This document shows, in pieces, positions 1 through 55,172 of a stretch of 55,172 bases of DNA. The DNA comes from a virus (Duplodnaviria; Caudoviricetes). Position 1 is the stretch's first letter. Every line of letters starts with the position of its first letter. The DNA lies in the IMG/VR virus record IMGVR_UViG_3300044982_000113, positions 1 to 55,172 of that record, one strand, 5' to 3'. The notes beneath the pieces are model-generated. The model was not told the DNA's origin. It saw only the letters and a list, made by a program, of their open reading frames with translations, and did not search any database. The position numbers and the translations under genes were made by a program.

Positions 1-127
1 GGTGGATTGACCCCGAACGCCGTCGATAGGGATAAAACGCTCGACGCCCCCTGACGGGGGCTGAGAGCTAGATCATTTGCCGAGGAATGCTAGCATACGC
101 CGACGGATGATCATGCCTCAGATCGCC
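1..127. repeat. 127-bp exact terminal repeat, left copy (circular assembly overlap)
   Basis: 1-127 is identical to 55046-55172, and ORF 54763..55074 reads into the repeated sequence. Confidence 0.95.
46..61 (+). terminator. GC hairpin after ORF 54763..55074
   Basis: GCCCCC-TGAC-GGGGGC; near-identical copy at 801-816; no U-tract. Confidence 0.5.
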
Positions 128-244
128 GAGTATGGCTCTGTAACAATGTCGCCGATGACCTTGCCATGATGGTGTGGAGGTGGTATACGTGCATGCGCGT
201 CATATAACTGCCAAAAAGATCTTGGTCGATACCCTTCCGTCACC

Positions 245-273
245 TTGACCCGCGCCCCGTGAGGGCATAGTAT
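245..273 (+). promoter_or_regulatory. sigma70/HrdB-type promoter
   Basis: TTGACC-N17-TAGTAT. Confidence 0.8.
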
Positions 274-333
274 TTACCTATCGACGAAGGGGGAATCGCC
301 CCCGACGCCCGACGATCCGAAGGACTGATCAGA

Positions 334-786
334 ATGACGACCTACACTTCCGCCACCCTCGCCGCTGCCATCATGGGGGACGAGGCGGTCGACACCAACA
401 AGAAGGCTGCTACTCGCATCATCCGGAAGTTCCTGCGCGACGAGCTCGGCGGAGGCAAGGCAGTAGTCGGCAAGGGAAGCCGCTACGCCCTCGACTACAA
501 CAAGCGCGAGATCACCGCCATGGCGAAGCGCTTCAAGGCCTGGGAGGTCGCCCAGGACGAGGCGAAGGCGCTGCGCAAGGAGGCGCTGGAGGCCGCCAAG
601 GCGCCGGCGAAGCCCTCCATCGCCGAACTCGTCAAGCCGACTGGGGTCGACCCGCTGACTCTCTCTGACGACGAGTACGACGATGAGGAGATCGACGAGG
701 ACGACGACAAGCCGGCGACCGGCCCGACCGACGAGGAAATCGCCGCCATGCTCGAGGACGACGACGAGGACATCGAGGAACTCTGA
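334..786 (+). CDS. Early protein with putative winged-HTH-like N-domain and acidic tail
   Basis: RBS GAAGGA; TYTS..LA..I / IRKFLRD / VGKGSRY / FKAW motif shared with 47457..48005; D/E-rich C-terminus. Confidence 0.85.
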   Translation: MTTYTSATLAAAIMGDEAVDTNKKAATRIIRKFLRDELGGGKAVVGKGSRYALDYNKREITAMAKRFKAWEVAQDEAKALRKEALEAAKAPAKPSIAELVKPTGVDPLTLSDDEYDDEEIDEDDDKPATGPTDEEIAAMLEDDDEDIEEL

Positions 787-800
787 TCTGAACCGCTGAT

Positions 801-816
801 GCCCCCTCACGGGGGC
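801..816 (+). terminator. GC hairpin
   Basis: GCCCCC-TCAC-GGGGGC just after the stop at 786. Confidence 0.5.
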
Positions 817-907
817 TCAGTGGTGTGTCTGAGGCATGATCGCCTGCTGAGGTATGCTGGCATAGGCTGGCTCGCGATCAAGCCGCAGGATGGTGTGGAA
901 TGCCTCC

Positions 908-936
908 TTGACTCCGTCGCCATGAGGTGGTAGAAT
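908..936 (+). promoter_or_regulatory. sigma70-type promoter, probably leaderless
   Basis: TTGACT-N17-TAGAAT; ATG 6 nt after the -10. Confidence 0.8.
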
Positions 937-942
937 TAAGGC

Positions 943-1131
943 ATGACCAACCACCGCATTGACTCGAATCCCGCACCCTATCCCTACTTTCCCCTCGCCG
1001 CGCCGGTTCCTTGCGGTATCTGCGGCAAGGATGCGCCGGCACCGGCTTCCATCGAGATCGATCCGATGTGCAAGGACTGCTACGAAACCCCAACCGTCGA
1101 CGAACTTATGACCCTTATGGGACTCGACTAA
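943..1131 (+). CDS. Small zinc-finger-like protein (CxxC...CxxC)
   Basis: CGIC and CKDC; leaderless start. Confidence 0.75.
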   Translation: MTNHRIDSNPAPYPYFPLAAPVPCGICGKDAPAPASIEIDPMCKDCYETPTVDELMTLMGLD

Positions 1132-1249
1132 TAACCGCCGGGGGCTCCTATGGAGTCCTCTGACGGCGTTTTGACCGTTGGGGAATGCTGGCATTGATCC
1201 CAGGATGATCAAGCCGCAGAACGGCGTTAAAATCCGTTGATTTGCCTCC

Positions 1250-1278
1250 TTGACGACGTGGCGATGGGGTGGTATATT
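1250..1278 (+). promoter_or_regulatory. sigma70-type promoter
   Basis: TTGACG-N17-TATATT. Confidence 0.75.
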
Positions 1279-1316
1279 TATTACATCAACCCGATGCGCC
1301 GAAAGGACTGATCGCC

Positions 1317-1757
1317 ATGACGATCATCAATTCCACCGCCACCACTAAGGTCACCACCCTCCGTAGGCGCCGGCCGACCAAGGTCCACACCATCGTCCTG
1401 ATCATCGCCGGGGTGATCTTGCTGCCCTTCTTCTGCGCCGCGATGGTCGGTTGCGCCGATGCGGCGACCTCCAAGCCGGCGAAGATCGCGACCTACAACG
1501 ACGGTTGGATCGACGCCAGCCAGAACATGATCGACCAGTACAAGATCTCGCGGCAGGGGGTTGACACCTGCCTCGCCGGCGATAAGTCGGGGACGGCACT
1601 GATCCGCTGCATCGATGCCATCCGCAAGCCGAATGCACAGGAACTGCAGGAACTCAAGGAGGCGACCGAGACATCCGGCAAGAATGCCGATTGCCACCTG
1701 GAATGGGATGGCACTGCCAACGACCAGAATGACTGGTACGAGGCAATCTGCCGATAA
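1317..1757 (+). CDS. Membrane-anchored or exported hypothetical protein
   Basis: RBS AAAGGA; basic RRRR stretch then hydrophobic helix; paired Cys in the C-domain. Confidence 0.8.
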   Translation: MTIINSTATTKVTTLRRRRPTKVHTIVLIIAGVILLPFFCAAMVGCADAATSKPAKIATYNDGWIDASQNMIDQYKISRQGVDTCLAGDKSGTALIRCIDAIRKPNAQELQELKEATETSGKNADCHLEWDGTANDQNDWYEAICR

Positions 1758-1798
1758 CACCTTGACAATCACCGGGGGCGCATATCGCGCCCTTAGTG

Positions 1799-1856
1799 GT
1801 GTCGGGGGTTATATGTGTCGGGGGTTATATATGCCGGGGGTTATATATGGGGTTAT
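1799..1856 (+). repeat. 16-bp tandem repeat RTGYCGGGGGTTATAT x3 plus a partial copy
   Basis: Copies start at 1799, 1815 and 1831, partial at 1847, at the start of an AT-rich non-coding block. Confidence 0.9.
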
Positions 1857-2493
1857 TGGGATATAACCTAACACCTTTATGTATTCTATATGTTTCCGTA
1901 ATCATTTTGGTTTGATTAATGACTCGATATATCAAGCGACTCAACATAATGATTCCTACATACAATCAGGTTGGATATGGAAGTCACTTACGATCTGATA
2001 TCGGGTGCACATGCAATCGCGACACCTATAGGATATCCGGATGCAGGATATGGGGATATGTAGTATAGGTATTGACCCGATGTATATGCATTGTTTCTGG
2101 TATATACTATGCATATCATCTTGGTATATAGTTGGTAATGACTTGGTAATATGCATGGATGTATCCTATGTATATATGTGGTTGATCGCATGTCCATACA
2201 GGTATCATCATGGAGTCAACCGGATGTCTGATATAGGTGTTATCCATGGAATCGTCGGTTGTATCCCAGATGTGGCGCGATAGTCGTTGTAGGATGTATG
2301 TCGGATCTATGGATGAATCCGTCAGAACGTCCGTTTTGGTTGGTTAGGTCGTTACTGGTAGGTATGAACCCCCTGGGAGAATAATCCGGTATGTCCGTTT
2401 TACACCATACACAAACCATCCGGTGCCACATCTAGCGGTCTCTACCAAAAAGTTGATCCACGTATTGCCCCCTCAATTACGGGCAGCCGGATT

Positions 2494-2522
2494 TTGACAC
2501 TGTCATTTGGCCCCCCTATGAT
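2494..2522 (+). promoter_or_regulatory. sigma70-type promoter, probably leaderless
   Basis: TTGACA-N17-TATGAT; ATG at 2529. Confidence 0.85.
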
Positions 2523-2528
2523 GGATCC

Positions 2529-2918
2529 ATGACCCAACTCGAGCTGAAACGCGCCGCCAACATGCTGATCCAGAGGAACCACGGCTTCAAGTTCCCCGCC
2601 GCGCTCCTCGCCAAGCTCAACCTGAACCAGATCCAGCGGATCATGGCCATCCTGGCCGAAGGCGATCGCTCGACTCAAACAGCAACTACGCCATCTCTCG
2701 ATGAGCAGAAGCACGGTTACAGTCTACAGGTCCTGCTGGCTTCGGCAAAGGGGCTATCCGATGACCCCAAATGGCACCTCACGCTCCACCCGATGTGGGA
2801 CACCGAGCTGATCCTGACGACATTCATCGAGGCCGGCTATGTCCACGCCACGCTGGATGCCCAGTTGGGTCGGATGGGAGTCCGACTCTATCCCGGTCCC
2901 TATGACCCGGCACCTTGA
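2529..2918 (+). CDS. Hypothetical protein
   Basis: ORF with phage-like codon usage behind a consensus promoter. Confidence 0.75.
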   Translation: MTQLELKRAANMLIQRNHGFKFPAALLAKLNLNQIQRIMAILAEGDRSTQTATTPSLDEQKHGYSLQVLLASAKGLSDDPKWHLTLHPMWDTELILTTFIEAGYVHATLDAQLGRMGVRLYPGPYDPAP

Positions 2919-3156
2919 CCTTCGTGACACTGACTCGAGCAATCCCGCGGCATGTTGTATAATCTGTGCTACGTGGGTCTGTGAGGGTGGTCGTAAGTGC
3001 CACAAGTACAGTATAAGCGCTGGTGCCGTTAGAAAACGGCCTAGATGTCCCCATTGCAGGAGTGGTGGAGGACATTATGAGGCAGTTAGGCATCGTAGCG
3101 CTGAGTATCACCGATCTAGTCAGGCTAGACTGGCTTACAATCAACCGGAGGATGAG

Positions 3157-3495
3157 ATGAGTAAACCGCTTGGGCCACCGCCCGCTAAGCGAGTCGCCGC
3201 GAGGCAGCCGTCAGCGACTCACTGCCTGCTGTGCAGGGTTCACAAGGATCTTCATCCGAGGAATCCGCGGAGGCTCACTGCGGCAGGCCCCGGTGTGGAA
3301 CCCCAGGTAACGCCGCCTGAGAGCCCCTCGCCGGCGAACTTTCCGGGGGCTCACTTCTTCATTCCGGGGAACCACACTGCGTTTATCCACCGGATTCCGA
3401 TGGGTACGGCCGCGTATGCTATGAAGCCGGGTGACCTCGTGCTTCAGGTGTTGCCGAGTCATATCGTGGTCTACCGTCCGATGAGGTCGTCGTGA
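3157..3495 (+). CDS. Hypothetical protein (CxxC..H...H motif)
   Basis: RBS GGAGG before ATG 3157; GTGA overlap with the next gene. Confidence 0.65.
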   Translation: MSKPLGPPPAKRVAARQPSATHCLLCRVHKDLHPRNPRRLTAAGPGVEPQVTPPESPSPANFPGAHFFIPGNHTAFIHRIPMGTAAYAMKPGDLVLQVLPSHIVVYRPMRSS

Positions 3496-4013
3496 GAAAG
3501 ACATCTCGAATATCCCAGCCCGTGAGGCGGACATTTATACAGCCTCGAACTGGGAAACCGTCGACCCCGTTGGTGACGTTGGTACTCGGTTTGGCGCTTA
3601 TCGGGGGTGTGGAGTGGGGGGCTTGGGAGGGATTTTCGTTGCCGACGACTAGTTCGACACCGTCGGTCTCGGCCAAGCCGTCATACGGACCGCCGCTGAC
3701 GTATGGGCCCACACACAAGGCATCGGCCAAGGTGGTGCCGAGTTATTCCCAGGGGGTCATGCCGAGTTATAGTGCGCCGGCGAGGCATAAATTGACCGTT
3801 GTGATGACTCCGACGGTGTCCGTGACACCTGTGTATGTGCCGCCGCCCGTACATACGGTGGCGCCTATCCGCCCGTCCCACAGGCATACCCAGCCGGTGC
3901 AGCCTACACCGCCAAGTGCGCCGCCGGTGGGGTCAACTGGACCGAGTGATTCCGCTTCCGCGACTCGCTCAATGAGTCCGTCGCCGTCTAGCTCGGAAGT
4001 TGTCACCAATTAG
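3492..4013 (+). CDS. Membrane-anchored Pro/Ser/Thr-rich protein
   Basis: N-terminal TM helix and low-complexity tail. Confidence 0.65.
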   Translation: MRKTSRISQPVRRTFIQPRTGKPSTPLVTLVLGLALIGGVEWGAWEGFSLPTTSSTPSVSAKPSYGPPLTYGPTHKASAKVVPSYSQGVMPSYSAPARHKLTVVMTPTVSVTPVYVPPPVHTVAPIRPSHRHTQPVQPTPPSAPPVGSTGPSDSASATRSMSPSPSSSEVVTN

Positions 4014-4108
4014 TCCATGGTGACGAATTAGTAACCGTGGGGTTGAGTGCGATCGGTCCTACCCGATAGGGTCAAGCTGAACCGATGACGACCTCATGAG
4101 GGTGTGGG

Positions 4109-4498
4109 ATGGCTGATACGACCCACTGTGTTACTTGTGGACACCACAAGCGTAACCACGGGGAACCTATTGGGTGTGAGCGATGCACCGGCGGGGAGAG
4201 TAATCACCGGTTTATGTCCGCACACCAGGCTCAGGAATGGATGAACAGGCAAATGGCAGAGCCTACTGGTAGGGGTCGTATGGGGGGCAGTCGGAGCTGG
4301 GATGATGACCCTCCGATGGATGACCTGGAGATGGACATCGAGGGTGACGGAGAAGAGACTCAGTTGAGGGTCTATGCTCTTCAGATGGCCATGAAGGGGT
4401 ATGACCTCGTGACTGAGGCTCAGAATGATGCTCCGGGGCCTGAGTGGATCCTCGAGACCGCGCGACGCTACTACCGGTTCCTGAATGGGGAGGACTGA
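4109..4498 (+). CDS. Hypothetical protein with Cys/His N-domain and small helical C-domain
   Basis: CVTCGH..H..CERC; C-terminal motif shared with 16538..17095. Confidence 0.75.
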   Translation: MADTTHCVTCGHHKRNHGEPIGCERCTGGESNHRFMSAHQAQEWMNRQMAEPTGRGRMGGSRSWDDDPPMDDLEMDIEGDGEETQLRVYALQMAMKGYDLVTEAQNDAPGPEWILETARRYYRFLNGED

Positions 4499-4673
4499 GT
4501 TGGATGGTGTGGAACACTACGATAAGGCGAAGGAACTGGTGGACGTGGACTCAGCCAAGGCACTTACTCATGGTGTCTTGGCGTTGGTGGCGTTGTTCGC
4601 AGATAGACCTTGGCAGTATGCGGATGGTCATCCCCTGAAGATGCGCTGGAAGAAAGCTGCAGCTGGGGGATAG
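4485..4673 (+). CDS. Hypothetical protein
   Basis: Overlaps the upstream stop; fits the operon. Confidence 0.6.
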   Translation: MGRTELDGVEHYDKAKELVDVDSAKALTHGVLALVALFADRPWQYADGHPLKMRWKKAAAGG

Positions 4674-4725
4674 TATTTATGCTTAGAGCCTTGGGTGAGG
4701 CGAACTAGGTCGGTATAGTGATGCT

Positions 4726-5718
4726 ATGACCGATGACACAAACACCCACGGCGACGATGACCGCCACCGTGCCCAGGATAACCTGAGGCACGGTGACTGG
4801 TTTTTTGAGCAGGGCGTGGCTGAGGGCCATGCGGCTTTCATGCCCAAGCTCCCATCAGTCCCCATGGCGTACCTGAACCAAGCCTCGCTGTATGCGGCAG
4901 CCGCTGAAAGCTTGGCCTCCATCGAACACCACTGTTACCTGGTTCATCCTGAGATCAGCCACCAGGAGTGGAAGCAGAAGACCTTCCTCGACCGGTACGG
5001 GATTAGTGCCGATGAGCTGGCCTCCGCTGAGGCGAAGAGGGTCAAGGACTTTCCGCCCGGCGGCGAGTCGACCATGGCCCACAGCATGCACCCCACCTGG
5101 ATCACGCCGGAATGCCCGCACTGCAGCGGCACCGGTCACCCGTACAGCTATCGTAACCAGAGGTGCGGCTACTGCATGCCGGTGCCGGATGAGGGTACGG
5201 TGTTCAGCAAGTGCGGTGAGTGCAACCGTAAGATCTGGTGGCAGGACTGCCCGACCGGGGGTTGGTGGATCCACGACAACCATCCCGAGGATCACCACGA
5301 TGCGGTTCCCACACCCGGGTTGCTCGAGCGGGTGGAGACGATCGCCAAATTGAATGCCATCACGACCCATGAGGTCATGAAGTCGATCCAGACGGTTCAG
5401 GCGACAACTCCGATCGACCTGAACCATCTCGCCGGCATCACCGGCAAGCCCAAGTCTAACTCCCGTTACCGCCGTGAGCCAGTACCGGGTATGTTCGACA
5501 AGATCGAGCCCAAGACGGTCCACCTGGTGCCGGTCGGGGTTTCGTCGTTCACCTGTCCGACCCAGTGCTGCCGGGTTCCGATGTGCGACCTCGACCCGGA
5601 CCGCGATCTGGTGACCGAGTATGCTGACAAGGTCACCTGCCCGGACTACCTCACGGGCAAGGACAAGGTCATCGGCCACACCATCCATTCCACCATCGAA
5701 GACCTGAACAAGGACTGA
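4726..5718 (+). CDS. Cys-rich multi-zinc-motif hypothetical protein
   Basis: CPHCSGTG, CGYC, CGEC and H/C clusters. Confidence 0.75.
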   Translation: MTDDTNTHGDDDRHRAQDNLRHGDWFFEQGVAEGHAAFMPKLPSVPMAYLNQASLYAAAAESLASIEHHCYLVHPEISHQEWKQKTFLDRYGISADELASAEAKRVKDFPPGGESTMAHSMHPTWITPECPHCSGTGHPYSYRNQRCGYCMPVPDEGTVFSKCGECNRKIWWQDCPTGGWWIHDNHPEDHHDAVPTPGLLERVETIAKLNAITTHEVMKSIQTVQATTPIDLNHLAGITGKPKSNSRYRREPVPGMFDKIEPKTVHLVPVGVSSFTCPTQCCRVPMCDLDPDRDLVTEYADKVTCPDYLTGKDKVIGHTIHSTIEDLNKD

Positions 5719-5721
5719 AAC

Positions 5722-6186
5722 ATGAGCCCCAAAGAGCTGCCTCCACACGAAGAGGGCAGGTTCGCCTTCGCCGCGGCGGACTGCGACCACCAGTATGGCG
5801 AGTACATGGCCATCGAGTTCAGCGGACCGCTGAGTCGGATGATCAGGGTGCCCCGGTGCTCCGGCTGCGGCATCAACTTGTCCGACGTTGACCAGATCGC
5901 GTCGGCCATAAACCACTGCGAGCCGGACGAGCACATCACCCAGGACATGCTCGACCAGACCGACGGCAAGCTGTACACCACCTGCCTTCGGTGTGGGAGG
6001 AAGTTCTCCGAGGCGCTGGACTTCTGGGTCACTACCGAGGTGGGCACTCGGACCCTCAGCTTCCGTCGGAAGATCGACAGCCCGATCGCCCGGCACTCCG
6101 TCCACGTCAGCAAGTGGGATCTGTTCATCCATCTACTGTTCGGCCACGGTCCGCTCAACGTGTTCGTCACCACCGGGGAGAACTGA
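5722..6186 (+). CDS. Hypothetical protein (CxxC pairs)
   Basis: RBS AAGGA; tight packing. Confidence 0.75.
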   Translation: MSPKELPPHEEGRFAFAAADCDHQYGEYMAIEFSGPLSRMIRVPRCSGCGINLSDVDQIASAINHCEPDEHITQDMLDQTDGKLYTTCLRCGRKFSEALDFWVTTEVGTRTLSFRRKIDSPIARHSVHVSKWDLFIHLLFGHGPLNVFVTTGEN

Positions 6187-6605
6187 TGTTCTGGGACTAC
6201 ATCGCGGCTCTCATAGCCGTCGGCACCCTTGGGCTCATCGTTGGCTGTTTCATCGCCGAGCGACGGGAGCGCAAGCCGAAGACCTACACCTCCACCTCGG
6301 AGAATGAGAAGGTTACCGGCGAGTACCCGACCTACCTGACCCCGTACGTCGACGATACGCTTCTGCTCGAGCGGATGGATCGGGAGTACTTCAAGCGGCA
6401 CAAGCCTCACACGATGCGCCGCATGATGGTCGATCAGGCGCCGCCCGAGCAGGTCCTGGAGATGCCTGGGGTCGAGTTGGTTGGTGCGACGGTGATATAC
6501 TGCCCGCTGTGCGACACCGACTCCCACAAGTGCGCAGGGTGCGGTGAGCCGACTGCCCACGGCGTCAGAGACTGCGGCAATGCTGCCTGCTCGTCCAATT
6601 GCTGA
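6186..6605 (+). CDS. Membrane protein with C-terminal zinc-finger
   Basis: TGATG overlap; TM helix; CPLC..CAGC..C. Confidence 0.75.
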   Translation: MFWDYIAALIAVGTLGLIVGCFIAERRERKPKTYTSTSENEKVTGEYPTYLTPYVDDTLLLERMDREYFKRHKPHTMRRMMVDQAPPEQVLEMPGVELVGATVIYCPLCDTDSHKCAGCGEPTAHGVRDCGNAACSSNC

Positions 6606-6619
6606 GAGGCAAACAACTC

Positions 6620-6943
6620 ATGGCACAGGACCTCTCAACCTTCACAGTGCGACTCGACTTCAATGAAGAGGGCGAAGTGGCGGCAATAACCTACGAAGAC
6701 CTGGTCGGGTGTGGAGAAGAGCACGCCCTCGACATGGGATCCCAGCCCGATATGACTGTTCTGCAGTTGGTCAGGTATCACCTGGATCACTATGACCAGA
6801 ACCACAACGTGAGACCTCGAGTCAGGTGCGGCTATGCCATCCGAACTGAACCTTTCGCTGTCGACCTCGAACCCCGGGTGCTTCGCTGCACCCATGAGGT
6901 TCACTCAGATGAAGTCAAGCATCGCTTCGAGATGGATGCTTAA
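6620..6943 (+). CDS. Hypothetical protein
   Basis: RBS GAGAGG. Confidence 0.7.
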   Translation: MAQDLSTFTVRLDFNEEGEVAAITYEDLVGCGEEHALDMGSQPDMTVLQLVRYHLDHYDQNHNVRPRVRCGYAIRTEPFAVDLEPRVLRCTHEVHSDEVKHRFEMDA

Positions 6944-7118
6944 CCGTTACAGGAATCTAGTGATCGGCCAGCCGGTCAGAGTAGGTTGACACGATCACCC
7001 GGTAGATGCGATCATCAACATGATTCCACCGGAGCAGACCGCAAGGGCATGCTGTCCCGCTTAGCCCTCCCCGCCGGTCTGCTTCGGTGGTGTCGTAGAT
7101 ACCGAAGAGGAGGTTGAT

Positions 7119-7817
7119 ATGCCCGGTCTGAGACCCTTGAGTCCAAGGGTGATCGACTTTCGTAACGTCAAGGCTGGCCCGGAGCCGGAGGATGACGATC
7201 GTCCCCGAAACTCCCAGGGCAAGCTACTGACAGCTCGCCAGGTGAGGTCGAGGGCCCGCCGGCAACTCTTCAGGGGTGGCAAGGTCTCGGATGAGGACTT
7301 CGAGGTCTGGGCGGGCAAGCCGATCGATGAGTGGGACCTCGAGGAACTGGCTCGAGGCCGTACCAGAGATGCCAAGGGCGGTTTTCGCGGTAAACCCCCC
7401 TCCTTCATGCCGCGCGCGGTGATGGAGCGCATCCAAAGCCGGTACAAGATGCTGCTCAAGGGTCAACTTGACCAGCAGGCAACCACTGCCATCGGGGTTA
7501 TCGAGCACCTGCTCCGTAATCAGGAAGTCGATGACAAGGGCAAGCCGCTGGTACCCGCTGCCACCAAGCTCGACGCCGCGAAGTGGTTGGTCGAACACGT
7601 TGTTGGTAAGCCGGTTCAGCCGACTACCACTGACGTCTCGGTCAAACTCCAGGGTATCCTGGGTGCGGTGATGGTCAACCCAGTCATGGATGATGATCAT
7701 CCGGATATTCGAGCCCTCCCGCGCGGGTATTCTGCCGCTCACTTCGGGGTTCGAGGCGCTGCAACACCTGACGCCGACGTTCTCGACGTGGATGGTGAGT
7801 GGGATGACGATGAGTAA
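7119..7817 (+). CDS. Terminase small subunit (putative)
   Basis: RBS GGAGG; helical protein with 'TKLDAAKWLVEHVVGKP' motif, upstream of TerL. Confidence 0.6.
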   Translation: MPGLRPLSPRVIDFRNVKAGPEPEDDDRPRNSQGKLLTARQVRSRARRQLFRGGKVSDEDFEVWAGKPIDEWDLEELARGRTRDAKGGFRGKPPSFMPRAVMERIQSRYKMLLKGQLDQQATTAIGVIEHLLRNQEVDDKGKPLVPAATKLDAAKWLVEHVVGKPVQPTTTDVSVKLQGILGAVMVNPVMDDDHPDIRALPRGYSAAHFGVRGAATPDADVLDVDGEWDDDE

Positions 7818-8109
7818 CGACCGGTGCAAGATCTGCGGGGTCGAACGAGTCCCACACCAGATAGCTGAGGATAACCGCGCGACTCATCACAAGTTCTCTG
7901 AGACTGGCAAACTCGAGACACTAGATGATCCTCAGCAGCAGCCCAAGGTTCAACCTCGGATGGTCATTGCCAATGCGGTCGACGTTCAGTTGCGCCAGTT
8001 GCTCATCTCCAAGGGGGTGCTGACGTATGAGGACTTCGCGCCTCCTCGAGACCCTGGAGCTAGCTCTACCGGAGATTCACCTGCTGGGGAACCTTCGAGC
8101 CCCAGTTGA
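7810..8109 (+). CDS. Hypothetical protein
   Basis: Overlapping start; CKIC..H..HH. Confidence 0.65.
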   Translation: MSNDRCKICGVERVPHQIAEDNRATHHKFSETGKLETLDDPQQQPKVQPRMVIANAVDVQLRQLLISKGVLTYEDFAPPRDPGASSTGDSPAGEPSSPS

Positions 8110-8395
8110 GGCATGCGGCATTCTGATGGACTGTCCCCGATGGGTGGGCAGGAAGCAGAGCTACATCATCGAACTTCCGAATCGGTCACTGCACTCGGGC
8201 AGCTATGTGATCGAGCCGGGAGACCTTCGGATGGCCCTGGATGATGTCGGGGATGCTGAGGAAGTGGCCATCTGGCATACTCACCCGAGCGGGCTCATCG
8301 GGCCATCCGAGGGCGACCTCAGACATCGACTGCCCGAGATCCCGATGGTCGTTGTTGCACTAACCGATTGTGGTCCACACCCTACATGGTTCTAA
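8027..8395 (+). CDS. Standalone JAB/MPN+ (Mov34) metallopeptidase
   Basis: EACG...WHTHPSGLIGPSEGD matches the JAMM motif E-HxH-x7-S-x2-D. Confidence 0.85.
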   Translation: MRTSRLLETLELALPEIHLLGNLRAPVEACGILMDCPRWVGRKQSYIIELPNRSLHSGSYVIEPGDLRMALDDVGDAEEVAIWHTHPSGLIGPSEGDLRHRLPEIPMVVVALTDCGPHPTWF

Positions 8396-8405
8396 GGAGG
8401 TTCGA

Positions 8406-8741
8406 ATGCCAACCGGCGGCTATCAGAAGCTGACCCCGGCCCAGTACCTGGGTTCGGAATACGGCGGTGCACTGTACACCACGAACTCTCTCCAGCCTAA
8501 GGGTGAGGATGCCATAACCGCGGCTGACGAACTTCGCCTCGGTTACACCGTCGGTGACACCAGCGATCCCAGGCAGCAAAACCCGTGGATCAGCCTCGAA
8601 GATCACCGTCAGATGATGGGGCTTCGACCTGCTAGCGGTGATCGGCCAGTCTGGCTGCCTCACACCGGCAAGATCCCGCTGGCCGAGATCATCGGGGTGG
8701 AATACCCCGACGGACTTCAGCCCGAGGAGGATGAGCTGTAG
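8406..8741 (+). CDS. Hypothetical protein
   Basis: RBS AAGGAGG; abuts TerL. Confidence 0.75.
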   Translation: MPTGGYQKLTPAQYLGSEYGGALYTTNSLQPKGEDAITAADELRLGYTVGDTSDPRQQNPWISLEDHRQMMGLRPASGDRPVWLPHTGKIPLAEIIGVEYPDGLQPEEDEL

Positions 8742-10144
8742 TGGCTCGAACCGCCTCGGGCATTCGCGTCCCCGAAGGTAAGATCTTCCGCAAGGATATC
8801 TACTTCGATGAAACTGACTACCGTCCACACAGGGGTCAGCGAATCGTTCACTATCAAGGCGCGCGCCACCGCGTGCTGGTGAACGGTCGTCGTTGGGGCA
8901 AGACTCTTTGCGGGGCCAAAGAGGCCGAGTGCATGGCGTTCGTCAAGAACTTCCTCGGCGAGTCTCAGATCGGGTGGATCATTGGCCCGGAGTACTCGGA
9001 CTGCGAGAAGGAGTTCCGGGTCATCTACGACTCGCTGAAGAAGTTGGGTGTGGAGGCGCTTTCGAGCAAATTCACCAACAACCCTGACAACGGCAACATG
9101 CATATCAAGACCAAGTGGGGCTTCGACCTCCAGTGCCGGTCTGCTCGGCATCCGGAGAGCCTTGTCGGAGAGGGCCTGGATTTTGTGCTGATCGTCGAGG
9201 GTGGTCGACAGAAGCGCAAGATGTGGGGCGATTACGTACGCCCGGCTCTCTCCGACAAGCGCGGTTGGAGTTTTACCTCGGGGGTTCCTGAGGGTGCTTC
9301 TGACACCTCGCTGCTGTACTCCCTCTACAACCGAGGACAGGATGCCACGAAGCGAACGTGGTGGTCTCAGCAGATGCCGAGTTGGACGAACGACATCGTC
9401 TTTCCCGGGGGTTATGATGACCCCGAGATACAAGAAGCCAGGGATGACCTGACCGATGACGAGTTCAAGCGCCAGTACGGTGCTGAGTTCGTTGAGAACA
9501 TCGGCCGAGTCATGAAGGAGTGGGACAACGACGATCACGTCGGCGACTTCACTTACAATCGCAAGTGGCCACTCTTCGCTGCGGTTGACTTCGGCTACAC
9601 GAACGACTGGGTTTGGCTTTGGATCCAAGTGGATGAGTTCGGCAAGGTATACGTTATCGGGGAGCACAGATTCCGACTTCGCGATACCCACGACATCGCC
9701 ACCGAGGTCTTCAAGAACCATCCACTCACCTCGAAGTTGTTGACGATCTATGTCGACCCCTCTTCGCCTGACGATGCTTCCATCCTTCGTCGGGTGTTGA
9801 ACAAGACCACGAACAACAACACCGGCGGGGAAATCAAGACCCGGCTCTCCTTGATCCGTAGTGCGCTGAAGCTTCGTCCGGTCCATCTACCTGATGGTCA
9901 CCCGGAGAAGGTTGCCGACTTGTTCGTTGACCGGAGCTGCACTGATCTGATCTGGGAGATGAAGGAGGGTTATCGCTGGCCCGAGACTCGCAGCGAGCAG
10001 AAGAGTGACTCCGAGATTCCTCTGGATACCAACAACCACGGTCCTGAGGCACTTGGGCGGTTCTTCAAGGGTTACATGGAGGGTCGACTGCTGACCCGAC
10101 AGTCCAGGCAATCATCCATCGGCAAGAATCGAGGGAGGCGGTAA
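8741..10144 (+). CDS. terL: Terminase large subunit
   Basis: Walker A GRRWGKT, 'GEGLDFVLIVE' Walker B region, nuclease 'VDFG'. Confidence 0.95.
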   Translation: MARTASGIRVPEGKIFRKDIYFDETDYRPHRGQRIVHYQGARHRVLVNGRRWGKTLCGAKEAECMAFVKNFLGESQIGWIIGPEYSDCEKEFRVIYDSLKKLGVEALSSKFTNNPDNGNMHIKTKWGFDLQCRSARHPESLVGEGLDFVLIVEGGRQKRKMWGDYVRPALSDKRGWSFTSGVPEGASDTSLLYSLYNRGQDATKRTWWSQQMPSWTNDIVFPGGYDDPEIQEARDDLTDDEFKRQYGAEFVENIGRVMKEWDNDDHVGDFTYNRKWPLFAAVDFGYTNDWVWLWIQVDEFGKVYVIGEHRFRLRDTHDIATEVFKNHPLTSKLLTIYVDPSSPDDASILRRVLNKTTNNNTGGEIKTRLSLIRSALKLRPVHLPDGHPEKVADLFVDRSCTDLIWEMKEGYRWPETRSEQKSDSEIPLDTNNHGPEALGRFFKGYMEGRLLTRQSRQSSIGKNRGRR

Positions 10145-11871
10145 TGGTAAGTCTCGGTTATGATGAACGCAGCCCGTATGCCAACGCACTCGCTCTCGGT
10201 GGTGTGGATGGTTATCGGTGGATGCCGCCCAAGGACCGGGATCGCTGCAACGCGTACACCAAGTACGATCAGATGTACTGGAATGACTCAACTCAGTACA
10301 TGGTGAGGTTCTTGGAAGATGAGTTCCCCATCTTCGTTCCGAACCCACGTACGGTCGTCGATACGACCGCCTACTACTACCTCAAGGGTCTGTCGATCGC
10401 TCCGAAGCTGGGTAAGCCCAGTCCCATGGCAACGGCGTTGACCCAGTTCCTCGATCGAGAGATGTTCTACTCTCGATTCCACACCGCCAAGCATACTGGG
10501 GTGGCCCGCGGCGACTATGTTCTGCACATGACTGCAGATCCGTCGAAGCCCGCCGGCAAGCGACTCTCGCTCACCCCAGTTCATCCCTGCAAGGTGATTC
10601 TGGACACCGATCCCGATGACTGCACTCGGGTTATGCGTGCTCACCTTGTCGAGCTGGTGGACAACCCGGTAACTAGGGGTGAGAAGGCCGTCAAGGAGTT
10701 GCTGTACTGGTACTCCACTGAGGACGGCGAAGATGGCGACGCCTCGGCTCCGATCGAGAGTTTTTCGCCTGGGTACGATGATGAGGGTGAAGGTAAGCGC
10801 CAAGTCCTCCGTACCGAACGGGTCTGGAGTCTGGAAGCTGATTGGTGGGATGAGGAGGAGCGAATTCTGATCTCGACTCCCATCGCCAAGGAAACGCTTC
10901 CCGACCCGATCGATACCATCCCGGTGTACTGGTTCAGTAACCTGCCTTGGGATGATGGCCCCTATGGATTCTCGGATCTGAGGGGGTTTGAGCGTATCTC
11001 GCAGGGCATCAGTCAGGTAACCTCTGACCAGGGCACTGCGTTGTCGCTCGAGGGTCTTGGAGTCTATGCCACCGATGGCGGTCCGCCGGTCGATGAGCAG
11101 GGCAACAAGACACACTGGAAGATCGGGCCCGGTGAGGTCATGGAACTCGGTACTGCCGGTTCCTACTTCAGACGGGTCGAGGGTGTGGGATCGGTCAAGC
11201 CCAACATGGACCACGTCAACTATCTCGAGTCGAAGATTCGGGAAGCCAGCGGGTTGTCCGACGTTGCGTTGGGCCGGGTTGATGTCCAGACCGCCTCTTC
11301 CGGGATCGCCATGGCGATCAAGTTCATGCCCACGCTTGCCAAGCTCGAAGAGCGGGACAAGTCGGGCATAGACCGTCTCAACCAGATCTTCTATGACTGG
11401 AAGAACTGGAACCAGGCATACGAAGGTCGCACGTTCACGGATGACATCGAAGTCAGCATCGGCGACAAGCTCCCGACCGACCGTACTGGTCGAATCAACG
11501 AGCTCAACAACATGTTCGACCGCGACATCATCCCGGCAACGTACTATCGCTCTGAGATGCAGAAGTTGGGCTACGAATTCCCGCCCGACATCCAGGCACA
11601 GTTGGATGCCGAGCAGGAGAAGAAGGCCACCTACGCTGCGGAGGGCGCACCGTTCGGGTTGCAGGACAACGCGATTGCGGCAGCAACAGGCGCTAAGCCG
11701 CCACCGCCTAACCCCAACCAGCCCGGTCAGGTAACCCAGCCGAAGAATGGCGGGGTGAACAACAGCAACAACAAGAACAAGCCCAATGAGTCGGGTGGCA
11801 CAGAAGCCAACCAGCCAGTGGGTAAGCAGGCACGCGGCGCGAGGCCGCCGGCCAAGGTATCAGCTAGCTAG
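10144..11871 (+). CDS. Portal protein
   Basis: Follows TerL; 575 aa; 'YGFSDL' and 'SGIAMAIKF.P' portal-like motifs. Confidence 0.9.
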   Translation: MVSLGYDERSPYANALALGGVDGYRWMPPKDRDRCNAYTKYDQMYWNDSTQYMVRFLEDEFPIFVPNPRTVVDTTAYYYLKGLSIAPKLGKPSPMATALTQFLDREMFYSRFHTAKHTGVARGDYVLHMTADPSKPAGKRLSLTPVHPCKVILDTDPDDCTRVMRAHLVELVDNPVTRGEKAVKELLYWYSTEDGEDGDASAPIESFSPGYDDEGEGKRQVLRTERVWSLEADWWDEEERILISTPIAKETLPDPIDTIPVYWFSNLPWDDGPYGFSDLRGFERISQGISQVTSDQGTALSLEGLGVYATDGGPPVDEQGNKTHWKIGPGEVMELGTAGSYFRRVEGVGSVKPNMDHVNYLESKIREASGLSDVALGRVDVQTASSGIAMAIKFMPTLAKLEERDKSGIDRLNQIFYDWKNWNQAYEGRTFTDDIEVSIGDKLPTDRTGRINELNNMFDRDIIPATYYRSEMQKLGYEFPPDIQAQLDAEQEKKATYAAEGAPFGLQDNAIAAATGAKPPPPNPNQPGQVTQPKNGGVNNSNNKNKPNESGGTEANQPVGKQARGARPPAKVSAS

Positions 11872-11895
11872 GGCGTGAGGCTCTAGAGAGGTTGA

Positions 11896-12636
11896 ATGAT
11901 GAAGATCGCGGCAAAGTGGTGGCTGGCCAACCTTCCGAGGATCATCGGGTTCGATGGCGAGGGTGAAGGCGGCACTGGCGAGGGTCAGGGCACCGGCGAA
12001 GGGGGCCAGGGCGAAGGCCAGGGCTCTACCGACGGAGAGCAGGGAGAGGGTCAGGGAGACGGGGAAGGCGAGGGTGAGGAATCTGGCAGCGATGGCGCTT
12101 CCAAGGGCCTGAAGACTGCCCTGGATCGCGAGCGCCGCGACCGCAAGATCCTCCAGGCCAAGGTCAAGGCATTCGAGAAGGCCGAGAAGGACCGGGCCGA
12201 TGCCGAAAAGTCCGACGTCGAACGTCTGACCGGGGACAAGACGACCCTGGAAGCCAAGGCCCAGAAGCTCATCACCGGCTACAAGACCCAGGCGATCCGG
12301 GGCGCGGTTCTCGAGGCCGCCACCAAGGCCGGGTTCGCCGACCCGACCGATGCCATGCGCGCCGAGGTGCTCGATGACCTCGGTGTGGAGCAGGACGAGG
12401 AAGACCCCAGCATCGTCGAGATCGACGAGAAGGAACTCGCCCGCCGAGTCAAGCAGTTGCTGAAGGATAAGCCCCACTACAAGGGCGCGGCCACCGGCGA
12501 CCAGAACCAGCAACAGCAGCAGGTCCGCAGTGGCTCCAAGTTCGGCGGGGGTAACGGCAACCAGACCGCTGAGCAGACAGCCGCCCGCCGGGCAGAGCTG
12601 AACCGACGGTACCCGGCTCTCAACGGCCGCGTATAA
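11896..12636 (+). CDS. Capsid scaffolding protein
   Basis: G/E-rich N-terminus, 'ALDRER' coiled coil, 'LLKDKPHY' motif. Confidence 0.85.
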   Translation: MMKIAAKWWLANLPRIIGFDGEGEGGTGEGQGTGEGGQGEGQGSTDGEQGEGQGDGEGEGEESGSDGASKGLKTALDRERRDRKILQAKVKAFEKAEKDRADAEKSDVERLTGDKTTLEAKAQKLITGYKTQAIRGAVLEAATKAGFADPTDAMRAEVLDDLGVEQDEEDPSIVEIDEKELARRVKQLLKDKPHYKGAATGDQNQQQQQVRSGSKFGGGNGNQTAEQTAARRAELNRRYPALNGRV

Positions 12637-12653
12637 CACCTCAGGAGAGCATC

Positions 12654-13103
12654 ATGGCAGCGAAGTACGACAAGTACGAGCCGATCGCGGGTGGCTTCAG
12701 GGCTCCCCTCGCGGCCGACCTCACGTTCGATGCGGCGGGGCACTTCGGGCCGACCGCAGTCTCGCTGAACGCGAGTGGCCAGGTCGTCGTGGGTACCGCC
12801 GGGCAGTCGGGGTACGTCGGGGTGCTGGTCAAGAACGTCCCGCTGTACCCGAACCTCGGTAACATCCCCGGTGCGGTCAACTCGGGTGTCCCGATCGGTG
12901 GTCTGGCGGGTGACACCGTCGACATCATGACTTCTGGTGAGATCACCGGAGTCGCCAGCCTGGTCGCCGGCACCAAGTACTACGCGGCTTCGAACGGTAC
13001 CCTGACGGCCACTGCGCCGGCGGCGGGAACCGATGCCAACGTCGTGGGATGGACGGTCGAGGCGGACCGCCTGGTCGTTCGGGCCCAGGTCACCCAGCTC
13101 TGA
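12654..13103 (+). CDS. Capsid decoration/cement protein
   Basis: Between scaffold and major capsid; beta-rich, G/A/V-rich. Confidence 0.7.
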   Translation: MAAKYDKYEPIAGGFRAPLAADLTFDAAGHFGPTAVSLNASGQVVVGTAGQSGYVGVLVKNVPLYPNLGNIPGAVNSGVPIGGLAGDTVDIMTSGEITGVASLVAGTKYYAASNGTLTATAPAAGTDANVVGWTVEADRLVVRAQVTQL

Positions 13104-13147
13104 TCTGATCCACACCCACACCTAACCTGAGAGACAGGAACAACCCG

Positions 13148-14344
13148 ATGAAGAAGAAGTTCACCGTAAGGGAGCTGAAGACTCTCGCCGAGTGGGCCAC
13201 GCTGCTCGGTTACGACGGTCCGAATGGCCCCGGCCAGACCGGCGGCGGGTACAACGAGCGCTCAGACATCCTGGTCCAGGCCGCCGACGGCTCCAACCTC
13301 AACGAGATCTGGGCTGAGATCCAGGAAACGCTGATGATCTGGAACCAGCAGCGCACCACCCTGATGAACCGGCTGATCTACCAGGTCACCGAGCCGCTCG
13401 AGCACGTCGGCATCCCCGGCACGGTCGACTTCGAGGTCGCTTCCGAGTACGGTCAGCCGCGCTCCGGCGGCGGGTACACGTACTACAACCGGGGCTACGA
13501 CTTCGCCTTCTACGACCTGGCGATGCGCTACACCTGGATGTTCCTGGCCGAGGCCGGCGGCGACCAGGTTCGCAACCTGAACAACATGGCTCTCGAGGCC
13601 GACAACCGTCTGATCTTCAACAAGATCATGAAGACGCTGTTCAACCCGCTCAACCTGGCAACCGGTGTCGCCGACTCCAACATCCCCACCACGGTGTTCA
13701 AGTTCTACAACGGCGACGGCGAGGTTCCGCCGCCCTACAAGAACAACACCTTCACCGGCTCGCACAACCACTACGGCACCACGGACTCCCTCGCCACCGC
13801 CTCCACCTTCACCTCGCCCACCATGGACGCGGTCGAGGCGGACATGAAGCTGCACGGCTACACCCCGGTCCTCTCGGGCACCCAGCTGGTGGTCATGATG
13901 AACCCCCAGGAGGCCATGCTGGCGCGCCAGTTCAAGGTCCTCACCGGCGCCAAGTACGACTTCATGCCCAACGCCAACTACGGCGGCGGGGTCTACATCC
14001 CCTTCAACTCGGGGGTCGTGGGCGCGCCGTCCGGTACGGTTCCGGAGGAGATCGGCACCTACGGACCGTGGCACATCATCGAGGAGCAGTACGTTCCCCC
14101 GGGCTACATGGCCTTCCTGGCTTCCGGCGGCGACTTCTCCCTCGAGAACCCGGTCGGCTTCCGGGAGCACAAGAACCCGGCGTACCAGGGGCTGAAGATG
14201 ATCCCCGGCGCTCGGTCGGACTACCCGCTCACCGACTCGTTCTACCGGCGCGGGTTCGGTACCGGCATCCGTCAGCGCGGCGCCGGCTTCGTCGTGCAGG
14301 TGACCAGTGGGTCCACGTACACCGTTCCCTCCATCTACGCCTGA
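13148..14344 (+). CDS. Major capsid protein
   Basis: 398 aa; very strong GC3 codon bias; synteny. Confidence 0.85.
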   Translation: MKKKFTVRELKTLAEWATLLGYDGPNGPGQTGGGYNERSDILVQAADGSNLNEIWAEIQETLMIWNQQRTTLMNRLIYQVTEPLEHVGIPGTVDFEVASEYGQPRSGGGYTYYNRGYDFAFYDLAMRYTWMFLAEAGGDQVRNLNNMALEADNRLIFNKIMKTLFNPLNLATGVADSNIPTTVFKFYNGDGEVPPPYKNNTFTGSHNHYGTTDSLATASTFTSPTMDAVEADMKLHGYTPVLSGTQLVVMMNPQEAMLARQFKVLTGAKYDFMPNANYGGGVYIPFNSGVVGAPSGTVPEEIGTYGPWHIIEEQYVPPGYMAFLASGGDFSLENPVGFREHKNPAYQGLKMIPGARSDYPLTDSFYRRGFGTGIRQRGAGFVVQVTSGSTYTVPSIYA

Positions 14345-14354
14345 CCAACCTGAT

Positions 14355-14394
14355 CGGCGGGTGTGGGATATTCTCTTAGGACCCACACCCGCCG
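14355..14394 (+). terminator. 13-bp inverted repeat after the capsid gene
   Basis: CGGCGGGTGTGGG...CCCACACCCGCCG. Confidence 0.65.
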
Positions 14395-14417
14395 TCGCGA
14401 GTGAGAAAGGAAGCACC

Positions 14418-14759
14418 ATGGCGAAGAAGCCTCAGAAGACTCCGATGGACGAGATCATCGACAACATCGTGGTCTTCAGGATCGAGGGTCGGGAGAACGA
14501 CGCCAACCGAGGTCACGTCAGCAACGACCCGTGGTGGAGGGACAACCGAGTCCGAACCGCGTGGCTGAACCGGTACGCGCCCGAGGACACCGACGGCGAC
14601 GGTGACGTGGACGACGATGACGAGGTCGACGAGCTGCCCTCGTACGAGACCCTCAGCAACGACGAGCTTCGTGCCGAGCTCTCTACCCGAGGCCTTTCGG
14701 TCGACGGCAAGAAGGCCGACATGATCCAGCGTCTCGAGGAAAACGACTCGAAGGGCTGA
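14418..14759 (+). CDS. SAP/HeH-motif protein
   Basis: C-terminal 'LSNDELRAELSTRGLSVDGKKADMIQRL' fits the SAP consensus. Confidence 0.8.
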   Translation: MAKKPQKTPMDEIIDNIVVFRIEGRENDANRGHVSNDPWWRDNRVRTAWLNRYAPEDTDGDGDVDDDDEVDELPSYETLSNDELRAELSTRGLSVDGKKADMIQRLEENDSKG

Positions 14760-14761
14760 CC

Positions 14762-15097
14762 GTGTCCTCACCGCCCGCGCCGCTGGACCTTCTTCGGCTG
14801 TATGTCGACGATGTCGTCCCGCTTGACAACTCCTCTGAGCCCCAGTTCACGGACGACGAGCTCAACTCGGCACTTGCGAATGCCAACAACAACCCGCAGG
14901 TCGCCGCAGTCGAGGTGTGGAAGTGGAAGGCGGCTCAGGCTGCGGCCATGGTCAACGTGACGGAAGGCAATGCCTCCCGGAACATGTCTGACCTCCAGGG
15001 ACAAGCCTTGGCAATGATCAAGGTGTTCGAGAACTCGCGAGTCGGGCCCACCGACGGACGAACCACGATCGGTAAGATCAGGCGAAGGAGGTTCTAG
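14762..15097 (+). CDS. Head-to-tail adaptor
   Basis: 'LRLYVDD...FTDDEL' motif; synteny. Confidence 0.75.
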   Translation: MSSPPAPLDLLRLYVDDVVPLDNSSEPQFTDDELNSALANANNNPQVAAVEVWKWKAAQAAAMVNVTEGNASRNMSDLQGQALAMIKVFENSRVGPTDGRTTIGKIRRRRF

Positions 15098-15507
15098 TGG
15101 ACATACCCATGGCGCCGGCACTTCGGAAGGTCATGGCTGCGTTCATAGCCGCTGATGCCCGATCCATAGTGCTCCAGCGCCCAACCTTCACCGAGACCTC
15201 GACGGGAGGGTATCAGAAGTCGGTCTACACCGCCATTAACCCGGCGCAGATCTTCCGTCTGGTACCCTACCGCCGGCGCCTGACTGACCTCGTAACCCCG
15301 ACGGCGGATGGCGAAGTTCCCACCATTCCCTACGTCTTGGTCGGGGCCTACAACGCCAACATCTTGCCGATGGATGAGCTCAACTACTCGGGGACTTTCT
15401 ACCGAGTCCAAGCCATCGAACCGGGCACCAATGACCCGACCACCACCGATCGGATCGTAGCTCAGGTCATCGCCCTGGATGAGAGTCGGGTGACCTGGAG
15501 TGGCTGA
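15097..15507 (+). CDS. Head-to-tail stopper
   Basis: Synteny; beta-rich. Confidence 0.6.
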   Translation: MDIPMAPALRKVMAAFIAADARSIVLQRPTFTETSTGGYQKSVYTAINPAQIFRLVPYRRRLTDLVTPTADGEVPTIPYVLVGAYNANILPMDELNYSGTFYRVQAIEPGTNDPTTTDRIVAQVIALDESRVTWSG

Positions 15508-15850
15508 TGAAGGCAGTGGCATCTTCCTCACCAATACTATGGAGGAGGGGATTGGTACTGCCCTCATAGAACTTCGGGATGACCTCGAAGAGGATGTTCT
15601 GAAGACTGCCATCGAGGCGTTGGACTGGGCCAAGGAGAATGCACCTTGGCAAGACATCACCGGCGATGCGCGGAATGGCCTGGACACTGAGGTCGAGTGG
15701 GATGGCGATGCCATCGTATGGACACTGTATCACACAGTAACCTACGGAATCTGGCTCGAGACCATTCAGAACGGGATGTGGGCCATCATCATGCCCACAC
15801 TGGAGCAATTTGGCCCCCAGATCGGGGATGGAGGTGGTAGTGGTGGGTAG
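15500..15850 (+). CDS. HK97 gp10-like neck protein
   Basis: 'AKENAPWQDITGDARNGL...YGIWLE' motif. Confidence 0.75.
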   Translation: MADEGSGIFLTNTMEEGIGTALIELRDDLEEDVLKTAIEALDWAKENAPWQDITGDARNGLDTEVEWDGDAIVWTLYHTVTYGIWLETIQNGMWAIIMPTLEQFGPQIGDGGGSGG

Positions 15851-16253
15851 TCAGTTGATTCGGGAGTGGGTATACTCCACACTGAAGACCGACCCTACGC
15901 TATCCGGCCTGGTCAGCGGTCGAGTCTTTCTCCAGGGCTCCGTACTCAGTGCACAGCAAGCTAAGCCATATCTCGTCTATCACTTCGGCAATCAGACTGA
16001 CGAAGGGATGTATGACGAGGACAACTTTCAACCAAGCAGACAGTTCCTGCAAGTCTTCATGCATGTTGACCAAGGGGACTACGGTCCCGTGGATGATATC
16101 GCCGATGCGGTGAAGGCAGCATTGCTTTCAGTTGCCGGTCGACCGCCCATGCTAGTCGGCATGCAGTATCTGGAGACAAGCCAGGACCTGCAAGACAATC
16201 TCCTGCAGACCTTTTTCAGGTATGCCAGGTTCCAAATCGCCCAAGCCAAGTAA
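15843..16253 (+). CDS. Tail terminator
   Basis: 'LKTDPTLSGLVSGRVF...PYLVY' motif. Confidence 0.7.
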   Translation: MGSQLIREWVYSTLKTDPTLSGLVSGRVFLQGSVLSAQQAKPYLVYHFGNQTDEGMYDEDNFQPSRQFLQVFMHVDQGDYGPVDDIADAVKAALLSVAGRPPMLVGMQYLETSQDLQDNLLQTFFRYARFQIAQAK

Positions 16254-16262
16254 GGACCACCC

Positions 16263-16541
16263 ATGGCGACCAAGATCAAGTACACCGGGCTCGCGAACAT
16301 CCGCCAGCTGCTCGTCTCCGACCTCGAGAAGTGGGGTGTGGAGATCAAGTCCAAGCTCCACTTCCCCCACAACGAGGCGGTCGAGGTCGAGGACGACGTT
16401 GCCGACGCGGTGCTCGAGAACCTGCCCGGCGAGTTCGAGAAGCACGTCGACGAGCCCAAGACCACGACCGACGCGCCGGCAACCGACTCGGCGGCCACCG
16501 CGGGCCCTTCCTCGGCTGCGACGAGCAGCCCGACCCAGTGA
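16263..16541 (+). CDS. Hypothetical virion-associated protein
   Basis: RBS AAGGA; strong codon bias. Confidence 0.7.
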   Translation: MATKIKYTGLANIRQLLVSDLEKWGVEIKSKLHFPHNEAVEVEDDVADAVLENLPGEFEKHVDEPKTTTDAPATDSAATAGPSSAATSSPTQ

Positions 16542-17095
16542 ACACAGACCACCAGCGCATCCTAGCGCTGGAGCTCGCGGTTTCCTTCCACAAGGAAGGC
16601 AAGGCGAACAGCATCCGCGAGCATGAGGATGTTCTGAAGACCGCCAAGGACTTCTTGAACTTCCTCAACCCCCCCGTAGTAGCCACCTCGGTGAGCATCT
16701 ACTTCGATGCCCCGACCACGGAAGAAGGAGCACCACCCATGACCGCTCTCACCGACGGCCAGCAGATCGTCGCCCACGTCTCCGAGCTGGACTCCAAGGG
16801 CAACGCGGCCGACGAGCCCGGCACCTGGACCGTGGACCGCACCGACCTCGTCTCCGTCACCCCGTCCGCCGACGGTCTGTCTTGCACCTTCGAGGCCCTC
16901 GGCGGTCTCGGCACCGCGGTGGTCTCGCTGACCGTGGGTTCGCTGCCGACCGCGACCGCCACTCTGGACATCGTCGCCGGCGACGCCGCGTCCGTCAACA
17001 TCTCCTTCGACGACCCGACCGATGAGTCCACCTCCTCCGCCCCGGCGCCGTCCACCGGCACCACCACGCCGACCGAGCCGCCGGCCGCGCAGTAA
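16538..17095 (+). CDS. Ig-like (Big) domain protein; strong internal in-frame start at 16739
   Basis: GTGA overlap; 'TWTVDRTDLVSVTPSADG' Ig-like pattern; AAGGAG before ATG 16739. Confidence 0.65.
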   Translation: MNTDHQRILALELAVSFHKEGKANSIREHEDVLKTAKDFLNFLNPPVVATSVSIYFDAPTTEEGAPPMTALTDGQQIVAHVSELDSKGNAADEPGTWTVDRTDLVSVTPSADGLSCTFEALGGLGTAVVSLTVGSLPTATATLDIVAGDAASVNISFDDPTDESTSSAPAPSTGTTTPTEPPAAQ

Positions 17096-17115
17096 GCAAG
17101 CTGCGCTTGCTTGAC

Positions 17116-17178
17116 TGAGGGGCCCTCATTTGCTTCTCCTACCTGGGTCGGAGAATCGTGAGGGATGAGGGCCCCTCA
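17116..17178 (+). terminator. 14-bp inverted repeat
   Basis: TGAGGGGCCCTCAT...ATGAGGGCCCCTCA. Confidence 0.55.
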
Positions 17179-17239
17179 CCCTAGTAAGAATCATCGAGCA
17201 GTAATGCCCGATTGATTACGGACTCGCTGGGAGCTTCAC

Positions 17240-17479
17240 ATGATCGAGCTTCGATGCGGCGGGACGATGCATGGCAAACTGGACCTGGAAGCTATGGTCC
17301 TGGAGGTCAAGTGCCGCCATCGTAGGTGTGGAGCTCGGCCCGGCGTCGTAGTCCTTCACACCTTCAATCTCTCCTCTGGGGATCTGATACGTACCGAAAG
17401 GTATGCTGACCCCTCTACACGAAAGGACTCCGATGACCAGCAGCCCGCTGCCGAACACTTTGCCCTTCGGGCTTCGTGA
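17240..17479 (+). CDS. Mu Com-like zinc-ribbon protein (putative)
   Basis: 'ELRC...LEVKCRHRRC' pattern. Confidence 0.55.
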   Translation: MIELRCGGTMHGKLDLEAMVLEVKCRHRRCGARPGVVVLHTFNLSSGDLIRTERYADPSTRKDSDDQQPAAEHFALRAS

Positions 17480-17978
17480 CGTCGTCATCTACCCGCTGGA
17501 CAGCTCCGGTGCACGAGGCACCGGCGTCGACCTGCCCGTCTCCAAGACCTTCAGCTTCAAGGAGACCTACCAGAACGCCGAGCTCATCGGTGACGACCGG
17601 TACGTCGCGTCTCACTCCTACAATCCCCTGGTGGAGTGGGAGCTGGAGGCGGGCGGCATCTCCCTCACTGCCTACGCGGTCCTGGTCGGCGGAACCCTGA
17701 CCCAGACCGGCACTGGCTCGGCTGAGGTCCAGACCTTCGAGAAGCTGGTGACGGATGACCGTCCCTACTTCGAGGTCGAAGGGCAGGCGATCTCCGACTC
17801 CGGTGGGGACGTTCACCTGGTGGTCTACCGGTGCAAGGTGACCGGCGACATCGACGGCAAGATGGACAACGGCACCTTCTGGATGTCCAAGACCAGCGGC
17901 AAGGGTTACGGACGTCTGGACAACAACAAGCTGTACGACATCATCCAGAACGTCACGATCACTGCCATCACCGACTAG
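17433..17978 (+). CDS. Major tail protein
   Basis: 'LPFGLRDV', 'ELIGDD', 'RPYFEVEGQA'; upstream of the tail chaperone and tape measure. Confidence 0.85.
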   Translation: MTSSPLPNTLPFGLRDVVIYPLDSSGARGTGVDLPVSKTFSFKETYQNAELIGDDRYVASHSYNPLVEWELEAGGISLTAYAVLVGGTLTQTGTGSAEVQTFEKLVTDDRPYFEVEGQAISDSGGDVHLVVYRCKVTGDIDGKMDNGTFWMSKTSGKGYGRLDNNKLYDIIQNVTITAITD

Positions 17979-18264
17979 TCCCACACCGCGAGGTGCGCCC
18001 GATAGTCCGTAGCCACGATACCTACGGAGAGTTAGTCATTGGGCGACGGACTATGACAATACTTTCTTGATCATTAGAGAAGGAAAGTGATGCCGAGGCA
18101 GCGCCACGCAGAAAGTTGTTGGTCATTGTCATCAAGCATAATCAGCTCACTGATTTTATGCATTGATTGACTAATGACGCAACATACTTCACTGCTGAGT
18201 GGCTTGCTTGCTGAGGCGACGAAAAGGGCAATAGCAACCAACCAACAACTTCCGGGAGACGGCT

Positions 18265-18816
18265 ATGACCGCGAACCGTTCGGGTAACCCCGCCAAGCGC
18301 AACACCGCAAAGCCCACGAGTGTCTCGGCCTGGAAGAAGAACAACGAGGTCCCGCTCCACCAGCTGCCGTCGGGGAACTACATCCGCATCCGCAAGATCG
18401 GAATGCAGGGGTTCATGAAGCTGGGGATGATCCCCAATGCGTTGATGCCCTTCATAGAAAAGGGCGTGAACAAGGGCAAGGGTGCCGCGCCGGCGCCCAA
18501 CGAGCTGGACGGCGAGATGATGGCCTCCATGCTCACGGACCAGAACGCCCTTCGAGAAATGGCCGAGTTCTTCGACAAGATGGTCGTCGCGGTCTGCGCC
18601 GAACCCACCGTCGCCCTGATCCCCATGAAGAACGGTGAGGAGCTGGAGCGCGATCCCGACCAGCTCTACGTCGATGAGATCGACGAGGAAGACAAGTCCT
18701 TCATCTTCCAGCTCTGCACGGGAGGTACGACTGACGTCGAGCAGTTTCGTGCAGAACGGGACAGCGCTATGGAACTTGTACAGGGACTCCCAGACCTTCA
18801 GCTGCCGACCGAGTGA
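18265..18816 (+). CDS. Tail assembly chaperone (G-like)
   Basis: Synteny; 'LYVDEIDEEDKSFIF' motif. Confidence 0.8.
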   Translation: MTANRSGNPAKRNTAKPTSVSAWKKNNEVPLHQLPSGNYIRIRKIGMQGFMKLGMIPNALMPFIEKGVNKGKGAAPAPNELDGEMMASMLTDQNALREMAEFFDKMVVAVCAEPTVALIPMKNGEELERDPDQLYVDEIDEEDKSFIFQLCTGGTTDVEQFRAERDSAMELVQGLPDLQLPTE

Positions 18817-19036
18817 CCTGATGGGTGTGGAGGATGACTATGTCGCCTTCTGCCTTGACCAGGCCGCAGCTTACTGGGGTCGCAGCATTGAGATCGAGCT
18901 CGATGGTGTGGAAGACCCAGACCCCCGAATGGCCGAGTGGAAACGGCGAGCAATCCTCGATAGGTTCTTCGAGGGTGAAGAAGCTCCAGTTCGACCCGGC
19001 AAATTTGCCGATCCCATGCAGTTCTTGAATAAGTAG
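18746..19036 (+). CDS. Tail assembly chaperone extension (T-like), probably reached by a +1 frameshift
   Basis: +1 frame open from 18635; TTT_CGT at 18745; alternative ATG at 18821 lacks a clear RBS. Confidence 0.65.
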   Translation, partial: FVQNGTALWNLYRDSQTFSCRPSDLMGVEDDYVAFCLDQAAAYWGRSIEIELDGVEDPDPRMAEWKRRAILDRFFEGEEAPVRPGKFADPMQFLNK

Positions 19037-19047
19037 AGGGAGGACCG

Positions 19048-21891
19048 ATGGCAGGATCGCTTGGGACCATATCTGGTCAGGTACGACTTGATGCCGCCCA
19101 GGCTATTGCTGCCTTCGCCGCGATAAGGGCTTCTAGTGCTGAGACATCTGGTGCCCTGGATGCTGCGGGTGGTTCTCTAAAGAAAGTCGGCACCATAACC
19201 ATGGGTGCCGGTCTGGCGATGCTCGCTGGGTTCGGAGTTGCGGTAAAGGCTGCCGCAGACTTCGACACCAAGATGAGCTACGTTCAGGCCGTCACCCATG
19301 ATAGTGGCGCGGAGATGGATGAGGTCCGTAACAAGGCCATGGAACTGGGTAAGACTGGCCAGTTCTCCGCGGGACAGATAGCCGACGGTTTCGTAGACCT
19401 CGCCAAGGCGGGTGTCACCACGAAGCAGATGATCGGCGGTATGGCCGATGCCATGGTTAACCTGGCTTCCGCTGCAGTAGTCCCATTGGATACTGCGGTT
19501 GATGACCTGGTCGGGGTTATCCATACCTACGGACTTAGCAACACCGATGCCGCTCACGTCTCCGACGTGCTGACTGGCGCGATGCACTCCTCGGTGCTGA
19601 CCCTGAACGACATTACCCAGACGATGAAGTACGCTGGTTCCGTCGCGCACTCCCTGGGTATCTCCCTTGACAGTACGGCTACCGCCACCGCCCTATTGGG
19701 TAAGGCAGGCATCGTCGGCTCCTCAGCTGGTACTCAGCTTCGACAGATCATGCTGGACCTCGGCGGCGCGACCAAGCCCGCTAAGGCTGAGCTCCAGTCG
19801 CTGGGCATCATCACCAAGTCCGGCGCTAACGAGTTCTTCACCTCTGCCGGCAAGGCCAAGGACCTCGCAAGTGTCTTTCAGATCTTGCAGGACAAGACCA
19901 AGAACCTAACCTCAGAGCAGCAGTTGATGGCCTTCAAGACCATCTTCAATAGTCGCGCGGTTGCTGCTACTGAGATCTTGACCAAGGCTGGAGCATCTGG
20001 CTTCGATCAGATGGCTGCCTCGATCCAGAAGACCACCGCAGCATCTGTCGCCGCCGAGAAGTTGAACAACCTTAACGGCGATATCCAGAAGCTTAAGGGT
20101 TCCATCGACACCATGCTCATCGGTGCCGGTCAGCCCATGCAGAAGTACATGCGTGACTTGGTACAGACCATCACCAAGGTGATCAACACCTTCATCTCGA
20201 TGCCTGCTGGGGTTCAAGAGTCGATCATCGCATTCCTGGGTATAGCTGGTGCTGCGCTTACCCTGATCGGCGCCATTGTTCTCATCGGTGGCACGGTCAT
20301 CAAGTTCATCGGGATAGTTCGCCAAACCATCGCCGCATTCCGGCTCTTCGTATCGATGTTGAACTTCGTCAAGGTCGCCATGTCCGAGACAATGATCAGC
20401 TTCATGACGAACCCGATTGTCCTGGTGGTGATAGCTGTAGTTGCGCTGGCAATCGCCTTCTACGAGCTGTACCAACACTGCAAGACTTTCCGCGACATCA
20501 TCAACGACATTGGTAAGACCATAGCCTCTGGATTCATGGATGCGATCCACTGGTTTGCTGGGTTGCCGAAGTTCTTCGAGGACGTCTGGACGGACATCAG
20601 CGGTTGGTTTGAGACGGGTGTGGGATGGGTTAAGAAGAACTGGGACATTCTCCTAGCCATCTTCCTGGGACCCATTGGGATCATCATCCTGATCATCCAC
20701 CGGTTCGGTGGCACTATCCTGGATTTCTTCAAGGAGATACCAGCTGAGGTAGTTGGTTGGCTCAGTACGGCATGGAGTGCCTTCACCAGCTTCATGACTA
20801 ACCTACCCGACAAGATAGCCTATGCCATTGGGTTCATCCTCGGGTACATCATCCGACTGCACATCGAAGCTGCCGAGGAACTGGGCAAGCTGGCGGTGGA
20901 TGCCTGGAATGCCATCGAGAGTTTCTTCGAGAAACTGCCCGGTGAGATCGAGAACTGGCTTCAGGAAGCATACAACAACATCGTCAAGTGGGGCGATGAA
21001 TCCGGCGATGACATAGCCGACTTCGCCGAAACCGCCTTCAACGATGTGGTTAAGTGGTTCGAGCAACTGCCTGGACGCATCGCCTCGTTCTTCGAGGACA
21101 TGTACAACAAGGGCAAGGAAGAGCTGGATAAGTTTGCCTCGGAGTCTGAGCACTTTGGGGTAACCGTCTTTGACGACATTGTCAGCTTCTTCGAGAAGTT
21201 GCCGGGTGAGACGGTCAAGTTCTTCGAGGCCATGTACAATGATGCCAAGGGTGCTTTCAACACCTTCATCAACGGAGCTAAGAGCTTCGGTAGTACGGTG
21301 TACAATGACATCACCGGTTTCTTGACCAAGCTTCCGGGTATGATCAGTAACATCGTGGGTGAATGCATCAGCGCCTTCAAGCAGGCGGCGGGACAAGCCT
21401 TCGATGCGGTGAAGGGTTTCGCCAGCAGTATGTGGAACGGTTTCAAGAAGGGCTTGGGTATCAATTCGCCCTCGCTGATCGAGAAGCAAATGGTCCAGAT
21501 CACCTCAGTCTGCCAGACTGAAACCACCAAGCTGAAGGGCCACGTTCAGGTCCTCCAAGGTCTCTCTGCTCAGATCACCAAGGCCGACCCCAGCAAGGCA
21601 GCTTCTACAGTTACTACCAACACCATCAAGTCTCTCACAACCGGCATGACCCAGCAGGCTGCCTTGCTCAAGCAGGCGGCGATCAAGTCTGGGTTGATGT
21701 CAGCGAATGGGTCGGCAATGGCCGCTGCGGGCCTGCCTGCGAGTGCGGCCTCAGCTATGCCTGGGACGGGCCTGACGAGCTCCACGAGTCAGTCGGGTAT
21801 CACATTCAATGTCTACAACCCGGTTGCTGAAAAATCATCCGATACGGCCGCACGGAAGCTGCGGACCCTTACCAGCTTGGGGGCTTTCTGA
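19048..21891 (+). CDS. Tape measure protein (TP901-type core)
   Basis: 947 aa; 'AADFDTKMSYVQAV' and 'GIVGSSAGTQLR' motifs; aromatic repeats. Confidence 0.95.
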   Translation: MAGSLGTISGQVRLDAAQAIAAFAAIRASSAETSGALDAAGGSLKKVGTITMGAGLAMLAGFGVAVKAAADFDTKMSYVQAVTHDSGAEMDEVRNKAMELGKTGQFSAGQIADGFVDLAKAGVTTKQMIGGMADAMVNLASAAVVPLDTAVDDLVGVIHTYGLSNTDAAHVSDVLTGAMHSSVLTLNDITQTMKYAGSVAHSLGISLDSTATATALLGKAGIVGSSAGTQLRQIMLDLGGATKPAKAELQSLGIITKSGANEFFTSAGKAKDLASVFQILQDKTKNLTSEQQLMAFKTIFNSRAVAATEILTKAGASGFDQMAASIQKTTAASVAAEKLNNLNGDIQKLKGSIDTMLIGAGQPMQKYMRDLVQTITKVINTFISMPAGVQESIIAFLGIAGAALTLIGAIVLIGGTVIKFIGIVRQTIAAFRLFVSMLNFVKVAMSETMISFMTNPIVLVVIAVVALAIAFYELYQHCKTFRDIINDIGKTIASGFMDAIHWFAGLPKFFEDVWTDISGWFETGVGWVKKNWDILLAIFLGPIGIIILIIHRFGGTILDFFKEIPAEVVGWLSTAWSAFTSFMTNLPDKIAYAIGFILGYIIRLHIEAAEELGKLAVDAWNAIESFFEKLPGEIENWLQEAYNNIVKWGDESGDDIADFAETAFNDVVKWFEQLPGRIASFFEDMYNKGKEELDKFASESEHFGVTVFDDIVSFFEKLPGETVKFFEAMYNDAKGAFNTFINGAKSFGSTVYNDITGFLTKLPGMISNIVGECISAFKQAAGQAFDAVKGFASSMWNGFKKGLGINSPSLIEKQMVQITSVCQTETTKLKGHVQVLQGLSAQITKADPSKAASTVTTNTIKSLTTGMTQQAALLKQAAIKSGLMSANGSAMAAAGLPASAASAMPGTGLTSSTSQSGITFNVYNPVAEKSSDTAARKLRTLTSLGAF

Positions 21892-22757
21892 TGACAGTAA
21901 CAACTGCCGAAACCCTTACCGCGGGCGGGGTAGTGCTCAATACCCTGGCCATGAACATCGAGAGCTTGACGGGGCGATTGACCGTTGCTCCGATCAGGAC
22001 TGACAACCTGCTGGTCCCGGGTCGACATGGTCGGCTGAGGACTACGACCAAGTACTACGAAGAGGGTCAGATCACCCTGCCGATGTGGGTGCTGGGTTGT
22101 GATGCCAACGGGGGTGTACCGAGTGACCCCCGATCCCAGTTCTACACCAACCTCGACACCCTGACCTCACTGTTCCGGCCGGGCGATGGCATGGTGGACT
22201 TGGTCCACACGCTGCCTGACTTGACCCAGCGAGAGGCCCTGTGCGAGGTCACGGATGTGATCGACTTCTCCTCGATGGCTTACGGAGTACCGTATGCCAA
22301 GTTCTCAGTGGCCATGAGGGTTCCGGATGCATTCTGGCAGGAGCCGGATCTTCTGTCCATCACTCTGCCGGCAAACTTCTCGGGTCAGATCACCCAGTTG
22401 ACCGGCACCACGGCACCGATCGTGGACAGCATCTTCGAGATCACCGGCCCGACATCGAATATCGTAGTTGAGTCACTGTTCAACGGATCTACCCTCGAGA
22501 ACCAGGACTACTTCACTTACACCGGATCGATACCCGCCGGCAAGACCCTGACGGTGAACTGTGGTACCTGGCAGCTGACCGGCAGTTCGGGATTTACTCC
22601 CAACTATGCCGACTTCTCTCACAACGGTCCACCTCGTTGGTTGACTCTGGTTGCTGGGTTGACCGGCTTCGGACCTGAACTTGAGATCGTGACCTCGGGT
22701 TCAACTGGTGCAACCAAGGTAGTTCTGCAGGCTCGACGGAAGTTCTTGGTGGGCTGA
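21891..22757 (+). CDS. Distal tail protein
   Basis: Immediately after tape measure; 'VPGRHG' motif. Confidence 0.8.
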   Translation: MTVTTAETLTAGGVVLNTLAMNIESLTGRLTVAPIRTDNLLVPGRHGRLRTTTKYYEEGQITLPMWVLGCDANGGVPSDPRSQFYTNLDTLTSLFRPGDGMVDLVHTLPDLTQREALCEVTDVIDFSSMAYGVPYAKFSVAMRVPDAFWQEPDLLSITLPANFSGQITQLTGTTAPIVDSIFEITGPTSNIVVESLFNGSTLENQDYFTYTGSIPAGKTLTVNCGTWQLTGSSGFTPNYADFSHNGPPRWLTLVAGLTGFGPELEIVTSGSTGATKVVLQARRKFLVG

Positions 22758-25700
22758 TGTCTGCACCTTCAGTAGTTCTCAGGACAGTCAACCCCGATGG
22801 ATCGCTGGATCAATATCTGCCGGATCCTCAGGGGCTAGACATCTCATCGGTGTTCTCAGACTGCGGCACCATCTCGCTGAAGTACCCATCCTACGGCATC
22901 AACTTCAACCTGTTGAAGGACGATGTCGAACTCGCGGTCATCGTCGATGGTGTGGAATACCTCCCCATGCGGTCGAAGATTGAGCAGATCGAAGGTGATG
23001 ACGCCAGTGAAGATGGTGGTTCTGGCACGGCATTTCTCTGGACATACACCTGCCGAACATTGGCTGGAAGACTTCAGGAAGCGGTGGTCTACCCCAGTCT
23101 CTGGACGATCACACCGGTACTCCCAGACCCAGCCCAGATCAGTTTCACCGCAGCCACTCCCGGCTCTATCCTCATCACTCTCTTTGAGGCCGCTCAGTCC
23201 CGAGGAGCACTGCAGTGGTTGAGTTGGAACTTCACTTCCACACATGACTCCAATGGAGTCGAATGGGGTTCCACCTTCGACATTCAGTTCAGCATTGGGA
23301 CTGACTACTACACCGCGGTGATGGACCTGGTTCAGGCTAACGGCATGGACTTCAAGTTCATGGGTCGACAGATGAACGCGTTCAACGTGGGTACTTTGTC
23401 GACCGATCGGACGGTGACCAATCCTCCCCTAGTCTTCACCAAGGGCCGGGACATGGAGGAGTCACCGCGTAAACTGTCGACTCGTGACCTCGCCACCGCC
23501 ATCCTCGTGGTCGGCGACAACAACATCTTCTCTGAGCGGGTCTCTGATGAATCCTTCATAGACCTCTGGGGACGTAGGGAGTCTTACCAATCCCTCGACA
23601 ACATCACCACTGTAGCTTCCCTTGAGGAATACGGTGATGAGTTGCTGGCGACTGCCAACGTAGAACTTCAAGAGATCACTCACTCACTGTACTTTCAGGT
23701 AGATGAGAATCCCCAGCCAATCCGAGACTTTGAGGTTGGGGACTGGGCTTACAGTGATGTGGGCTATGGTCCTGAACGGCACCGCATCATCCAGTGGGTA
23801 TTCAGCCTCGACCAGCAGGACAACAGCGACAACTTCGAGGGCAGTGTTACCCTCAACGACCTGGTTGATGAGCAGATCACCAAGTTGAACAACCGCATCA
23901 ACGCGTTGCAGAATGGTAGTACTGGAGTCGGTGCATCTACTACCGTCGACGATGGCAAGAACCCCTCAGTACCCACCGGAATCGTGCTCAGTTCTACTGC
24001 GTACCTCGACGTCAGTTCGGCCAAGGCGATCCTGGATATCGTCTGGAACCCAGTCATCACCAACAGCGATGGCTCGGTGTGCAGTGACATCGAGGGCTAC
24101 AACATCAGGTGGCAGTACACGACCGACAGTTTCTGGCGACAGTCGGTGTCGGTAGGATCTGATCAGAGCACTATCTCCTTCGATGGGTTGAACCCCAACT
24201 CTGGAGTTAATGTTCAGATCCAGGCTGCCAACACCTGGGGTCGAGTCGGCGCCTGGTCGTCTAGTGTGGAAGAGACCACCGCCGGCGATACCGTGCCGCC
24301 GAATCAGCCGTCCTCGCCCACGGTCAACTCGGTTGTAGGTACCCTTAGAGTTCAGTGGGATGGTCTCGACTATACTGAGACTCCCCTCGCTGCTGACTGC
24401 ACTGGTGTACAAGTTCACATCAGTAGTACTGGTGGTAGCTTCACTCCCACAACGTCGACTCAGATTGATTTCCTGCCGCCAGGGTCGCCGATAGCCACGA
24501 CTCTGACAACAAGTCAGGGATTGACCTATGGAACTCAGTACTGGGTCAAGCTAGTAGCAATCGATACTTCTGGCAACGTCAGTACTCCCTCCGCTACCAC
24601 GGCTAACAGTACTGCGATCCTGATCCAGCTGATTCAGGTTGAAATCGGCACAGGTCAGGTTGGTTTGGCCAACACAACGTTCAGCGACGTTGGTAACTTG
24701 GCTGACGACGGCAGCTTCGAGAATGCCACGGTGAGGGCTACTCGATCTGCCACTTCGGTGGGCACACACTTCAGTTGGGATAACACAACCTCCTCGAATG
24801 GTACTTGGTCGTTGAGGCATGACTGGTTTGCAGCGGGCGCGACGATCGAGCGCATGCTGATCCAGGGAGCACTTCCGGTGAAGCCTGGGGAGCGCGTGTT
24901 CGGTGCGTGCGACTATCGCTACACTTCTGACAATCCCACTGGCTCGGTTGTAACCCTATCGATCAAGTGGATCGACAAGTCGGGGAACTACCTCGACAAC
25001 ACGGGTGCCATCAACAACGTTCACTATGACCTGTCAACCAACACTGACACGGCTGCAGATAACGCTTGGCATGAGCGAGTTGCCAGCGTATCTCAGCAGG
25101 CGCCGCCCAACGTCACCACGATGGAGATCTGGGCTTTCACGGCCAACCGTACAGCCGGCACCATCTGGATGGATGCGGTCGAGGTCAGGCGGCAGATAGA
25201 TACTCTGCTGATCGGTACCGCCGCAATCACCACAGCTCTCATCGCTAACCTGGCGGTGAATGATGCTCAGATCGGAAGTGTCTCTGCCGGCAAGATCACG
25301 GTCGGTACACTGGCTGCTGATGTGGTGGTGGGTGCCAGGATCAAGACTGCTGACACCGGTGCTCGAGTTGAGTTGAACTCGGGAGGCATTGGGGCATGGG
25401 ACAACTCGGGTAACCAGACGGTAGAGGTAGCCGCTTCCACTGGGTATGTATCGATCATCGGTACCCTGACCTCCGGGGCCGGTAGTAAGAAGATCGTGGT
25501 CAACCCTAATGACAGTGGAATTCTACCTGAGATCAGGTTCTACCCAACCTCAAGCGGCACCAACTACGGGTTCATCAACGCGGTCGACTCGAGTGATGGA
25601 ACTCAGGCTTACCTGGGCATGAACGGGGGTCAATTCACAAGCCTGGGTGAGACCTCTTCTCAGCGAGCCTACATGTATACTTCCGGGATGAGTTATGAAT

Positions 25701-26158
25701 ACATCCGGGCTGATACCCAGGCACAGTGGGGTGGAGGGCTGTACATCGATGACAATGCGGTGTACCTGGACATCACCACCACCGCTCAAAGCGGTTTCGT
25801 CGAGCTGACCACAACCGGTGCTTTCTTCGGGTGGAATGGTGCTACTTCCACTGATGCCGGTATCAACTTCTACAATGACAGCACCATCCAGTTCACCGGT
25901 ACCTTCGAGAACTATGCCTCGGCTAACAGCAACGATGGTACCTTCACTGGGTTGGTTGGTACTGGAAGTGGGGTCTCATCAACCTCCTTCGGTTACGGTG
26001 CCACGATGCTCGGTGCACTTGGGTGTGGAGGTACCCTTGTCCGGTCGGCGGGAGTTACTTCCTTCTGCATAACCGCGGCCAGTTCCACCGGTTTTACTGC
26101 TAGCTACGGAGCTACTACAACGGGAACCTTTGTCATCTGGACCTACCGATGCACATGA
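22757..26158 (+). CDS. Minor tail / central fibre protein (Tal-like N-terminus, FN3 and CBM-like domains)
   Basis: 1133 aa; FN3 patterns 'PSVPTGI..W..' and 'YWVKLVAIDTSGNVS'; 'NLADDGSFE'. Confidence 0.85.
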   Translation: MSAPSVVLRTVNPDGSLDQYLPDPQGLDISSVFSDCGTISLKYPSYGINFNLLKDDVELAVIVDGVEYLPMRSKIEQIEGDDASEDGGSGTAFLWTYTCRTLAGRLQEAVVYPSLWTITPVLPDPAQISFTAATPGSILITLFEAAQSRGALQWLSWNFTSTHDSNGVEWGSTFDIQFSIGTDYYTAVMDLVQANGMDFKFMGRQMNAFNVGTLSTDRTVTNPPLVFTKGRDMEESPRKLSTRDLATAILVVGDNNIFSERVSDESFIDLWGRRESYQSLDNITTVASLEEYGDELLATANVELQEITHSLYFQVDENPQPIRDFEVGDWAYSDVGYGPERHRIIQWVFSLDQQDNSDNFEGSVTLNDLVDEQITKLNNRINALQNGSTGVGASTTVDDGKNPSVPTGIVLSSTAYLDVSSAKAILDIVWNPVITNSDGSVCSDIEGYNIRWQYTTDSFWRQSVSVGSDQSTISFDGLNPNSGVNVQIQAANTWGRVGAWSSSVEETTAGDTVPPNQPSSPTVNSVVGTLRVQWDGLDYTETPLAADCTGVQVHISSTGGSFTPTTSTQIDFLPPGSPIATTLTTSQGLTYGTQYWVKLVAIDTSGNVSTPSATTANSTAILIQLIQVEIGTGQVGLANTTFSDVGNLADDGSFENATVRATRSATSVGTHFSWDNTTSSNGTWSLRHDWFAAGATIERMLIQGALPVKPGERVFGACDYRYTSDNPTGSVVTLSIKWIDKSGNYLDNTGAINNVHYDLSTNTDTAADNAWHERVASVSQQAPPNVTTMEIWAFTANRTAGTIWMDAVEVRRQIDTLLIGTAAITTALIANLAVNDAQIGSVSAGKITVGTLAADVVVGARIKTADTGARVELNSGGIGAWDNSGNQTVEVAASTGYVSIIGTLTSGAGSKKIVVNPNDSGILPEIRFYPTSSGTNYGFINAVDSSDGTQAYLGMNGGQFTSLGETSSQRAYMYTSGMSYEYIRADTQAQWGGGLYIDDNAVYLDITTTAQSGFVELTTTGAFFGWNGATSTDAGINFYNDSTIQFTGTFENYASANSNDGTFTGLVGTGSGVSSTSFGYGATMLGALGCGGTLVRSAGVTSFCITAASSTGFTASYGATTTGTFVIWTYRCT

Positions 26159-26168
26159 GAGGGAAGAT

Positions 26169-26819
26169 ATGGCACTCCGATCTCACCTGGTAACCCAGGT
26201 CGATCAGGTTATGAACGGGGGTAATGCAGCTTGGGCGGTTCATCAGCAACTTCCCGAAGGCACAATCCACTGCACCAACTTCCCGATCGACACGATTGAA
26301 CATCGTGCTGCCGAGTACGGGTTCGACATTTCCACACCCGAGACTAGAGCTGTGGTTATCGATCTGATACTTCATGAGCCTTGGATGCCGGCGGTCGATC
26401 CTATGGCTCTCTGGCGATCAGGTCAGGGTAAGTCCCTGCCTGAAGATGAGATTCATCTCTGGAATGCGCCGAGTGTAGCGGCGGCTAAGGCAGCATACCT
26501 GGAGAAGTTGGCAACCACCAAGAAGAACCTGGTGCTGGTGATGTGGCCCAAGACAACCGAGGCCATGCATCCGATGCTCAAGCAACTGGTGTCTCATGAA
26601 GGCACTCAGGCTGGTGTGGATGACAAGCGCCGTCGGGTTCTGGCGATCCGTCACAGCTTTGGCCTCGAGTCCGGTTTGACCATAGATCAGCGCCGGCCGA
26701 GTAAGCAAACGGCAGCTCATCAGTTTGCCCCGAAGATACCTGAGATTGAAGCTCGTCGACTCAAGCTTGCCGGCGCAGCTAACACTCTCGAGATAGCCAA
26801 GAGCAACGGGAATCAGTGA
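26169..26819 (+). CDS. Hypothetical tail-associated protein
   Basis: RBS GAGGG; follows the tail gene. Confidence 0.7.
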   Translation: MALRSHLVTQVDQVMNGGNAAWAVHQQLPEGTIHCTNFPIDTIEHRAAEYGFDISTPETRAVVIDLILHEPWMPAVDPMALWRSGQGKSLPEDEIHLWNAPSVAAAKAAYLEKLATTKKNLVLVMWPKTTEAMHPMLKQLVSHEGTQAGVDDKRRRVLAIRHSFGLESGLTIDQRRPSKQTAAHQFAPKIPEIEARRLKLAGAANTLEIAKSNGNQ

Positions 26820-26893
26820 TCTTCTGACCCTTTCGAAGAATGCCAAACTGTTGATATTATCATACGAGTTAACTCCTCAGAAAGGAATTGGGA

Positions 26894-27079
26894 ATGGCCG
26901 GTATTGCCGTCGATCCGAACCGGGTCATAGAGGTCTACAAGACCAAGCTTGCCGAGGCAACCGAGGAAAACATCCTGGTCACCGCGGCGATCAACCAGCT
27001 CTCGGCTCGATGCGAGGAGTTGGAGTCGGAGAACCAGCGGCTGACCGAGCAGCTCACCGAGCCCGATTCACAGGGTTAG
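26894..27079 (+). CDS. Small coiled-coil protein
   Basis: RBS AAAGGA. Confidence 0.7.
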   Translation: MAGIAVDPNRVIEVYKTKLAEATEENILVTAAINQLSARCEELESENQRLTEQLTEPDSQG

Positions 27080-27097
27080 TACAATCTGAGGTAAGAG

Positions 27098-27418
27098 ATG
27101 AACTCCACGCCCCAACTCCTTGAGCTTCTCTTGGGGTCGACCAGTCTTCCACTTCTGGCGGTTGCACTGATACTGAAGGGCAATCTCCTACCTCGGAAGA
27201 CCCACGAAGAACAGATCAAAGATAAGGAAGACCAGATAAAGTATCTCCAGATCGCACTGAATCGGGAGATAGCCCGCAATGATGAACTTAACCGTCAGAA
27301 TGGGAGACTCATGGAAGTCGGTCGTACGACCGAACACATAGTCAGAAGCCTCCCCATCGCCGCGGTTGGGAGTGACAGTGCACTGGACTCGGCGTCATCG
27401 CAGACAACAATGTCATGA
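27098..27418 (+). CDS. Membrane plus coiled-coil lysis-region protein
   Basis: N-terminal TM helix and coiled coil. Confidence 0.7.
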   Translation: MNSTPQLLELLLGSTSLPLLAVALILKGNLLPRKTHEEQIKDKEDQIKYLQIALNREIARNDELNRQNGRLMEVGRTTEHIVRSLPIAAVGSDSALDSASSQTTMS

Positions 27419-27443
27419 GCCTTCGCCTGGTCTTCAGCATGCC

Positions 27444-27593
27444 ATGAGACAGGCAGAAGAAGCCGGTCAACGACTGGAGCGAGACAAGAGCAAGGCGCCG
27501 GAGGTCGAGAGGACATCTCGATCTTTGGCTGAGATCCGCAAGGAGAACCACTTCGCCGAGCGGATCAGAACAGCAATCGTGGGAGGTGGGTAA
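27444..27593 (+). CDS. Small lysis-cassette protein
   Basis: 'IRKENHFAERI' motif of the type seen in actinophage lysis regions; start uncertain. Confidence 0.55.
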   Translation: MRQAEEAGQRLERDKSKAPEVERTSRSLAEIRKENHFAERIRTAIVGGG

Positions 27594-27904
27594 TGGGCCT
27601 ACAGGTCAGTGAGTGGTTTGCCTTGGGTTCTGAGATCCTGGCCGCCCTCACCAGTTTCTTGTTCATCCTGGTGTATGCCATCTTGGCTGAGTGGCATAAG
27701 TCTATCGATGGCAAGCTGATGGTGTTGGTGGCTGCGGGGACCGGGCTCAAGTGCATATGCTCCATAGCCTTGACCGGCCACTGGGGTGACCCCGCTCTAG
27801 ACTGGCTTCGGGTCGGCAGCGCAATCTTCACACTGATGATCGGGTTGTTCTTCGGGGCAATGTCGACCAGGGTGTGGAACGCACAACTCGGAAAGGTTCG
27901 ATAA
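27593..27904 (+). CDS. Holin-like 3-TM membrane protein
   Basis: Three hydrophobic segments; directly before the endolysin. Confidence 0.65.
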   Translation: MGLQVSEWFALGSEILAALTSFLFILVYAILAEWHKSIDGKLMVLVAAGTGLKCICSIALTGHWGDPALDWLRVGSAIFTLMIGLFFGAMSTRVWNAQLGKVR

Positions 27905-27905
27905 C

Positions 27906-28682
27906 ATGGCACGTATGCCTGAGGCTACCTGGATAGGCCCCACACAGAACGAGGACACTGGCGGGATGCTTTCCCATCGAGGTCTCGTGCTGCACATCCA
28001 GGACGGTACCGAGTCAGGTACTGAGAGCTGGTTCAAGAACCCGTCTTCTCAGGCGAGTTCCCACTTCCTGAACCCGCGCAGTGGCGGCCTTCGTCAGATG
28101 GTCGACACGAACGACAAGGCATGGGCAGAGGCCAACGGCAACCAGTACTGGATCTCGATCGAAAACGAGGGCACGGGGTCTGACGCGCTCACCGCCTCGC
28201 AGATCGAGAACTGCGCGCAGCTGCTCGCCTGGCTGCACAAGACCTACAACGTCGAGTTGGTTTCTACTGATTCAGTCAACGGATACGGACTCGGATGGCA
28301 TGGCATGGGCGGTGTCGCCTGGGGCGATCACCCCAACTGTCCCGGTGACCCGATCAAGAACCAGCGGCCGGCAATCCTGGCTCGAGCCACCCAGTTGGTG
28401 GCGGGTACGACCTCGACCCCTGCGCCGGCAACCCCTGCTTTTCCCAAGGGACTCGCACCGAACAAGTCCAACCCCTCGGCCAAGGTTCTTCAGCAGATGC
28501 TGAAGGACACTCAGTGGATCCCGGCCTCGACCGTGCTCTCGGACAACTACGGACCCGTCACCCAGAAGGGGGTCGCTGGGTTCAACGCCAAGCATGGGTT
28601 CAACGATGCCGGCGTGAGCTACGATCCGGCGATCGGGCCGAAGGGCTGGGTCCTTCTTGCTGAGCTGGCCGGGTACCGCTGA
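27906..28682 (+). CDS. Endolysin: Amidase_2 plus peptidoglycan-binding domain
   Basis: VLH, SSHF, AWA, SIENEG and H..CPG motifs; C-terminal 'LQQML...YGPVT'. Confidence 0.9.
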   Translation: MARMPEATWIGPTQNEDTGGMLSHRGLVLHIQDGTESGTESWFKNPSSQASSHFLNPRSGGLRQMVDTNDKAWAEANGNQYWISIENEGTGSDALTASQIENCAQLLAWLHKTYNVELVSTDSVNGYGLGWHGMGGVAWGDHPNCPGDPIKNQRPAILARATQLVAGTTSTPAPATPAFPKGLAPNKSNPSAKVLQQMLKDTQWIPASTVLSDNYGPVTQKGVAGFNAKHGFNDAGVSYDPAIGPKGWVLLAELAGYR

Positions 28683-28936
28683 TGGCACCGGAGACGGTCG
28701 TCCTGAAGACGCGCACAGTTTTCTGGCGCGACTTGGCCGAGCGTACGATCAGCACCTTCATCCAAGGCGCCTTGGCCACTCTCGTGAGCTCACAGGTCAC
28801 AAGCTGGGGCGCGCTCAAGCAGGCGGGTGCATCAGTGATGATCGGCGGCATTGCCGCGGTTCTCGCGATGGCTAAGGGACTCATCGCCAGCAAGGTCAAC
28901 AACAGCAACTCAGCGAGCGCACTCGGCAAGATGTGA
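28682..28936 (+). CDS. Holin (r1t-like)
   Basis: 'FWRDLAERTISTFIQ' with two TM helices. Confidence 0.85.
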   Translation: MAPETVVLKTRTVFWRDLAERTISTFIQGALATLVSSQVTSWGALKQAGASVMIGGIAAVLAMAKGLIASKVNNSNSASALGKM

Positions 28937-28999
28937 CCATGGTGTGGAGGGGGTCTGGGGCAGCGCTCCCTCCACACTTTGCCTACAACAGGAGGGGCC

Positions 29000-31174
29000 A
29001 TGGCTACCCCGGAAGGTCTTCCAACAGTAACTCTAGCCGGGCAGTATCTTGAGCCCGACATTCTCGGTACCCCTATGCAGGGTAGCTTGGTGTTCTCCCC
29101 CTCGGTGAGTCTGGTAACCTTCCCAGATCAGAACGTCCTCATCACCGGATCCATATCCGTGAACCTCGATGAGACCGGCTCCTTCACCATCACCATGATC
29201 GCCACGGATACTGCTCACGCTAACCCCAGTGGTTGGTCGTTCACAGTAACCGAGAAGATCGTCGGGGTCAAGAACCGGATCTACAACATCTTCTTGCCTT
29301 ACACCACCGAGACGATCAATCTCGCCGACATTACTCCGACCGATGCGGCGCCGGTATATCTCCCAGTGGTTGGACCTCAGGGTCCTCCGGGAGTCATTAC
29401 GACCTTGAACGGTTACTCGGCTTCTACGGTTGACCTCGATGCCGCGGACGTTGGAGCAATCGCCACCTCGGCCAAGGGTGCAGCTTCTGGGGTGGCTTCG
29501 CTGGACTCGAGTGGGTTGGTACTGGCAACTGAGTTGAACCTGGCTCAGTCAACCGACTTTCCCAACTCGATCAGTTCCACCAACAACCCTGGCACCTCAG
29601 CTCGAATAGCCAGGTTGGACCACACTCACTCGGGCATGGACCTGGTTTCCGGTCAGACCGCAGCCGGCGCCAAGGTGTTCTCGACGTCAGTGCAGTCTGC
29701 TGCGTTGGGTGTGGGAATCGCTCCGTCCTCGGCTCGCAGCCAGATCTCATCCAATGCTCAGGAGATAGTCCTCCTGGTTCAGCAGAACATCGCCAGTCCC
29801 ACCAACCCTATCTTTTTGGTTACCTCAACAGGTGCCAACGACATCGCATTTGGTACTGCGGTGGGTGGGGATGCGGACGATCGATTCAACTTCCAGGTAG
29901 GTGGGAAGCTGAGCTGGGGAACTGGTGCGGCGGTTTCCGACACCTCGCTTCTACGGTCTAACGTCAATGAGTTGACCACAGGACTGTTGGTGGTCTCCAC
30001 ACCGACCTCGACTGGCCATGCAACCACCAAGGCTTACGTCGATGGGTCGGCAACCTACACCGGCACGAAGACCTTCAGCAATGCTTCCTCGAGTGCCTTG
30101 GCTGCGGTCACCATCGCCACCGGGGACACCAACGACCGATTCACCCTCAACATCAGTGGTCTGATGTCCTGGGGTCCTGGAACTGCCGCGACCGATGTGA
30201 CCTTGTACCGAGAGTCATCAGGAGTCCTGGGAGTTACCGGCCAGCTCATCATCGACATCGCTGCACCGACGGCGGCTGGTCACGTTACCCGGAAGGACTA
30301 CGTAGACAATAACTACGTCAGTCTTGCTGGCACACAGACCATCACAGGTGCCAAGACCATCACCGGCACTGGTACCATGTTGCAGGTGCTCAGGACTTCA
30401 GGAACAGCCGCTGGGGTTTACATCTACAACAGTACCGCCTCGGGTGTCGGCATCAACCTTAACGTCACTGCTTACTCCACTGACCGAATCATCTCATCGG
30501 GTCTAGTGGCTGATACGGTATCTCCGTTCAGTATCTATGGAGATGGTCAGCATCAGTGGGGTGCGGGTGGCAGTGCTGCGCGAGACACCAACCTGTACCG
30601 CAAGGCTGCCAACGTACTGGCTACGGATGACAACCTCTCGGTGGGAATGGACCTCTACCTACCTGGCGGCACATTCCGTAACACTCTCTCCAGCGCGGTT
30701 ACCGTGGCCAATACGGTCACCGAGACTATCCTAGCTTCCTGCACCATCCCTGCATCCGACATGGTCGTGGGGGCTGATTACCGTATAACCGCATGGGGAA
30801 TAGCCTCGGTTACTGGTACCCCGACCATCACGTTCAACGCTCGGATCGGTGGGGTGGCGGGCGGTAAGCTGGGTGGGTCGGGTGCACGGACTGCCCAGAG
30901 CGGAGCGGCAACTCGGCCCTGGAAGGTGGAACTTCAGTTCACTTGCCTGTCCACAGGAACTACTGGAACCACCTTTGGTAACGTAGTGACCTCAGAGATC
31001 ATCAGCGTTTCCGGCGGATTCCCCGGTCCTGCCGCTGTGATCATGGACGGCAGTTCTGCTGTGACGGTCAATACCACAGTTTCTCAAGTACTCTGCATCA
31101 CCGCCGTCTGGTCGGCTGCATCCGCCTCGAACACGGTTACCTGCGAGGGTTGGACCGCGGAACGGGTCAGCTAA
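29000..31174 (+). CDS. Tail fibre / appendage protein
   Basis: 'GPQGPPG', 'GVASLDSSG', two H.T.K.YVD motifs, three internal repeats. Confidence 0.8.
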   Translation: MATPEGLPTVTLAGQYLEPDILGTPMQGSLVFSPSVSLVTFPDQNVLITGSISVNLDETGSFTITMIATDTAHANPSGWSFTVTEKIVGVKNRIYNIFLPYTTETINLADITPTDAAPVYLPVVGPQGPPGVITTLNGYSASTVDLDAADVGAIATSAKGAASGVASLDSSGLVLATELNLAQSTDFPNSISSTNNPGTSARIARLDHTHSGMDLVSGQTAAGAKVFSTSVQSAALGVGIAPSSARSQISSNAQEIVLLVQQNIASPTNPIFLVTSTGANDIAFGTAVGGDADDRFNFQVGGKLSWGTGAAVSDTSLLRSNVNELTTGLLVVSTPTSTGHATTKAYVDGSATYTGTKTFSNASSSALAAVTIATGDTNDRFTLNISGLMSWGPGTAATDVTLYRESSGVLGVTGQLIIDIAAPTAAGHVTRKDYVDNNYVSLAGTQTITGAKTITGTGTMLQVLRTSGTAAGVYIYNSTASGVGINLNVTAYSTDRIISSGLVADTVSPFSIYGDGQHQWGAGGSAARDTNLYRKAANVLATDDNLSVGMDLYLPGGTFRNTLSSAVTVANTVTETILASCTIPASDMVVGADYRITAWGIASVTGTPTITFNARIGGVAGGKLGGSGARTAQSGAATRPWKVELQFTCLSTGTTGTTFGNVVTSEIISVSGGFPGPAAVIMDGSSAVTVNTTVSQVLCITAVWSAASASNTVTCEGWTAERVS

Positions 31175-31182
31175 ACAATACT

Positions 31183-31221
31183 GGGCCCTCCACACCGATC
31201 AGCCTTGGGTGTGGAGGGCCC
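31183..31221 (+). terminator. 14-bp hairpin ending the late operon
   Basis: GGGCCCTCCACACC...GGTGTGGAGGGCCC-TT. Confidence 0.75.
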
Positions 31222-31364
31222 TTCGTCGCGTCGCGATCAGTGCGCATGATGCACTTTGGATGATCGTAGGGAAGTCAGGGGTCGACGAGCTCAGGTCGAT
31301 TGATGAATTGGGCGATGGGCCATGCCGCAATGATTAGGGAAGTACAGGGCGATTGATACACACC

Positions 31365-31420
31365 AAAAAGCCCTCGCACCGGTTCGCAGTTCCGGACCCA
31401 GGATAGGATATGCGAGGGCT
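31365..31420 (-). terminator. Intrinsic terminator of the leftward unit
   Basis: Minus strand AGCCCTCGCA...TGCGAGGGCT-TTTT. Confidence 0.65.
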
Positions 31421-31480
31421 AATCGGAGTAAGCATCAGCTTCTTCCGAGGGAGTTTCCAGCTCCCAGCTTCAGCTTACTA

Positions 31481-31620
31481 GTGGAGGTGGGGGATTCGAA
31501 CCCCCTGGTGACCGTCTCATCAGCCACTTTACCATGCCCGCGTCCGAGCCCTCCTTGAATGGGGCGCCCTACTAAGCCGGGTCGTTTTAAAGCTGCGCGG
31601 CGTTGAAAGCGCAGACCCCC
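31481..31620 (-). ncRNA. Non-canonical tRNA-/tmRNA-like structured RNA (~140 nt)
   Basis: 5' GGGGGU pairs with 3' ACCUCC-A including a G.U pair; canonical T-arm GGGGG-UUCGAAU-CCCCC; three further stems. Confidence 0.65.
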
Positions 31621-31629
31621 ATGAGGATG

Positions 31630-32289
31630 TTACTCGCCGTCGTCGTCGAGGTCGAGCTCCTCGTCGTCCTCGACCTCCTCGACGACCGGCGCCTTGCGCC
31701 GCTTCTTGGCCGGCGCCGCGGCCTTCTTGGCGGTCTTCTTCGGCGCCGGCGTCTCGTCCTCGTCGTCGTCCTCGTCGACCTCGGCCGCCGCGACCTTCTT
31801 CTTCTTGGCGGCGTCCTGGGCGGCCTTGCGCTCCTTCAGCGCGTCGAGCTTGGCCTTCTTCTCGACCTCGAGCTCGCCGCCCTTGTAGGCTTCCAGGATG
31901 GCGCGGACCTCGGGGTCGTTCGGGCCGGTCCAGTTGTAGCGGCTGCGGTTGCCGGGGACGATCTCGCGGTCGACCCGGCCGGTCTCGTCGCGGGCCATCT
32001 TGCGGATCAGGGTGCGCATGCCCCGGGGGTTGACGTCATCGCCGGTCTCGGTCTTGACCAGCTTGCAGAGGTCCTGGATGCCGAAGGTGATCTCGTCGTT
32101 GGCGGACTTCTTCTTGCCCTTGGCGGCGGGAGCCTCGTCGGCAACCTCGTCCTCCTCGAGCTCCTCCAGCTCGTCGCCATCGTCCTCCGCCTCGACCAGC
32201 TCGGAGTCGAAGTCCTCCTCCGGCGAGATCTCGGGCTCGACCGGGGCGGTCTTCGCCTTGGCCTTGCGGGCGGTGGTCTTCGCTGCCAT
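31630..32289 (-). CDS. Acidic/PAKK-rich putative DNA-binding protein with HTH-like core
   Basis: RBS AAGGAG; strong codon bias; 'IRKMARD...PGNRSRY' core related to 334..786. Confidence 0.85.
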   Translation of the reverse strand: MAAKTTARKAKAKTAPVEPEISPEEDFDSELVEAEDDGDELEELEEDEVADEAPAAKGKKKSANDEITFGIQDLCKLVKTETGDDVNPRGMRTLIRKMARDETGRVDREIVPGNRSRYNWTGPNDPEVRAILEAYKGGELEVEKKAKLDALKERKAAQDAAKKKKVAAAEVDEDDDEDETPAPKKTAKKAAAPAKKRRKAPVVEEVEDDEELDLDDDGE

Positions 32290-32355
32290 GGTAACTCCTT
32301 GGTTGGGTTGATCAGTAGTTCGACCCTCGGTGAGGGGCGTCAAGTTGATGAGCTA

Positions 32356-32384
32356 AGTTTATCCTTCCCGTCAAGCTAAGTCAA
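32356..32384 (-). promoter_or_regulatory. Leftward promoter
   Basis: TTGACT-N17-TAAACT. Confidence 0.7.
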
Positions 32385-32408
32385 GGTGGCCAGACGGTTA
32401 CGGGAACA

Positions 32409-32438
32409 TTGACCCCCCTATACGAGATCCTATATAAT
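32409..32438 (+). promoter_or_regulatory. Rightward promoter (divergent pair)
   Basis: TTGACC-N18-TATAAT. Confidence 0.8.
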
Positions 32439-32470
32439 TGCCTCATCAACGGGGCAAAGGGGAGGATGAC

Positions 32471-32854
32471 ATGGCACGGTACATCCTAATCGAGGTGGAC
32501 AACAATGCCACGGCAGAACGTCTACGCGCGCAGATTGATAATGCCGGCGAGGCAAAGGGCATGAGGGTCGTGGGGATGTTCGCCAAGACGAGTAAACTCT
32601 GCAGCTGCCCCAAACAGGTAGAAAGTCTTTACACCCGCGACAAGAAGGTAGATGTACGAGGTGCGAAGTTTGGATGGTGGCTTTGCTGTGATTGCCACCT
32701 GCCGAAGAACGGTGCGGGACAGACTCTCAGGAATCTGCTCGATGCAGTCGGCACACCGACCAAGTACCGGGATCTCTGGCTCTCAGTCAGGTGGCGCCGA
32801 GAGGGCGACCGGGTCGTCACCATTCGATCGGCTTCACCTGAAGATTGGAAGTAG
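32471..32854 (+). CDS. Hypothetical Cys-containing protein
   Basis: RBS GGAGG. Confidence 0.75.
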   Translation: MARYILIEVDNNATAERLRAQIDNAGEAKGMRVVGMFAKTSKLCSCPKQVESLYTRDKKVDVRGAKFGWWLCCDCHLPKNGAGQTLRNLLDAVGTPTKYRDLWLSVRWRREGDRVVTIRSASPEDWK

Positions 32855-32855
32855 C

Positions 32856-33140
32856 ATGCACTGGCTGATGCACTTCTCGGGTGTGGATAACCTATCGGGA
32901 CCATGGTATGGGTTCTTCTCCGGCATAGGTAGTGACCTCGGTGAATGGACTATACCCTTCGGCATCATAGTCTATCTTCGCCGGCATAACTGCGCAGTGA
33001 AGCCATGTTGGCGACTGGGTCGACACCAGACTATCGTCAAGGGCAAACCCCATATGGTATGTCGTCATCATCACGAGGATGGTCATTTGCTCGCGGAGCA
33101 CATCATTCCTCGTGAGGCCATGCAGGAATCGGGGGAGTGA
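32856..33140 (+). CDS. Membrane protein with Cys/His tail
   Basis: 'WYGFFSGIGSDLGE' TM region; HNC...CWR...CRHHH. Confidence 0.7.
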   Translation: MHWLMHFSGVDNLSGPWYGFFSGIGSDLGEWTIPFGIIVYLRRHNCAVKPCWRLGRHQTIVKGKPHMVCRHHHEDGHLLAEHIIPREAMQESGE

Positions 33141-33152
33141 TAGGGTAAGCCT

Positions 33153-33473
33153 ATGCCCTACACCAGATTGAAGTTGAAGTTTCGGGACAAGTTCATCCGG
33201 AGCACACACAAGACCACGGTGTATTACCACGTCATCGACGAGGACAGAAGTAAAGTCACGATCAACTCTCACGGTACAGCTATCTATCAGCTGTATGTCC
33301 TCTGTGGTAAACGAGTACCCACGAGGTTTCGATTCTTCTTTCAACCTCCCGAGGCCACCCAGCCCTGCAAGGGTTGTCATCTGACGCCGGCTCAGCGGGA
33401 GGCAAACAAGATGTGGCGCATGGATCAGAGCGAAAGTCACCGGGCTGGCAAGCAAGGTCCGCCACCCTTTTAG
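33153..33473 (+). CDS. Hypothetical protein
   Basis: H...LCG...CKGC metal-binding pattern. Confidence 0.65.
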   Translation: MPYTRLKLKFRDKFIRSTHKTTVYYHVIDEDRSKVTINSHGTAIYQLYVLCGKRVPTRFRFFFQPPEATQPCKGCHLTPAQREANKMWRMDQSESHRAGKQGPPPF

Positions 33474-33481
33474 GAGCATGA

Positions 33482-34963
33482 GTGAAGTACCGTTGGAGGA
33501 CTCGACCCTACCGACACCAAGTAGCGGCCGTCAAGAAGCTGTTGTCAACTGGGTACGGTGGTGCTCTACTGATGGCACCCCGGACCGGCAAGACCAAGAC
33601 CATGATCGACTACGGCTCGATCTTGTACCAAGCCAAGGATGTAAACCGCATCCTGATCTTCTGCCCGCTCTCAGTCATCGGGGTGTGGGAACGGGAGATC
33701 AAGGCTCACTCGCCCTTCGAGTCGCGCATCACAGTCTGGGATAAGGAGGCTCGCAAGAAGGGGGTGACGCTGCCCAAGTATGGTCGGGATGGCATTGACT
33801 GGGTCATCCTCAACTACGATGCCCTGTCAACTCCTGGGGCGGTGATGAAACAAGACGAATATGGCAATAAGCTGCGCTCACGCAAGCGCGGAGGTAAGTA
33901 CGACATCATGAAGGCCCTCGAACGCTGGCAGCCCCAGGTTATCGCCCTGGATGAAAGCCACCGCATCAAGTCGCCGACTGCGGTCAAATCTCGAATGCTC
34001 CACAAACTGGGCAAGGTGGCAGACTACCGGGTCATCATGACCGGTACTGTCGTGACCAAGAAGAAGCGCGTGTTCGACATTTGGTCGCAGTGGAAGTTCC
34101 TCAATCCCAGTAAGTTCCCCATGCCGTTCGGTAACTTCAAGCAGACCTATGGGGTGTGGAGGAAGCGAAATGGGTACGATCAGTGGATCAGGAACATCAA
34201 CGAGGATGGTCTCCATGCCCAGATCCACGAGGATGCATTCGCGATCAGCCGAGAAGAATGCTTCGACCTACCGCCGAGGCGAGAGCAGATCATTCCTGTT
34301 GAGCTGGATGAATCGGCTTCGGGCTATGATGACATGGCCAAAGACATGGTTGCTCGGATTCACACCGGCGAGATCACGACGGCATCAATCGCGCTTGTGC
34401 AGTCGCTCCGACTCCGTCAGATGACCTCAGGCATCGCCAAGACTGAGCCCACGACTGAGCACCCCGAAGGCCGACTCGTTCGTGTGGGACGAGAGAAACT
34501 CGATGTCATGAGGGACATTCTCTCCGACCTTTTCGAGGCGGATGAGAAGGTGGTAGTAGGTGCACACTTCGTCGGTGACATCGTGGCTATCAAGGCGATG
34601 TGCGAGAAGCTCAAGGTGGATTGCTTCGTCCTCCGAGGTGGTATCCCCCGTAAACAACGAGATGCTGACATCGAGGCATTCAGGGTCCACACAGGGCCAG
34701 CTTGCTTCGTTGCACAACCTCAGGCGGCATCGCTGGGGATTGACCTGAGCACCGCGTCGATCTGCATCTGGTTCAGCCTCACCCCGAGCTACGTTGACTT
34801 TACTCAGTTCGAAGACCGGATTGCGTTGTCCAATCGTTCGACGATCTATATGTACCTGCTCGCTACAGGAACAATCGACGAACTGCTTTACCAGACTCTT
34901 CAAGAGGATGGTGACGTAGCTAAGGCCATCATGGCTTCCCCGGACCGCCTCTTGCGAGAATAA
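33482..34963 (+). CDS. SNF2-family (SF2) helicase
   Basis: PRTGKT, DESH, MTGT and 'SLGIDL' motifs. Confidence 0.92.
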   Translation: MKYRWRTRPYRHQVAAVKKLLSTGYGGALLMAPRTGKTKTMIDYGSILYQAKDVNRILIFCPLSVIGVWEREIKAHSPFESRITVWDKEARKKGVTLPKYGRDGIDWVILNYDALSTPGAVMKQDEYGNKLRSRKRGGKYDIMKALERWQPQVIALDESHRIKSPTAVKSRMLHKLGKVADYRVIMTGTVVTKKKRVFDIWSQWKFLNPSKFPMPFGNFKQTYGVWRKRNGYDQWIRNINEDGLHAQIHEDAFAISREECFDLPPRREQIIPVELDESASGYDDMAKDMVARIHTGEITTASIALVQSLRLRQMTSGIAKTEPTTEHPEGRLVRVGREKLDVMRDILSDLFEADEKVVVGAHFVGDIVAIKAMCEKLKVDCFVLRGGIPRKQRDADIEAFRVHTGPACFVAQPQAASLGIDLSTASICIWFSLTPSYVDFTQFEDRIALSNRSTIYMYLLATGTIDELLYQTLQEDGDVAKAIMASPDRLLRE

Positions 34964-34979
34964 AGCTTTGCCGGGTCAA

Positions 34980-35009
34980 TTGACTCAGCATCGCTGCCTC
35001 CTATACGAT
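34980..35009 (+). promoter_or_regulatory. Promoter of the nucleotide-metabolism cluster
   Basis: TTGACT-N18-TACGAT. Confidence 0.7.
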
Positions 35010-35070
35010 TACCTTATTGCCGCCCACTTGACCGAGGTGGGGATGGTGGCACAACACTCGAGGAACTCAC

Positions 35071-35634
35071 ATGCTCATTGTTGAAGGCCCGGATGGAGCT
35101 GGCAAGACCTCTCTCATCCGACGCTTGAGTGCTGACCTGCGCTGGCCGGTAGCGCCGAAGGTCGTTGCCTCCGACACGACACCCATGGTGAACCTGGGTG
35201 CTTGGGTCGACGCCAACACCCAGCAGGGCTTCCAGCGCAAGATCTTCGACCGCCACCGACTCATCTCGGAGCCGATCTACGGCCCCTCGACGAGGTCGCA
35301 GCAGGACCAGAACTTCCTCGACCTCGGCTGGGTCGCGGAGATGAACTGGCGGTTCTACACGGCCAAGCCGATCCTGATCTACTGCATCCCTTCGCTGGAG
35401 ACGGTACGTCGGAACGTCATCAATGACCCCAACAACGCGGCGATTGCCAAGCGGATCACGGCGATCTACTCGTCCTACGTGACTCGGGCTTCGGTGGATT
35501 TCACCAGCGCCAGCACGTCGGCCAAGCTCTACAACTACGAGACGACCTTGTACGAGGACGTTCTCAACTGGACTCGCCGCGAACTGATGAGTCGCGGCAT
35601 CGGCAAGAAGGAGCAGAGTGAGCAGCACGTATGA
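35071..35634 (+). CDS. Thymidylate-kinase-like dNMP kinase
   Basis: IVEGPDGAGKTS P-loop; 'IFDRH.LISEPIYG'. Confidence 0.85.
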   Translation: MLIVEGPDGAGKTSLIRRLSADLRWPVAPKVVASDTTPMVNLGAWVDANTQQGFQRKIFDRHRLISEPIYGPSTRSQQDQNFLDLGWVAEMNWRFYTAKPILIYCIPSLETVRRNVINDPNNAAIAKRITAIYSSYVTRASVDFTSASTSAKLYNYETTLYEDVLNWTRRELMSRGIGKKEQSEQHV

Positions 35635-36064
35635 CAACCAGGTCCTGACGACCCCGGTCGAACAGCGCAACGACTACGGTCCGAACTACCTGGGTGAGTG
35701 CTTCGCGGCTCAGCGACAGCTGATGGAGAAGTACCACGACATCGAGGACTCCAACGGTTCCCCGGTTCTGATGGAGGACGAGGAGGGCGATCTGAACTCT
35801 CGGGTTGTCCAGAGCAGGCTCCACGAGCTCTTCGGCTACGCCACCCGCGAGTGGGCCGAGGCGATGCAGGAGCTGAAGCTCAAGCCGTGGAAGCGGGAGG
35901 AGATCCCGACCGACATCGCCAAGTTCGTGGGTGAGGTAGGCGACCTGTTCCACTTCTTCGTCGAGTTCTGCATCACGGCGGGGATCAGCGACAAGGACCT
36001 CCGGGACGCGTACTTCAAGGAGCACGCGAAGAACCACCGACGCATCGACTCCGGCATCTACTAG
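35618..36064 (+). CDS. All-alpha NTP pyrophosphatase (dimeric dUTPase/dCTPase-like)
   Basis: 'REWAEA...KPWK...EVGDLFHFF'. Confidence 0.85.
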   Translation: MSSTYDNQVLTTPVEQRNDYGPNYLGECFAAQRQLMEKYHDIEDSNGSPVLMEDEEGDLNSRVVQSRLHELFGYATREWAEAMQELKLKPWKREEIPTDIAKFVGEVGDLFHFFVEFCITAGISDKDLRDAYFKEHAKNHRRIDSGIY

Positions 36065-36079
36065 CAAGGAACTGCTCCT

Positions 36080-36241
36080 GTGATACGCCCCGCGATCCGT
36101 CGCCGCATCGAAACAGCGATGGAACTCGCCGAGGCATGGGAGTCGGTGATGTCGGCGGTGGCTTACACTGCCGCCGGCATCATCGGCATCTTGGCCGTCA
36201 TCATGATCATCTCCGCCGGCAACAAGTTTGGATTGCTATGA
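36080..36241 (+). CDS. Small membrane protein (53 aa; not in the ORF track)
   Basis: RBS AAGGA, GTG start, one TM helix, ATGA overlap with the next gene. Confidence 0.65.
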   Translation: MIRPAIRRRIETAMELAEAWESVMSAVAYTAAGIIGILAVIMIISAGNKFGLL

Positions 36242-37278
36242 CGTCACCGAGGTTGTACACCGCCCGAACCATGACGGCCCTCCACGACGACATGGTCAAG
36301 TCGCTAGTGCTGGGTACTCCGGATCAATTGTCCACCGTGAGTGGGGTCGATGTATCGATCCACAACGTGGTGGCCTACGCCGATCGCATGGTGTGGGACT
36401 TCGACATGAAGAACTACTGGTTGACCAAGTCCAGGTGGTCGACCATGGTTCGTCAGTACCTCGACCCCGACGATGTCCAGGCTTGGTTGGACAAGTGCAG
36501 TACCGGCATCGGTAGGAAGGGCCGAGGAATCGCGGTGCTGCGCACCCGCACTGTCGCCCCCCGAGGCGGTGCCGCGACCGGCCACAGCAACAAGGAGACC
36601 CGACGATGGGGCTCTTGCATGCTGACCATCAGCTACAAGGCTGACCCCAAGCCGCAGATCACCCTGCACTCCAGGACCTCCTACCTCGGATACATCGGGG
36701 TACTGGACATGGGCATCGCCTGGATGCTGGCCAAGTACCTGGCGCACGAACTGAAGATGCCCGTCGAGGACATCAGCTTCATGTGGTACAACGAGGCGAT
36801 CCAGTGGCACTACTTCAAGTCGTTGGCCTGGATGCTCAGCAACCCCGACCTCGACGATCGGAAGATGTTCCGTCGGCTCATCCTCAAGAACAAGTCCGGC
36901 ATGGAACCGAATGAGGTCGAGATGGTCGACAACCATCCCGCGATCTACGGCAGCCGGAGATGGCTCATGAAGCTCCGCAAGGAGGATGCGGCCGGCAGTA
37001 CTTACGGCGACATGACCTACAACACCTACCGGCGAGTTCGGCGCCGATTCCACACCGAGGTGCTGGGTCACATGAAGGCCCAGACCTTCGAGGGTTGGTC
37101 CTACTACAAGCAGGGCGAGAAGGCCGGCGAGGAGAAGGAGTTCTTCAAGGCTTACCCGCCGCTGCCTTCGGTGGGCATCGACGACCTGGACCTCTCGGCC
37201 ATCAAGATGCCCTTCGGCAAGCGCTACGGTGGCGACTTCGTCGGGGGCGACGACATCGAGGATGACGACGATGAGTAA
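36238..37278 (+). CDS. Highly divergent thymidylate-synthase-fold protein
   Basis: 'SCMLTISY..ITLHSRTSYLGYIGVLDM..LAHEL..FMW..IQWH' follows the TS core spacing. Confidence 0.6.
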   Translation: MTSPRLYTARTMTALHDDMVKSLVLGTPDQLSTVSGVDVSIHNVVAYADRMVWDFDMKNYWLTKSRWSTMVRQYLDPDDVQAWLDKCSTGIGRKGRGIAVLRTRTVAPRGGAATGHSNKETRRWGSCMLTISYKADPKPQITLHSRTSYLGYIGVLDMGIAWMLAKYLAHELKMPVEDISFMWYNEAIQWHYFKSLAWMLSNPDLDDRKMFRRLILKNKSGMEPNEVEMVDNHPAIYGSRRWLMKLRKEDAAGSTYGDMTYNTYRRVRRRFHTEVLGHMKAQTFEGWSYYKQGEKAGEEKEFFKAYPPLPSVGIDDLDLSAIKMPFGKRYGGDFVGGDDIEDDDDE

Positions 37279-37792
37279 GAAGAAACAGCACAAGACCCAG
37301 CCCGGCAGTACCGGACGAACTCGGGATGCTCTTCCCAAGGCGGTGAAGCTTCCTTTCCCGCATCCGGACAATGGTCCTGAATCGGCAGGGATGGCAGAGA
37401 TTGGTCGGATCGTGATGCTCGACAATGATCCTCCCACCAAGCCCGAGCCGGTACCCCACTACTTCTGCGCGAGCGGCAAGAACGGGGAAGGCCCAGTTCG
37501 CTGCCGGCGGTGTGGGATGCATGAGGAGGGTCTGCTCATCCGGGATGAGCTCTGCTCAGGTTGGCAGGACTGGGAAGAGGACCTTCCGAGTCCTACCCCC
37601 GCCGTCCGGGCCATCAAGCGGATCCAGATCGTGGTTCTGCACAACGACAACGTCAACACCTTCCATCCCGTACCCGAGGGGGAAGGCTGGAAGATCGACC
37701 CTCCCAGCCGGACCTTGCAGATCGGCAAGGGGGTTGGTAGGGTACATGTACCGCTCGACAATGTGCGGTACTACAGCCCCCAGGAGTACTGA
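37271..37792 (+). CDS. Hypothetical protein
   Basis: Overlapping start; CRRC motif. Confidence 0.7.
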   Translation: MSKKKQHKTQPGSTGRTRDALPKAVKLPFPHPDNGPESAGMAEIGRIVMLDNDPPTKPEPVPHYFCASGKNGEGPVRCRRCGMHEEGLLIRDELCSGWQDWEEDLPSPTPAVRAIKRIQIVVLHNDNVNTFHPVPEGEGWKIDPPSRTLQIGKGVGRVHVPLDNVRYYSPQEY

Positions 37793-37793
37793 C

Positions 37794-37970
37794 ATGGCAA
37801 TGGACAACATCCAGCTCCGACGCGCTCTCGCCGAGATCGACGGGGGCATCGAGGCCAACCTCCCGATCGTGGCGGTGACCGAGGAGGGGGAGATCCTGGA
37901 GATCACCTCGGTCAAGTTCTCCCACGTCGAGGGTGGTCAGATCCACATCAACGTTCAGTACATGGACTAG
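37794..37970 (+). CDS. Small hypothetical protein
   Basis: RBS AGGAG. Confidence 0.65.
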   Translation: MAMDNIQLRRALAEIDGGIEANLPIVAVTEEGEILEITSVKFSHVEGGQIHINVQYMD

Positions 37971-37978
37971 GACAACAC

Positions 37979-38848
37979 ATGGTGAGGGTCTACACAGGAC
38001 CCTTCATCCGCGTGATTCGGCAGCTTCTGAAGGATTTCTCGGGAGCTGCCGAACCCGTAGATGTGGGGCAATGGCAGTCGGTCGACATCAAAGGCGATGC
38101 GTCAAGGGTCACTTGGGAGCTCAGGGAAGCGGTCCTGGCGATCGAGATGCAGTCGACGATCGATCAGGCGCAGCGCGAATACTCGCCGTCTCTGCCCTGG
38201 GCTGAGGATCACTTCCTCGAAAGGGTATCCGGCAAACCGCTGAACCCCCCGCCTTCCCAAGCTTGGTGGCCGTTTGCCCAGAACGGCAATGACCAACACA
38301 AGAAGGGTGGGAAGTTTTCCCACACCTACCCTGAGAGGTTCTGGCCTCGCTTCGCCGGCAAGGACCTCAACGTCACCTCGCTGCTGATCGATGGTGTGGA
38401 GCAGATCACTCCTCGACGAGGTATTCGATTTGCTTATGGCGATCTTCATGACGTCATAACTCGGATCGCCAAGAACCCCCAAACTCGACAGGCTTACCTG
38501 CCGATCTGGTTTCCAGAGGATACCGGGGCGCCTGACAGCGAGCGAGTACCCTGCACACTGGGGTACTTGTTCATGGTGCGGGGCGGTAAGCTTCACCTGA
38601 CCTACCACATCAGGTCCTGTGACTTCATGCGTCACTTCCGGGATGATGTCTACATGGCGGTGAGGCTGGGTCAGTGGATCGTCGAGATACTCGACCGTGA
38701 GTATGGACTCATGTTGGAAGTGGGTGAACTCACGATGCACATCGGATCTTTCCACATCTTCGCCGGCGATCGACCGATGTTGAACCACCTTCTTCGAGAA
38801 GCCCTCAAAGAAGCCAACCACGATCTCCTTAGGGGACTAGGTCAATGA
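37979..38848 (+). CDS. Thymidylate-synthase-superfamily enzyme, probably dCMP-directed
   Basis: TRQA, VPCT, RSCD and 'HIGSFHIF'; Asp at the E. coli N177-equivalent position. Confidence 0.9.
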   Translation: MVRVYTGPFIRVIRQLLKDFSGAAEPVDVGQWQSVDIKGDASRVTWELREAVLAIEMQSTIDQAQREYSPSLPWAEDHFLERVSGKPLNPPPSQAWWPFAQNGNDQHKKGGKFSHTYPERFWPRFAGKDLNVTSLLIDGVEQITPRRGIRFAYGDLHDVITRIAKNPQTRQAYLPIWFPEDTGAPDSERVPCTLGYLFMVRGGKLHLTYHIRSCDFMRHFRDDVYMAVRLGQWIVEILDREYGLMLEVGELTMHIGSFHIFAGDRPMLNHLLREALKEANHDLLRGLGQ

Positions 38849-39306
38849 GGCCCACGCGTGATCACATCCTGATGGGTTCCGCTTTGCTGTTCGCTCAGCG
38901 AGGAACCTGCAGTCGGGCACAGGTCGGGGCGGTGATCTCGGTCGGTAGCCGTATACTGGTCAGCGGCTACAACGGCGCACCCGCCGGAATGCCGCACTGC
39001 GATCACATCAGTTGCAGTTGCGCCACCAACTTGATTCAACACAGGTACTGCCCCCAGCATAGCCCCTGCACCCGAGCGGTTCATGCCGAGGCCAACGCGC
39101 TGGCTTTCGCCGCTCGTTACGGCGTATGTGTGGAAGGTGCCACGCTCCACACCACGAGGGTGCCCTGTTTGACCTGCGCCGGGTTGATCATCAACTCTGG
39201 TATCCGGCGGGTTGTCTGGGGCGAAGAACATCGAGACATGGCTGGACTGAGCCTCCTTGCCTCTGCCGAGCTAGAGGTGGTAGAATATCGCCATGCCGAT
39301 TTCTAA
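38845..39306 (+). CDS. dCMP deaminase
   Basis: GYNG, HAEANA and PCLTC motifs. Confidence 0.93.
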   Translation: MRPTRDHILMGSALLFAQRGTCSRAQVGAVISVGSRILVSGYNGAPAGMPHCDHISCSCATNLIQHRYCPQHSPCTRAVHAEANALAFAARYGVCVEGATLHTTRVPCLTCAGLIINSGIRRVVWGEEHRDMAGLSLLASAELEVVEYRHADF

Positions 39307-41872
39307 TCTCGATCCCGATGGGCGACCTATGTTGTCGTTGATCGGTAATCGATCCTGCACCGACTGCAAGCTCCAACGCAATACCGAGGAAGTCTGCGAG
39401 ATGGGTACTGGCCCTGGCCAGGCTCAGATCATGGTGGTCGGTAAGATGCCGAACTCGGACAGATACCAGCAGGCGCTGGAAGATCAACTGCTTGAGGTTG
39501 GCCTGAGCCCGAGCCAGATGTACTTCACCCAAGCCCTGAAGTGCCGAAACTTCGAGGACAATGCCAGCAATGCCGACGTCAAGGCTTGCCGGCAATATCT
39601 TGACAACGAGATTGCGGTTGTCAAGCCCTCACACATCCTGGCACTTGGTAACGAGGCATTGCTCGCGACCACCGGCCATTCTGGGATCATGAAGTACCGA
39701 GGTCGGGTAATCGAGAAGAATGGCTACACGGTCATTCCCACCGTATCCCCATCAGCGGTCTCGCGCAATCCTGGTCAACTGCCCGGGTATATGGCTGACC
39801 TTCGACTCTTCGCCAATGACTATCTCGGCAAGTCATCTGGGGTCAAGATTCCGAAGTATTCGGTGATCGACACCAAGAAGAAGTTGCAGGCGCTGAAGAA
39901 GATCCTCTTCATGACGAAGGAGATCAGCTTCGACATCGAGTCCACCATCAATCCGCTTGGGGAGTTCGACCCCGGCGCCAAGGTGATCAGTCTCGCCGGC
40001 ACTTGCATCGTCGATATGGGCGACGGCAAGGACAAGATCTTCGGCTTCGCTTTGCCGCTCTACCATCCCGAATCGCCCTGGCAACGTACCTGGCGATCGG
40101 TGCTGAGGTTCCTCAAGGGGGCTCTCGAGTCAATCCGTAAGGGGACTGCTCAGAACGGCAAGTTCGACTGTCGGTGGTTGGTGCACTTCGGCATCAACAT
40201 GAACCACACGTTCGACACCATGCTGGCCATCCACATGCTGAACGAGAATATCGCCAAGGGCCTCAAACCCAATGCCATGGCTCGATTGGGTGTACCACCA
40301 TGGGGTCGTGATACCAAGAACCTGCTGAACGACCCCCTCGCCGAGGTACTCGAGTATAACTTCCTCGATACCTACTACACCCACTTGCTGAAGAATGACC
40401 TGAAGAAGGAACTCGAGGAACAACCTCGGGTGATGCGCATCTTCGCCAAGTTGATGATGCCGGCAAGTCGAGACCTGGTGCACATCGAGCGTCGCGGGGT
40501 GTGGATCGACCTTGAGCGACTGCGCGCCAGAAAACCTCAGTGCGAAGCCAAGCTCGCCGAGATCGAGTCGAGCATCAGATCCTACCTGCCCGCGCAGGAC
40601 TCCGCCGATTGGCCGGTCGATGCCAAGGGTAAACCCCGTGACATCAACTTCAATGCCAGCATCTTCGCCAGGTGGTTTATCTTCGACTGGTTGAAGATGC
40701 CGGTGCTTGAACGGGGCAAGGAAAAACCCAACGGCGACCCCGGTGACCCCAGCATGGCGGAGTCGGTGTTGCTCCACCTCAAAGGCAAGCATCCGGCAAT
40801 CCAACTCATGCTCGATCGTGTGGAATGGCAGAAGAACCTGAGCTCGTTCTTCAATGCCTACGAGGTCATGCATGATGAAAACCACCGGGTCCACACCACC
40901 TTCAAGCTTGCCGGTACTGTCACTGGTCGACTCAGTTCGGGTAAGGTTGATGCTGAGAAGGTCGGGGGTAAGACGAACCTGCGCGGGGTAAACCTTCAGC
41001 AGGTACCTCGCGATCCATTCATCCGAGGACTCTTCGGTGCGCCTCCCGGTTGGACCTTCGTCGAAGCTGACTACTCTCAGATCGAGCTTCGTATTGCCTC
41101 GTTTATCGCCAATGAACGCCATATGAAGCAGCTGTACATCCAGGGCGCCGACATCCACATGACCACCGCTATGGCGGTGACCGGCTTGCCCAAGAACCGA
41201 ATTACCAAGGAGATTCGAAAGAAAGTCGGTAAGCCGGTCAACTTTGGGTTCCTCTATGGTATGGGGTGGAAGAAGTTCATCGAAACTGCCTTCAACAACT
41301 ACGGTGCGGTGTTCACCGAGTCTGAGGCCAGAGGGTATCGAGAAGCTTACTTCCAGCTTTTCCCCGATCTGATGAGGTGGCACGATCGTCAGCGACGTCT
41401 CGTAGCCAACCATGGGAGGGTGCAGTCACCCCTTGGGCGAGTGCGCCACCTGCCCGACATCTACTCGCCTGACAAGATGGTCCGGGCTGAGGCAGAGAGG
41501 CAGGCAATCAACTCGCCGGTGCAGGGCTTCGCCAGTGATATGGCCTTGCTCTCCATGACGATCATCAACGAGGAGTTCCGGCGCGAGGGTATCGCCGGTC
41601 ACTGCATCGGTCTGGTTCATGACGCCATCAACTTCGAGATCCGAGACGATGAACTGGCCAGGGCACTCCCCATCATCAAGAACACGATGGAAGACCCCGA
41701 TCCACTTCGACGTAAGTTTGGCACCGTGCTTGACATTCCCATCATCGCTGACCTGAAGCTGGGACGACACTGGGGTGACTCCCATGAGGTTGAGGATGCC
41801 TCGGTTATCTATGACGAAGAGCTATTGCGCGGATGGATGGAACAGAACCACCCCGCTTATGCTAGTCTTTGA
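39293..41872 (+). CDS. Family A DNA polymerase with N-terminal family-4 UDG-like domain and 3'-5' exonuclease
   Basis: UDG-like four-Cys domain; FDIE exonuclease; DYSQIELR, KPVNFGFLYG (Phe762 type), VHDA. Confidence 0.95.
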   Translation: MPISNLDPDGRPMLSLIGNRSCTDCKLQRNTEEVCEMGTGPGQAQIMVVGKMPNSDRYQQALEDQLLEVGLSPSQMYFTQALKCRNFEDNASNADVKACRQYLDNEIAVVKPSHILALGNEALLATTGHSGIMKYRGRVIEKNGYTVIPTVSPSAVSRNPGQLPGYMADLRLFANDYLGKSSGVKIPKYSVIDTKKKLQALKKILFMTKEISFDIESTINPLGEFDPGAKVISLAGTCIVDMGDGKDKIFGFALPLYHPESPWQRTWRSVLRFLKGALESIRKGTAQNGKFDCRWLVHFGINMNHTFDTMLAIHMLNENIAKGLKPNAMARLGVPPWGRDTKNLLNDPLAEVLEYNFLDTYYTHLLKNDLKKELEEQPRVMRIFAKLMMPASRDLVHIERRGVWIDLERLRARKPQCEAKLAEIESSIRSYLPAQDSADWPVDAKGKPRDINFNASIFARWFIFDWLKMPVLERGKEKPNGDPGDPSMAESVLLHLKGKHPAIQLMLDRVEWQKNLSSFFNAYEVMHDENHRVHTTFKLAGTVTGRLSSGKVDAEKVGGKTNLRGVNLQQVPRDPFIRGLFGAPPGWTFVEADYSQIELRIASFIANERHMKQLYIQGADIHMTTAMAVTGLPKNRITKEIRKKVGKPVNFGFLYGMGWKKFIETAFNNYGAVFTESEARGYREAYFQLFPDLMRWHDRQRRLVANHGRVQSPLGRVRHLPDIYSPDKMVRAEAERQAINSPVQGFASDMALLSMTIINEEFRREGIAGHCIGLVHDAINFEIRDDELARALPIIKNTMEDPDPLRRKFGTVLDIPIIADLKLGRHWGDSHEVEDASVIYDEELLRGWMEQNHPAYASL

Positions 41873-41897
41873 CGACTGAGCCAGAGATTGGTATGAT
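41869..41897 (+). promoter_or_regulatory. Promoter
   Basis: TTGACG-N17-TATGAT. Confidence 0.7.
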
Positions 41898-41915
41898 GAG
41901 CTAAAGGAGGCCATC

Positions 41916-42137
41916 ATGCCTAAGAAGCAGCGAAAGCGGGCACTCTGCAGGACGACTGGTAAGCCGATGTACAAGGATCGTATCCAGGCTGACTTGATCC
42001 TGCAGATGCTGGAGAAGAACCGGCGTCGACCGAGCTATGAACTCAAGAGGTCCTACCCTTGCGAGTTCTGCAAGTCGTGGCACCACACGACCCAGGAACA
42101 AGATCGAGGTCGGCGAACCATGAGTCATTCCGCCTAA
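41916..42137 (+). CDS. Small basic zinc-finger-like protein
   Basis: RBS AAGGAGG; 'YPCEFCKSWHHT'. Confidence 0.75.
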   Translation: MPKKQRKRALCRTTGKPMYKDRIQADLILQMLEKNRRRPSYELKRSYPCEFCKSWHHTTQEQDRGRRTMSHSA

Positions 42138-42199
42138 CCTTGCCTAGTTCCTTCTCGGCATATATGATCGACTAATCACTGACCGAGGAGGATTTGCTC

Positions 42200-43261
42200 G
42201 TGCCTGGGCTTTACTATGATGAGCGAGTGGGCAAGGAAGTCGTCACCCACTCCATGATCAAGACGTTTAGACGGTGTCCCCGTCAAGCGTTGTACAAGTA
42301 CCAGGAACGACTCAAGCCGAAGGTGGTGGCCAAGCCGCTCAAGCGCGGAACCTGGATGCACTACCTGCTTGAGGAGCACCACGCCGGTCGAGACTGGCGA
42401 AAGAAACATGCCGAACTCTCGAACAAGTACAACGAACTGTTCGATGAGGAGAAGGACTTCTACGGCGATCTGCCGACCGAGTGCCTGGCACTCATGGAGT
42501 CCTATATCTGGCATTACAAGGCTGATCCCTGGAACGTGCTTGAGACTGAGTTCACGGTCGAGGCTGACTTCCCGGATGGTACCCTGTACCGGGGCAAGGT
42601 CGATGCACTGATCGAGAATGCCTTCGGCCTATGGATCGTCGACCACAAGACCCATGCAGTTCTGCCTGACCAGACATTCCGACTTCTCGATGCCCAGTCG
42701 GCATTGTATATCTGGGCAGCTCGGAAGATGGGCATCGAGGTTCAGGGCTTCATCTGGAATTACCTCAAGACCAAGGCGCCGGCTGAACCTCGGTTGCTCA
42801 AGGATGGTTCGAGGTTGTCGCTGAAGCTGGGTGACACCGACTGGGTGACCTACACCAAGACTCTGAATCGACTCAAAGAGGAACGGGGTTACAAGATCAC
42901 CCGGGCCAACGTCGAGTTTGCCAACCGGCTCAAGGGGGATCGCTATGTACCCGGCGAGCCCCAGGTCTCACCCTTCTTCCGACGTGACATTCTGGAGAAG
43001 GATGAGGGTATGCTGAAGCGGGTGGCCGCGGAAGCCTATCATACCGCTCGACGCATGGCGCGATACCCCTTCACCCAAAGGGATATCGTAGAGAGGGTCG
43101 TGGATCGCGGGTGCACCTTCACCTGCTCATACCGCGACCTCTGCACCGCCGAGCTCATGGGAGGCAACACGACCTACATTCTGGGCAAGACGATGAAGGT
43201 CGGCGACCCTCAGGATTACTACGAGGACCGCGCTGGCGAGCAGAGGGGTACTCCGGAATAA
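42200..43261 (+). CDS. PD-(D/E)XK Cas4/RecB-like exonuclease
   Basis: 'SMIKTFRRCPR', 'GTWMH', 'GKVD..IVDHKT' and C-terminal Cys cluster. Confidence 0.88.
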   Translation: MPGLYYDERVGKEVVTHSMIKTFRRCPRQALYKYQERLKPKVVAKPLKRGTWMHYLLEEHHAGRDWRKKHAELSNKYNELFDEEKDFYGDLPTECLALMESYIWHYKADPWNVLETEFTVEADFPDGTLYRGKVDALIENAFGLWIVDHKTHAVLPDQTFRLLDAQSALYIWAARKMGIEVQGFIWNYLKTKAPAEPRLLKDGSRLSLKLGDTDWVTYTKTLNRLKEERGYKITRANVEFANRLKGDRYVPGEPQVSPFFRRDILEKDEGMLKRVAAEAYHTARRMARYPFTQRDIVERVVDRGCTFTCSYRDLCTAELMGGNTTYILGKTMKVGDPQDYYEDRAGEQRGTPE

Positions 43262-43301
43262 CATCCCACACCATCCTGTCAGTGCAACACTAGGGGAGAC
43301 C

Positions 43302-43502
43302 ATGTTCGAGCTCAAGTATAACCTCAAGCGCCGCACCGAAAAGGCCGCCATGGCTTTGGTGTGGAAGCTGCCCAAGAAGTTCGTCATGTGGTGCGCGATC
43401 CGAGTGATCGCCAACGCCACCACGGGGAAGTACAGCAACCAGGTTGTTCCCGACCTGACTGCCATGGAGGCGCTGGCGCGCTGGGAGCCGGCGAATGGCT
43501 GA
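43302..43502 (+). CDS. Hypothetical protein
   Basis: RBS GGGAG. Confidence 0.7.
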   Translation: MFELKYNLKRRTEKAAMALVWKLPKKFVMWCAIRVIANATTGKYSNQVVPDLTAMEALARWEPANG

Positions 43503-44301
43503 GAAAGACTACAGCGCCATCGCCAAACGTCGGATCACTCGACCGGCGGACATCCAGCGGTTGCCGAAGTTCCACATCTACGCCCGACAGAAGAAGGGCA
43601 AGTCGACCTTCAGCTGCTCGGCGGGTGTGGAAAAGACACTCATCCTGGACCCCGAGCACGGCACCGACACCATGAAGACCAAGAACCCCCACGTCTGGCA
43701 CATCGAGAGGTGGGAAGACCTGGATGAGGCTTACAACTTCATCCGATCTGGGGATCACAACTATGAGTGGGTCTCGGTCGACGGTCTCACGAAGCTCTCC
43801 CAAATGTCGCTGAAGTACACCATGAGGTTGCAGGAAGAACGGTCGATCGACCGAATCCCCGGTCAGGTGCAGCAACGCGACTACGGTAAGGCCGGCGAGG
43901 TCATGAAGACCATGCTGACCAACTTCCACAACCTGCCGCAGGGGGTCATCTTCACCTCCCAGGAGCGGATGCAGGACGGTTTCAATGCCGAGGAGGACGA
44001 GGAGGCAGAAGAGACCGCTGCGGAGTTCGTCCCGGATCTTCCCAAGGGGGTTCGTGGCTACGTCAATTCACTGGTTGATGTCATCGGTCGACTTTACGTC
44101 GTCAAGGTGGAGAGCGCCCGGAACCCTGAGAAGATGGTCGTGCAGCGACGGCTTTGGGTTGGGGAGTCGGTGAAGTATGACACCGGCTACCGATCCGACT
44201 TCACCTTGCCCGACATGGTCAAGATGCCCACGATCCCCAAGTTGGTTCAGTTGATTGAGGAGGGACAGCCCGCAACCAAGAAGAAGGTTGCTGCCAAGTA
44301 A
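43495..44301 (+). CDS. Sak4-like AAA ATPase / recombinase
   Basis: 'YARQKKGKST', 'LILDPEHG', 'VSVDGLT', 'DYG'; lies between exonuclease and SSB. Confidence 0.85.
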   Translation: MAEKDYSAIAKRRITRPADIQRLPKFHIYARQKKGKSTFSCSAGVEKTLILDPEHGTDTMKTKNPHVWHIERWEDLDEAYNFIRSGDHNYEWVSVDGLTKLSQMSLKYTMRLQEERSIDRIPGQVQQRDYGKAGEVMKTMLTNFHNLPQGVIFTSQERMQDGFNAEEDEEAEETAAEFVPDLPKGVRGYVNSLVDVIGRLYVVKVESARNPEKMVVQRRLWVGESVKYDTGYRSDFTLPDMVKMPTIPKLVQLIEEGQPATKKKVAAK

Positions 44302-44395
44302 GGAATGAAGGGCCGTCCGGAAGTTGCTCTAGCGCTGCCCGGGCATATAGGGTGATCAAGTACTCAACCGCATGACCGAGGAAGGCTGCCAACAC

Positions 44396-45049
44396 ATGGC
44401 AACGCAGGACAAGAAGGAAACCGTCACGACTCATGTCGTTGACTTCACCAACGTGAAGGACGGCGGTGCTAGCTTCAACAAGAAGCGGGTGCCCGCCGGC
44501 GACTACCTCGCGAAGGTCACGAAGGTCCAGGACGCGCCGTCCAAGGCCGACGGGATCCACCAGTGGTTGTACACCGTGGAGCTCCAGCAGGCCCACACCG
44601 ATCGCAAGTTCCCGTACTACTGCAAGCTCCAGGAGAACCAGCTCTGGAAGCTGCGGAACCTCTTCCTCGCGGCCGGCATCGTGGTGCCCAAGAAGAAGGT
44701 CCGGGTCGACCCGTCCAAGATCATCAACAAGCTGATCGGCGTCACACTCGAGGACGACGAGTACGACGGTAAGATGCAGTCCAACATCGCCGCGGTCTTC
44801 CCCGCCAGCGAACTCGAGGACTCGGACACCGACGAGGACACCGAGGACACCGAGGAGGAGGAAGAGGAGGAAGAGGACACCGACGACGGCGAGGAGGAGG
44901 AAGACGAGGAGGAGGAAGAGGAGCCCGAGCCGGCGCCGAAGAAGGTCGCCGCCAAGAAGGCTGCTCCCGCCAAGAAGGCTGTCGGCAAGAAGAAGCCGGC
45001 GCCCGTCGAGGATGACGAGATGGAAGAGCTTGACCTCGACGACCTCTGA
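44396..45049 (+). CDS. ssDNA-binding protein (DUF669-like) with acidic/PAKK tail
   Basis: 'VPAGDYLAKV', 'LWKLRNLF.A.G', 'EYDGK'. Confidence 0.8.
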   Translation: MATQDKKETVTTHVVDFTNVKDGGASFNKKRVPAGDYLAKVTKVQDAPSKADGIHQWLYTVELQQAHTDRKFPYYCKLQENQLWKLRNLFLAAGIVVPKKKVRVDPSKIINKLIGVTLEDDEYDGKMQSNIAAVFPASELEDSDTDEDTEDTEEEEEEEEDTDDGEEEEDEEEEEEPEPAPKKVAAKKAAPAKKAVGKKKPAPVEDDEMEELDLDDL

Positions 45050-45196
45050 TCTACCCTCCAACTTCGCCTTGACATCTCACAGTCCGAGATGAGACGATAG
45101 GCACGCAAAACTTGGGCGGTCCGACCACACAAATCCCTCCTCGGTCAAAGGTTCGGGGTGGTCGGACCGCCCATCCTTGTAGCGACTGGAGAATGT

Positions 45197-45679
45197 ATGT
45201 CGACTCAGCCTGAGGCCAGGATCAGCAAAGCCATCATGGCTGCCCTCAGAGCCCGCGGAATCTTCTGCTTCAAGGTCCACGGCAGCGCCGAGCAGATGAC
45301 CGGTTTGCCCGATATCCTCGCCTGTGTGGAAGGACGGTTCGTTGGATTCGAGACAAAGATGCCGGATAAGCGGCAAAACGTCTCGGCTCGGCAGATCATC
45401 GTGCACAAGGCGATCCAAGCCTCACAGGGCATTGCGGTTGTAGTCTGCGGCGTCAAGGAAGCAATGGGCATCGTCGATGAATTGCACCTTGCCGCCAAGC
45501 GCCGCATGATCCTAGGGACGCCTGAGGTCACCGCGCTTATCGCCGACCTTCAAACTCTGATCTCCACACGAAAGCCTGATGGGCCGGTCAGGACAGCGTC
45601 GCGCGCGGCGGCGATCGCCGAGGGTGAGATCAACGGGCTGAACATGGCAATCCGTATACTGAAGGGAGAACAACCATGA
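45197..45679 (+). CDS. VRR-NUC nuclease / Holliday junction resolvase-like
   Basis: 'GLPDILAC..GRFVGFETK'. Confidence 0.88.
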   Translation: MSTQPEARISKAIMAALRARGIFCFKVHGSAEQMTGLPDILACVEGRFVGFETKMPDKRQNVSARQIIVHKAIQASQGIAVVVCGVKEAMGIVDELHLAAKRRMILGTPEVTALIADLQTLISTRKPDGPVRTASRAAAIAEGEINGLNMAIRILKGEQP

Positions 45680-45780
45680 CTCTACCCGACGCTATCGTGG
45701 CCTGCTTTGCCATCGTCGGCTTGGTGATCGTGATCTGCGTGGCGATTATCGGACTCAGTATCATCAAGAAGGACAAGTAA
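45676..45780 (+). CDS. 34-aa membrane peptide
   Basis: ATGA overlap; RBS GGAG; single TM helix. Confidence 0.6.
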   Translation: MTLPDAIVACFAIVGLVIVICVAIIGLSIIKKDK

Positions 45781-45787
45781 CACCAAT

Positions 45788-45822
45788 GCGCCCCACCCAG
45801 TCGATATGACCCGGTGGGGCGC
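45788..45822. terminator. Hairpin between convergent units
   Basis: GCGCCCCACC...GGTGGGGCGC. Confidence 0.65.
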
Positions 45823-45829
45823 GAGGGTG

Positions 45830-45988
45830 TCAGTGCTGGTGACCGCAAGGCCACCGACCGGCACCCATGATCATGATGGGCTGAACCAAGTGACCCGCGT
45901 TGTACCCCTGCTTGGCCCAGATGGGGCAGTCACCGATCCATTCGGTGCCGTCCGGCCAGATGATCTTCCAACCCCTGCGGATCTTCAT
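45830..45988 (-). CDS. 52-aa hypothetical protein (not in the ORF track)
   Basis: MKIRRGWKIIWPDG...; RBS GAGG. Confidence 0.55.
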   Translation of the reverse strand: MKIRRGWKIIWPDGTEWIGDCPIWAKQGYNAGHLVQPIMIMGAGRWPCGHQH

Positions 45989-46003
45989 GGTTGAACCCCT
46001 CAG

Positions 46004-46162
46004 CTAGAGTCGACGGTGGATCGAGAAGGTCTTGGTGCCCCGAGAGTTGATCGTCAGGTGTGGACCACCCTTGGGTCCGATGGTCACCGAGGTCGATCGG
46101 GTGTTCAGGTTGACCCTGACCCAGGGAAAGACGGTGATGGAGTCCCGGATGCGAAGTGTCAT
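46004..46162 (-). CDS. DUF4236-like 52-aa protein (not in the ORF track)
   Basis: MTLRIRDSITVFPWVRVNLNTRSTSVTIGPKGG...; TGATG overlap. Confidence 0.65.
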   Translation of the reverse strand: MTLRIRDSITVFPWVRVNLNTRSTSVTIGPKGGPHLTINSRGTKTFSIHRRL

Positions 46163-46434
46163 CAGGCCCTCAAGGCGTGGGTGGCAAGTGAGATGAGCAT
46201 GATGCTGGGCAGCTGGTGTGAGACGAAGGCGGAGATCTGCTCACCCAGTCGGATGTCGGTGCGGGCATCCATGGACTGCAGTCGAACCCAGCCGCGACCC
46301 TCGACCTGACGGTAGCAGCTCCAACCGTTTTCCGGGAACATCACGGGGCGCTTGTCATTGCGCTCCCACATGAGCCGGATGTCGGGACCATCCTCACGAC
46401 CGACTCGGTCGATGATGATCTTGTCGTGTTCCAT
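46162..46434 (-). CDS. Hypothetical protein
   Basis: Behind promoter TTGACA-N18-TAGTAT (46501-46472). Confidence 0.75.
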   Translation of the reverse strand: MEHDKIIIDRVGREDGPDIRLMWERNDKRPVMFPENGWSCYRQVEGRGWVRLQSMDARTDIRLGEQISAFVSHQLPSIMLISLATHALRA

Positions 46435-46650
46435 GTCAACCCTTCTATTGGGTCAATTGGTCAGTAATTAGATACTAGGGCATACGGGGGCATGATGTCA
46501 AGGTGAAATGCCTCAAGTCCTGATGGCTTCTCTAAGCGATGGGCTCATCGAGTGCATGAAATTGGGCCCATCATGGGGTGCCGCTCGATTAGAATTGATC
46601 CCAGCTATCTCTGAGGCATGGTGATGCACGATGATGCAGGGGGTGACACC

Positions 46651-46673
46651 AAAAAGCCCCGCTAAAGCGGGGC
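46651..46673 (-). terminator. Intrinsic terminator
   Basis: GCCCCGCT-TT-AGCGGGGC-TTTTT. Confidence 0.75.
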
Positions 46674-46678
46674 CTTGG

Positions 46679-46873
46679 CTACTTATGATGATAACAGGGA
46701 TCTCTGGCAATGCCGGCTTGTTTGACGATCTGTTGAATAACCCCATAACTCCCCCGACCGTACTTGTTCTTGATGTATCGGGTTACCTGGGTTAGGGATT
46801 TACCCTGCTGGTATTCCCGAAGAACATCCCTTCGGATCATAGCCCGAAGAAGCGGGGGATATGGTGCCGGCAT
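46679..46873 (-). CDS. Small HTH protein
   Basis: 'YQQGKSLTQV...SYGVIQQIVKQAG'; RBS AGGAGG. Confidence 0.7.
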   Translation of the reverse strand: MPAPYPPLLRAMIRRDVLREYQQGKSLTQVTRYIKNKYGRGSYGVIQQIVKQAGIARDPCYHHK

Positions 46874-46881
46874 ATGTCCTC

Positions 46882-47337
46882 CTAGGGCTGGTAAGCCATT
46901 GTGCGACTGAGTACCCGGTCGGCGGCGTCCTTGGCACTGAAACCGACCTGGTAGTAGACGGTCCAGGATTTTTCGGGTTCGTTGCAGGTGTCGTGCTTGA
47001 CGTCGGCGACCTCGACCATGTACTTGTCCACCTCAGCGAGGTAGTTGTAGAAGTCGTGAGTGTGCTTGTTGGCGAGACGACCCATCTCGTCGATGAGTTC
47101 CTGGTCATCAAAGAGCTGACCGAGAACCTCCACCCGGTTGGTCAGGATCTGCTCCCTGCGGTGCTCCCACACCAGGCGGTCTCGACCGTGGCGGGTGAGG
47201 TGGCGCAGGGAGGAGTTGCAGCCCTGTTCCTTGCAAGAAGCGACGTAGATGATCATCTTCTCGCCGTTGACGGCGCCGGTGGTCATGTAGTACCTCTGAG
47301 TGTGGAAGGTGAGGTCGGGCAGCTGGTGAAGGGTCAT
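46882..47337 (-). CDS. Hypothetical protein
   Basis: RBS GAGGAGG. Confidence 0.75.
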   Translation of the reverse strand: MTLHQLPDLTFHTQRYYMTTGAVNGEKMIIYVASCKEQGCNSSLRHLTRHGRDRLVWEHRREQILTNRVEVLGQLFDDQELIDEMGRLANKHTHDFYNYLAEVDKYMVEVADVKHDTCNEPEKSWTVYYQVGFSAKDAADRVLSRTMAYQP

Positions 47338-47456
47338 TCCATCCTCCTCGGTCGAAGTGATGGGGCAATAGTACCGCCTCCCGATTTGCCGCGCAATAGC
47401 CGGATACACACCACGAAAGGCGGCCTGGCAAGAGCCGCCTTCCAGTTGGATCGACT

Positions 47457-48005
47457 TTAGTCTTCGAGAGGATCGTAATCCGGTTCGAAGTGGTTGAGCT
47501 CGCCCACGGCCTCGGCGAACTCCATCGCCGCCTGCTCCTCGTTGTGTGGAGGATCATCCATCACGGCGACCCGCTGCTTGGGCAACTCGACCCAGCGGCC
47601 ACCCTTTATGGTGAGGTTGTGTCGCTTGGCTCGCTCGGCGATGGAGGTTGTGGCGCGAACTCGGATGTCATCGTCATCCAGCGCGGTGCCGGTGAGGCCC
47701 GCCTCAGCAAGGGCCTTGGCAGTCTTGGCTCGCTCCCTGGGCGCCTCGGGCTTCGGGGTGAGGCGTGGGGCCCTCGGCATGGTGCTGGTGCTGCTGGAGC
47801 GATTCCTGCGCTGCTTGGTGGAGCTCCAGGCATCGAACTCGGCCTTGATTGCCGGCAGGTCAGTCTCGGGGAAGTCATACCGAGCGCCCTGGCCAACGGC
47901 CTTGTACTTGGTGTTCGGGTCTCTGAGGAACTTGCGTAGCTGCTTGGCGTCGGTGCCGATCCGCGTTGCTACCTGCTTCGCGGAATACGTACGAGGTTCT
48001 GTCAT
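47457..48005 (-). CDS. Winged-HTH-like DNA-binding protein
   Basis: 'YSAKQVATRIGTDAKQLRKFLRD'; own promoter TTGACT-N17-TAGCAT (48086-48058). Confidence 0.8.
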   Translation of the reverse strand: MTEPRTYSAKQVATRIGTDAKQLRKFLRDPNTKYKAVGQGARYDFPETDLPAIKAEFDAWSSTKQRRNRSSSTSTMPRAPRLTPKPEAPRERAKTAKALAEAGLTGTALDDDDIRVRATTSIAERAKRHNLTIKGGRWVELPKQRVAVMDDPPHNEEQAAMEFAEAVGELNHFEPDYDPLED

Positions 48006-48119
48006 TGAAATCACCCTCCTCGGTCAGTAGGTGGTGGATCGTGCGATGGTAGGAATGATGCTATAGTACTTCGTTCCGACAGTCAAGGTGCGATGAAGAG
48101 GCAGCATTGAACGAGACGG

Positions 48120-48386
48120 TCAAAGTTCTCGGCTAAGCGGGTTGAAGGGTTCCATCAGGCTCTCAGCGATCTGACGAATCTCCATGCGCTCGGTTTCCGT
48201 CCAGTTCAGCCCGTAGATGAAGAAGAACTCCAGGTTGATTTCTCCCTGGCTGATGCCCTGGAAGTCGAAGTTGAGCGAACCGCAGTTGGGGCAGGCGTCG
48301 AGTTCCGCGCAGAACCAGTCCTGCACGATCCTCGGCTTCATGAAGAAGGTGTAGCAACCATCACAGCGGAAGATGGGACCAAGCAT
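48120..48386 (-). CDS. Zinc-ribbon protein
   Basis: CDGC and CPNCGS; promoter TTGACC-N17-TAAGGT (48444-48416). Confidence 0.75.
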   Translation of the reverse strand: MLGPIFRCDGCYTFFMKPRIVQDWFCAELDACPNCGSLNFDFQGISQGEINLEFFFIYGLNWTETERMEIRQIAESLMEPFNPLSREL

Positions 48387-48496
48387 TTGGTGCCTCCTCG
48401 ATCGTTGGTGGTGTCACCTTATTCTCTCCCGCATGACGGGTCAAGGCTTGTGCCGACACCAATCGACCCCCACCGAAGCAGGGGCCGTGGTGTGGA

Positions 48497-48688
48497 TCAA
48501 GTCTGGCGCGGATAGACAGCCTCGATGGCGGTCAGCACCCGGTTCTTAACGTCGCTGACCAGGCCGGATGCCTCGTCGACCACGAACTTCGGATTGTCGC
48601 CGTAGTGCTGAGGGATCTCGCAGGAGAATCCCTCGATCTCTCCGTCGGCCCTCTCGATCATGACGTTGATCGTGGCGATGATCTTCAT
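48497..48688 (-). CDS. Hypothetical protein
   Basis: RBS GGAGG. Confidence 0.7.
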   Translation of the reverse strand: MKIIATINVMIERADGEIEGFSCEIPQHYGDNPKFVVDEASGLVSDVKNRVLTAIEAVYPRQT

Positions 48689-48689
48689 A

Positions 48690-49103
48690 CTATACCTCCG
48701 GAGGAGTGTTGATGTTCTCGGGCCAGGTGAAGGGGAAGATGGGCCCCATCTTCCAAGCGGCGGCGATCCGCTGGATGTAGTCCACACCATCCTTGGTGAG
48801 CGAGACGAAGTCGATGCCCGGGCCGATGTCGTCATCGTCGTAGCACATGGTTTCGGAGATGATGATCACGTTGCCGGCGATCTCACCGATGTAGCCGGCA
48901 AGGAGACGGCCCATTTTGTTCGGTCGGCCGGTCTCGAGGGAATTGTCGTCGACCACCGCGACAACATTGTTGCTTCTAGTGATCGGGGTGTTCACCCTTT
49001 CGGGGGACTCAATGCCTGCCTGTTCCATGATCCCCCGACGGGTGTCCGAGGTGATCCAGTCACTCGTGTCGTCCGGCCGGATGAGGAAGGCCAAGAACGT
49101 CAT
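48690..49103 (-). CDS. DUF3846-like hypothetical protein
   Basis: 'VVDDNSL..G.PN..G..L....IAGNVII'; RBS AAGGAG. Confidence 0.6.
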   Translation of the reverse strand: MTFLAFLIRPDDTSDWITSDTRRGIMEQAGIESPERVNTPITRSNNVVAVVDDNSLETGRPNKMGRLLAGYIGEIAGNVIIISETMCYDDDDIGPGIDFVSLTKDGVDYIQRIAAAWKMGPIFPFTWPENINTPPEV

Positions 49104-49162
49104 GGTGAGGCTCCTTGTTGAGGTAGGGCATTGTTGCCCATGCCTCAATCATGGTGCATCCA

Positions 49163-49381
49163 CTATCCGGCGTCAAGGCTACCCGAGCAGCAAGTCGGGG
49201 CTGTTCCGTCGGTCAAAGGATTCCCGCACGCCTCGCAACCGATCTGCGACCCAGTTTGAGACTCCGGCGCTTCGACGACCGAACAAGCCCCGCTGAACGG
49301 GTCCACGATGACGTCCACCGGAGTGATGCTGTACCTGACCCACCGGTGCTTCTTCGTTGTGTGGGGTGCCAAAGAGCTCAT
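49163..49381 (-). CDS. Small Cys-containing protein
   Basis: RBS GAGGA; CEAC. Confidence 0.6.
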   Translation of the reverse strand: MSSLAPHTTKKHRWVRYSITPVDVIVDPFSGACSVVEAPESQTGSQIGCEACGNPLTDGTAPTCCSGSLDAG

Positions 49382-49398
49382 TGCGTATGTTCCTCAGA

Positions 49399-49995
49399 TC
49401 AGCGAGTATTGCGTCGAAGCTTCTTGTTGATGGTTCGGGGGTCGTAGCCGACTGGACGGGCAGAACCCGCCGTACTGCGGACAAACGCTTCACGTGCCCC
49501 ACAGATAGTGCAACGCCGGTCGGAGGGGTCGATGATGTCGGCGATGTCAGTCCCTCGGAGGAGATGGTGAGTGCGAAACCAGCGGAAGACAGTGGGACGA
49601 CGGCAGTAAGTGCACCAGATGTGGGCTTCTTCGGAAGCGGGCACTCGAGGCTTCCATACGACGAGTGCGGTTTTCTGAACGAGCTGGCCGCCGGGCGACT
49701 TGGCCATGACGGGCTTTCCACCCTTAGTGACCTTGACGATTCGAGCCGGAGGAGCGTAGGCGACACCTCGCGACTGGATGGCGCCGTCATGTAGCTTTCC
49801 ACCGCGGAGGTAAGGTCGGAGGAATCGGAATGCATCGGCATACTTCTCGAACTCCTTCTTGGCCCAGGGGCCATCGGCCTCACGCTGAATGATGAGGCGC
49901 CAGGGTTTCTGACCGGCCCTCACCTCCAGCTTCGGAACGGTGAGGAAGAACTCCTTGTATCGAGGATCCGTCAGGAGCTCAGGCAGTGTAAGCAT
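49399..49995 (-). CDS. Hypothetical protein with C-terminal zinc finger
   Basis: WCTYCRRP...CTIC; promoter TTGACA-N18-TAGTAT (50063-50034). Confidence 0.8.
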   Translation of the reverse strand: MLTLPELLTDPRYKEFFLTVPKLEVRAGQKPWRLIIQREADGPWAKKEFEKYADAFRFLRPYLRGGKLHDGAIQSRGVAYAPPARIVKVTKGGKPVMAKSPGGQLVQKTALVVWKPRVPASEEAHIWCTYCRRPTVFRWFRTHHLLRGTDIADIIDPSDRRCTICGAREAFVRSTAGSARPVGYDPRTINKKLRRNTR

Positions 49996-50175
49996 GTATA
50001 TGCCCTCGGTCGGTGGTGCTTGGTGATGCACTGATACTATGCTTGGGCAGTACTGGTTGTCAACGAACCGAGCGCTCTTACTGGCAAGGCCTTTCCCGTG
50101 CAGATGGGAAATGGTTGATTGGTCTGATAGGGTGCTACAGATCGACCAACCAACTACTGACGTGAGGATAGGATT

Positions 50176-50427
50176 GTGGCCATCGTCCGGCCCGAGAAAA
50201 TGCCCGAGGATCTGGATGCCCTGGATGAATGGTTGGTGAAAGCCTACAACCGGGGCAAGGAAGACGGCCGAGACAAGCTTTGGGAGCAGATCAAGGCTTT
50301 CCTGCTCAAGGAGTTCTTGTACTCCAAGGGTCGTAATCGCCGCGCCGACATGGAAAACCCGCGAACCTTCGCAACCAACGAGGTCATGAGGAAGCTCTAC
50401 GCGGCTTACGAGGACGGAAGTCTGTGA
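50176..50427 (+). CDS. Hypothetical protein
   Basis: GTGA overlap with the primase gene. Confidence 0.7.
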   Translation: MAIVRPEKMPEDLDALDEWLVKAYNRGKEDGRDKLWEQIKAFLLKEFLYSKGRNRRADMENPRTFATNEVMRKLYAAYEDGSL

Positions 50428-52445
50428 AACCAGCTCTCGACCACGCCAAAGCGCTTCGTATTATCTCGCGTGCGTGGGGTAAGCAAGACGGATATGCCTT
50501 CTTTCCACACATCGACCGTGAGGAGCAGGTTCGGTCGGGTGAACGGCGGGCGGGGTTTCATGAGAACCGTGCCTTCAAGTGGCCGCAGGAGAAAGCGGCT
50601 ATCCTGAAACACATGGAGGCTCATGAGACCCATGACCTCTATTGGTGTCCCTCACTGTTTGAGGGCACCGAACGCAAGACCGAGCTCGCCATGGATGAAC
50701 ATGCCTTGTGGGCTGACCTCGACGAGGCCAATCCCAAGAAACTGCATGGGGAAACCGACTTCAAGCCTACGATCGCCTGGGAAACCTCACCTGGTCGATA
50801 TCAAGGTCTCTGGGTTGGCAACCCGGTCATGGGCGACTTCCAGGGTGTTAGTTGGCCTGGCAACGAAAACCAACGACTCAGCTATCACCTCGGTGCGGAC
50901 AAAAGCGGTTGGGACACCACCCAATTGCTGCGTTTCCCGGGTTGGCCTAACTACAAGCCCGAGTACAAGAAGCGCGGTCAACCGGCTCCCGGGAAACTCC
51001 TTTGGGACCGCGGGCCGATGTACTCCATCGAGGACTTCAAGGAACTGCCAGCAGTTGCTGGAGCTCTCACTGCGGATAAACTCGGCGATATCCTGACCGA
51101 TGAGATCGACGCGGTCGATATCACCAAGGTCAAAGCTCGGGTTAAGCTGAAGTTGAACCAGCGAGCTCGGGATTTGCTTGGTGCCCGACACGTCGCCGGC
51201 GACCGAAGCGAAAACCTCTGGTATCTCATCCGTTGCCTGGCCGATGCGGGTTGCACGGTCCAGGAGATCGTCGCCATCGCTCGGGCTTCGGTGTGGAATA
51301 AGTTCGATGGTCGCAGCGATGAGATCAAGCGCCTGATCACCGAAGCGATGAAGGCCATCGATCAGCGCGATCCGGAAGTCTCAGAGAAGATTGAGGAAGA
51401 GGAGGCACCCAAGAATCGCCCCTCACGCATCGCCGCTTTTCTCAAGGACGTCAAGCCGCCACGGTGGCTCGTCGAGGGCATTGCCACCGAAGGTTCCGTC
51501 GGGTTTATCGCGGGTCAACCCAAGTCATTCAAATCGTGGTTCGGCCTCGACCTCGCCATTTCAGTTGCCACTGGGGCGATGTTCCTGGACTACTTTCGGG
51601 TTGTGAAGCCTGGACCAGTGCTCTACATCCAAGAAGAAGACTCGGCGATCACGGTCAAAAGCCGGGTACGCAAGGTGTGGAACAGCAAAACCGTTGACCG
51701 GATGCGCCTCCACACCAACGGTCACGATGTCATCTGGGAACCGGGCAACTCCCGAAACTTCGACCCGGACATCGACATTTACCTCCAAGAGGGTTTCATC
51801 GTCAGTGAGGGTCACTGGCAGGAATGGCTCGATGAGACTCTCACGGCAGGTATGGATGGTGTACCATATGTTCTGGTTATCATCGACACGCTGATGAACG
51901 TTGCCGGCGATGTTGAGGAGAATAAGAGCCAGAGCATGACCACCAAGATCTTCAAGCCCGTTAAGTTGCTCTGCCGCAAACACGCCGTCTCACTCCGCTT
52001 TATCCACCATATGGGCAAAGGTGGCGGGGACAATGATACTCGTCGCGGTGGACAGAAAATGCTAGGTGGCACGGCGAACCATGCCTGGGCTGAGGATAGT
52101 CTCTACCTGAGCCGCGGCAAAACCGGCACCATCCATATGGAGTTCGAGTCTAAGTCTGCCCCCGAAAAACAGTACACCATCAGCGGGTTGGATAATCGAG
52201 GCTGGACCCCCTACTTCGAGCCCGAAAAGCCCAAGAAAGAGCCTGTGCCGACTTCTCGCGGACGTAAACCCCGAACTGCCCGCACCAACCCCACGCTGGA
52301 TCTGCTGCAGCAAGGGGGTACCCTCCACACAAACGATATTGCCACCCAACTCAACCGACAGTATGGGCCAACCTATAAGTCGCTCCGAGCTCTCGAGGCT
52401 CAAGGCAAGGCTCACAGGACGGTGAATGGCTGGCAAGCTACCTAA
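50424..52445 (+). CDS. Primase-helicase (RepB/AEP-like primase, helical domain, RepA/AAA_25 helicase, C-terminal wHTH)
   Basis: WADLD, ETSPGRYQ, LRFPG, DRSE, GQPKSFKS, IIDTL and IHH motifs. Confidence 0.92.
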   Translation: MKPALDHAKALRIISRAWGKQDGYAFFPHIDREEQVRSGERRAGFHENRAFKWPQEKAAILKHMEAHETHDLYWCPSLFEGTERKTELAMDEHALWADLDEANPKKLHGETDFKPTIAWETSPGRYQGLWVGNPVMGDFQGVSWPGNENQRLSYHLGADKSGWDTTQLLRFPGWPNYKPEYKKRGQPAPGKLLWDRGPMYSIEDFKELPAVAGALTADKLGDILTDEIDAVDITKVKARVKLKLNQRARDLLGARHVAGDRSENLWYLIRCLADAGCTVQEIVAIARASVWNKFDGRSDEIKRLITEAMKAIDQRDPEVSEKIEEEEAPKNRPSRIAAFLKDVKPPRWLVEGIATEGSVGFIAGQPKSFKSWFGLDLAISVATGAMFLDYFRVVKPGPVLYIQEEDSAITVKSRVRKVWNSKTVDRMRLHTNGHDVIWEPGNSRNFDPDIDIYLQEGFIVSEGHWQEWLDETLTAGMDGVPYVLVIIDTLMNVAGDVEENKSQSMTTKIFKPVKLLCRKHAVSLRFIHHMGKGGGDNDTRRGGQKMLGGTANHAWAEDSLYLSRGKTGTIHMEFESKSAPEKQYTISGLDNRGWTPYFEPEKPKKEPVPTSRGRKPRTARTNPTLDLLQQGGTLHTNDIATQLNRQYGPTYKSLRALEAQGKAHRTVNGWQAT

Positions 52446-52798
52446 ATCGGACTACACTTACGCGCGCATGGGGATAGTTGGTCATCGACATGTAGAACAA
52501 TATTAAGGACCTCAACGCGAGCGCGCGCGCACCCGCACATATTTACTCATACAGTTAGCGAAGCTAACATGTATTAGAGTCAATATGACCAACTATAACA
52601 ATGTCAACCAACTATTCCCTCGCCATCGGTGGGAACCCGTTATTGCCTTATTGATCCCCCGGCCACCCCGCTCCGCGGGGCCGCGTCGACCAACAAAACA
52701 ACAAAGTGATCTCCTCGGCGAGGATAAACAGGAATGGGCACCACAACCAATTGCCACCCGACCTTGCTACCGGCTGGCAGCGCCGATAAGGTACCACC

Positions 52799-53032
52799 AT
52801 GATGATTCGCGCCTTCCTGACATCGCTCGCCACCTTCACCACCGCGGCCATCACGGGGTTCAACATAACCTCATTCTGGTGGATCTACCTGACGGTCGCC
52901 GCCACCATCTGGTACTATCTCCGGCCCCAGACTGACCCCACGATGCTCTTCACGATAAACGGGGAAACCGGGGAAACCAAGATCCAGCCGCAGGACAAGG
53001 CTTACCAGCAGTACATGAACACCCGCAAGTAG
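52799..53032 (+). CDS. Small membrane protein
   Basis: Two hydrophobic segments; RBS AAGG. Confidence 0.6.
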   Translation: MMIRAFLTSLATFTTAAITGFNITSFWWIYLTVAATIWYYLRPQTDPTMLFTINGETGETKIQPQDKAYQQYMNTRK

Positions 53033-53090
53033 AAGTAGCAGAAGTAGATAACAGCGGGTTCGGGAACAGAATAGCACGGAGGTTGAGGCT

Positions 53091-53591
53091 TTGTCCTCTC
53101 AGCACGATGACGCCGTCCGGTCTCGCATCGCCGAGATTCGGGCGGCGGCTGGCGTCCCACACGCACAGGTCTCCATGGAGGTTATGTACTTTTTGCCCCA
53201 GCGGTTCATAAGGGCATACGGAGAGATGTTCACCCGCGCCGTCAAATCCGACGCTGGCGAGAGTAGTCGGCATGATGCTCAGATCGATGGGGCAAAGGTC
53301 GGCAAAACCGCAGTCAGGAAGACTGGCGCTGGACCGACGGTTCAGGGTGGGGGAAAGCGGTACAAGAAGAGCTTCGTGGTCATGGACGAGAAGGCTCTTG
53401 ACGCCAAGCAGACCATCGACAAGAGACTTCGACAGATTGCTCGGGAAATCGAGATGATGCTGTCGGGTGGCTCTGACGGGGTCGGGGGAGTTGAACCGAC
53501 TCGATGCGGTTCGTGTGGAATCATCACGAAGCCCGAGTGGCGCTACTGTCCTCGGGATGGAACCGACTTGAGTGTGACGGCTACTGACTAA
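53091..53591 (+). CDS. Hypothetical protein with C-terminal zinc ribbon
   Basis: RBS GGAGG; CGSC...YCPRDG. Confidence 0.75.
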   Translation: MSSQHDDAVRSRIAEIRAAAGVPHAQVSMEVMYFLPQRFIRAYGEMFTRAVKSDAGESSRHDAQIDGAKVGKTAVRKTGAGPTVQGGGKRYKKSFVVMDEKALDAKQTIDKRLRQIAREIEMMLSGGSDGVGGVEPTRCGSCGIITKPEWRYCPRDGTDLSVTATD

Positions 53592-54727
53592 CCGTCAATC
53601 GTTTTGGAAGCTCTCCTAAGGCGCGGGCAATCAGTGGGCTGATAGAATTAATTGACTCGCTGATCCGCGCCTTTAGAGCGTGCTTATAGGTATGATAGGA
53701 GATCATCTGATTGCGACTCGATGATGAGTCGATCGGTGATTGTGCCGTTAGTGATCTTGATGGTTGGGATTGTGAGTGATGTCTACATGAGGTACTGATC
53801 CGTGATTTCGGGGTTAGGTTGATCGACGTGGGATGAGTTGAGGGTCCGGGTTTTGTACACTGTGGTGCCGCGTGCTTCGGGGATTTTCCGTGATAATCGG
53901 ACTTGCGGTCCGTGTCATGGTTTGATAGGTGGTTTCGGGAAGGGTTAAATTAGCTCCACATCACTTCCAACGTTTACTGTTGTTTGTGTTCCTACGTTGT
54001 ATCTGTGCCAAAAGCCGACTGGAGCTCTTTTTAACACTCCGTGGAGGACTCGAGGATTTTCGGGGAAATTTCCTTTGAATTTCGCGGAGAAATTCTTCCA
54101 GGCTTTGCAACGAAAAGTTTTGAGGTTTTTTCTGGGATATTTCTGCGATCCTGGGGTAAAAACATGCCAGAGTCTACCACGATTTTGCCAGGAAAGCTCT
54201 GTCAAGTTGTCTAGGAAACCACGTAGGAAATATCCCCGAACTATATAGTCCGTTGGGGAGTCGACACCTTTCCTGCTCATTGCTGTTTGCCGGCGCATGA
54301 TCGGATCATCAACACACGTCAAGACACTTTTTCATGATCCAAAATCGCTTCTGACGTTCATGATCGGTCTGATCTTGACGGTGGAATGTATAAATGATCT
54401 TGACGGGGTAATTCCATCGAGATTCGACAGAGTTTTTTCGCGATCGGCCGGACGGACGACGACGCGTATCAAAAAACGTAGCAAAAATGGACTTTGGAAA
54501 AGCTCCCCGATGTCGTACCATCCCAAACCTGGAAGTATCGGATAGATCGACGGAATCGGACATTTGCCATGTTGCCGGCGATTGCTTCCAAAACGGACAT
54601 TGGTGACATCCTTTCCGTATAGGTTGTATGGGGTGGTATAGGATAATGCTATCATCTCCCGTCATAGGGACTAAAACATCCGTCAAAAAGATCTTGTAAA
54701 CCCGTCCGTTTTGACAGTGTATGGGGA

Positions 54728-54756
54728 TTGACGGCGTCGCGCGCATGCATTAGAAT
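54728..54756 (+). promoter_or_regulatory. sigma70-type promoter, probably leaderless
   Basis: TTGACG-N17-TAGAAT; ATG at 54763. Confidence 0.8.
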
Positions 54757-54762
54757 GGGGGT

Positions 54763-55074
54763 ATGACAAACGATGAGGGATTCCCCGCAATCATGACACT
54801 CTCCGATCACTGCACGGGACCCAACAAGAAATGCCGTGCTGATCATCGTGCGGGACGATCAGTACACGTAATCCCCGTATGGGACGCCGATCTCCCGACA
54901 CTGATCATGCCGAGTTGGCATTTCCACACAACGGACGAAGGGATCGATTCGCTGCAAATCGCCTGGAAAACGGCGATCAGGGTCAAAACGGACAATGATC
55001 TCTTTGACGCCAGAAGGGACGGAATGCCCCATATCCTCCCGATTGGGTGGATTGACCCCGAACGCCGTCGATAG
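54763..55074 (+). CDS. Hypothetical early protein
   Basis: Leaderless ORF running into the terminal overlap. Confidence 0.7.
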   Translation: MTNDEGFPAIMTLSDHCTGPNKKCRADHRAGRSVHVIPVWDADLPTLIMPSWHFHTTDEGIDSLQIAWKTAIRVKTDNDLFDARRDGMPHILPIGWIDPERRR

Positions 55075-55172
55075 GGATAAAACGCTCGACGCCCCCTGAC
55101 GGGGGCTGAGAGCTAGATCATTTGCCGAGGAATGCTAGCATACGCCGACGGATGATCATGCCTCAGATCGCC
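55046..55172. repeat. 127-bp terminal overlap, right copy
   Basis: Identical to 1-127. Confidence 0.95.

Follow-up and report, generated by a model that had tools for sequence, protein, structure and literature searches.

An octamer repeated throughout an actinobacteriophage genome is a candidate recognition sequence of the phage's own primase-helicase

Our results show that the octamer GGTGTGGA is strongly enriched, independently of codons, across the window (the whole stretch of DNA analysed, 55,172 nucleotides, a complete 55-kb actinobacteriophage genome with terminal repeats). Its sites are spaced more evenly along each strand than random sites would be, its density in host-type genomes is low, and in the phages compared the word and its variants co-vary with the phylogeny of a RepB'-like primase domain. 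Judging from these comparisons, we lean towards the view that GGTGTGGA, together with the equivalent GGTGTGGGA, is the sequence that the phage's own primase-helicase (50424-52445) prefers for recognition and initiation, with a probability of about 0.55. The evidence for candidate priming sites is all correlative, and from it we infer binding, priming at the sites, the strand that would be read and the base at which a primer would start.

There are 42 exact copies of GGTGTGGA in the whole window, 30 on the (+) and 12 on the (-) strand. Dinucleotide shuffles of the window yield 3.04 copies (sd 1.91, maximum 9; none of 100 shuffles reaches 42) and an order-3 Markov model 3.1, an excess over chance of about 14- to 15-fold. 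The original prediction, which counted about 40 copies, gave all its 29 (+) and 11 (-) coordinates exactly and missed one site on each strand, 17325 (+) and 29996 (-). Substitution by G at position 8 occurs 18 times, and 15 of these copies are GGTGTGGGA, a form longer by one base that is expected 0.6 times and adds 15 further sites. Substitution by T at position 1 occurs nine times (1.1 expected). All other single-base substitutions are at background level in the window, and two words, GGTGTGGT (0 copies) and GGTGTGGC (1 copy), are avoided, each with about 3.5 expected. Conserved flanks were sought around the GGTGTGGA sites of the window and none were seen. The GGTGTGGA sites listed here are exact matches.

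171..178, +, GGTGTGGA site
892..899, +, GGTGTGGA site
3292..3299, +, GGTGTGGA site
3606..3613, +, GGTGTGGA site
4506..4513, +, GGTGTGGA site
6708..6715, +, GGTGTGGA site
9047..9054, +, GGTGTGGA site
10201..10208, +, GGTGTGGA site
12382..12389, +, GGTGTGGA site
14914..14921, +, GGTGTGGA site
16335..16342, +, GGTGTGGA site
17325..17332, +, GGTGTGGA site, absent from the original prediction
18824..18831, +, GGTGTGGA site
18905..18912, +, GGTGTGGA site
22949..22956, +, GGTGTGGA site
26022..26029, +, GGTGTGGA site
26613..26620, +, GGTGTGGA site
27871..27878, +, GGTGTGGA site
28941..28948, +, GGTGTGGA site
31208..31215, +, GGTGTGGA site, inverted-repeat 3' arm
32880..32887, +, GGTGTGGA site, continues as TGTGGATAA
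34153..34160, +, GGTGTGGA site
38393..38400, +, GGTGTGGA site
40498..40505, +, GGTGTGGA site
43358..43365, +, GGTGTGGA site
43624..43631, +, GGTGTGGA site
46057..46064, +, GGTGTGGA site
48489..48496, +, GGTGTGGA site
51290..51297, +, GGTGTGGA site
51674..51681, +, GGTGTGGA site
1384..1391, -, GGTGTGGA site
8374..8381, -, GGTGTGGA site
10478..10485, -, GGTGTGGA site
13109..13116, -, GGTGTGGA site
26331..26338, -, GGTGTGGA site
29996..30003, -, GGTGTGGA site, absent from the original prediction
31189..31196, -, GGTGTGGA site, inverted-repeat 5' arm
37049..37056, -, GGTGTGGA site
39146..39153, -, GGTGTGGA site
40890..40897, -, GGTGTGGA site
48781..48788, -, GGTGTGGA site
51709..51716, -, GGTGTGGA site
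4101..4109, +, GGTGTGGGA variant site
5990..5998, +, GGTGTGGGA variant site
11182..11190, +, GGTGTGGGA variant site
14360..14368, +, GGTGTGGGA variant site
20617..20625, +, GGTGTGGGA variant site
29708..29716, +, GGTGTGGGA variant site
33682..33690, +, GGTGTGGGA variant site
36390..36398, +, GGTGTGGGA variant site
37509..37517, +, GGTGTGGGA variant site
5307..5315, -, GGTGTGGGA variant site
7850..7858, -, GGTGTGGGA variant site
17979..17987, -, GGTGTGGGA variant site
38318..38326, -, GGTGTGGGA variant site
43264..43272, -, GGTGTGGGA variant site
47165..47173, -, GGTGTGGGA variant site

The sites at 31189 (-) and 31208 (+) form a 14-bp inverted repeat. The copy at 32880 (+) alone among the 42 continues as TGTGGATAA; this full TGTGGATAA, reported before at 32882, is indeed there and is the only one.

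Protein coding does not explain the octamer, as had been argued. It occurs in three frames, in both gene orientations and outside called genes, and shuffling agrees. Our rough gene calling gave 63 genes, which cover 80.6% of the window and contain 28 copies. The codon-preserving shuffle proposed as a check leaves the enrichment standing: synonymous codons shuffled within each gene gave 6.5 ± 2.3 copies (maximum 14 in 200 shuffles) and shuffled codon order 2.3 ± 1.5 (maximum 8). That the synonymous shuffle keeps 6.5 copies and the codon-order shuffle only 2.3 means that amino-acid choice is itself bent towards the word. Site placement and these codon-aware null models support the earlier suggestion of a DNA-level signal.

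The strand split of 30:12 is unlikely to be due to chance (binomial p 0.008). On the (+) strand of the window the coefficient of variation (CV) of site spacing is 0.60 (p 0.002; p 0.0004 with the 9-mer form added), and in Curtobacterium phage Shrew the values are 0.53 and 0.47 (p at most 0.0006). Pooled over 15 genomes, site density is 0.79 per kb in called genes and 0.97 per kb outside. Of 14–25 window sites that can be aligned, relatives have only 3–6 in the same position; across 45–80% protein identity, sites come and go at a maintained density. The strand bias also varies among relatives: in Muddy and FF47 it consistently favours the top strand, in Kale the sense strand and in KimJongPhill the bottom strand, and it is lacking in Survivors.

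The genes of the window that matter for the interpretation are the following.

50424..52445, +, primase-helicase, 673 aa, proposed site reader (Pfam, PDB and fold matches)
39293..41872, +, DNA polymerase I, presumed primer extender (PHROG 17, E 2.9e-143)
42194-43261, PD-(D/E)XK Cas4-like exonuclease
43495-44301, RecA-like ATPase
33482-34963, SNF2 helicase
35071-39306, conserved nucleotide-metabolism cluster (ThyA-like, kinase-like, phrog_13667)

In all six genomes of the lineage (the window, Shrew, Microbacterium phage Triscuit and three IMG/VR records), GGTGTGGA is the most over-represented octamer or within the top four; it ranks second in G002 and fourth in G004, where GTGTGGGA is first. 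There are 48 copies in Shrew (2.4 expected), 30 in Triscuit (1.7 expected) and 24–26 in the three IMG/VR records (2.4–2.9 expected), with the GGTGTGGGA form found beside them. More widely, phages with this replication module are all enriched in GGTGTGG or GTGTGG, whether they infect Curtobacterium, Microbacterium, Streptomyces, Gordonia, Mycobacterium (Muddy among them) or Serratia. GGTGTGG counts among sharers of replication genes are 72 in KimJongPhill (20.8 expected), 50 in Survivors (11.6), 39 in FF47 (8.8) and 40 in Muddy (9.3), and Serratia phage Opt-155 has 62 copies of GTGTGG (23.5 expected). Enrichment is absent in phages with only capsid genes in common with the window (Wollypog 2 copies, Predator 4, Madi 0). 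By these comparisons it is the replication module that the word goes with, and neither capsid nor host. Most carriers inherit the whole module together, DNA polymerase I included, and hence it is mainly Nonagon, CMP1 and Adat that single out the primase.

These more distant phages have only the N-terminal primase domain in common with the window and carry shifted words. A tblastn search with eight module proteins against Nonagon and CMP1 detected nothing except the N-terminal primase part; the helicase part of their primase proteins belongs to a different family, DUF3987. The top octamer is CCTGTGCT in Nonagon (22 copies, 0.9 expected) and CTGTGCCT in CMP1 (16, 0.6 expected); Kale has 40 copies of GTGTGGCC (2.7 expected) and Adat 44 of CTGTGGG (6.4 expected). 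All four words keep a TGTG core. A weakness is that the primases of Nonagon, CMP1 and Adat are distant (23–30% identity, long tree branches). We took 75 IMG/VR loci, each 10 kb or longer, that surround primase homologues: in 39 of them the top 6-mer or 7-mer includes TGTG, as it does in one of 24 control chunks from phages without such a primase. In a quick primase tree, GGTGTGG or GTGTGG reaches z of at least 5 in 39 of 39 rows of the window's clade (SH-aLRT 99), and a separate clade has CTGTGG(G) in 9 of 9 rows, a clustering that overstates independence since related genomes inherit word labels by descent. At the same threshold 24 of the 87 rows, including one clade of 6, have no TGTG-type word. 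Two phages fit less well. The top octamer of FreddieHg, ATTGTGGG (10 copies, 0.2 expected), contains TGTGG even though the phage has a Toprim/MCM-type primase. KimJongPhill is enriched in GGTGTGG, yet BLAST and the RepB_primase model miss its primase-helicase, which has only AAA_25 and one weak motif match.

The 50424..52445 protein consists of a RepB'-like archaeo-eukaryotic primase and helix-bundle domain (about residues 1–320) fused to a RepA-like AAA_25 helicase (334–534). Pfam scores are 41.8 bits for RepB_primase (cut-off 24.3) and 99.1 bits for AAA_25, and the sole match in a PDB sequence search, to the helicase part, is RSF1010 RepA (1G8Y, E 0.0024). The best fold matches of the modelled protein are pRN1 primase, RepB' and NrS-1 primase. 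For the helix-bundle domain pRN1 primase is closest (3M1M, Z 8.3; 6GT7, Z 8.1), followed by RepB' (6.8) and NrS-1 (6.8), but overall model quality is low (mean pLDDT 57) and a Z of about 8 is within the chance range for helical bundles.

If the primase-helicase reads the word, the helicase would travel on the single-stranded template while tethered primase domains scan the extruded strand. Where the neighbouring bases suit, a primer would be begun at a GTG-containing core, for extension by the phage's Pol I. Site density is about 1 per 1.4 kb on the (+) strand and 1 per 3 kb on the (-) strand. Since chance alone yields a site of 7–9 bases only once in tens of kilobases, it is selection that would have seeded the genome with sites, regardless of reading frame and avoiding long gaps. 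Single sites would turn over with density maintained, and the word would change when the primase diverges. That a site of 7–9 bases is needed is our assumption, because bare GTG is frequent. Among the candidates first put forward, the primase site is favoured by its agreement with primase phylogeny and by even spacing; priming itself is a step that we infer.

One could also argue that another protein of the co-inherited module reads the word, either as a Chi-like signal for the Cas4-like exonuclease and RecA-like ATPase or as a signal for the SNF2 helicase. The three genes accompany the word in the window, Shrew, Triscuit, the IMG/VR relatives, KimJongPhill, Survivors, FF47, Muddy and Kale, and the word has the statistics of Chi: over-represented, position-independent and partly polar. 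Known Chi sequences are GT-rich, as is the phage word. We nevertheless consider this explanation unlikely, for the following reasons. First, Nonagon and CMP1 have a TGTG-type word without tblastn-detectable homologues of any of the three. Second, Madi and FreddieHg have an annotated Cas4-family exonuclease and RecA-like recombinase, yet no GGTGTGG enrichment. Third, these three families have no known sequence-specific reader.

It is quite improbable that a small phage DNA-binding protein (an HTH, stoperator-like, nucleoid-organising or packaging factor) binds the sites. The even genome-wide distribution would suit such a protein, and MerR-like HTH genes are annotated in Triscuit, KimJongPhill and Survivors. 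But no small DNA-binding gene of the window, and no HTH gene, has homologues in all carriers, and coding DNA is about as dense in the word as the rest, with both orientations present, which also argues against the stoperator-like sites once proposed for the HTH paralogues. As for packaging, carriers' structural and packaging genes are unrelated; of Muddy, Kale and Opt-155, those compared show no detectable capsid similarity to the window.

We give similarly little credence to a link with DNA modification or defence, in which the word would mark a target or an escape; thymidine modification by the 35071-39306 cluster would be one example. This cluster is conserved and contains both a divergent ThyA (partial Pfam match, 34.7 bits) and a 380-aa protein without assigned function; the word holds two T in GT context. 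Yet Nonagon, CMP1 and Adat have TGTG-type words without detectable homologues of ThyA-like and phrog_13667, the two proteins tested, and a role as target would not account for either enrichment or even spacing.

A host factor is slightly less probable still, be it Chi for RecBCD or AdnAB, a DnaA-box mimic or another orienting signal. TGTGGA is part of the DnaA box, and TGTGGATAA is present in full at 32882; the word is also in mild, 1.4–2.2-fold excess over the reversed control word in five host-type genomes (three Microbacterium, one Glaciihabitans, one Arthrobacter). In these stand-ins, Microbacteriaceae in the main, from which the phage's own host may differ, it occurs once per 13–28 kb; the figure for the phage is one per 1.3 kb. 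Unrelated Microbacterium phages lack it: the five examined, of which four grow on Triscuit's host M. foliorum, have 0–8 octamer copies. Phages infecting Actinobacteria and Serratia alike are enriched in the core. The earlier proposal of Chi-like sites for a host nuclease loses its footing here, and so does DnaA-box mimicry, as just 1 of the 42 copies extends into a DnaA box and the A after TGTGG is replaced by C or G in relatives. That the word is a functionless by-product of mutation bias or shared ancestry is very improbable: related genomes are alike in composition, but one exact word is in 14-fold excess with single-base neighbours at background, spacing is even, density outlasts positions, and amino-acid choices are bent towards the word.

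Among known systems, Chi and KOPS-type polar oligomers are like the phage word in being exact, over-represented, frame-indifferent and polar, with positional turnover. Host enzymes read them, and it is host chromosomes that are rich in them, whereas host-type genomes are not comparably enriched in the phage word, which follows a phage gene. T7 gp4 recognizes a core GTC with preferred pentamers. Like the window's protein it is a fused primase-helicase scanning a single-stranded template, but its primase is of the DnaG/Toprim type with a zinc-binding domain, and so short a core turns up often by chance alone and calls for no enrichment. In T7 the sequence around a site modulates its strength, according to the available text of PMC6136900.

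Short words repeated along actinobacteriophage genomes are also known from Microbacterium phage motifs and Cluster A mycobacteriophage stoperators. As described in the available part of PMC7302621, the Microbacterium motifs differ in being 12–30 bp long, with 5–12 copies in short intergenic gaps adjoining gene starts; that part reports no repeated motif for Triscuit or Cluster EA, and the paper's main text contains neither GTGTGG nor CCACAC.

The pRN1 primase (ORF904) primes only on GTG-bearing templates (PMC2965215, part available). GTG is read there by means of a helix-bundle domain, and the best fold matches of the helix-bundle domain modelled here are to this primase; every word found here contains GTG. 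In pRN1, an archaeal replicon, that part of the source names only the trinucleotide as required and describes no genome-wide word enrichment. RSF1010 (IncQ), with RepB' and RepA, has a primase of the same family (Pfam RepB_primase) and a RepA-like helicase. Priming by RepB' is strictly site-specific, with T32 in a GTG triplet as the start of the primer (PMC8567376, available text). RSF1010 has two structured 40-nt hairpin sites (ssiA and ssiB), one per strand, at a single origin, whereas the phage has about 57 short dispersed sites with unconserved flanks on both strands of the whole genome, and carries primase and helicase on one polypeptide.

The octamer GGTGTGGA (the word) occurs 42 times in the window, 30 times on the + strand and 12 times on the - strand. 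All 40 positions listed in the original prediction are correct, and two further copies had been overlooked. Dinucleotide shuffles lead us to expect only 3.0 copies (none of 100 shuffles reached 42) and an order-3 Markov model 3.1. Expectations were taken from lower-order Markov models instead of the maximal order, at which (k = 7–8) the word shows no excess because its sub-words are themselves enriched. Single substitutions of the octamer all occur at background level, except for T at position 1 (9 copies, 1.1 expected) and a form with an inserted G, GGTGTGGGA (15 copies, 0.6 expected); GGTGTGGT and GGTGTGGC are avoided. There are no conserved bases in the flanks, and the base following the octamer is A in 14, C in 5, G in 17 and T in 6 cases. 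The word contains two overlapping copies of GTG.

Protein coding is not the source of the word, as had been argued originally. In our gene set (crude in-house calls, 63 genes covering 80.6% of the window) 28 of the 42 octamers fall within genes. Synonymous-codon shuffling leaves 6.5 ± 2.3 of these and shuffling of codon order 2.3 ± 1.5 (200 shuffles each), hence the enrichment survives a codon-aware null model. That the two nulls differ suggests a bias towards the word even in the choice of amino acids. The sites span all frames and both orientations relative to the genes.

The window, at 55,172 bp the whole IMG/VR record, ends in 127-bp direct terminal repeats and has a G+C content of 58%. 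In scans with PHROG and Pfam the + strand carries the genes of a siphovirus (terminase, portal, major capsid, tape-measure and tail-fibre genes). In protein searches the nearest named phages are Shrew, a Curtobacterium phage (capsid 51%, Pol I 56% identity), and Triscuit, a Microbacterium phage (50% and 53%); the first 25 kb gave no megablast match to named phages, and a search of genome contigs with the lysin (27906-28682) found no relative that would point to a host. The available text on Triscuit (PMC7302621) describes a lytic singleton with a long terminal repeat and 58.3% G+C, far under the values for Microbacterium hosts (69.3% in M. aerolatum), and reports no repeated motif for it. The word strings are absent from that text, and the legend of its repeat figure names only clusters EC, EF, EG and EI.

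Features of the window outside the structural genes
31630-32343, leftward: gene conserved in Shrew, Triscuit, the Streptomyces phage KimJongPhill and the IMG/VR relatives
about 33.4 to 53.6 kb: replication block, after the structural genes (PHROG and Pfam)
35071-39306: nucleotide-metabolism cluster of P-loop kinase-like, dUTPase_2/MazG-like, phrog_13667, divergent ThyA and dCMP deaminase genes
45830-50031, leftward: eight small ORFs, the only sizeable leftward block, just upstream of the primase-helicase gene
50424-52445, + strand: primase-helicase of 673 residues

The order of genes in the nucleotide-metabolism cluster is conserved and recurs in Gordonia, Mycobacterium, Streptomyces and Serratia phages. 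Its P-loop kinase-like gene is annotated as thymidylate kinase in relatives, its ThyA match is partial (Pfam, 34.7 bits), and the phrog_13667 protein (380 residues) has no assigned role. The cluster could supply dTTP for a genome about 10% below its hosts' G+C, or it could serve thymidine modification. Of the eight leftward ORFs, none of those that were scanned matches a family.

With both forms of the word taken together, the + strand carries 39 sites at a mean spacing of 1.36 kb (longest gap between neighbours 3.1 kb) and the - strand 18 sites at 2.96 kb. Spacing on the + strand is more even than random (CV 0.60; p = 0.002 for the octamer and 0.0004 for both forms). The same is true of Shrew on both strands, of Triscuit and of the IMG/VR relative G002; in two other such relatives, G004 and G005, spacing is no more even than random. 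The strand bias of the window (30:12, p = 0.008) varies within the family: it is towards the top strand in Muddy, FF47 and Adat and towards the bottom strand in KimJongPhill, and Survivors shows none. Divided into deciles, none of the 15 genomes analysed has a switch in polarity of the kind expected at an internal origin. One could also argue that the orientation of the word follows transcription, and in Kale it does follow the sense strand. As a general rule we reject this reading, because the top-strand bias is kept within leftward genes of Muddy (5:1), FF47 (6:1) and Adat. Just 3–6 of 14–25 alignable window sites are found at the same place in relatives. Hence, sites change position and density is maintained; for 15 genomes pooled, it is 0.79 per kb within called genes, compared to 0.97 per kb elsewhere.

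Across phages, each of the six genomes of the lineage has the word first or close to first among its over-represented octamers, and the GGTGTGGGA form accompanies it every time. Phages that share only the capsid show no enrichment (Wollypog 2, Predator 4 and Madi 0 copies). Where the replication genes centred on Pol I are shared, GGTGTGG is the top 7-mer; four such phages are tabulated here.

Copies of GGTGTGG in phages sharing the replication genes (phage, host genus, observed, expected)
KimJongPhill, Streptomyces, 72, 20.8
Survivors, Gordonia, 50, 11.6
FF47, Mycobacterium, 39, 8.8
Muddy, Mycobacterium, 40, 9.3

Opt-155, a Serratia phage in which the gene order is the same, is enriched for GTGTGG (62 copies, 23.5 expected), and the top 5-mer of the Clostridium phage A2 is TGTGG (126 copies, 54 expected).

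A comparison of the window proteins with 22 other genomes (tblastn) separates the primase from the rest of the replication module. In Nonagon and CMP1 the N-terminal 330 residues of the primase-helicase are the sole part of the module that can be detected. Both phages have no Pol I or ThyA-type gene by annotation and tblastn, and their primase is fused to another helicase, DUF3987. Their top octamers are CCTGTGCT in Nonagon (22 copies, 0.9 expected) and CTGTGCCT in CMP1 (16 copies, 0.6 expected). Kale (Cluster EA; primase 26% identical) carries 40 copies of GTGTGGCC (2.7 expected), and the Arthrobacter phage Adat (primase 23% identical) 44 copies of CTGTGGG (6.4 expected). In the words of these four phages TGTG is retained and the flanks are altered. 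The RepB_primase profile matches Kale, Opt-155 and A2, and weakly Adat and CMP1; it matches neither KimJongPhill nor Nonagon. It also matches none of eight phages without GGTGTGG enrichment, one of which, FreddieHg, has a top octamer containing TGTGG.

Scanning IMG/VR with the primase alignment yielded 80 loci, of which 75 are at least 10 kb long. TGTG is part of the top 7-mer in 34 of these 75 and of the top 6- or 7-mer in 39, compared to a TGTG-type top word in 1 of 24 control chunks (15 kb each, from seven phages without a RepB'-like primase). A quarter of the primase-bearing loci are without a TGTG-type word. We also built a rapid maximum-likelihood tree from 87 primase domains and labelled each row with whichever of ten panel words scored best, provided that z was ≥ 5. 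All 39 rows of the window's clade (SH-aLRT 99) carry GGTGTGG (35) or GTGTGG (4). All nine rows of a second clade (99) carry CTGTGG(G), and 24 of the 87 rows have no panel word. The labels require 20 changes on the tree compared to 45.6 when shuffled, and none of 200 shuffles was as low. Since kinship alone clusters labels, the tree shows consistency, not independence. Overall, word and primase co-vary, and phages without the primase also lack the word, with KimJongPhill and FreddieHg as exceptions.

Other words are also abundant in these genomes. In some primase-bearing IMG/VR contigs (L269–L274, L258 and L260) the top word is a palindrome, GGATCC (20–30 copies, 2–7 expected) or CTCGAG (88–100, 28 expected). 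Restriction sites tend to be avoided, and over-represented palindromes are unusual. In the whole G004 record CGCCGGCG (70 copies, 17.7 expected) rivals the primase-linked word. Phages without a RepB'-like primase have octamers of their own: TGGCGGGT in Predator (NC_011039.1; 27 copies, 1.9 expected), CTGGCGGA in Madi (MZ171372.1, with a primase/polymerase-type primase; 33, 5.4 expected), CGGATCCG in ValentiniPuff (MH825712.1; 48, 9.8 expected) and ATTGTGGG in FreddieHg (MT639643.1, with a Toprim/MCM-type primase; 10, 0.2 expected). Private genome-wide words may be common among actinobacteriophages.

The protein itself belongs to the RepB_primase family (PF16793, residues 91–184, 41.8 bits with a cut-off of 24.3), followed by an AAA_25 match at residues 334–534. 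Muddy, Kale, Opt-155 and A2 share this pair of a RepB_primase and an AAA_25-type domain. Among solved structures the only sequence match is the RSF1010 RepA helicase (1G8Y, E = 0.0024). D98, D100 and E101 in the stretch LWADLDE are invariant among four relatives compared with one another; the catalytic aspartates of RepB' are D77, D78 and D134. An AF2 model of residues 1–330, built from just four sequences, has a mean pLDDT of 57 and about 83 for a helix bundle at residues 230–315. With the catalytic-domain part left out, the six best fold matches of the bundle are all primases, at modest Z scores that helical bundles can reach by chance.

Six best fold matches of the helix bundle (protein, structure, Z)
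pRN1, 3M1M, 8.3
pRN1, 6GT7, 8.1
RepB', 3H20, 6.8
NrS-1, 6A9W, 6.8
PriX, 5OF3, 6.4
RepB', 3H25, 6.1

The simplest account of the co-variation is that a site-specific primase-helicase uses the word as its strong initiation site. Enough sites for discontinuous synthesis would be retained on each strand by selection, and drift of the word would accompany that of the primase. Primase sites were the first of the four candidates originally proposed, with which this account agrees; priming at the word is predicted from co-variation. The word might even be a private replication address. Efficient priming would then occur only on DNA that carries the 7–9-base word, focusing the replisome on the phage, and helix bundle and word would co-evolve as a family-wide “primase code”, for which we propose the series GGTGTGG(G)A, GGGTGTGG, GTGTGGCC, CTGTGGG and CCTGTGCT. 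We put the probability of this tentative extension at about one in four. If it is true, the code would keep the replication of co-infecting phages apart, and it would constrain which codons and even which amino acids are used throughout these genomes, that of the therapeutic phage Muddy included.

The strongest rival holds that the word is a Chi-like signal private to the phage, read by the Cas4-like nuclease and the RecA-like ATPase of the module, which is inherited as a whole in most word carriers. Against this, Madi and FreddieHg are annotated with such genes, have other primases and lack the word. All other explanations fail at least one test. A host-directed role would be that of a Chi site of the host RecBCD, AddAB or AdnAB; such sites are enriched in the chromosome of the host, with about one every few kb. 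In stand-in host-type genomes (three Microbacterium, one Glaciihabitans MAG and one Arthrobacter, found via a 16S primer scan, which may not be the host's) there are 117–387 octamers per 3.2–5.1 Mb. This is 1.4–2.2 times the count of the reversed control word and one per 13–28 kb, compared to one per 1.3 kb in the window, which makes the word about 10–20 times denser in the phage. Unrelated Microbacterium phages, four of five sharing Triscuit's host, have few copies (Appa 0, Hendrix 8 in 98 kb, ValentiniPuff 7, Ajin 1, FreddieHg 2). Binding sites for HTH proteins would resemble stoperators. Such start-associated repeats lie in short intergenic gaps and are oriented with transcription, which conflicts with the many copies inside genes, in all frames and both orientations, and with the top-strand placement of the word in leftward genes of Muddy and FF47. 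The DnaA box is the nine-base TGTGGA(T/C)AA, and just 1 of the 42 copies extends to it, so mimicry of this box is not supported either. A modification target fares no better.

Neither sequence-specific primases of the RepB'-like family nor recognition words of primases as such are new. To our knowledge, only two plasmids have so far provided site-specific members of this family, each plasmid having one or two sites. In the portion of the literature reached by literal-string and keyword searches, a dispersed, genome-wide and co-evolving 7–9-base word across a phage family was not found. If the primase reading is true, the genomes of a whole phage family, with hosts in Microbacterium, Curtobacterium, Gordonia, Streptomyces, Mycobacterium (Muddy, FF47), Arthrobacter, Clavibacter and Serratia, are shaped by the sequence taste of their own primase. 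Primase specificity could then be read cheaply and directly from sequence alone. The family would also provide a natural set of co-evolved primase/site pairs, with which template recognition by helix-bundle domains of archaeo-eukaryotic primases could be studied. Synthetic recoding of such phages would call for caution, because synonymous changes could remove priming sites.

Some copies of the word face each other about 20–27 bases apart, at 51674-51716 in the window (within the primase-helicase gene itself), at 25585-25624 and 59857-59892 in Shrew and at 38638-38675 in G004. These pairs recall the paired ssiA/ssiB of RSF1010. The number of close pairs in the window (51674/51709, convergent, and 31189/31208, in the opposite order) is about that expected by chance, with roughly one estimated from 39 × 18 sites in 55 kb. 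At 31183-31221 two oppositely oriented copies lie in the arms of an inverted repeat, 14 bp long without mismatch (GGGCCCTCCACACC ... GGTGTGGAGGGCCC), around a loop of 11 bases. The repeat begins 9 bases past the end of the tail-fibre gene (31174), and is hence a terminator-like hairpin made from the word; no T run follows.

In the accessible parts of the published descriptions, RepB' requires ssi sites, where the primer begins at T32 within a GTG triplet (PMC8567376), and the pRN1 primase makes primers solely on GTG templates and requires its helix-bundle domain (PMC2965215). GTG is present in every primase-linked word found here.

Follow-up and report, generated by a model that had tools for sequence, protein, structure and literature searches.

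A phage operon encoding an Asp-type thymidylate synthase homolog and a second TS-fold protein: a candidate pathway for cytosine-directed nucleotide remodelling

Introduction

What does a phage make with an operon whose thymidylate synthase (TS) homolog carries Asp at the position where dUMP-specific enzymes carry Asn, and what is the role of the second, unnamed protein encoded beside it? Changing this Asn to Asp moves E. coli and L. casei TS to dCMP, and the Asn177Asp replacement has been linked both to the use of dCMP and to contigs with modified cytosine (PMC8670742; PMC13326640). The operon lies in the window analysed here, which is a whole phage genome of 55,172 bases with Curtobacterium phage Shrew and Microbacterium phage Triscuit among its kin; the phage is probably a siphovirus, since Siphoviridae is the family listed for its relative Triscuit.

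Results

Organization of the operon

Positions 35071-41872 contain a single string of overlapping genes, all on the plus strand, encoding a P-loop kinase, an NTP pyrophosphatase, protein X, the TS homolog, a dCMP deaminase, and a fusion of UDG-like, exonuclease and PolA domains. The genes and motifs of an earlier, sequence-only reading were found where it had placed them, and the tight coupling that it described is evident from overlaps of 4-17 nt at four junctions (kinase/pyrophosphatase, 17 nt; small ORF/protein X, 4 nt; TS/deaminase, 4 nt; deaminase/polymerase, 14 nt). No terminator-like sites were found on the plus strand from 35071 to 41785. The features of the region are:

33482..34963, plus strand, SNF2-family helicase, conserved left neighbour of the module (PF00176 E 4.4e-17, PF00271 E 3.1e-8)
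34980..35009, plus strand, promoter-like site directly 5' of the kinase gene (TTGACT-18-TACGAT, 9/12; consensus match only)
35071..35634, plus strand, P-loop nucleotide kinase (GPDGAGKTS), putative modified-dNMP kinase (phrog_761 'thymidylate kinase', E 6.8e-11)
35618..36064, plus strand, all-alpha NTP pyrophosphatase, dimeric dUTPase/T4 gp56 family (PF08761 dUTPase_2, 28.9 bits)
36080..36241, plus strand, short ORF (53 aa) containing a single hydrophobic stretch, gene uncertain (ORF list)
36238..37278, plus strand, protein X, divergent TS-fold enzyme of an unnamed family (model, conservation, phrog_13667 E 5e-106)
37229..37792, plus strand, variable ORF between protein X and TS, true start uncertain (GC3 favours the frame at ~37400-37700)
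37797..37970, plus strand, small 57-aa ORF directly 5' of the TS gene (GC3 0.86 in frame at 37850)
37979..38848, plus strand, Asp-type TS homolog (PF00303, 34.7 bits; alignments; structure model)
38845..39306, plus strand, zinc dCMP/cytidine-type deaminase, HAE...PCxxC (PF00383 E 3.6e-20; phrog_174 dCMP deaminase E 2.6e-47)
39293..41872, plus strand, DNA polymerase I with N-terminal family-4 UDG-like domain and 3'-5' exonuclease (PF03167, PF01612, PF00476)
42194..43261, plus strand, PD-(D/E)XK (Cas4/RecB-like) exonuclease, conserved right neighbour (PF12705 E 7.7e-20; synteny)
43495..44301, plus strand, AAA_24 (RecA-like) ATPase, conserved right neighbour (PF13479 E 2.1e-20; synteny)

Related loci, too, have the SNF2-family helicase gene 5' of the kinase gene. 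The consensus match at 34980..35009 hints weakly at a promoter, and the region holds 7 such sites, compared with 3.9 +/- 1.8 in shuffles. The 53-aa ORF had no match in the PHROG search, nor the 57-aa ORF in the family search. The variable ORF, which includes a Cys-rich stretch, matched nothing in Pfam, PHROG or NCBIfam, and tblastn found it in only 6/67 related IMG/VR loci (L004, L005, L006, L008, L017, and one weak match).

Specificity residues of the TS homolog

The product of the gene at 37979 (translation ...ERVPCTLGY...HIRSCDFMRHFRDDVYM...) is the only PF00303 match in the whole genome (cut-off 24.3 bits). In the HMMER alignment, its VPC cysteine corresponds to the catalytic Cys of L. casei TS, and the second Asp of its RDD motif to L. 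casei Asn229, which is E. coli Asn177; its top match to L. casei TS was the N229D mutant (1njc). A MAFFT alignment with E. coli ThyA and T4 gp42 gave the same equivalences, so both the Asp and the catalytic-position Cys that had been claimed for this protein stand. The residues are Cys192, Arg212-Ser213, Asp215 (=Asp169), Asp223 (=Asn177), Arg189 (=Leu143), Thr193 (=His147) and His259, and equivalences in the N-terminal halves vary with the alignment. Asp223 and Cys192 were unchanged in all 36 TS relatives aligned, and Asp occupied the Asn177 position in 64/64 complete partner genes beside protein X in the first IMG/VR locus set, in 16/16 of a distant set, and in 77 of the 79 matched in a regex tally of the best 80 TS-clade loci. 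The structure model (pLDDT 78.7, poor at residues 95-153) scored Z 17.7 against 9iqc/9iqu and 17.3 against classical TS. Collectively, these residues support a TS homolog directed to cytosine rather than uracil nucleotides.

Such a preference bears on a conventional account of the operon, in which virion DNA is canonical, protein X is an accessory protein, and the other genes supply dTTP: the deaminase converts dCMP to dUMP, TS converts dUMP to dTMP, the kinase converts dTMP to dTDP, and the pyrophosphatase clears dUTP. These four activities form the textbook dTTP route, the kinase's top PHROG is thymidylate kinase, and annotators of cluster CT Gordonia phages read their deaminase, TS, dUTPase and thymidylate kinase genes in this way (PMC10353413). 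We nevertheless consider it unlikely, because Asp does not vary at the Asn177 position within the clade, and the equivalent change in the E. coli and L. casei enzymes gives dCMP use. The clade also lacks the C-terminal tail that closes the TS site for hydride transfer (PMC6400193), with only 15-37 residues after the His207 position (30 in this homolog) versus 57 in E. coli. As the sequence-only reading had stated, the whole genome encodes no Asn-type ThyA, ThyX or DHFR detectable with PF00303, PF02511 or PF00186, and the lack of DHFR argues against dTTP supply. In Triscuit, moreover, a separate canonical ThyA adjoins the Asp-type TS, and the two are therefore not redundant. Finally, dTTP supply leaves an ever-present second TS-fold enzyme with Cys, Arg and Asp without a role.

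Protein X

That second protein (translation ...RRWGSCML...HSRTSYLGYIGVLDMG...; GC3 = 0.82) has no family matches in Pfam or NCBIfam, and the annotated function of phrog_13667 is unknown. Its TS fold, previously a guess, is borne out by an AlphaFold model with pLDDT 92.5, whose top Foldseek and VIA-align matches were all TS-fold enzymes. The best was the phage dCMP hydroxylase AfhB (9iqu; Z 15.0, rmsd 3.6, 186 aligned), followed by MilA (Z 14.3, rmsd 3.6, 181 aligned), while classical TS scored about 11.5. Comparison with TS by hhalign gave a weak match of 66 columns (probability 10%, E 0.003), beyond which there was no profile-level likeness to TS families. This match maps Cys127 to Cys146, Arg146 to Arg166, Asp157 to Asn177, and His191 to His207; Tyr149 takes the place of Asp169, and Trp124 is at the Leu143 position. 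Cys127, Arg146, Gly125, Tyr74 and Trp183 were invariant in 78/78 diverse relatives reaching down to about 20% identity, and position 157 was D in 76 and E in 2, upholding the Cys, Arg and Asp motif proposed for this protein. The model and conservation thus support a TS-fold protein with TS-type catalytic residues.

Protein X might instead stand outside the pathway, as a pseudo-enzyme paralogue with a regulatory or scaffold role or as an enzyme for another substrate such as CMP or RNA. Its Asp169 equivalent has been lost, sequence profiles do not tie it to TS families, MilA, among its nearest structural matches, works on CMP, and its helical 140-residue C-terminal extension ends in an acidic tail of a kind that often mediates protein contacts. 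We regard this as improbable, since the residues listed above, including D/E at 157, are retained in all 78 relatives, which is the pattern expected of catalysis rather than of a scaffold. Protein X also keeps a constant slot between the pyrophosphatase and the TS/deaminase genes, and in two loci where its profile had no match (L143 and L156), the slot is filled by a protein of 280-292 aa with a Cys...Arg...+11 Asp pattern.

Co-inheritance of protein X, TS and deaminase

The protein X/Asp-TS/deaminase trio is syntenic across 83 metagenomic phage contigs. In a close set of 67 IMG/VR loci, TS was found in 66, the remaining one ending at a contig edge, and the deaminase in 62, with four ending at a contig edge and one (L050) without the gene. 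A distant set of 17 loci, with G+C of 31-59%, retained the order X-TS-deaminase in 16, and one was cut. Co-inheritance of the trio is therefore strict across deep divergence. Among isolates, protein X was found in 85 records, and it is called "hypothetical protein" in all 40 isolate records among the matches listed. In 68 Gordonia phage records, homologs of the TS clade and of protein X, with 35-45% identity, are located beside deaminase/polymerase genes. The same gene families occur in cluster CT Gordonia phages (Azira, GTE2 and relatives) in a 'thymine synthesis' operon, which the SEA-PHAGES authors read as canonical thymine/dTTP synthesis; in the accessible text of that report, protein X is a 'hypothetical protein' and the specificity-position Asp is unmentioned (PMC10353413).

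The remaining enzymes

The kinase (GC3 = 0.84) matched only AAA_5 in Pfam, under the cut-off, and only guanylate kinases in PDB, weakly (E 0.28), so that its putative identity depends on the single match to phrog_761. A tblastn match to it was found at the same position in nearly all related loci with covered upstream flank, the exception being L030. The pyrophosphatase exceeds the PF08761 cut-off of 22.9 bits and matches phrog_12184 (E 1.5e-21); T4 gp56, a dCTPase/dUTPase, belongs to the same Pfam family and matches the phage protein by BLASTP (E 8e-6 across 50 residues). In the polymerase, Pfam detected UDG (PF03167, E 7.7e-16), DNA_pol_A_exo1 (PF01612, E 2.4e-7) and DNA_pol_A (PF00476, E 4.1e-71). 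The top PDB match of the UDG-like domain was Thermus UDG (1ui0, E 4.6e-11), and in the alignment GE is changed to GK and H to S at two conserved motifs.

Discussion

Comparison with known systems

By analogy, the layout is a copy of known cytosine-replacement systems, namely T4, XP12 and MetaGPA contigs. T4 uses the same cytosine-replacement logic, and its set of gp56 dCTPase/dUTPase, gp42 dCMP hydroxymethylase, gp1 dNMP kinase and cd dCMP deaminase represents the same four kinds of activity as predicted here. Like gp42, the TS homolog carries Asp at the Asn177 position and Thr at 147 and ends 30 residues after His207, but it has Arg at -3 from the Cys and F-x-Y where gp42 has Asp and S-x-Y. 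Other differences from T4 are that td and frd were not found in the phage genome, that no glucosyltransferase was met among the 30 window proteins scanned with Pfam, that protein X is an additional TS-fold enzyme, and that the genes form one operon adjoining a family A polymerase in a 55 kb genome.

XP12/PaMx74-type phages and MetaGPA contigs likewise place an Asp-type TS directly 5' of a dCMP-type deaminase (the TS-deaminase order also seen in the XP12-like phage MET13-T1), close to genes for an all-alpha pyrophosphatase and a family A polymerase. Neighbourhoods of Asp-type TS, dCMP deaminase, PRA-PH and DNA_pol_A are enriched on cytosine-modified metavirome contigs, being present in 104/149 modified (restriction-resistant) versus 17/277 unmodified contigs, and 5mC-selective deaminases convert 5-methyl-dCMP to dTMP, as in XP12 (10.1101/2024.12.05.627091). 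The TS-deaminase arrangement suggests a cytosine-first route to dTMP. The sequence-only reading had proposed a candidate new pathway and called a cytosine-first route to a thymidine analogue unusual, but the architecture is not novel and the route is already in print in that preprint. What is really new is the family of protein X, of which we found no description in the preprint's accessible text, and the strict protein X/Asp-TS/deaminase trio. XP12-like TS differs from the window's enzyme, which lacks its 63 residues after His207, its Asn at -3 and its adjacent DHFR gene.

The best structural matches of both proteins are 5-hydroxy-dCMP synthases (HY126 AfhB, 9iqu/9iqc; RB69 gp48; DLP3 gp80), to which they have 12-20% sequence identity. 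These TS-fold enzymes carry Asp at 177, are without the C-terminal tail, and have abandoned folate chemistry (PMC13326640). Their diagnostic Asp169Asn change is in neither phage protein, Asp215 being kept in the TS homolog, which therefore lacks the 5-hydroxy signature, and Tyr149 standing there in protein X; arabinosyl- or glycosyltransferase genes were not found in the phage (Pfam, 30 window proteins). MilA, the mildiomycin CMP 5-hydroxymethylase (5b6d/5jnh), is likewise a TS-fold enzyme that has Asp at 177 and a helical addition at its C-terminus, and it matches the TS homolog in sequence (E 3e-5). However, it is a bacterial secondary-metabolism enzyme with a ribonucleotide substrate, and has Asp at the Leu143 position (PMC13326640), compared with Trp in protein X and Arg in the TS homolog.

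Proposed pathway and product

Cytosine-directed C5 enzymes beside a kinase, a dNTP pyrophosphatase and a dCMP deaminase suggest the synthesis of a modified dCMP that is subsequently incorporated, deaminated or both; this core of the sequence-only reading was supported by every computation that we ran. We give somewhat better than even odds, about 55%, to pre-replicative pyrimidine-nucleotide remodelling in which cytosine-first chemistry replaces cytosine and may also provide thymine or an analogue of it. From the folds, active-site residues and co-inheritance described above, we infer substrates, products, cofactor and modification of virion DNA as follows. The gp56-like pyrophosphatase would hydrolyse dCTP (and dUTP) to monophosphates, clearing the canonical triphosphate, and the Asp-type TS homolog would attach a one-carbon unit to C5 of dCMP via a Cys192 adduct, with methylene-tetrahydrofolate as the donor. 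Protein X would be a second Cys-dependent, cytosine-directed TS-fold enzyme and, because it lacks the folate-anchoring Asp, may either give dCMP another C5 modification or act further on the first product. The zinc deaminase would turn dCMP or C5-modified dCMP into its uracil counterpart (dUMP, dTMP or 5-hydroxymethyl-dUMP), and the kinase would phosphorylate the modified monophosphate, whose product the phage's own polymerase would incorporate.

Cytosine C5 chemistry is thus supported, but the methyl, hydroxymethyl and hydroxy products suggested earlier have published signatures that neither enzyme fully fits. The TS homolog has an invariant Arg at -3, versus Leu in methylases and Asp/Glu in hydroxymethylases; it has F-x-Y instead of the hydroxymethylase S-x-Y, and it lacks the methylase C-terminal tail. 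We rate hydroxymethyl and something else as equally probable for the 37979 product, each a little above one chance in three, with methyl slightly behind. For protein X, a methyl-type product, which the deaminase would convert to dTMP, is our leading guess, though a tentative one.

If the TS homolog did make 5-hydroxymethyl-dCMP, deamination would yield 5-hydroxymethyl-dUMP, and 5-hydroxymethyluracil could enter DNA and perhaps be modified further; the kinase might then be a 5-hmdU kinase acting on DNA instead of a dNMP kinase. SPO1 DNA contains hydroxymethyluracil, and UDG-like domains of this kind appear in PDB under the name 'Phage SPO1 DNA polymerase-related protein'. The TS homolog and T4 dCMP hydroxymethylase have a short C-terminus and Thr147 in common, and deaminases linked to Asp-type TS made 5hmdU from 5hmdC forms in vivo (7 candidates; 10.1101/2024.12.05.627091). 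This outcome nonetheless seems quite unlikely, because Asp/Glu at -3 and S-x-Y are absent, and the kinase matched no DNA-kinase family among the models compared, a set without 5-HMUDK. The 30 window proteins scanned with Pfam included no aGPT-pyrophosphorylase, glycosyltransferase or other post-replicative modifier, in agreement, within that scope, with the earlier claim that glycosyltransferases are missing.

Cytosine replacement, if true, suggests that a large phage group makes DNA with modified cytosine. We found no report of modified DNA in any relative in the literature. The genome itself shows no palindrome avoidance, with one of the 64 6-base palindromes absent and observed/expected ratios of 0.71-1.45 for 4-base palindromes, which we count as weak support for cytosine modification.

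Genome and Operon Organization

The window is recorded as a whole virus of 55,172 bases in the direct-terminal-repeat class, with a completeness rating of 100%. An exact 127-base direct repeat (positions 1–127 and 55046–55172) could reflect either a short terminal repeat or a circular assembly whose ends overlap, and G+C along the window ranges from 54 to 65%. The genes considered here form a tightly packed operon on the plus strand, in which four junctions overlap by 4–17 nt (4 nt between the TS homolog and deaminase genes), and third-position G+C tracks the operon ORF frames. A consensus scan found no plus-strand terminator-like site within the string of genes; the same kind of match placed a promoter-like site at 34980–35009, and such matches barely exceed the shuffled expectation.

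Genes of the operon (window coordinates, strand, description)
35071–35634, +, kinase (phrog_761, 'thymidylate kinase')
35618–36064, +, pyrophosphatase (PF08761)
36080–36241, +, small ORF (ORF list)
36238–37278, +, protein X (phrog_13667, function unknown)
about 37229–37792, +, variable ORF (ORF list; no family match)
37797–37970, +, variable ORF of 57 aa (ORF list)
37979–38848, +, TS homolog (PF00303)
38845–39306, +, deaminase (PF00383)
39293–41872, +, polymerase (PF03167, PF01612 and PF00476)

The closest named relatives of the region were Curtobacterium phage Shrew and Microbacterium phages Triscuit and Huwbert (68–69% nucleotide identity over 30–43% of the query), with Streptomyces, Gordonia and Mycobacterium phages as more remote matches. 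Shrew and Triscuit are annotated, in the same order, with a kinase, a dUTPase/MazG, a hypothetical protein, a thymidylate synthase, a deoxycytidylate deaminase and DNA polymerase I. Relatives differ in the space between X and the TS homolog; in the window this is taken up by an ORF that includes a Cys-rich stretch (C-x12-C-x2-C...C; 37229–37792) and then by the 57-aa ORF.

Elsewhere in the window, a 731-aa ORF (28979–31174) had no Pfam match, and a 673-aa RepB-primase/AAA_25 primase-helicase (50424–52445) lies remote from the other replication-module genes. Short palindromes are not avoided: of the 64 six-base palindromes only TTATAA is missing (expected 1.2), and observed/expected ratios for four-base palindromes are 0.71–1.45.

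The TS Homolog Departs from Known Product Signatures

To our knowledge, the thymidylate synthase (TS) superfamily is the source of each known class of pre-replicative phage pyrimidine modification, that is, methyl, hydroxymethyl and, very recently, hydroxy. The TS homolog matched PF00303 with 34.7 bits (cut-off 24.3) over residues 155–274. When PDB sequences were searched with HMMER, L. casei TS was the best match, the top entry being its N229D mutant (1njc), and the second Asp of the homolog's RDD fell on L. casei 229, which is E. coli 177. A structure model (pLDDT 78.7; poor at residues 95–153; stopping where E. coli residue 225 would lie) was as close to AfhB (9iqu/9iqc, Z 17.7) as to classical TS (Z 17.3). 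Judged from its sequence, the protein is a member of the thymidylate synthase/dCMP hydroxymethylase superfamily.

Residues were compared, in E. coli ThyA numbering, by aligning the TS homolog with E. coli ThyA, the canonical ThyA of Triscuit (gp67), T4 gp42 and the TS of the XP12-like phage MET13-T1. Cys192, Arg212, Ser213 and His259 aligned to the catalytic Cys, the Arg166-Ser167 phosphate clamp and His207. Arg189, Cys192, Arg212, Asp215, Asp223 and His259 were kept in 36 of 36 relatives, and Arg occupied the position three residues before the catalytic Cys (-3, position 143) in 77 of the 79 TS-clade loci matched. Past His207 the homolog, like T4 gp42, has 30 residues (15–37 across its clade), whereas E. 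coli ThyA has 57 and the XP12-like enzyme 63.

Residues at positions 143/146/147/166/167/169/177/207/209
TS clade of the window: R/C/T/R/S/D/D/H/F
E. coli ThyA: L/C/H/R/S/D/N/H/Y
T4 gp42: D/C/T/R/S/D/D/H/Y
XP12-like enzyme: N/C/P/R/S/D/D/H/Y

Published work bears on several of these positions. One study associates Asn177Asp with dCMP use, Leu143 to Asp/Glu with hydroxymethyl products, and Asp169Asn with flavin-dependent 5-hydroxy-dCMP synthases (PMC13326640). [quoted passage not shown] Positions 177 and 147, according to a third, best separate TS genes on modified contigs from those on unmodified contigs (PMC8670742).

The TS homolog differs from canonical ThyA at each of these points, with Asp223 in place of Asn177 (36/36), Arg189 in place of Leu143, and 30 residues where the E. 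coli enzyme has a sealing tail within its final 57. These differences bear on whether the operon simply supplies thymidylate for canonical DNA, which we consider quite unlikely. In a study of cluster CT phages, four genes (deaminase, TS, dUTPase and thymidylate kinase) were interpreted as serving thymine synthesis (PMC10353413). In Triscuit, the Asp-type TS is immediately followed by gp67 (positions 6167–6964 of its locus), an Asn-type ThyA of the canonical kind whose C-terminal tail is complete, giving with X three consecutive TS-fold genes; Triscuit was the only case of an additional canonical ThyA in our scan. The Huwbert record also lists two thymidylate synthases within the matched region.

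Asp at the 177/179 position and the missing C-terminal tail (30 residues in both) are common to the TS homolog and T4-type dCMP hydroxymethylase. In contrast, the Asp/Glu that hydroxymethylases carry at -3 is replaced by an Arg189 that is invariant (36/36). At the position of the Ser-x-Tyr pair (Ser94/Tyr96) the alignment, anchored on a conserved Tyr-Gly, shows F-A-Y; this is its weaker half, and the model is poor there (residues 95–153). Tail length and Thr147 favor a plain T4-type hydroxymethylase, an assignment we do not prefer because the published signature needs Asp/Glu at -3. The protein looks like a hydroxymethylase in its absent tail, its Thr at 147 and its absent DHFR partner, and lacks that enzyme's water-activating acid, with an invariant Arg instead.

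Both TS-fold proteins of the window resemble AfhB/RB69 gp48, the flavin-dependent 5-hydroxy-dCMP synthases, in predicted structure (Z 15.0 for X and 17.7 for the TS homolog to 9iqu/9iqc), but the TS homolog has Asp215 where those enzymes have Asn for Asp169. An Asp-type TS directly followed by a dCMP-type deaminase is also the gene order of MET13-T1, but there the TS has a full tail (63 residues, compared with 30) and is followed by a DHFR gene, whereas no PF00186 match was found in the window genome. For XP-12 itself, a 5-methyl-dCTP deaminase was reportedly described in the 1980s. By sequence criteria, the TS clade is a large Asp-type group with an invariant Arg at the position of the product-determining residues, and it does not match the signatures tested for any of the three product classes known so far.

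Protein X Has a Predicted Thymidylate Synthase Fold

Protein X belongs to a PHROGs family of unknown function, phrog_13667. Neither X nor its 78 aligned relatives had a Pfam family match at E 0.1, apart from scattered single hits among the 78; NCBIfam gave no match to X, and PDB sequences searched with phmmer and a 78-sequence profile gave only chance matches (E at least 0.11). The family is nevertheless large, with 1064 relatives in a database clustered at 90% and 187 representative clusters at E ≤ 0.001. In the 78-sequence alignment, which extends to about 20% identity, Tyr74, Gly125, Cys127, Arg146 and Trp183 are invariant, and Arg66, Ser145, Asp157 and Arg266 are kept in at least 90% of relatives.

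An AlphaFold model of X was of high confidence (pLDDT 92.5, pTM 0.91), and a Foldseek search with it returned 81 matches at E ≤ 0.001, those listed being TS-fold enzymes throughout, with the dCMP hydroxylase AfhB of phage HY126 (E 2e-7) and MilA as the best. VIA-align gave Z 15.0 to 9iqu (rmsd 3.6 over 186 aligned residues), 14.3 to MilA and about 11.5 to the L. casei and E. coli enzymes, and Z was at least 8 for 396 of 1000 chains. In the model, Cys127 lies at the start of strand 128–134, Arg146 within strand 140–149 and Asp157 in the first turn of helix 154–172, which is the TS order, and residues 208–346 form an extra helical part with an acidic tail at its end. That D/E-rich tail (residues 338–346; window 37251–37278), modeled with low confidence, is kept by most close relatives and missing in many distant ones. 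On the strength of the model, X is assigned the TS three-dimensional fold, with the equivalents of the catalytic Cys and Arg166 structurally placed.

Profile comparison by hhalign gave a probability of 1.6% against the narrow TS clade and a statistically weak 10% against a broad TS alignment; the latter paired Cys127, Arg146 and Asp157 as in the model, and Trp124 with Leu143 and Tyr149 with Asp169. The sequence-only reading had recognized TS motifs in both proteins, each with a Cys at the catalytic position and an Asp in place of Asn177. Given the placement of these residues in the X model and their pairing by hhalign, that reading of the motifs was correct for both, with Asp223 of the TS homolog standing at 177.

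Cys127, Arg146 and Asp157 are kept in 76–78 of the 78 relatives. X retains the residues of covalent catalysis; it carries an aromatic residue in place of the folate anchor and a bulky Trp at the 143 position. At position 149 (equivalent to 169), Tyr is found in 62 of 78 sequences and Phe in 7, not the Asn of the 5-hydroxy-dCMP synthases. Since that signature is missing from both TS-fold proteins, X as a 5-hydroxy-dCMP synthase was set aside. A predicted complex of X with the TS homolog scored 0.00 in a run without controls, which is neutral on binding. With the covalent-catalysis residues so widely kept, we judge it improbable that X is non-catalytic or acts off the pathway. In the ESM Atlas, X fell among virus clusters of 'hypothetical protein'; one lower-ranked cluster (score 0.93), with PF00303 on 37% of its members, is a lead and not evidence.

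Accessory Enzymes and Absent Genes

The pyrophosphatase and T4 gp56, which serves as dCTPase/dUTPase in the hydroxymethylcytosine pathway, both match PF08761, and BLASTP aligned the two at E 8e-6 over 50 residues. By sequence it is a member of the T4 gp56-type dCTPase/dUTPase family, with a putative substrate range. The N-terminal UDG-like domain of the polymerase (39293–39862) aligns to the Thermus family-4 UDG 1ui0 (E 4.6e-11) and keeps cysteines aligned with the C-x2-C...C...C pattern. It has GK in place of the enzyme's GE(G)PG and S in place of the H of 'HPA', so it may bind uracil-like bases and not excise them. Related PDB entries carry the name 'Phage SPO1 DNA polymerase-related protein'.

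Family searches of the whole genome bore out the proposal that Asn-type ThyA, ThyX and DHFR are absent: the single PF00303 match was the TS homolog, and neither ThyX nor DHFR (PF00186) was found. According to its own paper, Rhodococcus phage WC1 is a ThyX phage. A Pfam scan of 30 window proteins identified an amidase, the RepB-primase/AAA_25 helicase and several proteins without a family.

In a preprint, modified contigs are enriched in deaminases that neighbor Asp-type TS, PRA-PH and DNA_pol_A domains, 5 of 7 TS enzymes assayed gave 5-methyl-dCMP, and the linked deaminases favor 5-methyl- or 5-hydroxymethyl-cytosine, which provides a path from 5mdCMP to dTMP like that of XP12 and PaMx74 (10.1101/2024.12.05.627091).

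Co-inheritance of X, the TS Clade and the Deaminase

A pattern search with X yielded a close set of 67 IMG/VR loci. The TS gene follows X in 66 of these, the remaining locus ending at a contig edge, and the deaminase is present in 62, with four cut by contig ends and one (L050) without it. Gene order is kept as SNF2-kinase-(pyrophosphatase)-X-TS-deaminase-polymerase-exonuclease-AAA_24, and in the partner TS genes that are complete (64), R-(V/I/L)-P-C and Asp at position 177 occur without exception. Searching with remote X relatives added a distant set of 17 loci with G+C of 31–59%, where X-TS(Asp)-deaminase recurred in 16 and one was cut. Among cultured phages, X was found in 85 isolate records (68 Gordonia, 9 Mycobacterium, 4 Streptomyces, 2 Microbacterium, 1 Curtobacterium and 1 Mycobacteroides); the 40 isolate matches listed are annotated 'hypothetical protein'.

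A search from the TS side found 466 stretches. X was present in 53 of the best 80 loci, with 3 cut upstream, and 22 of the 80 were low-G+C contigs, some of 138–373 kb, in which the TS clade occurs but X and the deaminase do not. The neighbors of the TS gene on these contigs are mixed, a metallophosphoesterase among them, and are suggestive of a hydroxyl handle without being decisive. For the window's operon we regard a hydroxymethyluracil or hypermodification route as very unlikely; the Pfam scan of 30 window proteins showed no DNA methyltransferase or aGPT-type enzyme and, as the sequence-only reading had also maintained, no glycosyltransferase.

Proposed Model for Cytosine Modification at the Nucleotide Level

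The operon demonstrably encodes two proteins of the TS fold, each with a nucleophilic Cys that is conserved, a phosphate-binding Arg and an acidic base-specificity residue. They are accompanied by a pyrophosphatase of the gp56 family, a zinc deaminase and a P-loop kinase, and this set is strictly co-inherited. We favor a general scheme in which it modifies cytosine at the nucleotide level, and put the probability of this scheme at roughly 55%. The pyrophosphatase would supply dCMP, and the TS homolog, which keeps the equivalents of the folate-contacting Asp169 and Trp80, would move a one-carbon unit to C5 of dCMP. Protein X might form a methyl-type product, which the deaminase would turn into dTMP, thereby standing in for the absent thymidylate synthase. 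Alternatively, X could rely on a different cofactor, as in the flavin enzymes, or take the product of the TS homolog as its substrate. The deaminase would yield dUMP, dTMP or a 5-substituted dUMP, and the kinase and phage polymerase would carry out the final steps.

A more specific version, which we consider unlikely, is that the Arg(-3) TS clade and X act in sequence on dCMP and that neither makes a known product. The TS would build an exocyclic-methylene or hydroxymethyl intermediate at C5, and X would reopen it by way of a Cys adduct, either attaching a further nucleophile or drawing on a cofactor other than folate, with a so far undescribed base as the result. If so, a large group of actinophages, with relatives down to a G+C of 31%, would carry an undescribed pyrimidine base and a deaminated partner base from the adjacent deaminase.

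The general scheme would work by analogy with the T4 and XP12 pathways of nucleotide-level cytosine replacement. The operon had been put forward as a candidate new pathway of pyrimidine modification; the underlying observation was confirmed and extended and its interpretation partly upheld, but owing to the resemblance to T4 and XP12, and to a neighborhood type already in print, it is not categorically new. What is new is an unrecognized TS-fold family (X) and a TS clade that fails the known product signatures, kept in many metagenomic and 85 cultured phages. A literature search, from which supplements that may hold relevant sequences were excluded, found no description of X, of a TS clade with Arg at -3 or of modified DNA in any of these actinophages, and no relevant report of a second TS-like protein; a Microbacterium phage survey is silent on the DNA chemistry of Triscuit.

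X represents a further, unnamed branch of the TS superfamily, locked together with the TS clade and deaminase across very different base compositions. Because the pair is carried by at least 85 cultured, freely available actinophages (including cluster CT Gordonia phages, Zuko, Triscuit, Shrew and JacoRen57), the product base is testable. Confirmation of modified DNA would add it to actinophage biology, change the annotation of actinophage 'thymidylate synthase' and 'hypothetical protein' genes, and offer a possible source of new enzymes for DNA-modification tools; it would also be relevant to restriction and modification-dependent defense in Actinobacteria, and to the use of such phages.

Variant Loci

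L050 (around 8011–8714) is the sole related contig without a deaminase between TS and polymerase where that region is covered. Among the low-G+C contigs, the TS gene adjoins a pair of methyltransferases together with a GT2 glycosyltransferase and a sugar aminotransferase of the DegT type in L157 (4236–9704), an NT5C nucleotidase in L146 (5851–6348), and a trimeric dUTPase and family B polymerase in L150 (5733–8684). In two of the best 80 TS-side loci (L143, 2958–3836; L156, 4123–4965), the slot between pyrophosphatase and TS holds a protein of 280–292 aa that the X profile only just picks up (E 8e-4 and 0.045 when the two sequences were searched). This protein shows a Cys...Arg...+11 Asp pattern (G-N-C-L-L, S-R/G-R...+11 Asp) and may represent a third TS-fold branch that has diverged even further. 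Finally, L127 (2849–4947; same contig as L046) has two tandem X-family ORFs (X profile E 4e-107 and 4e-89) upstream of one Asp-type TS, which carries Glu at the Asp169 position.
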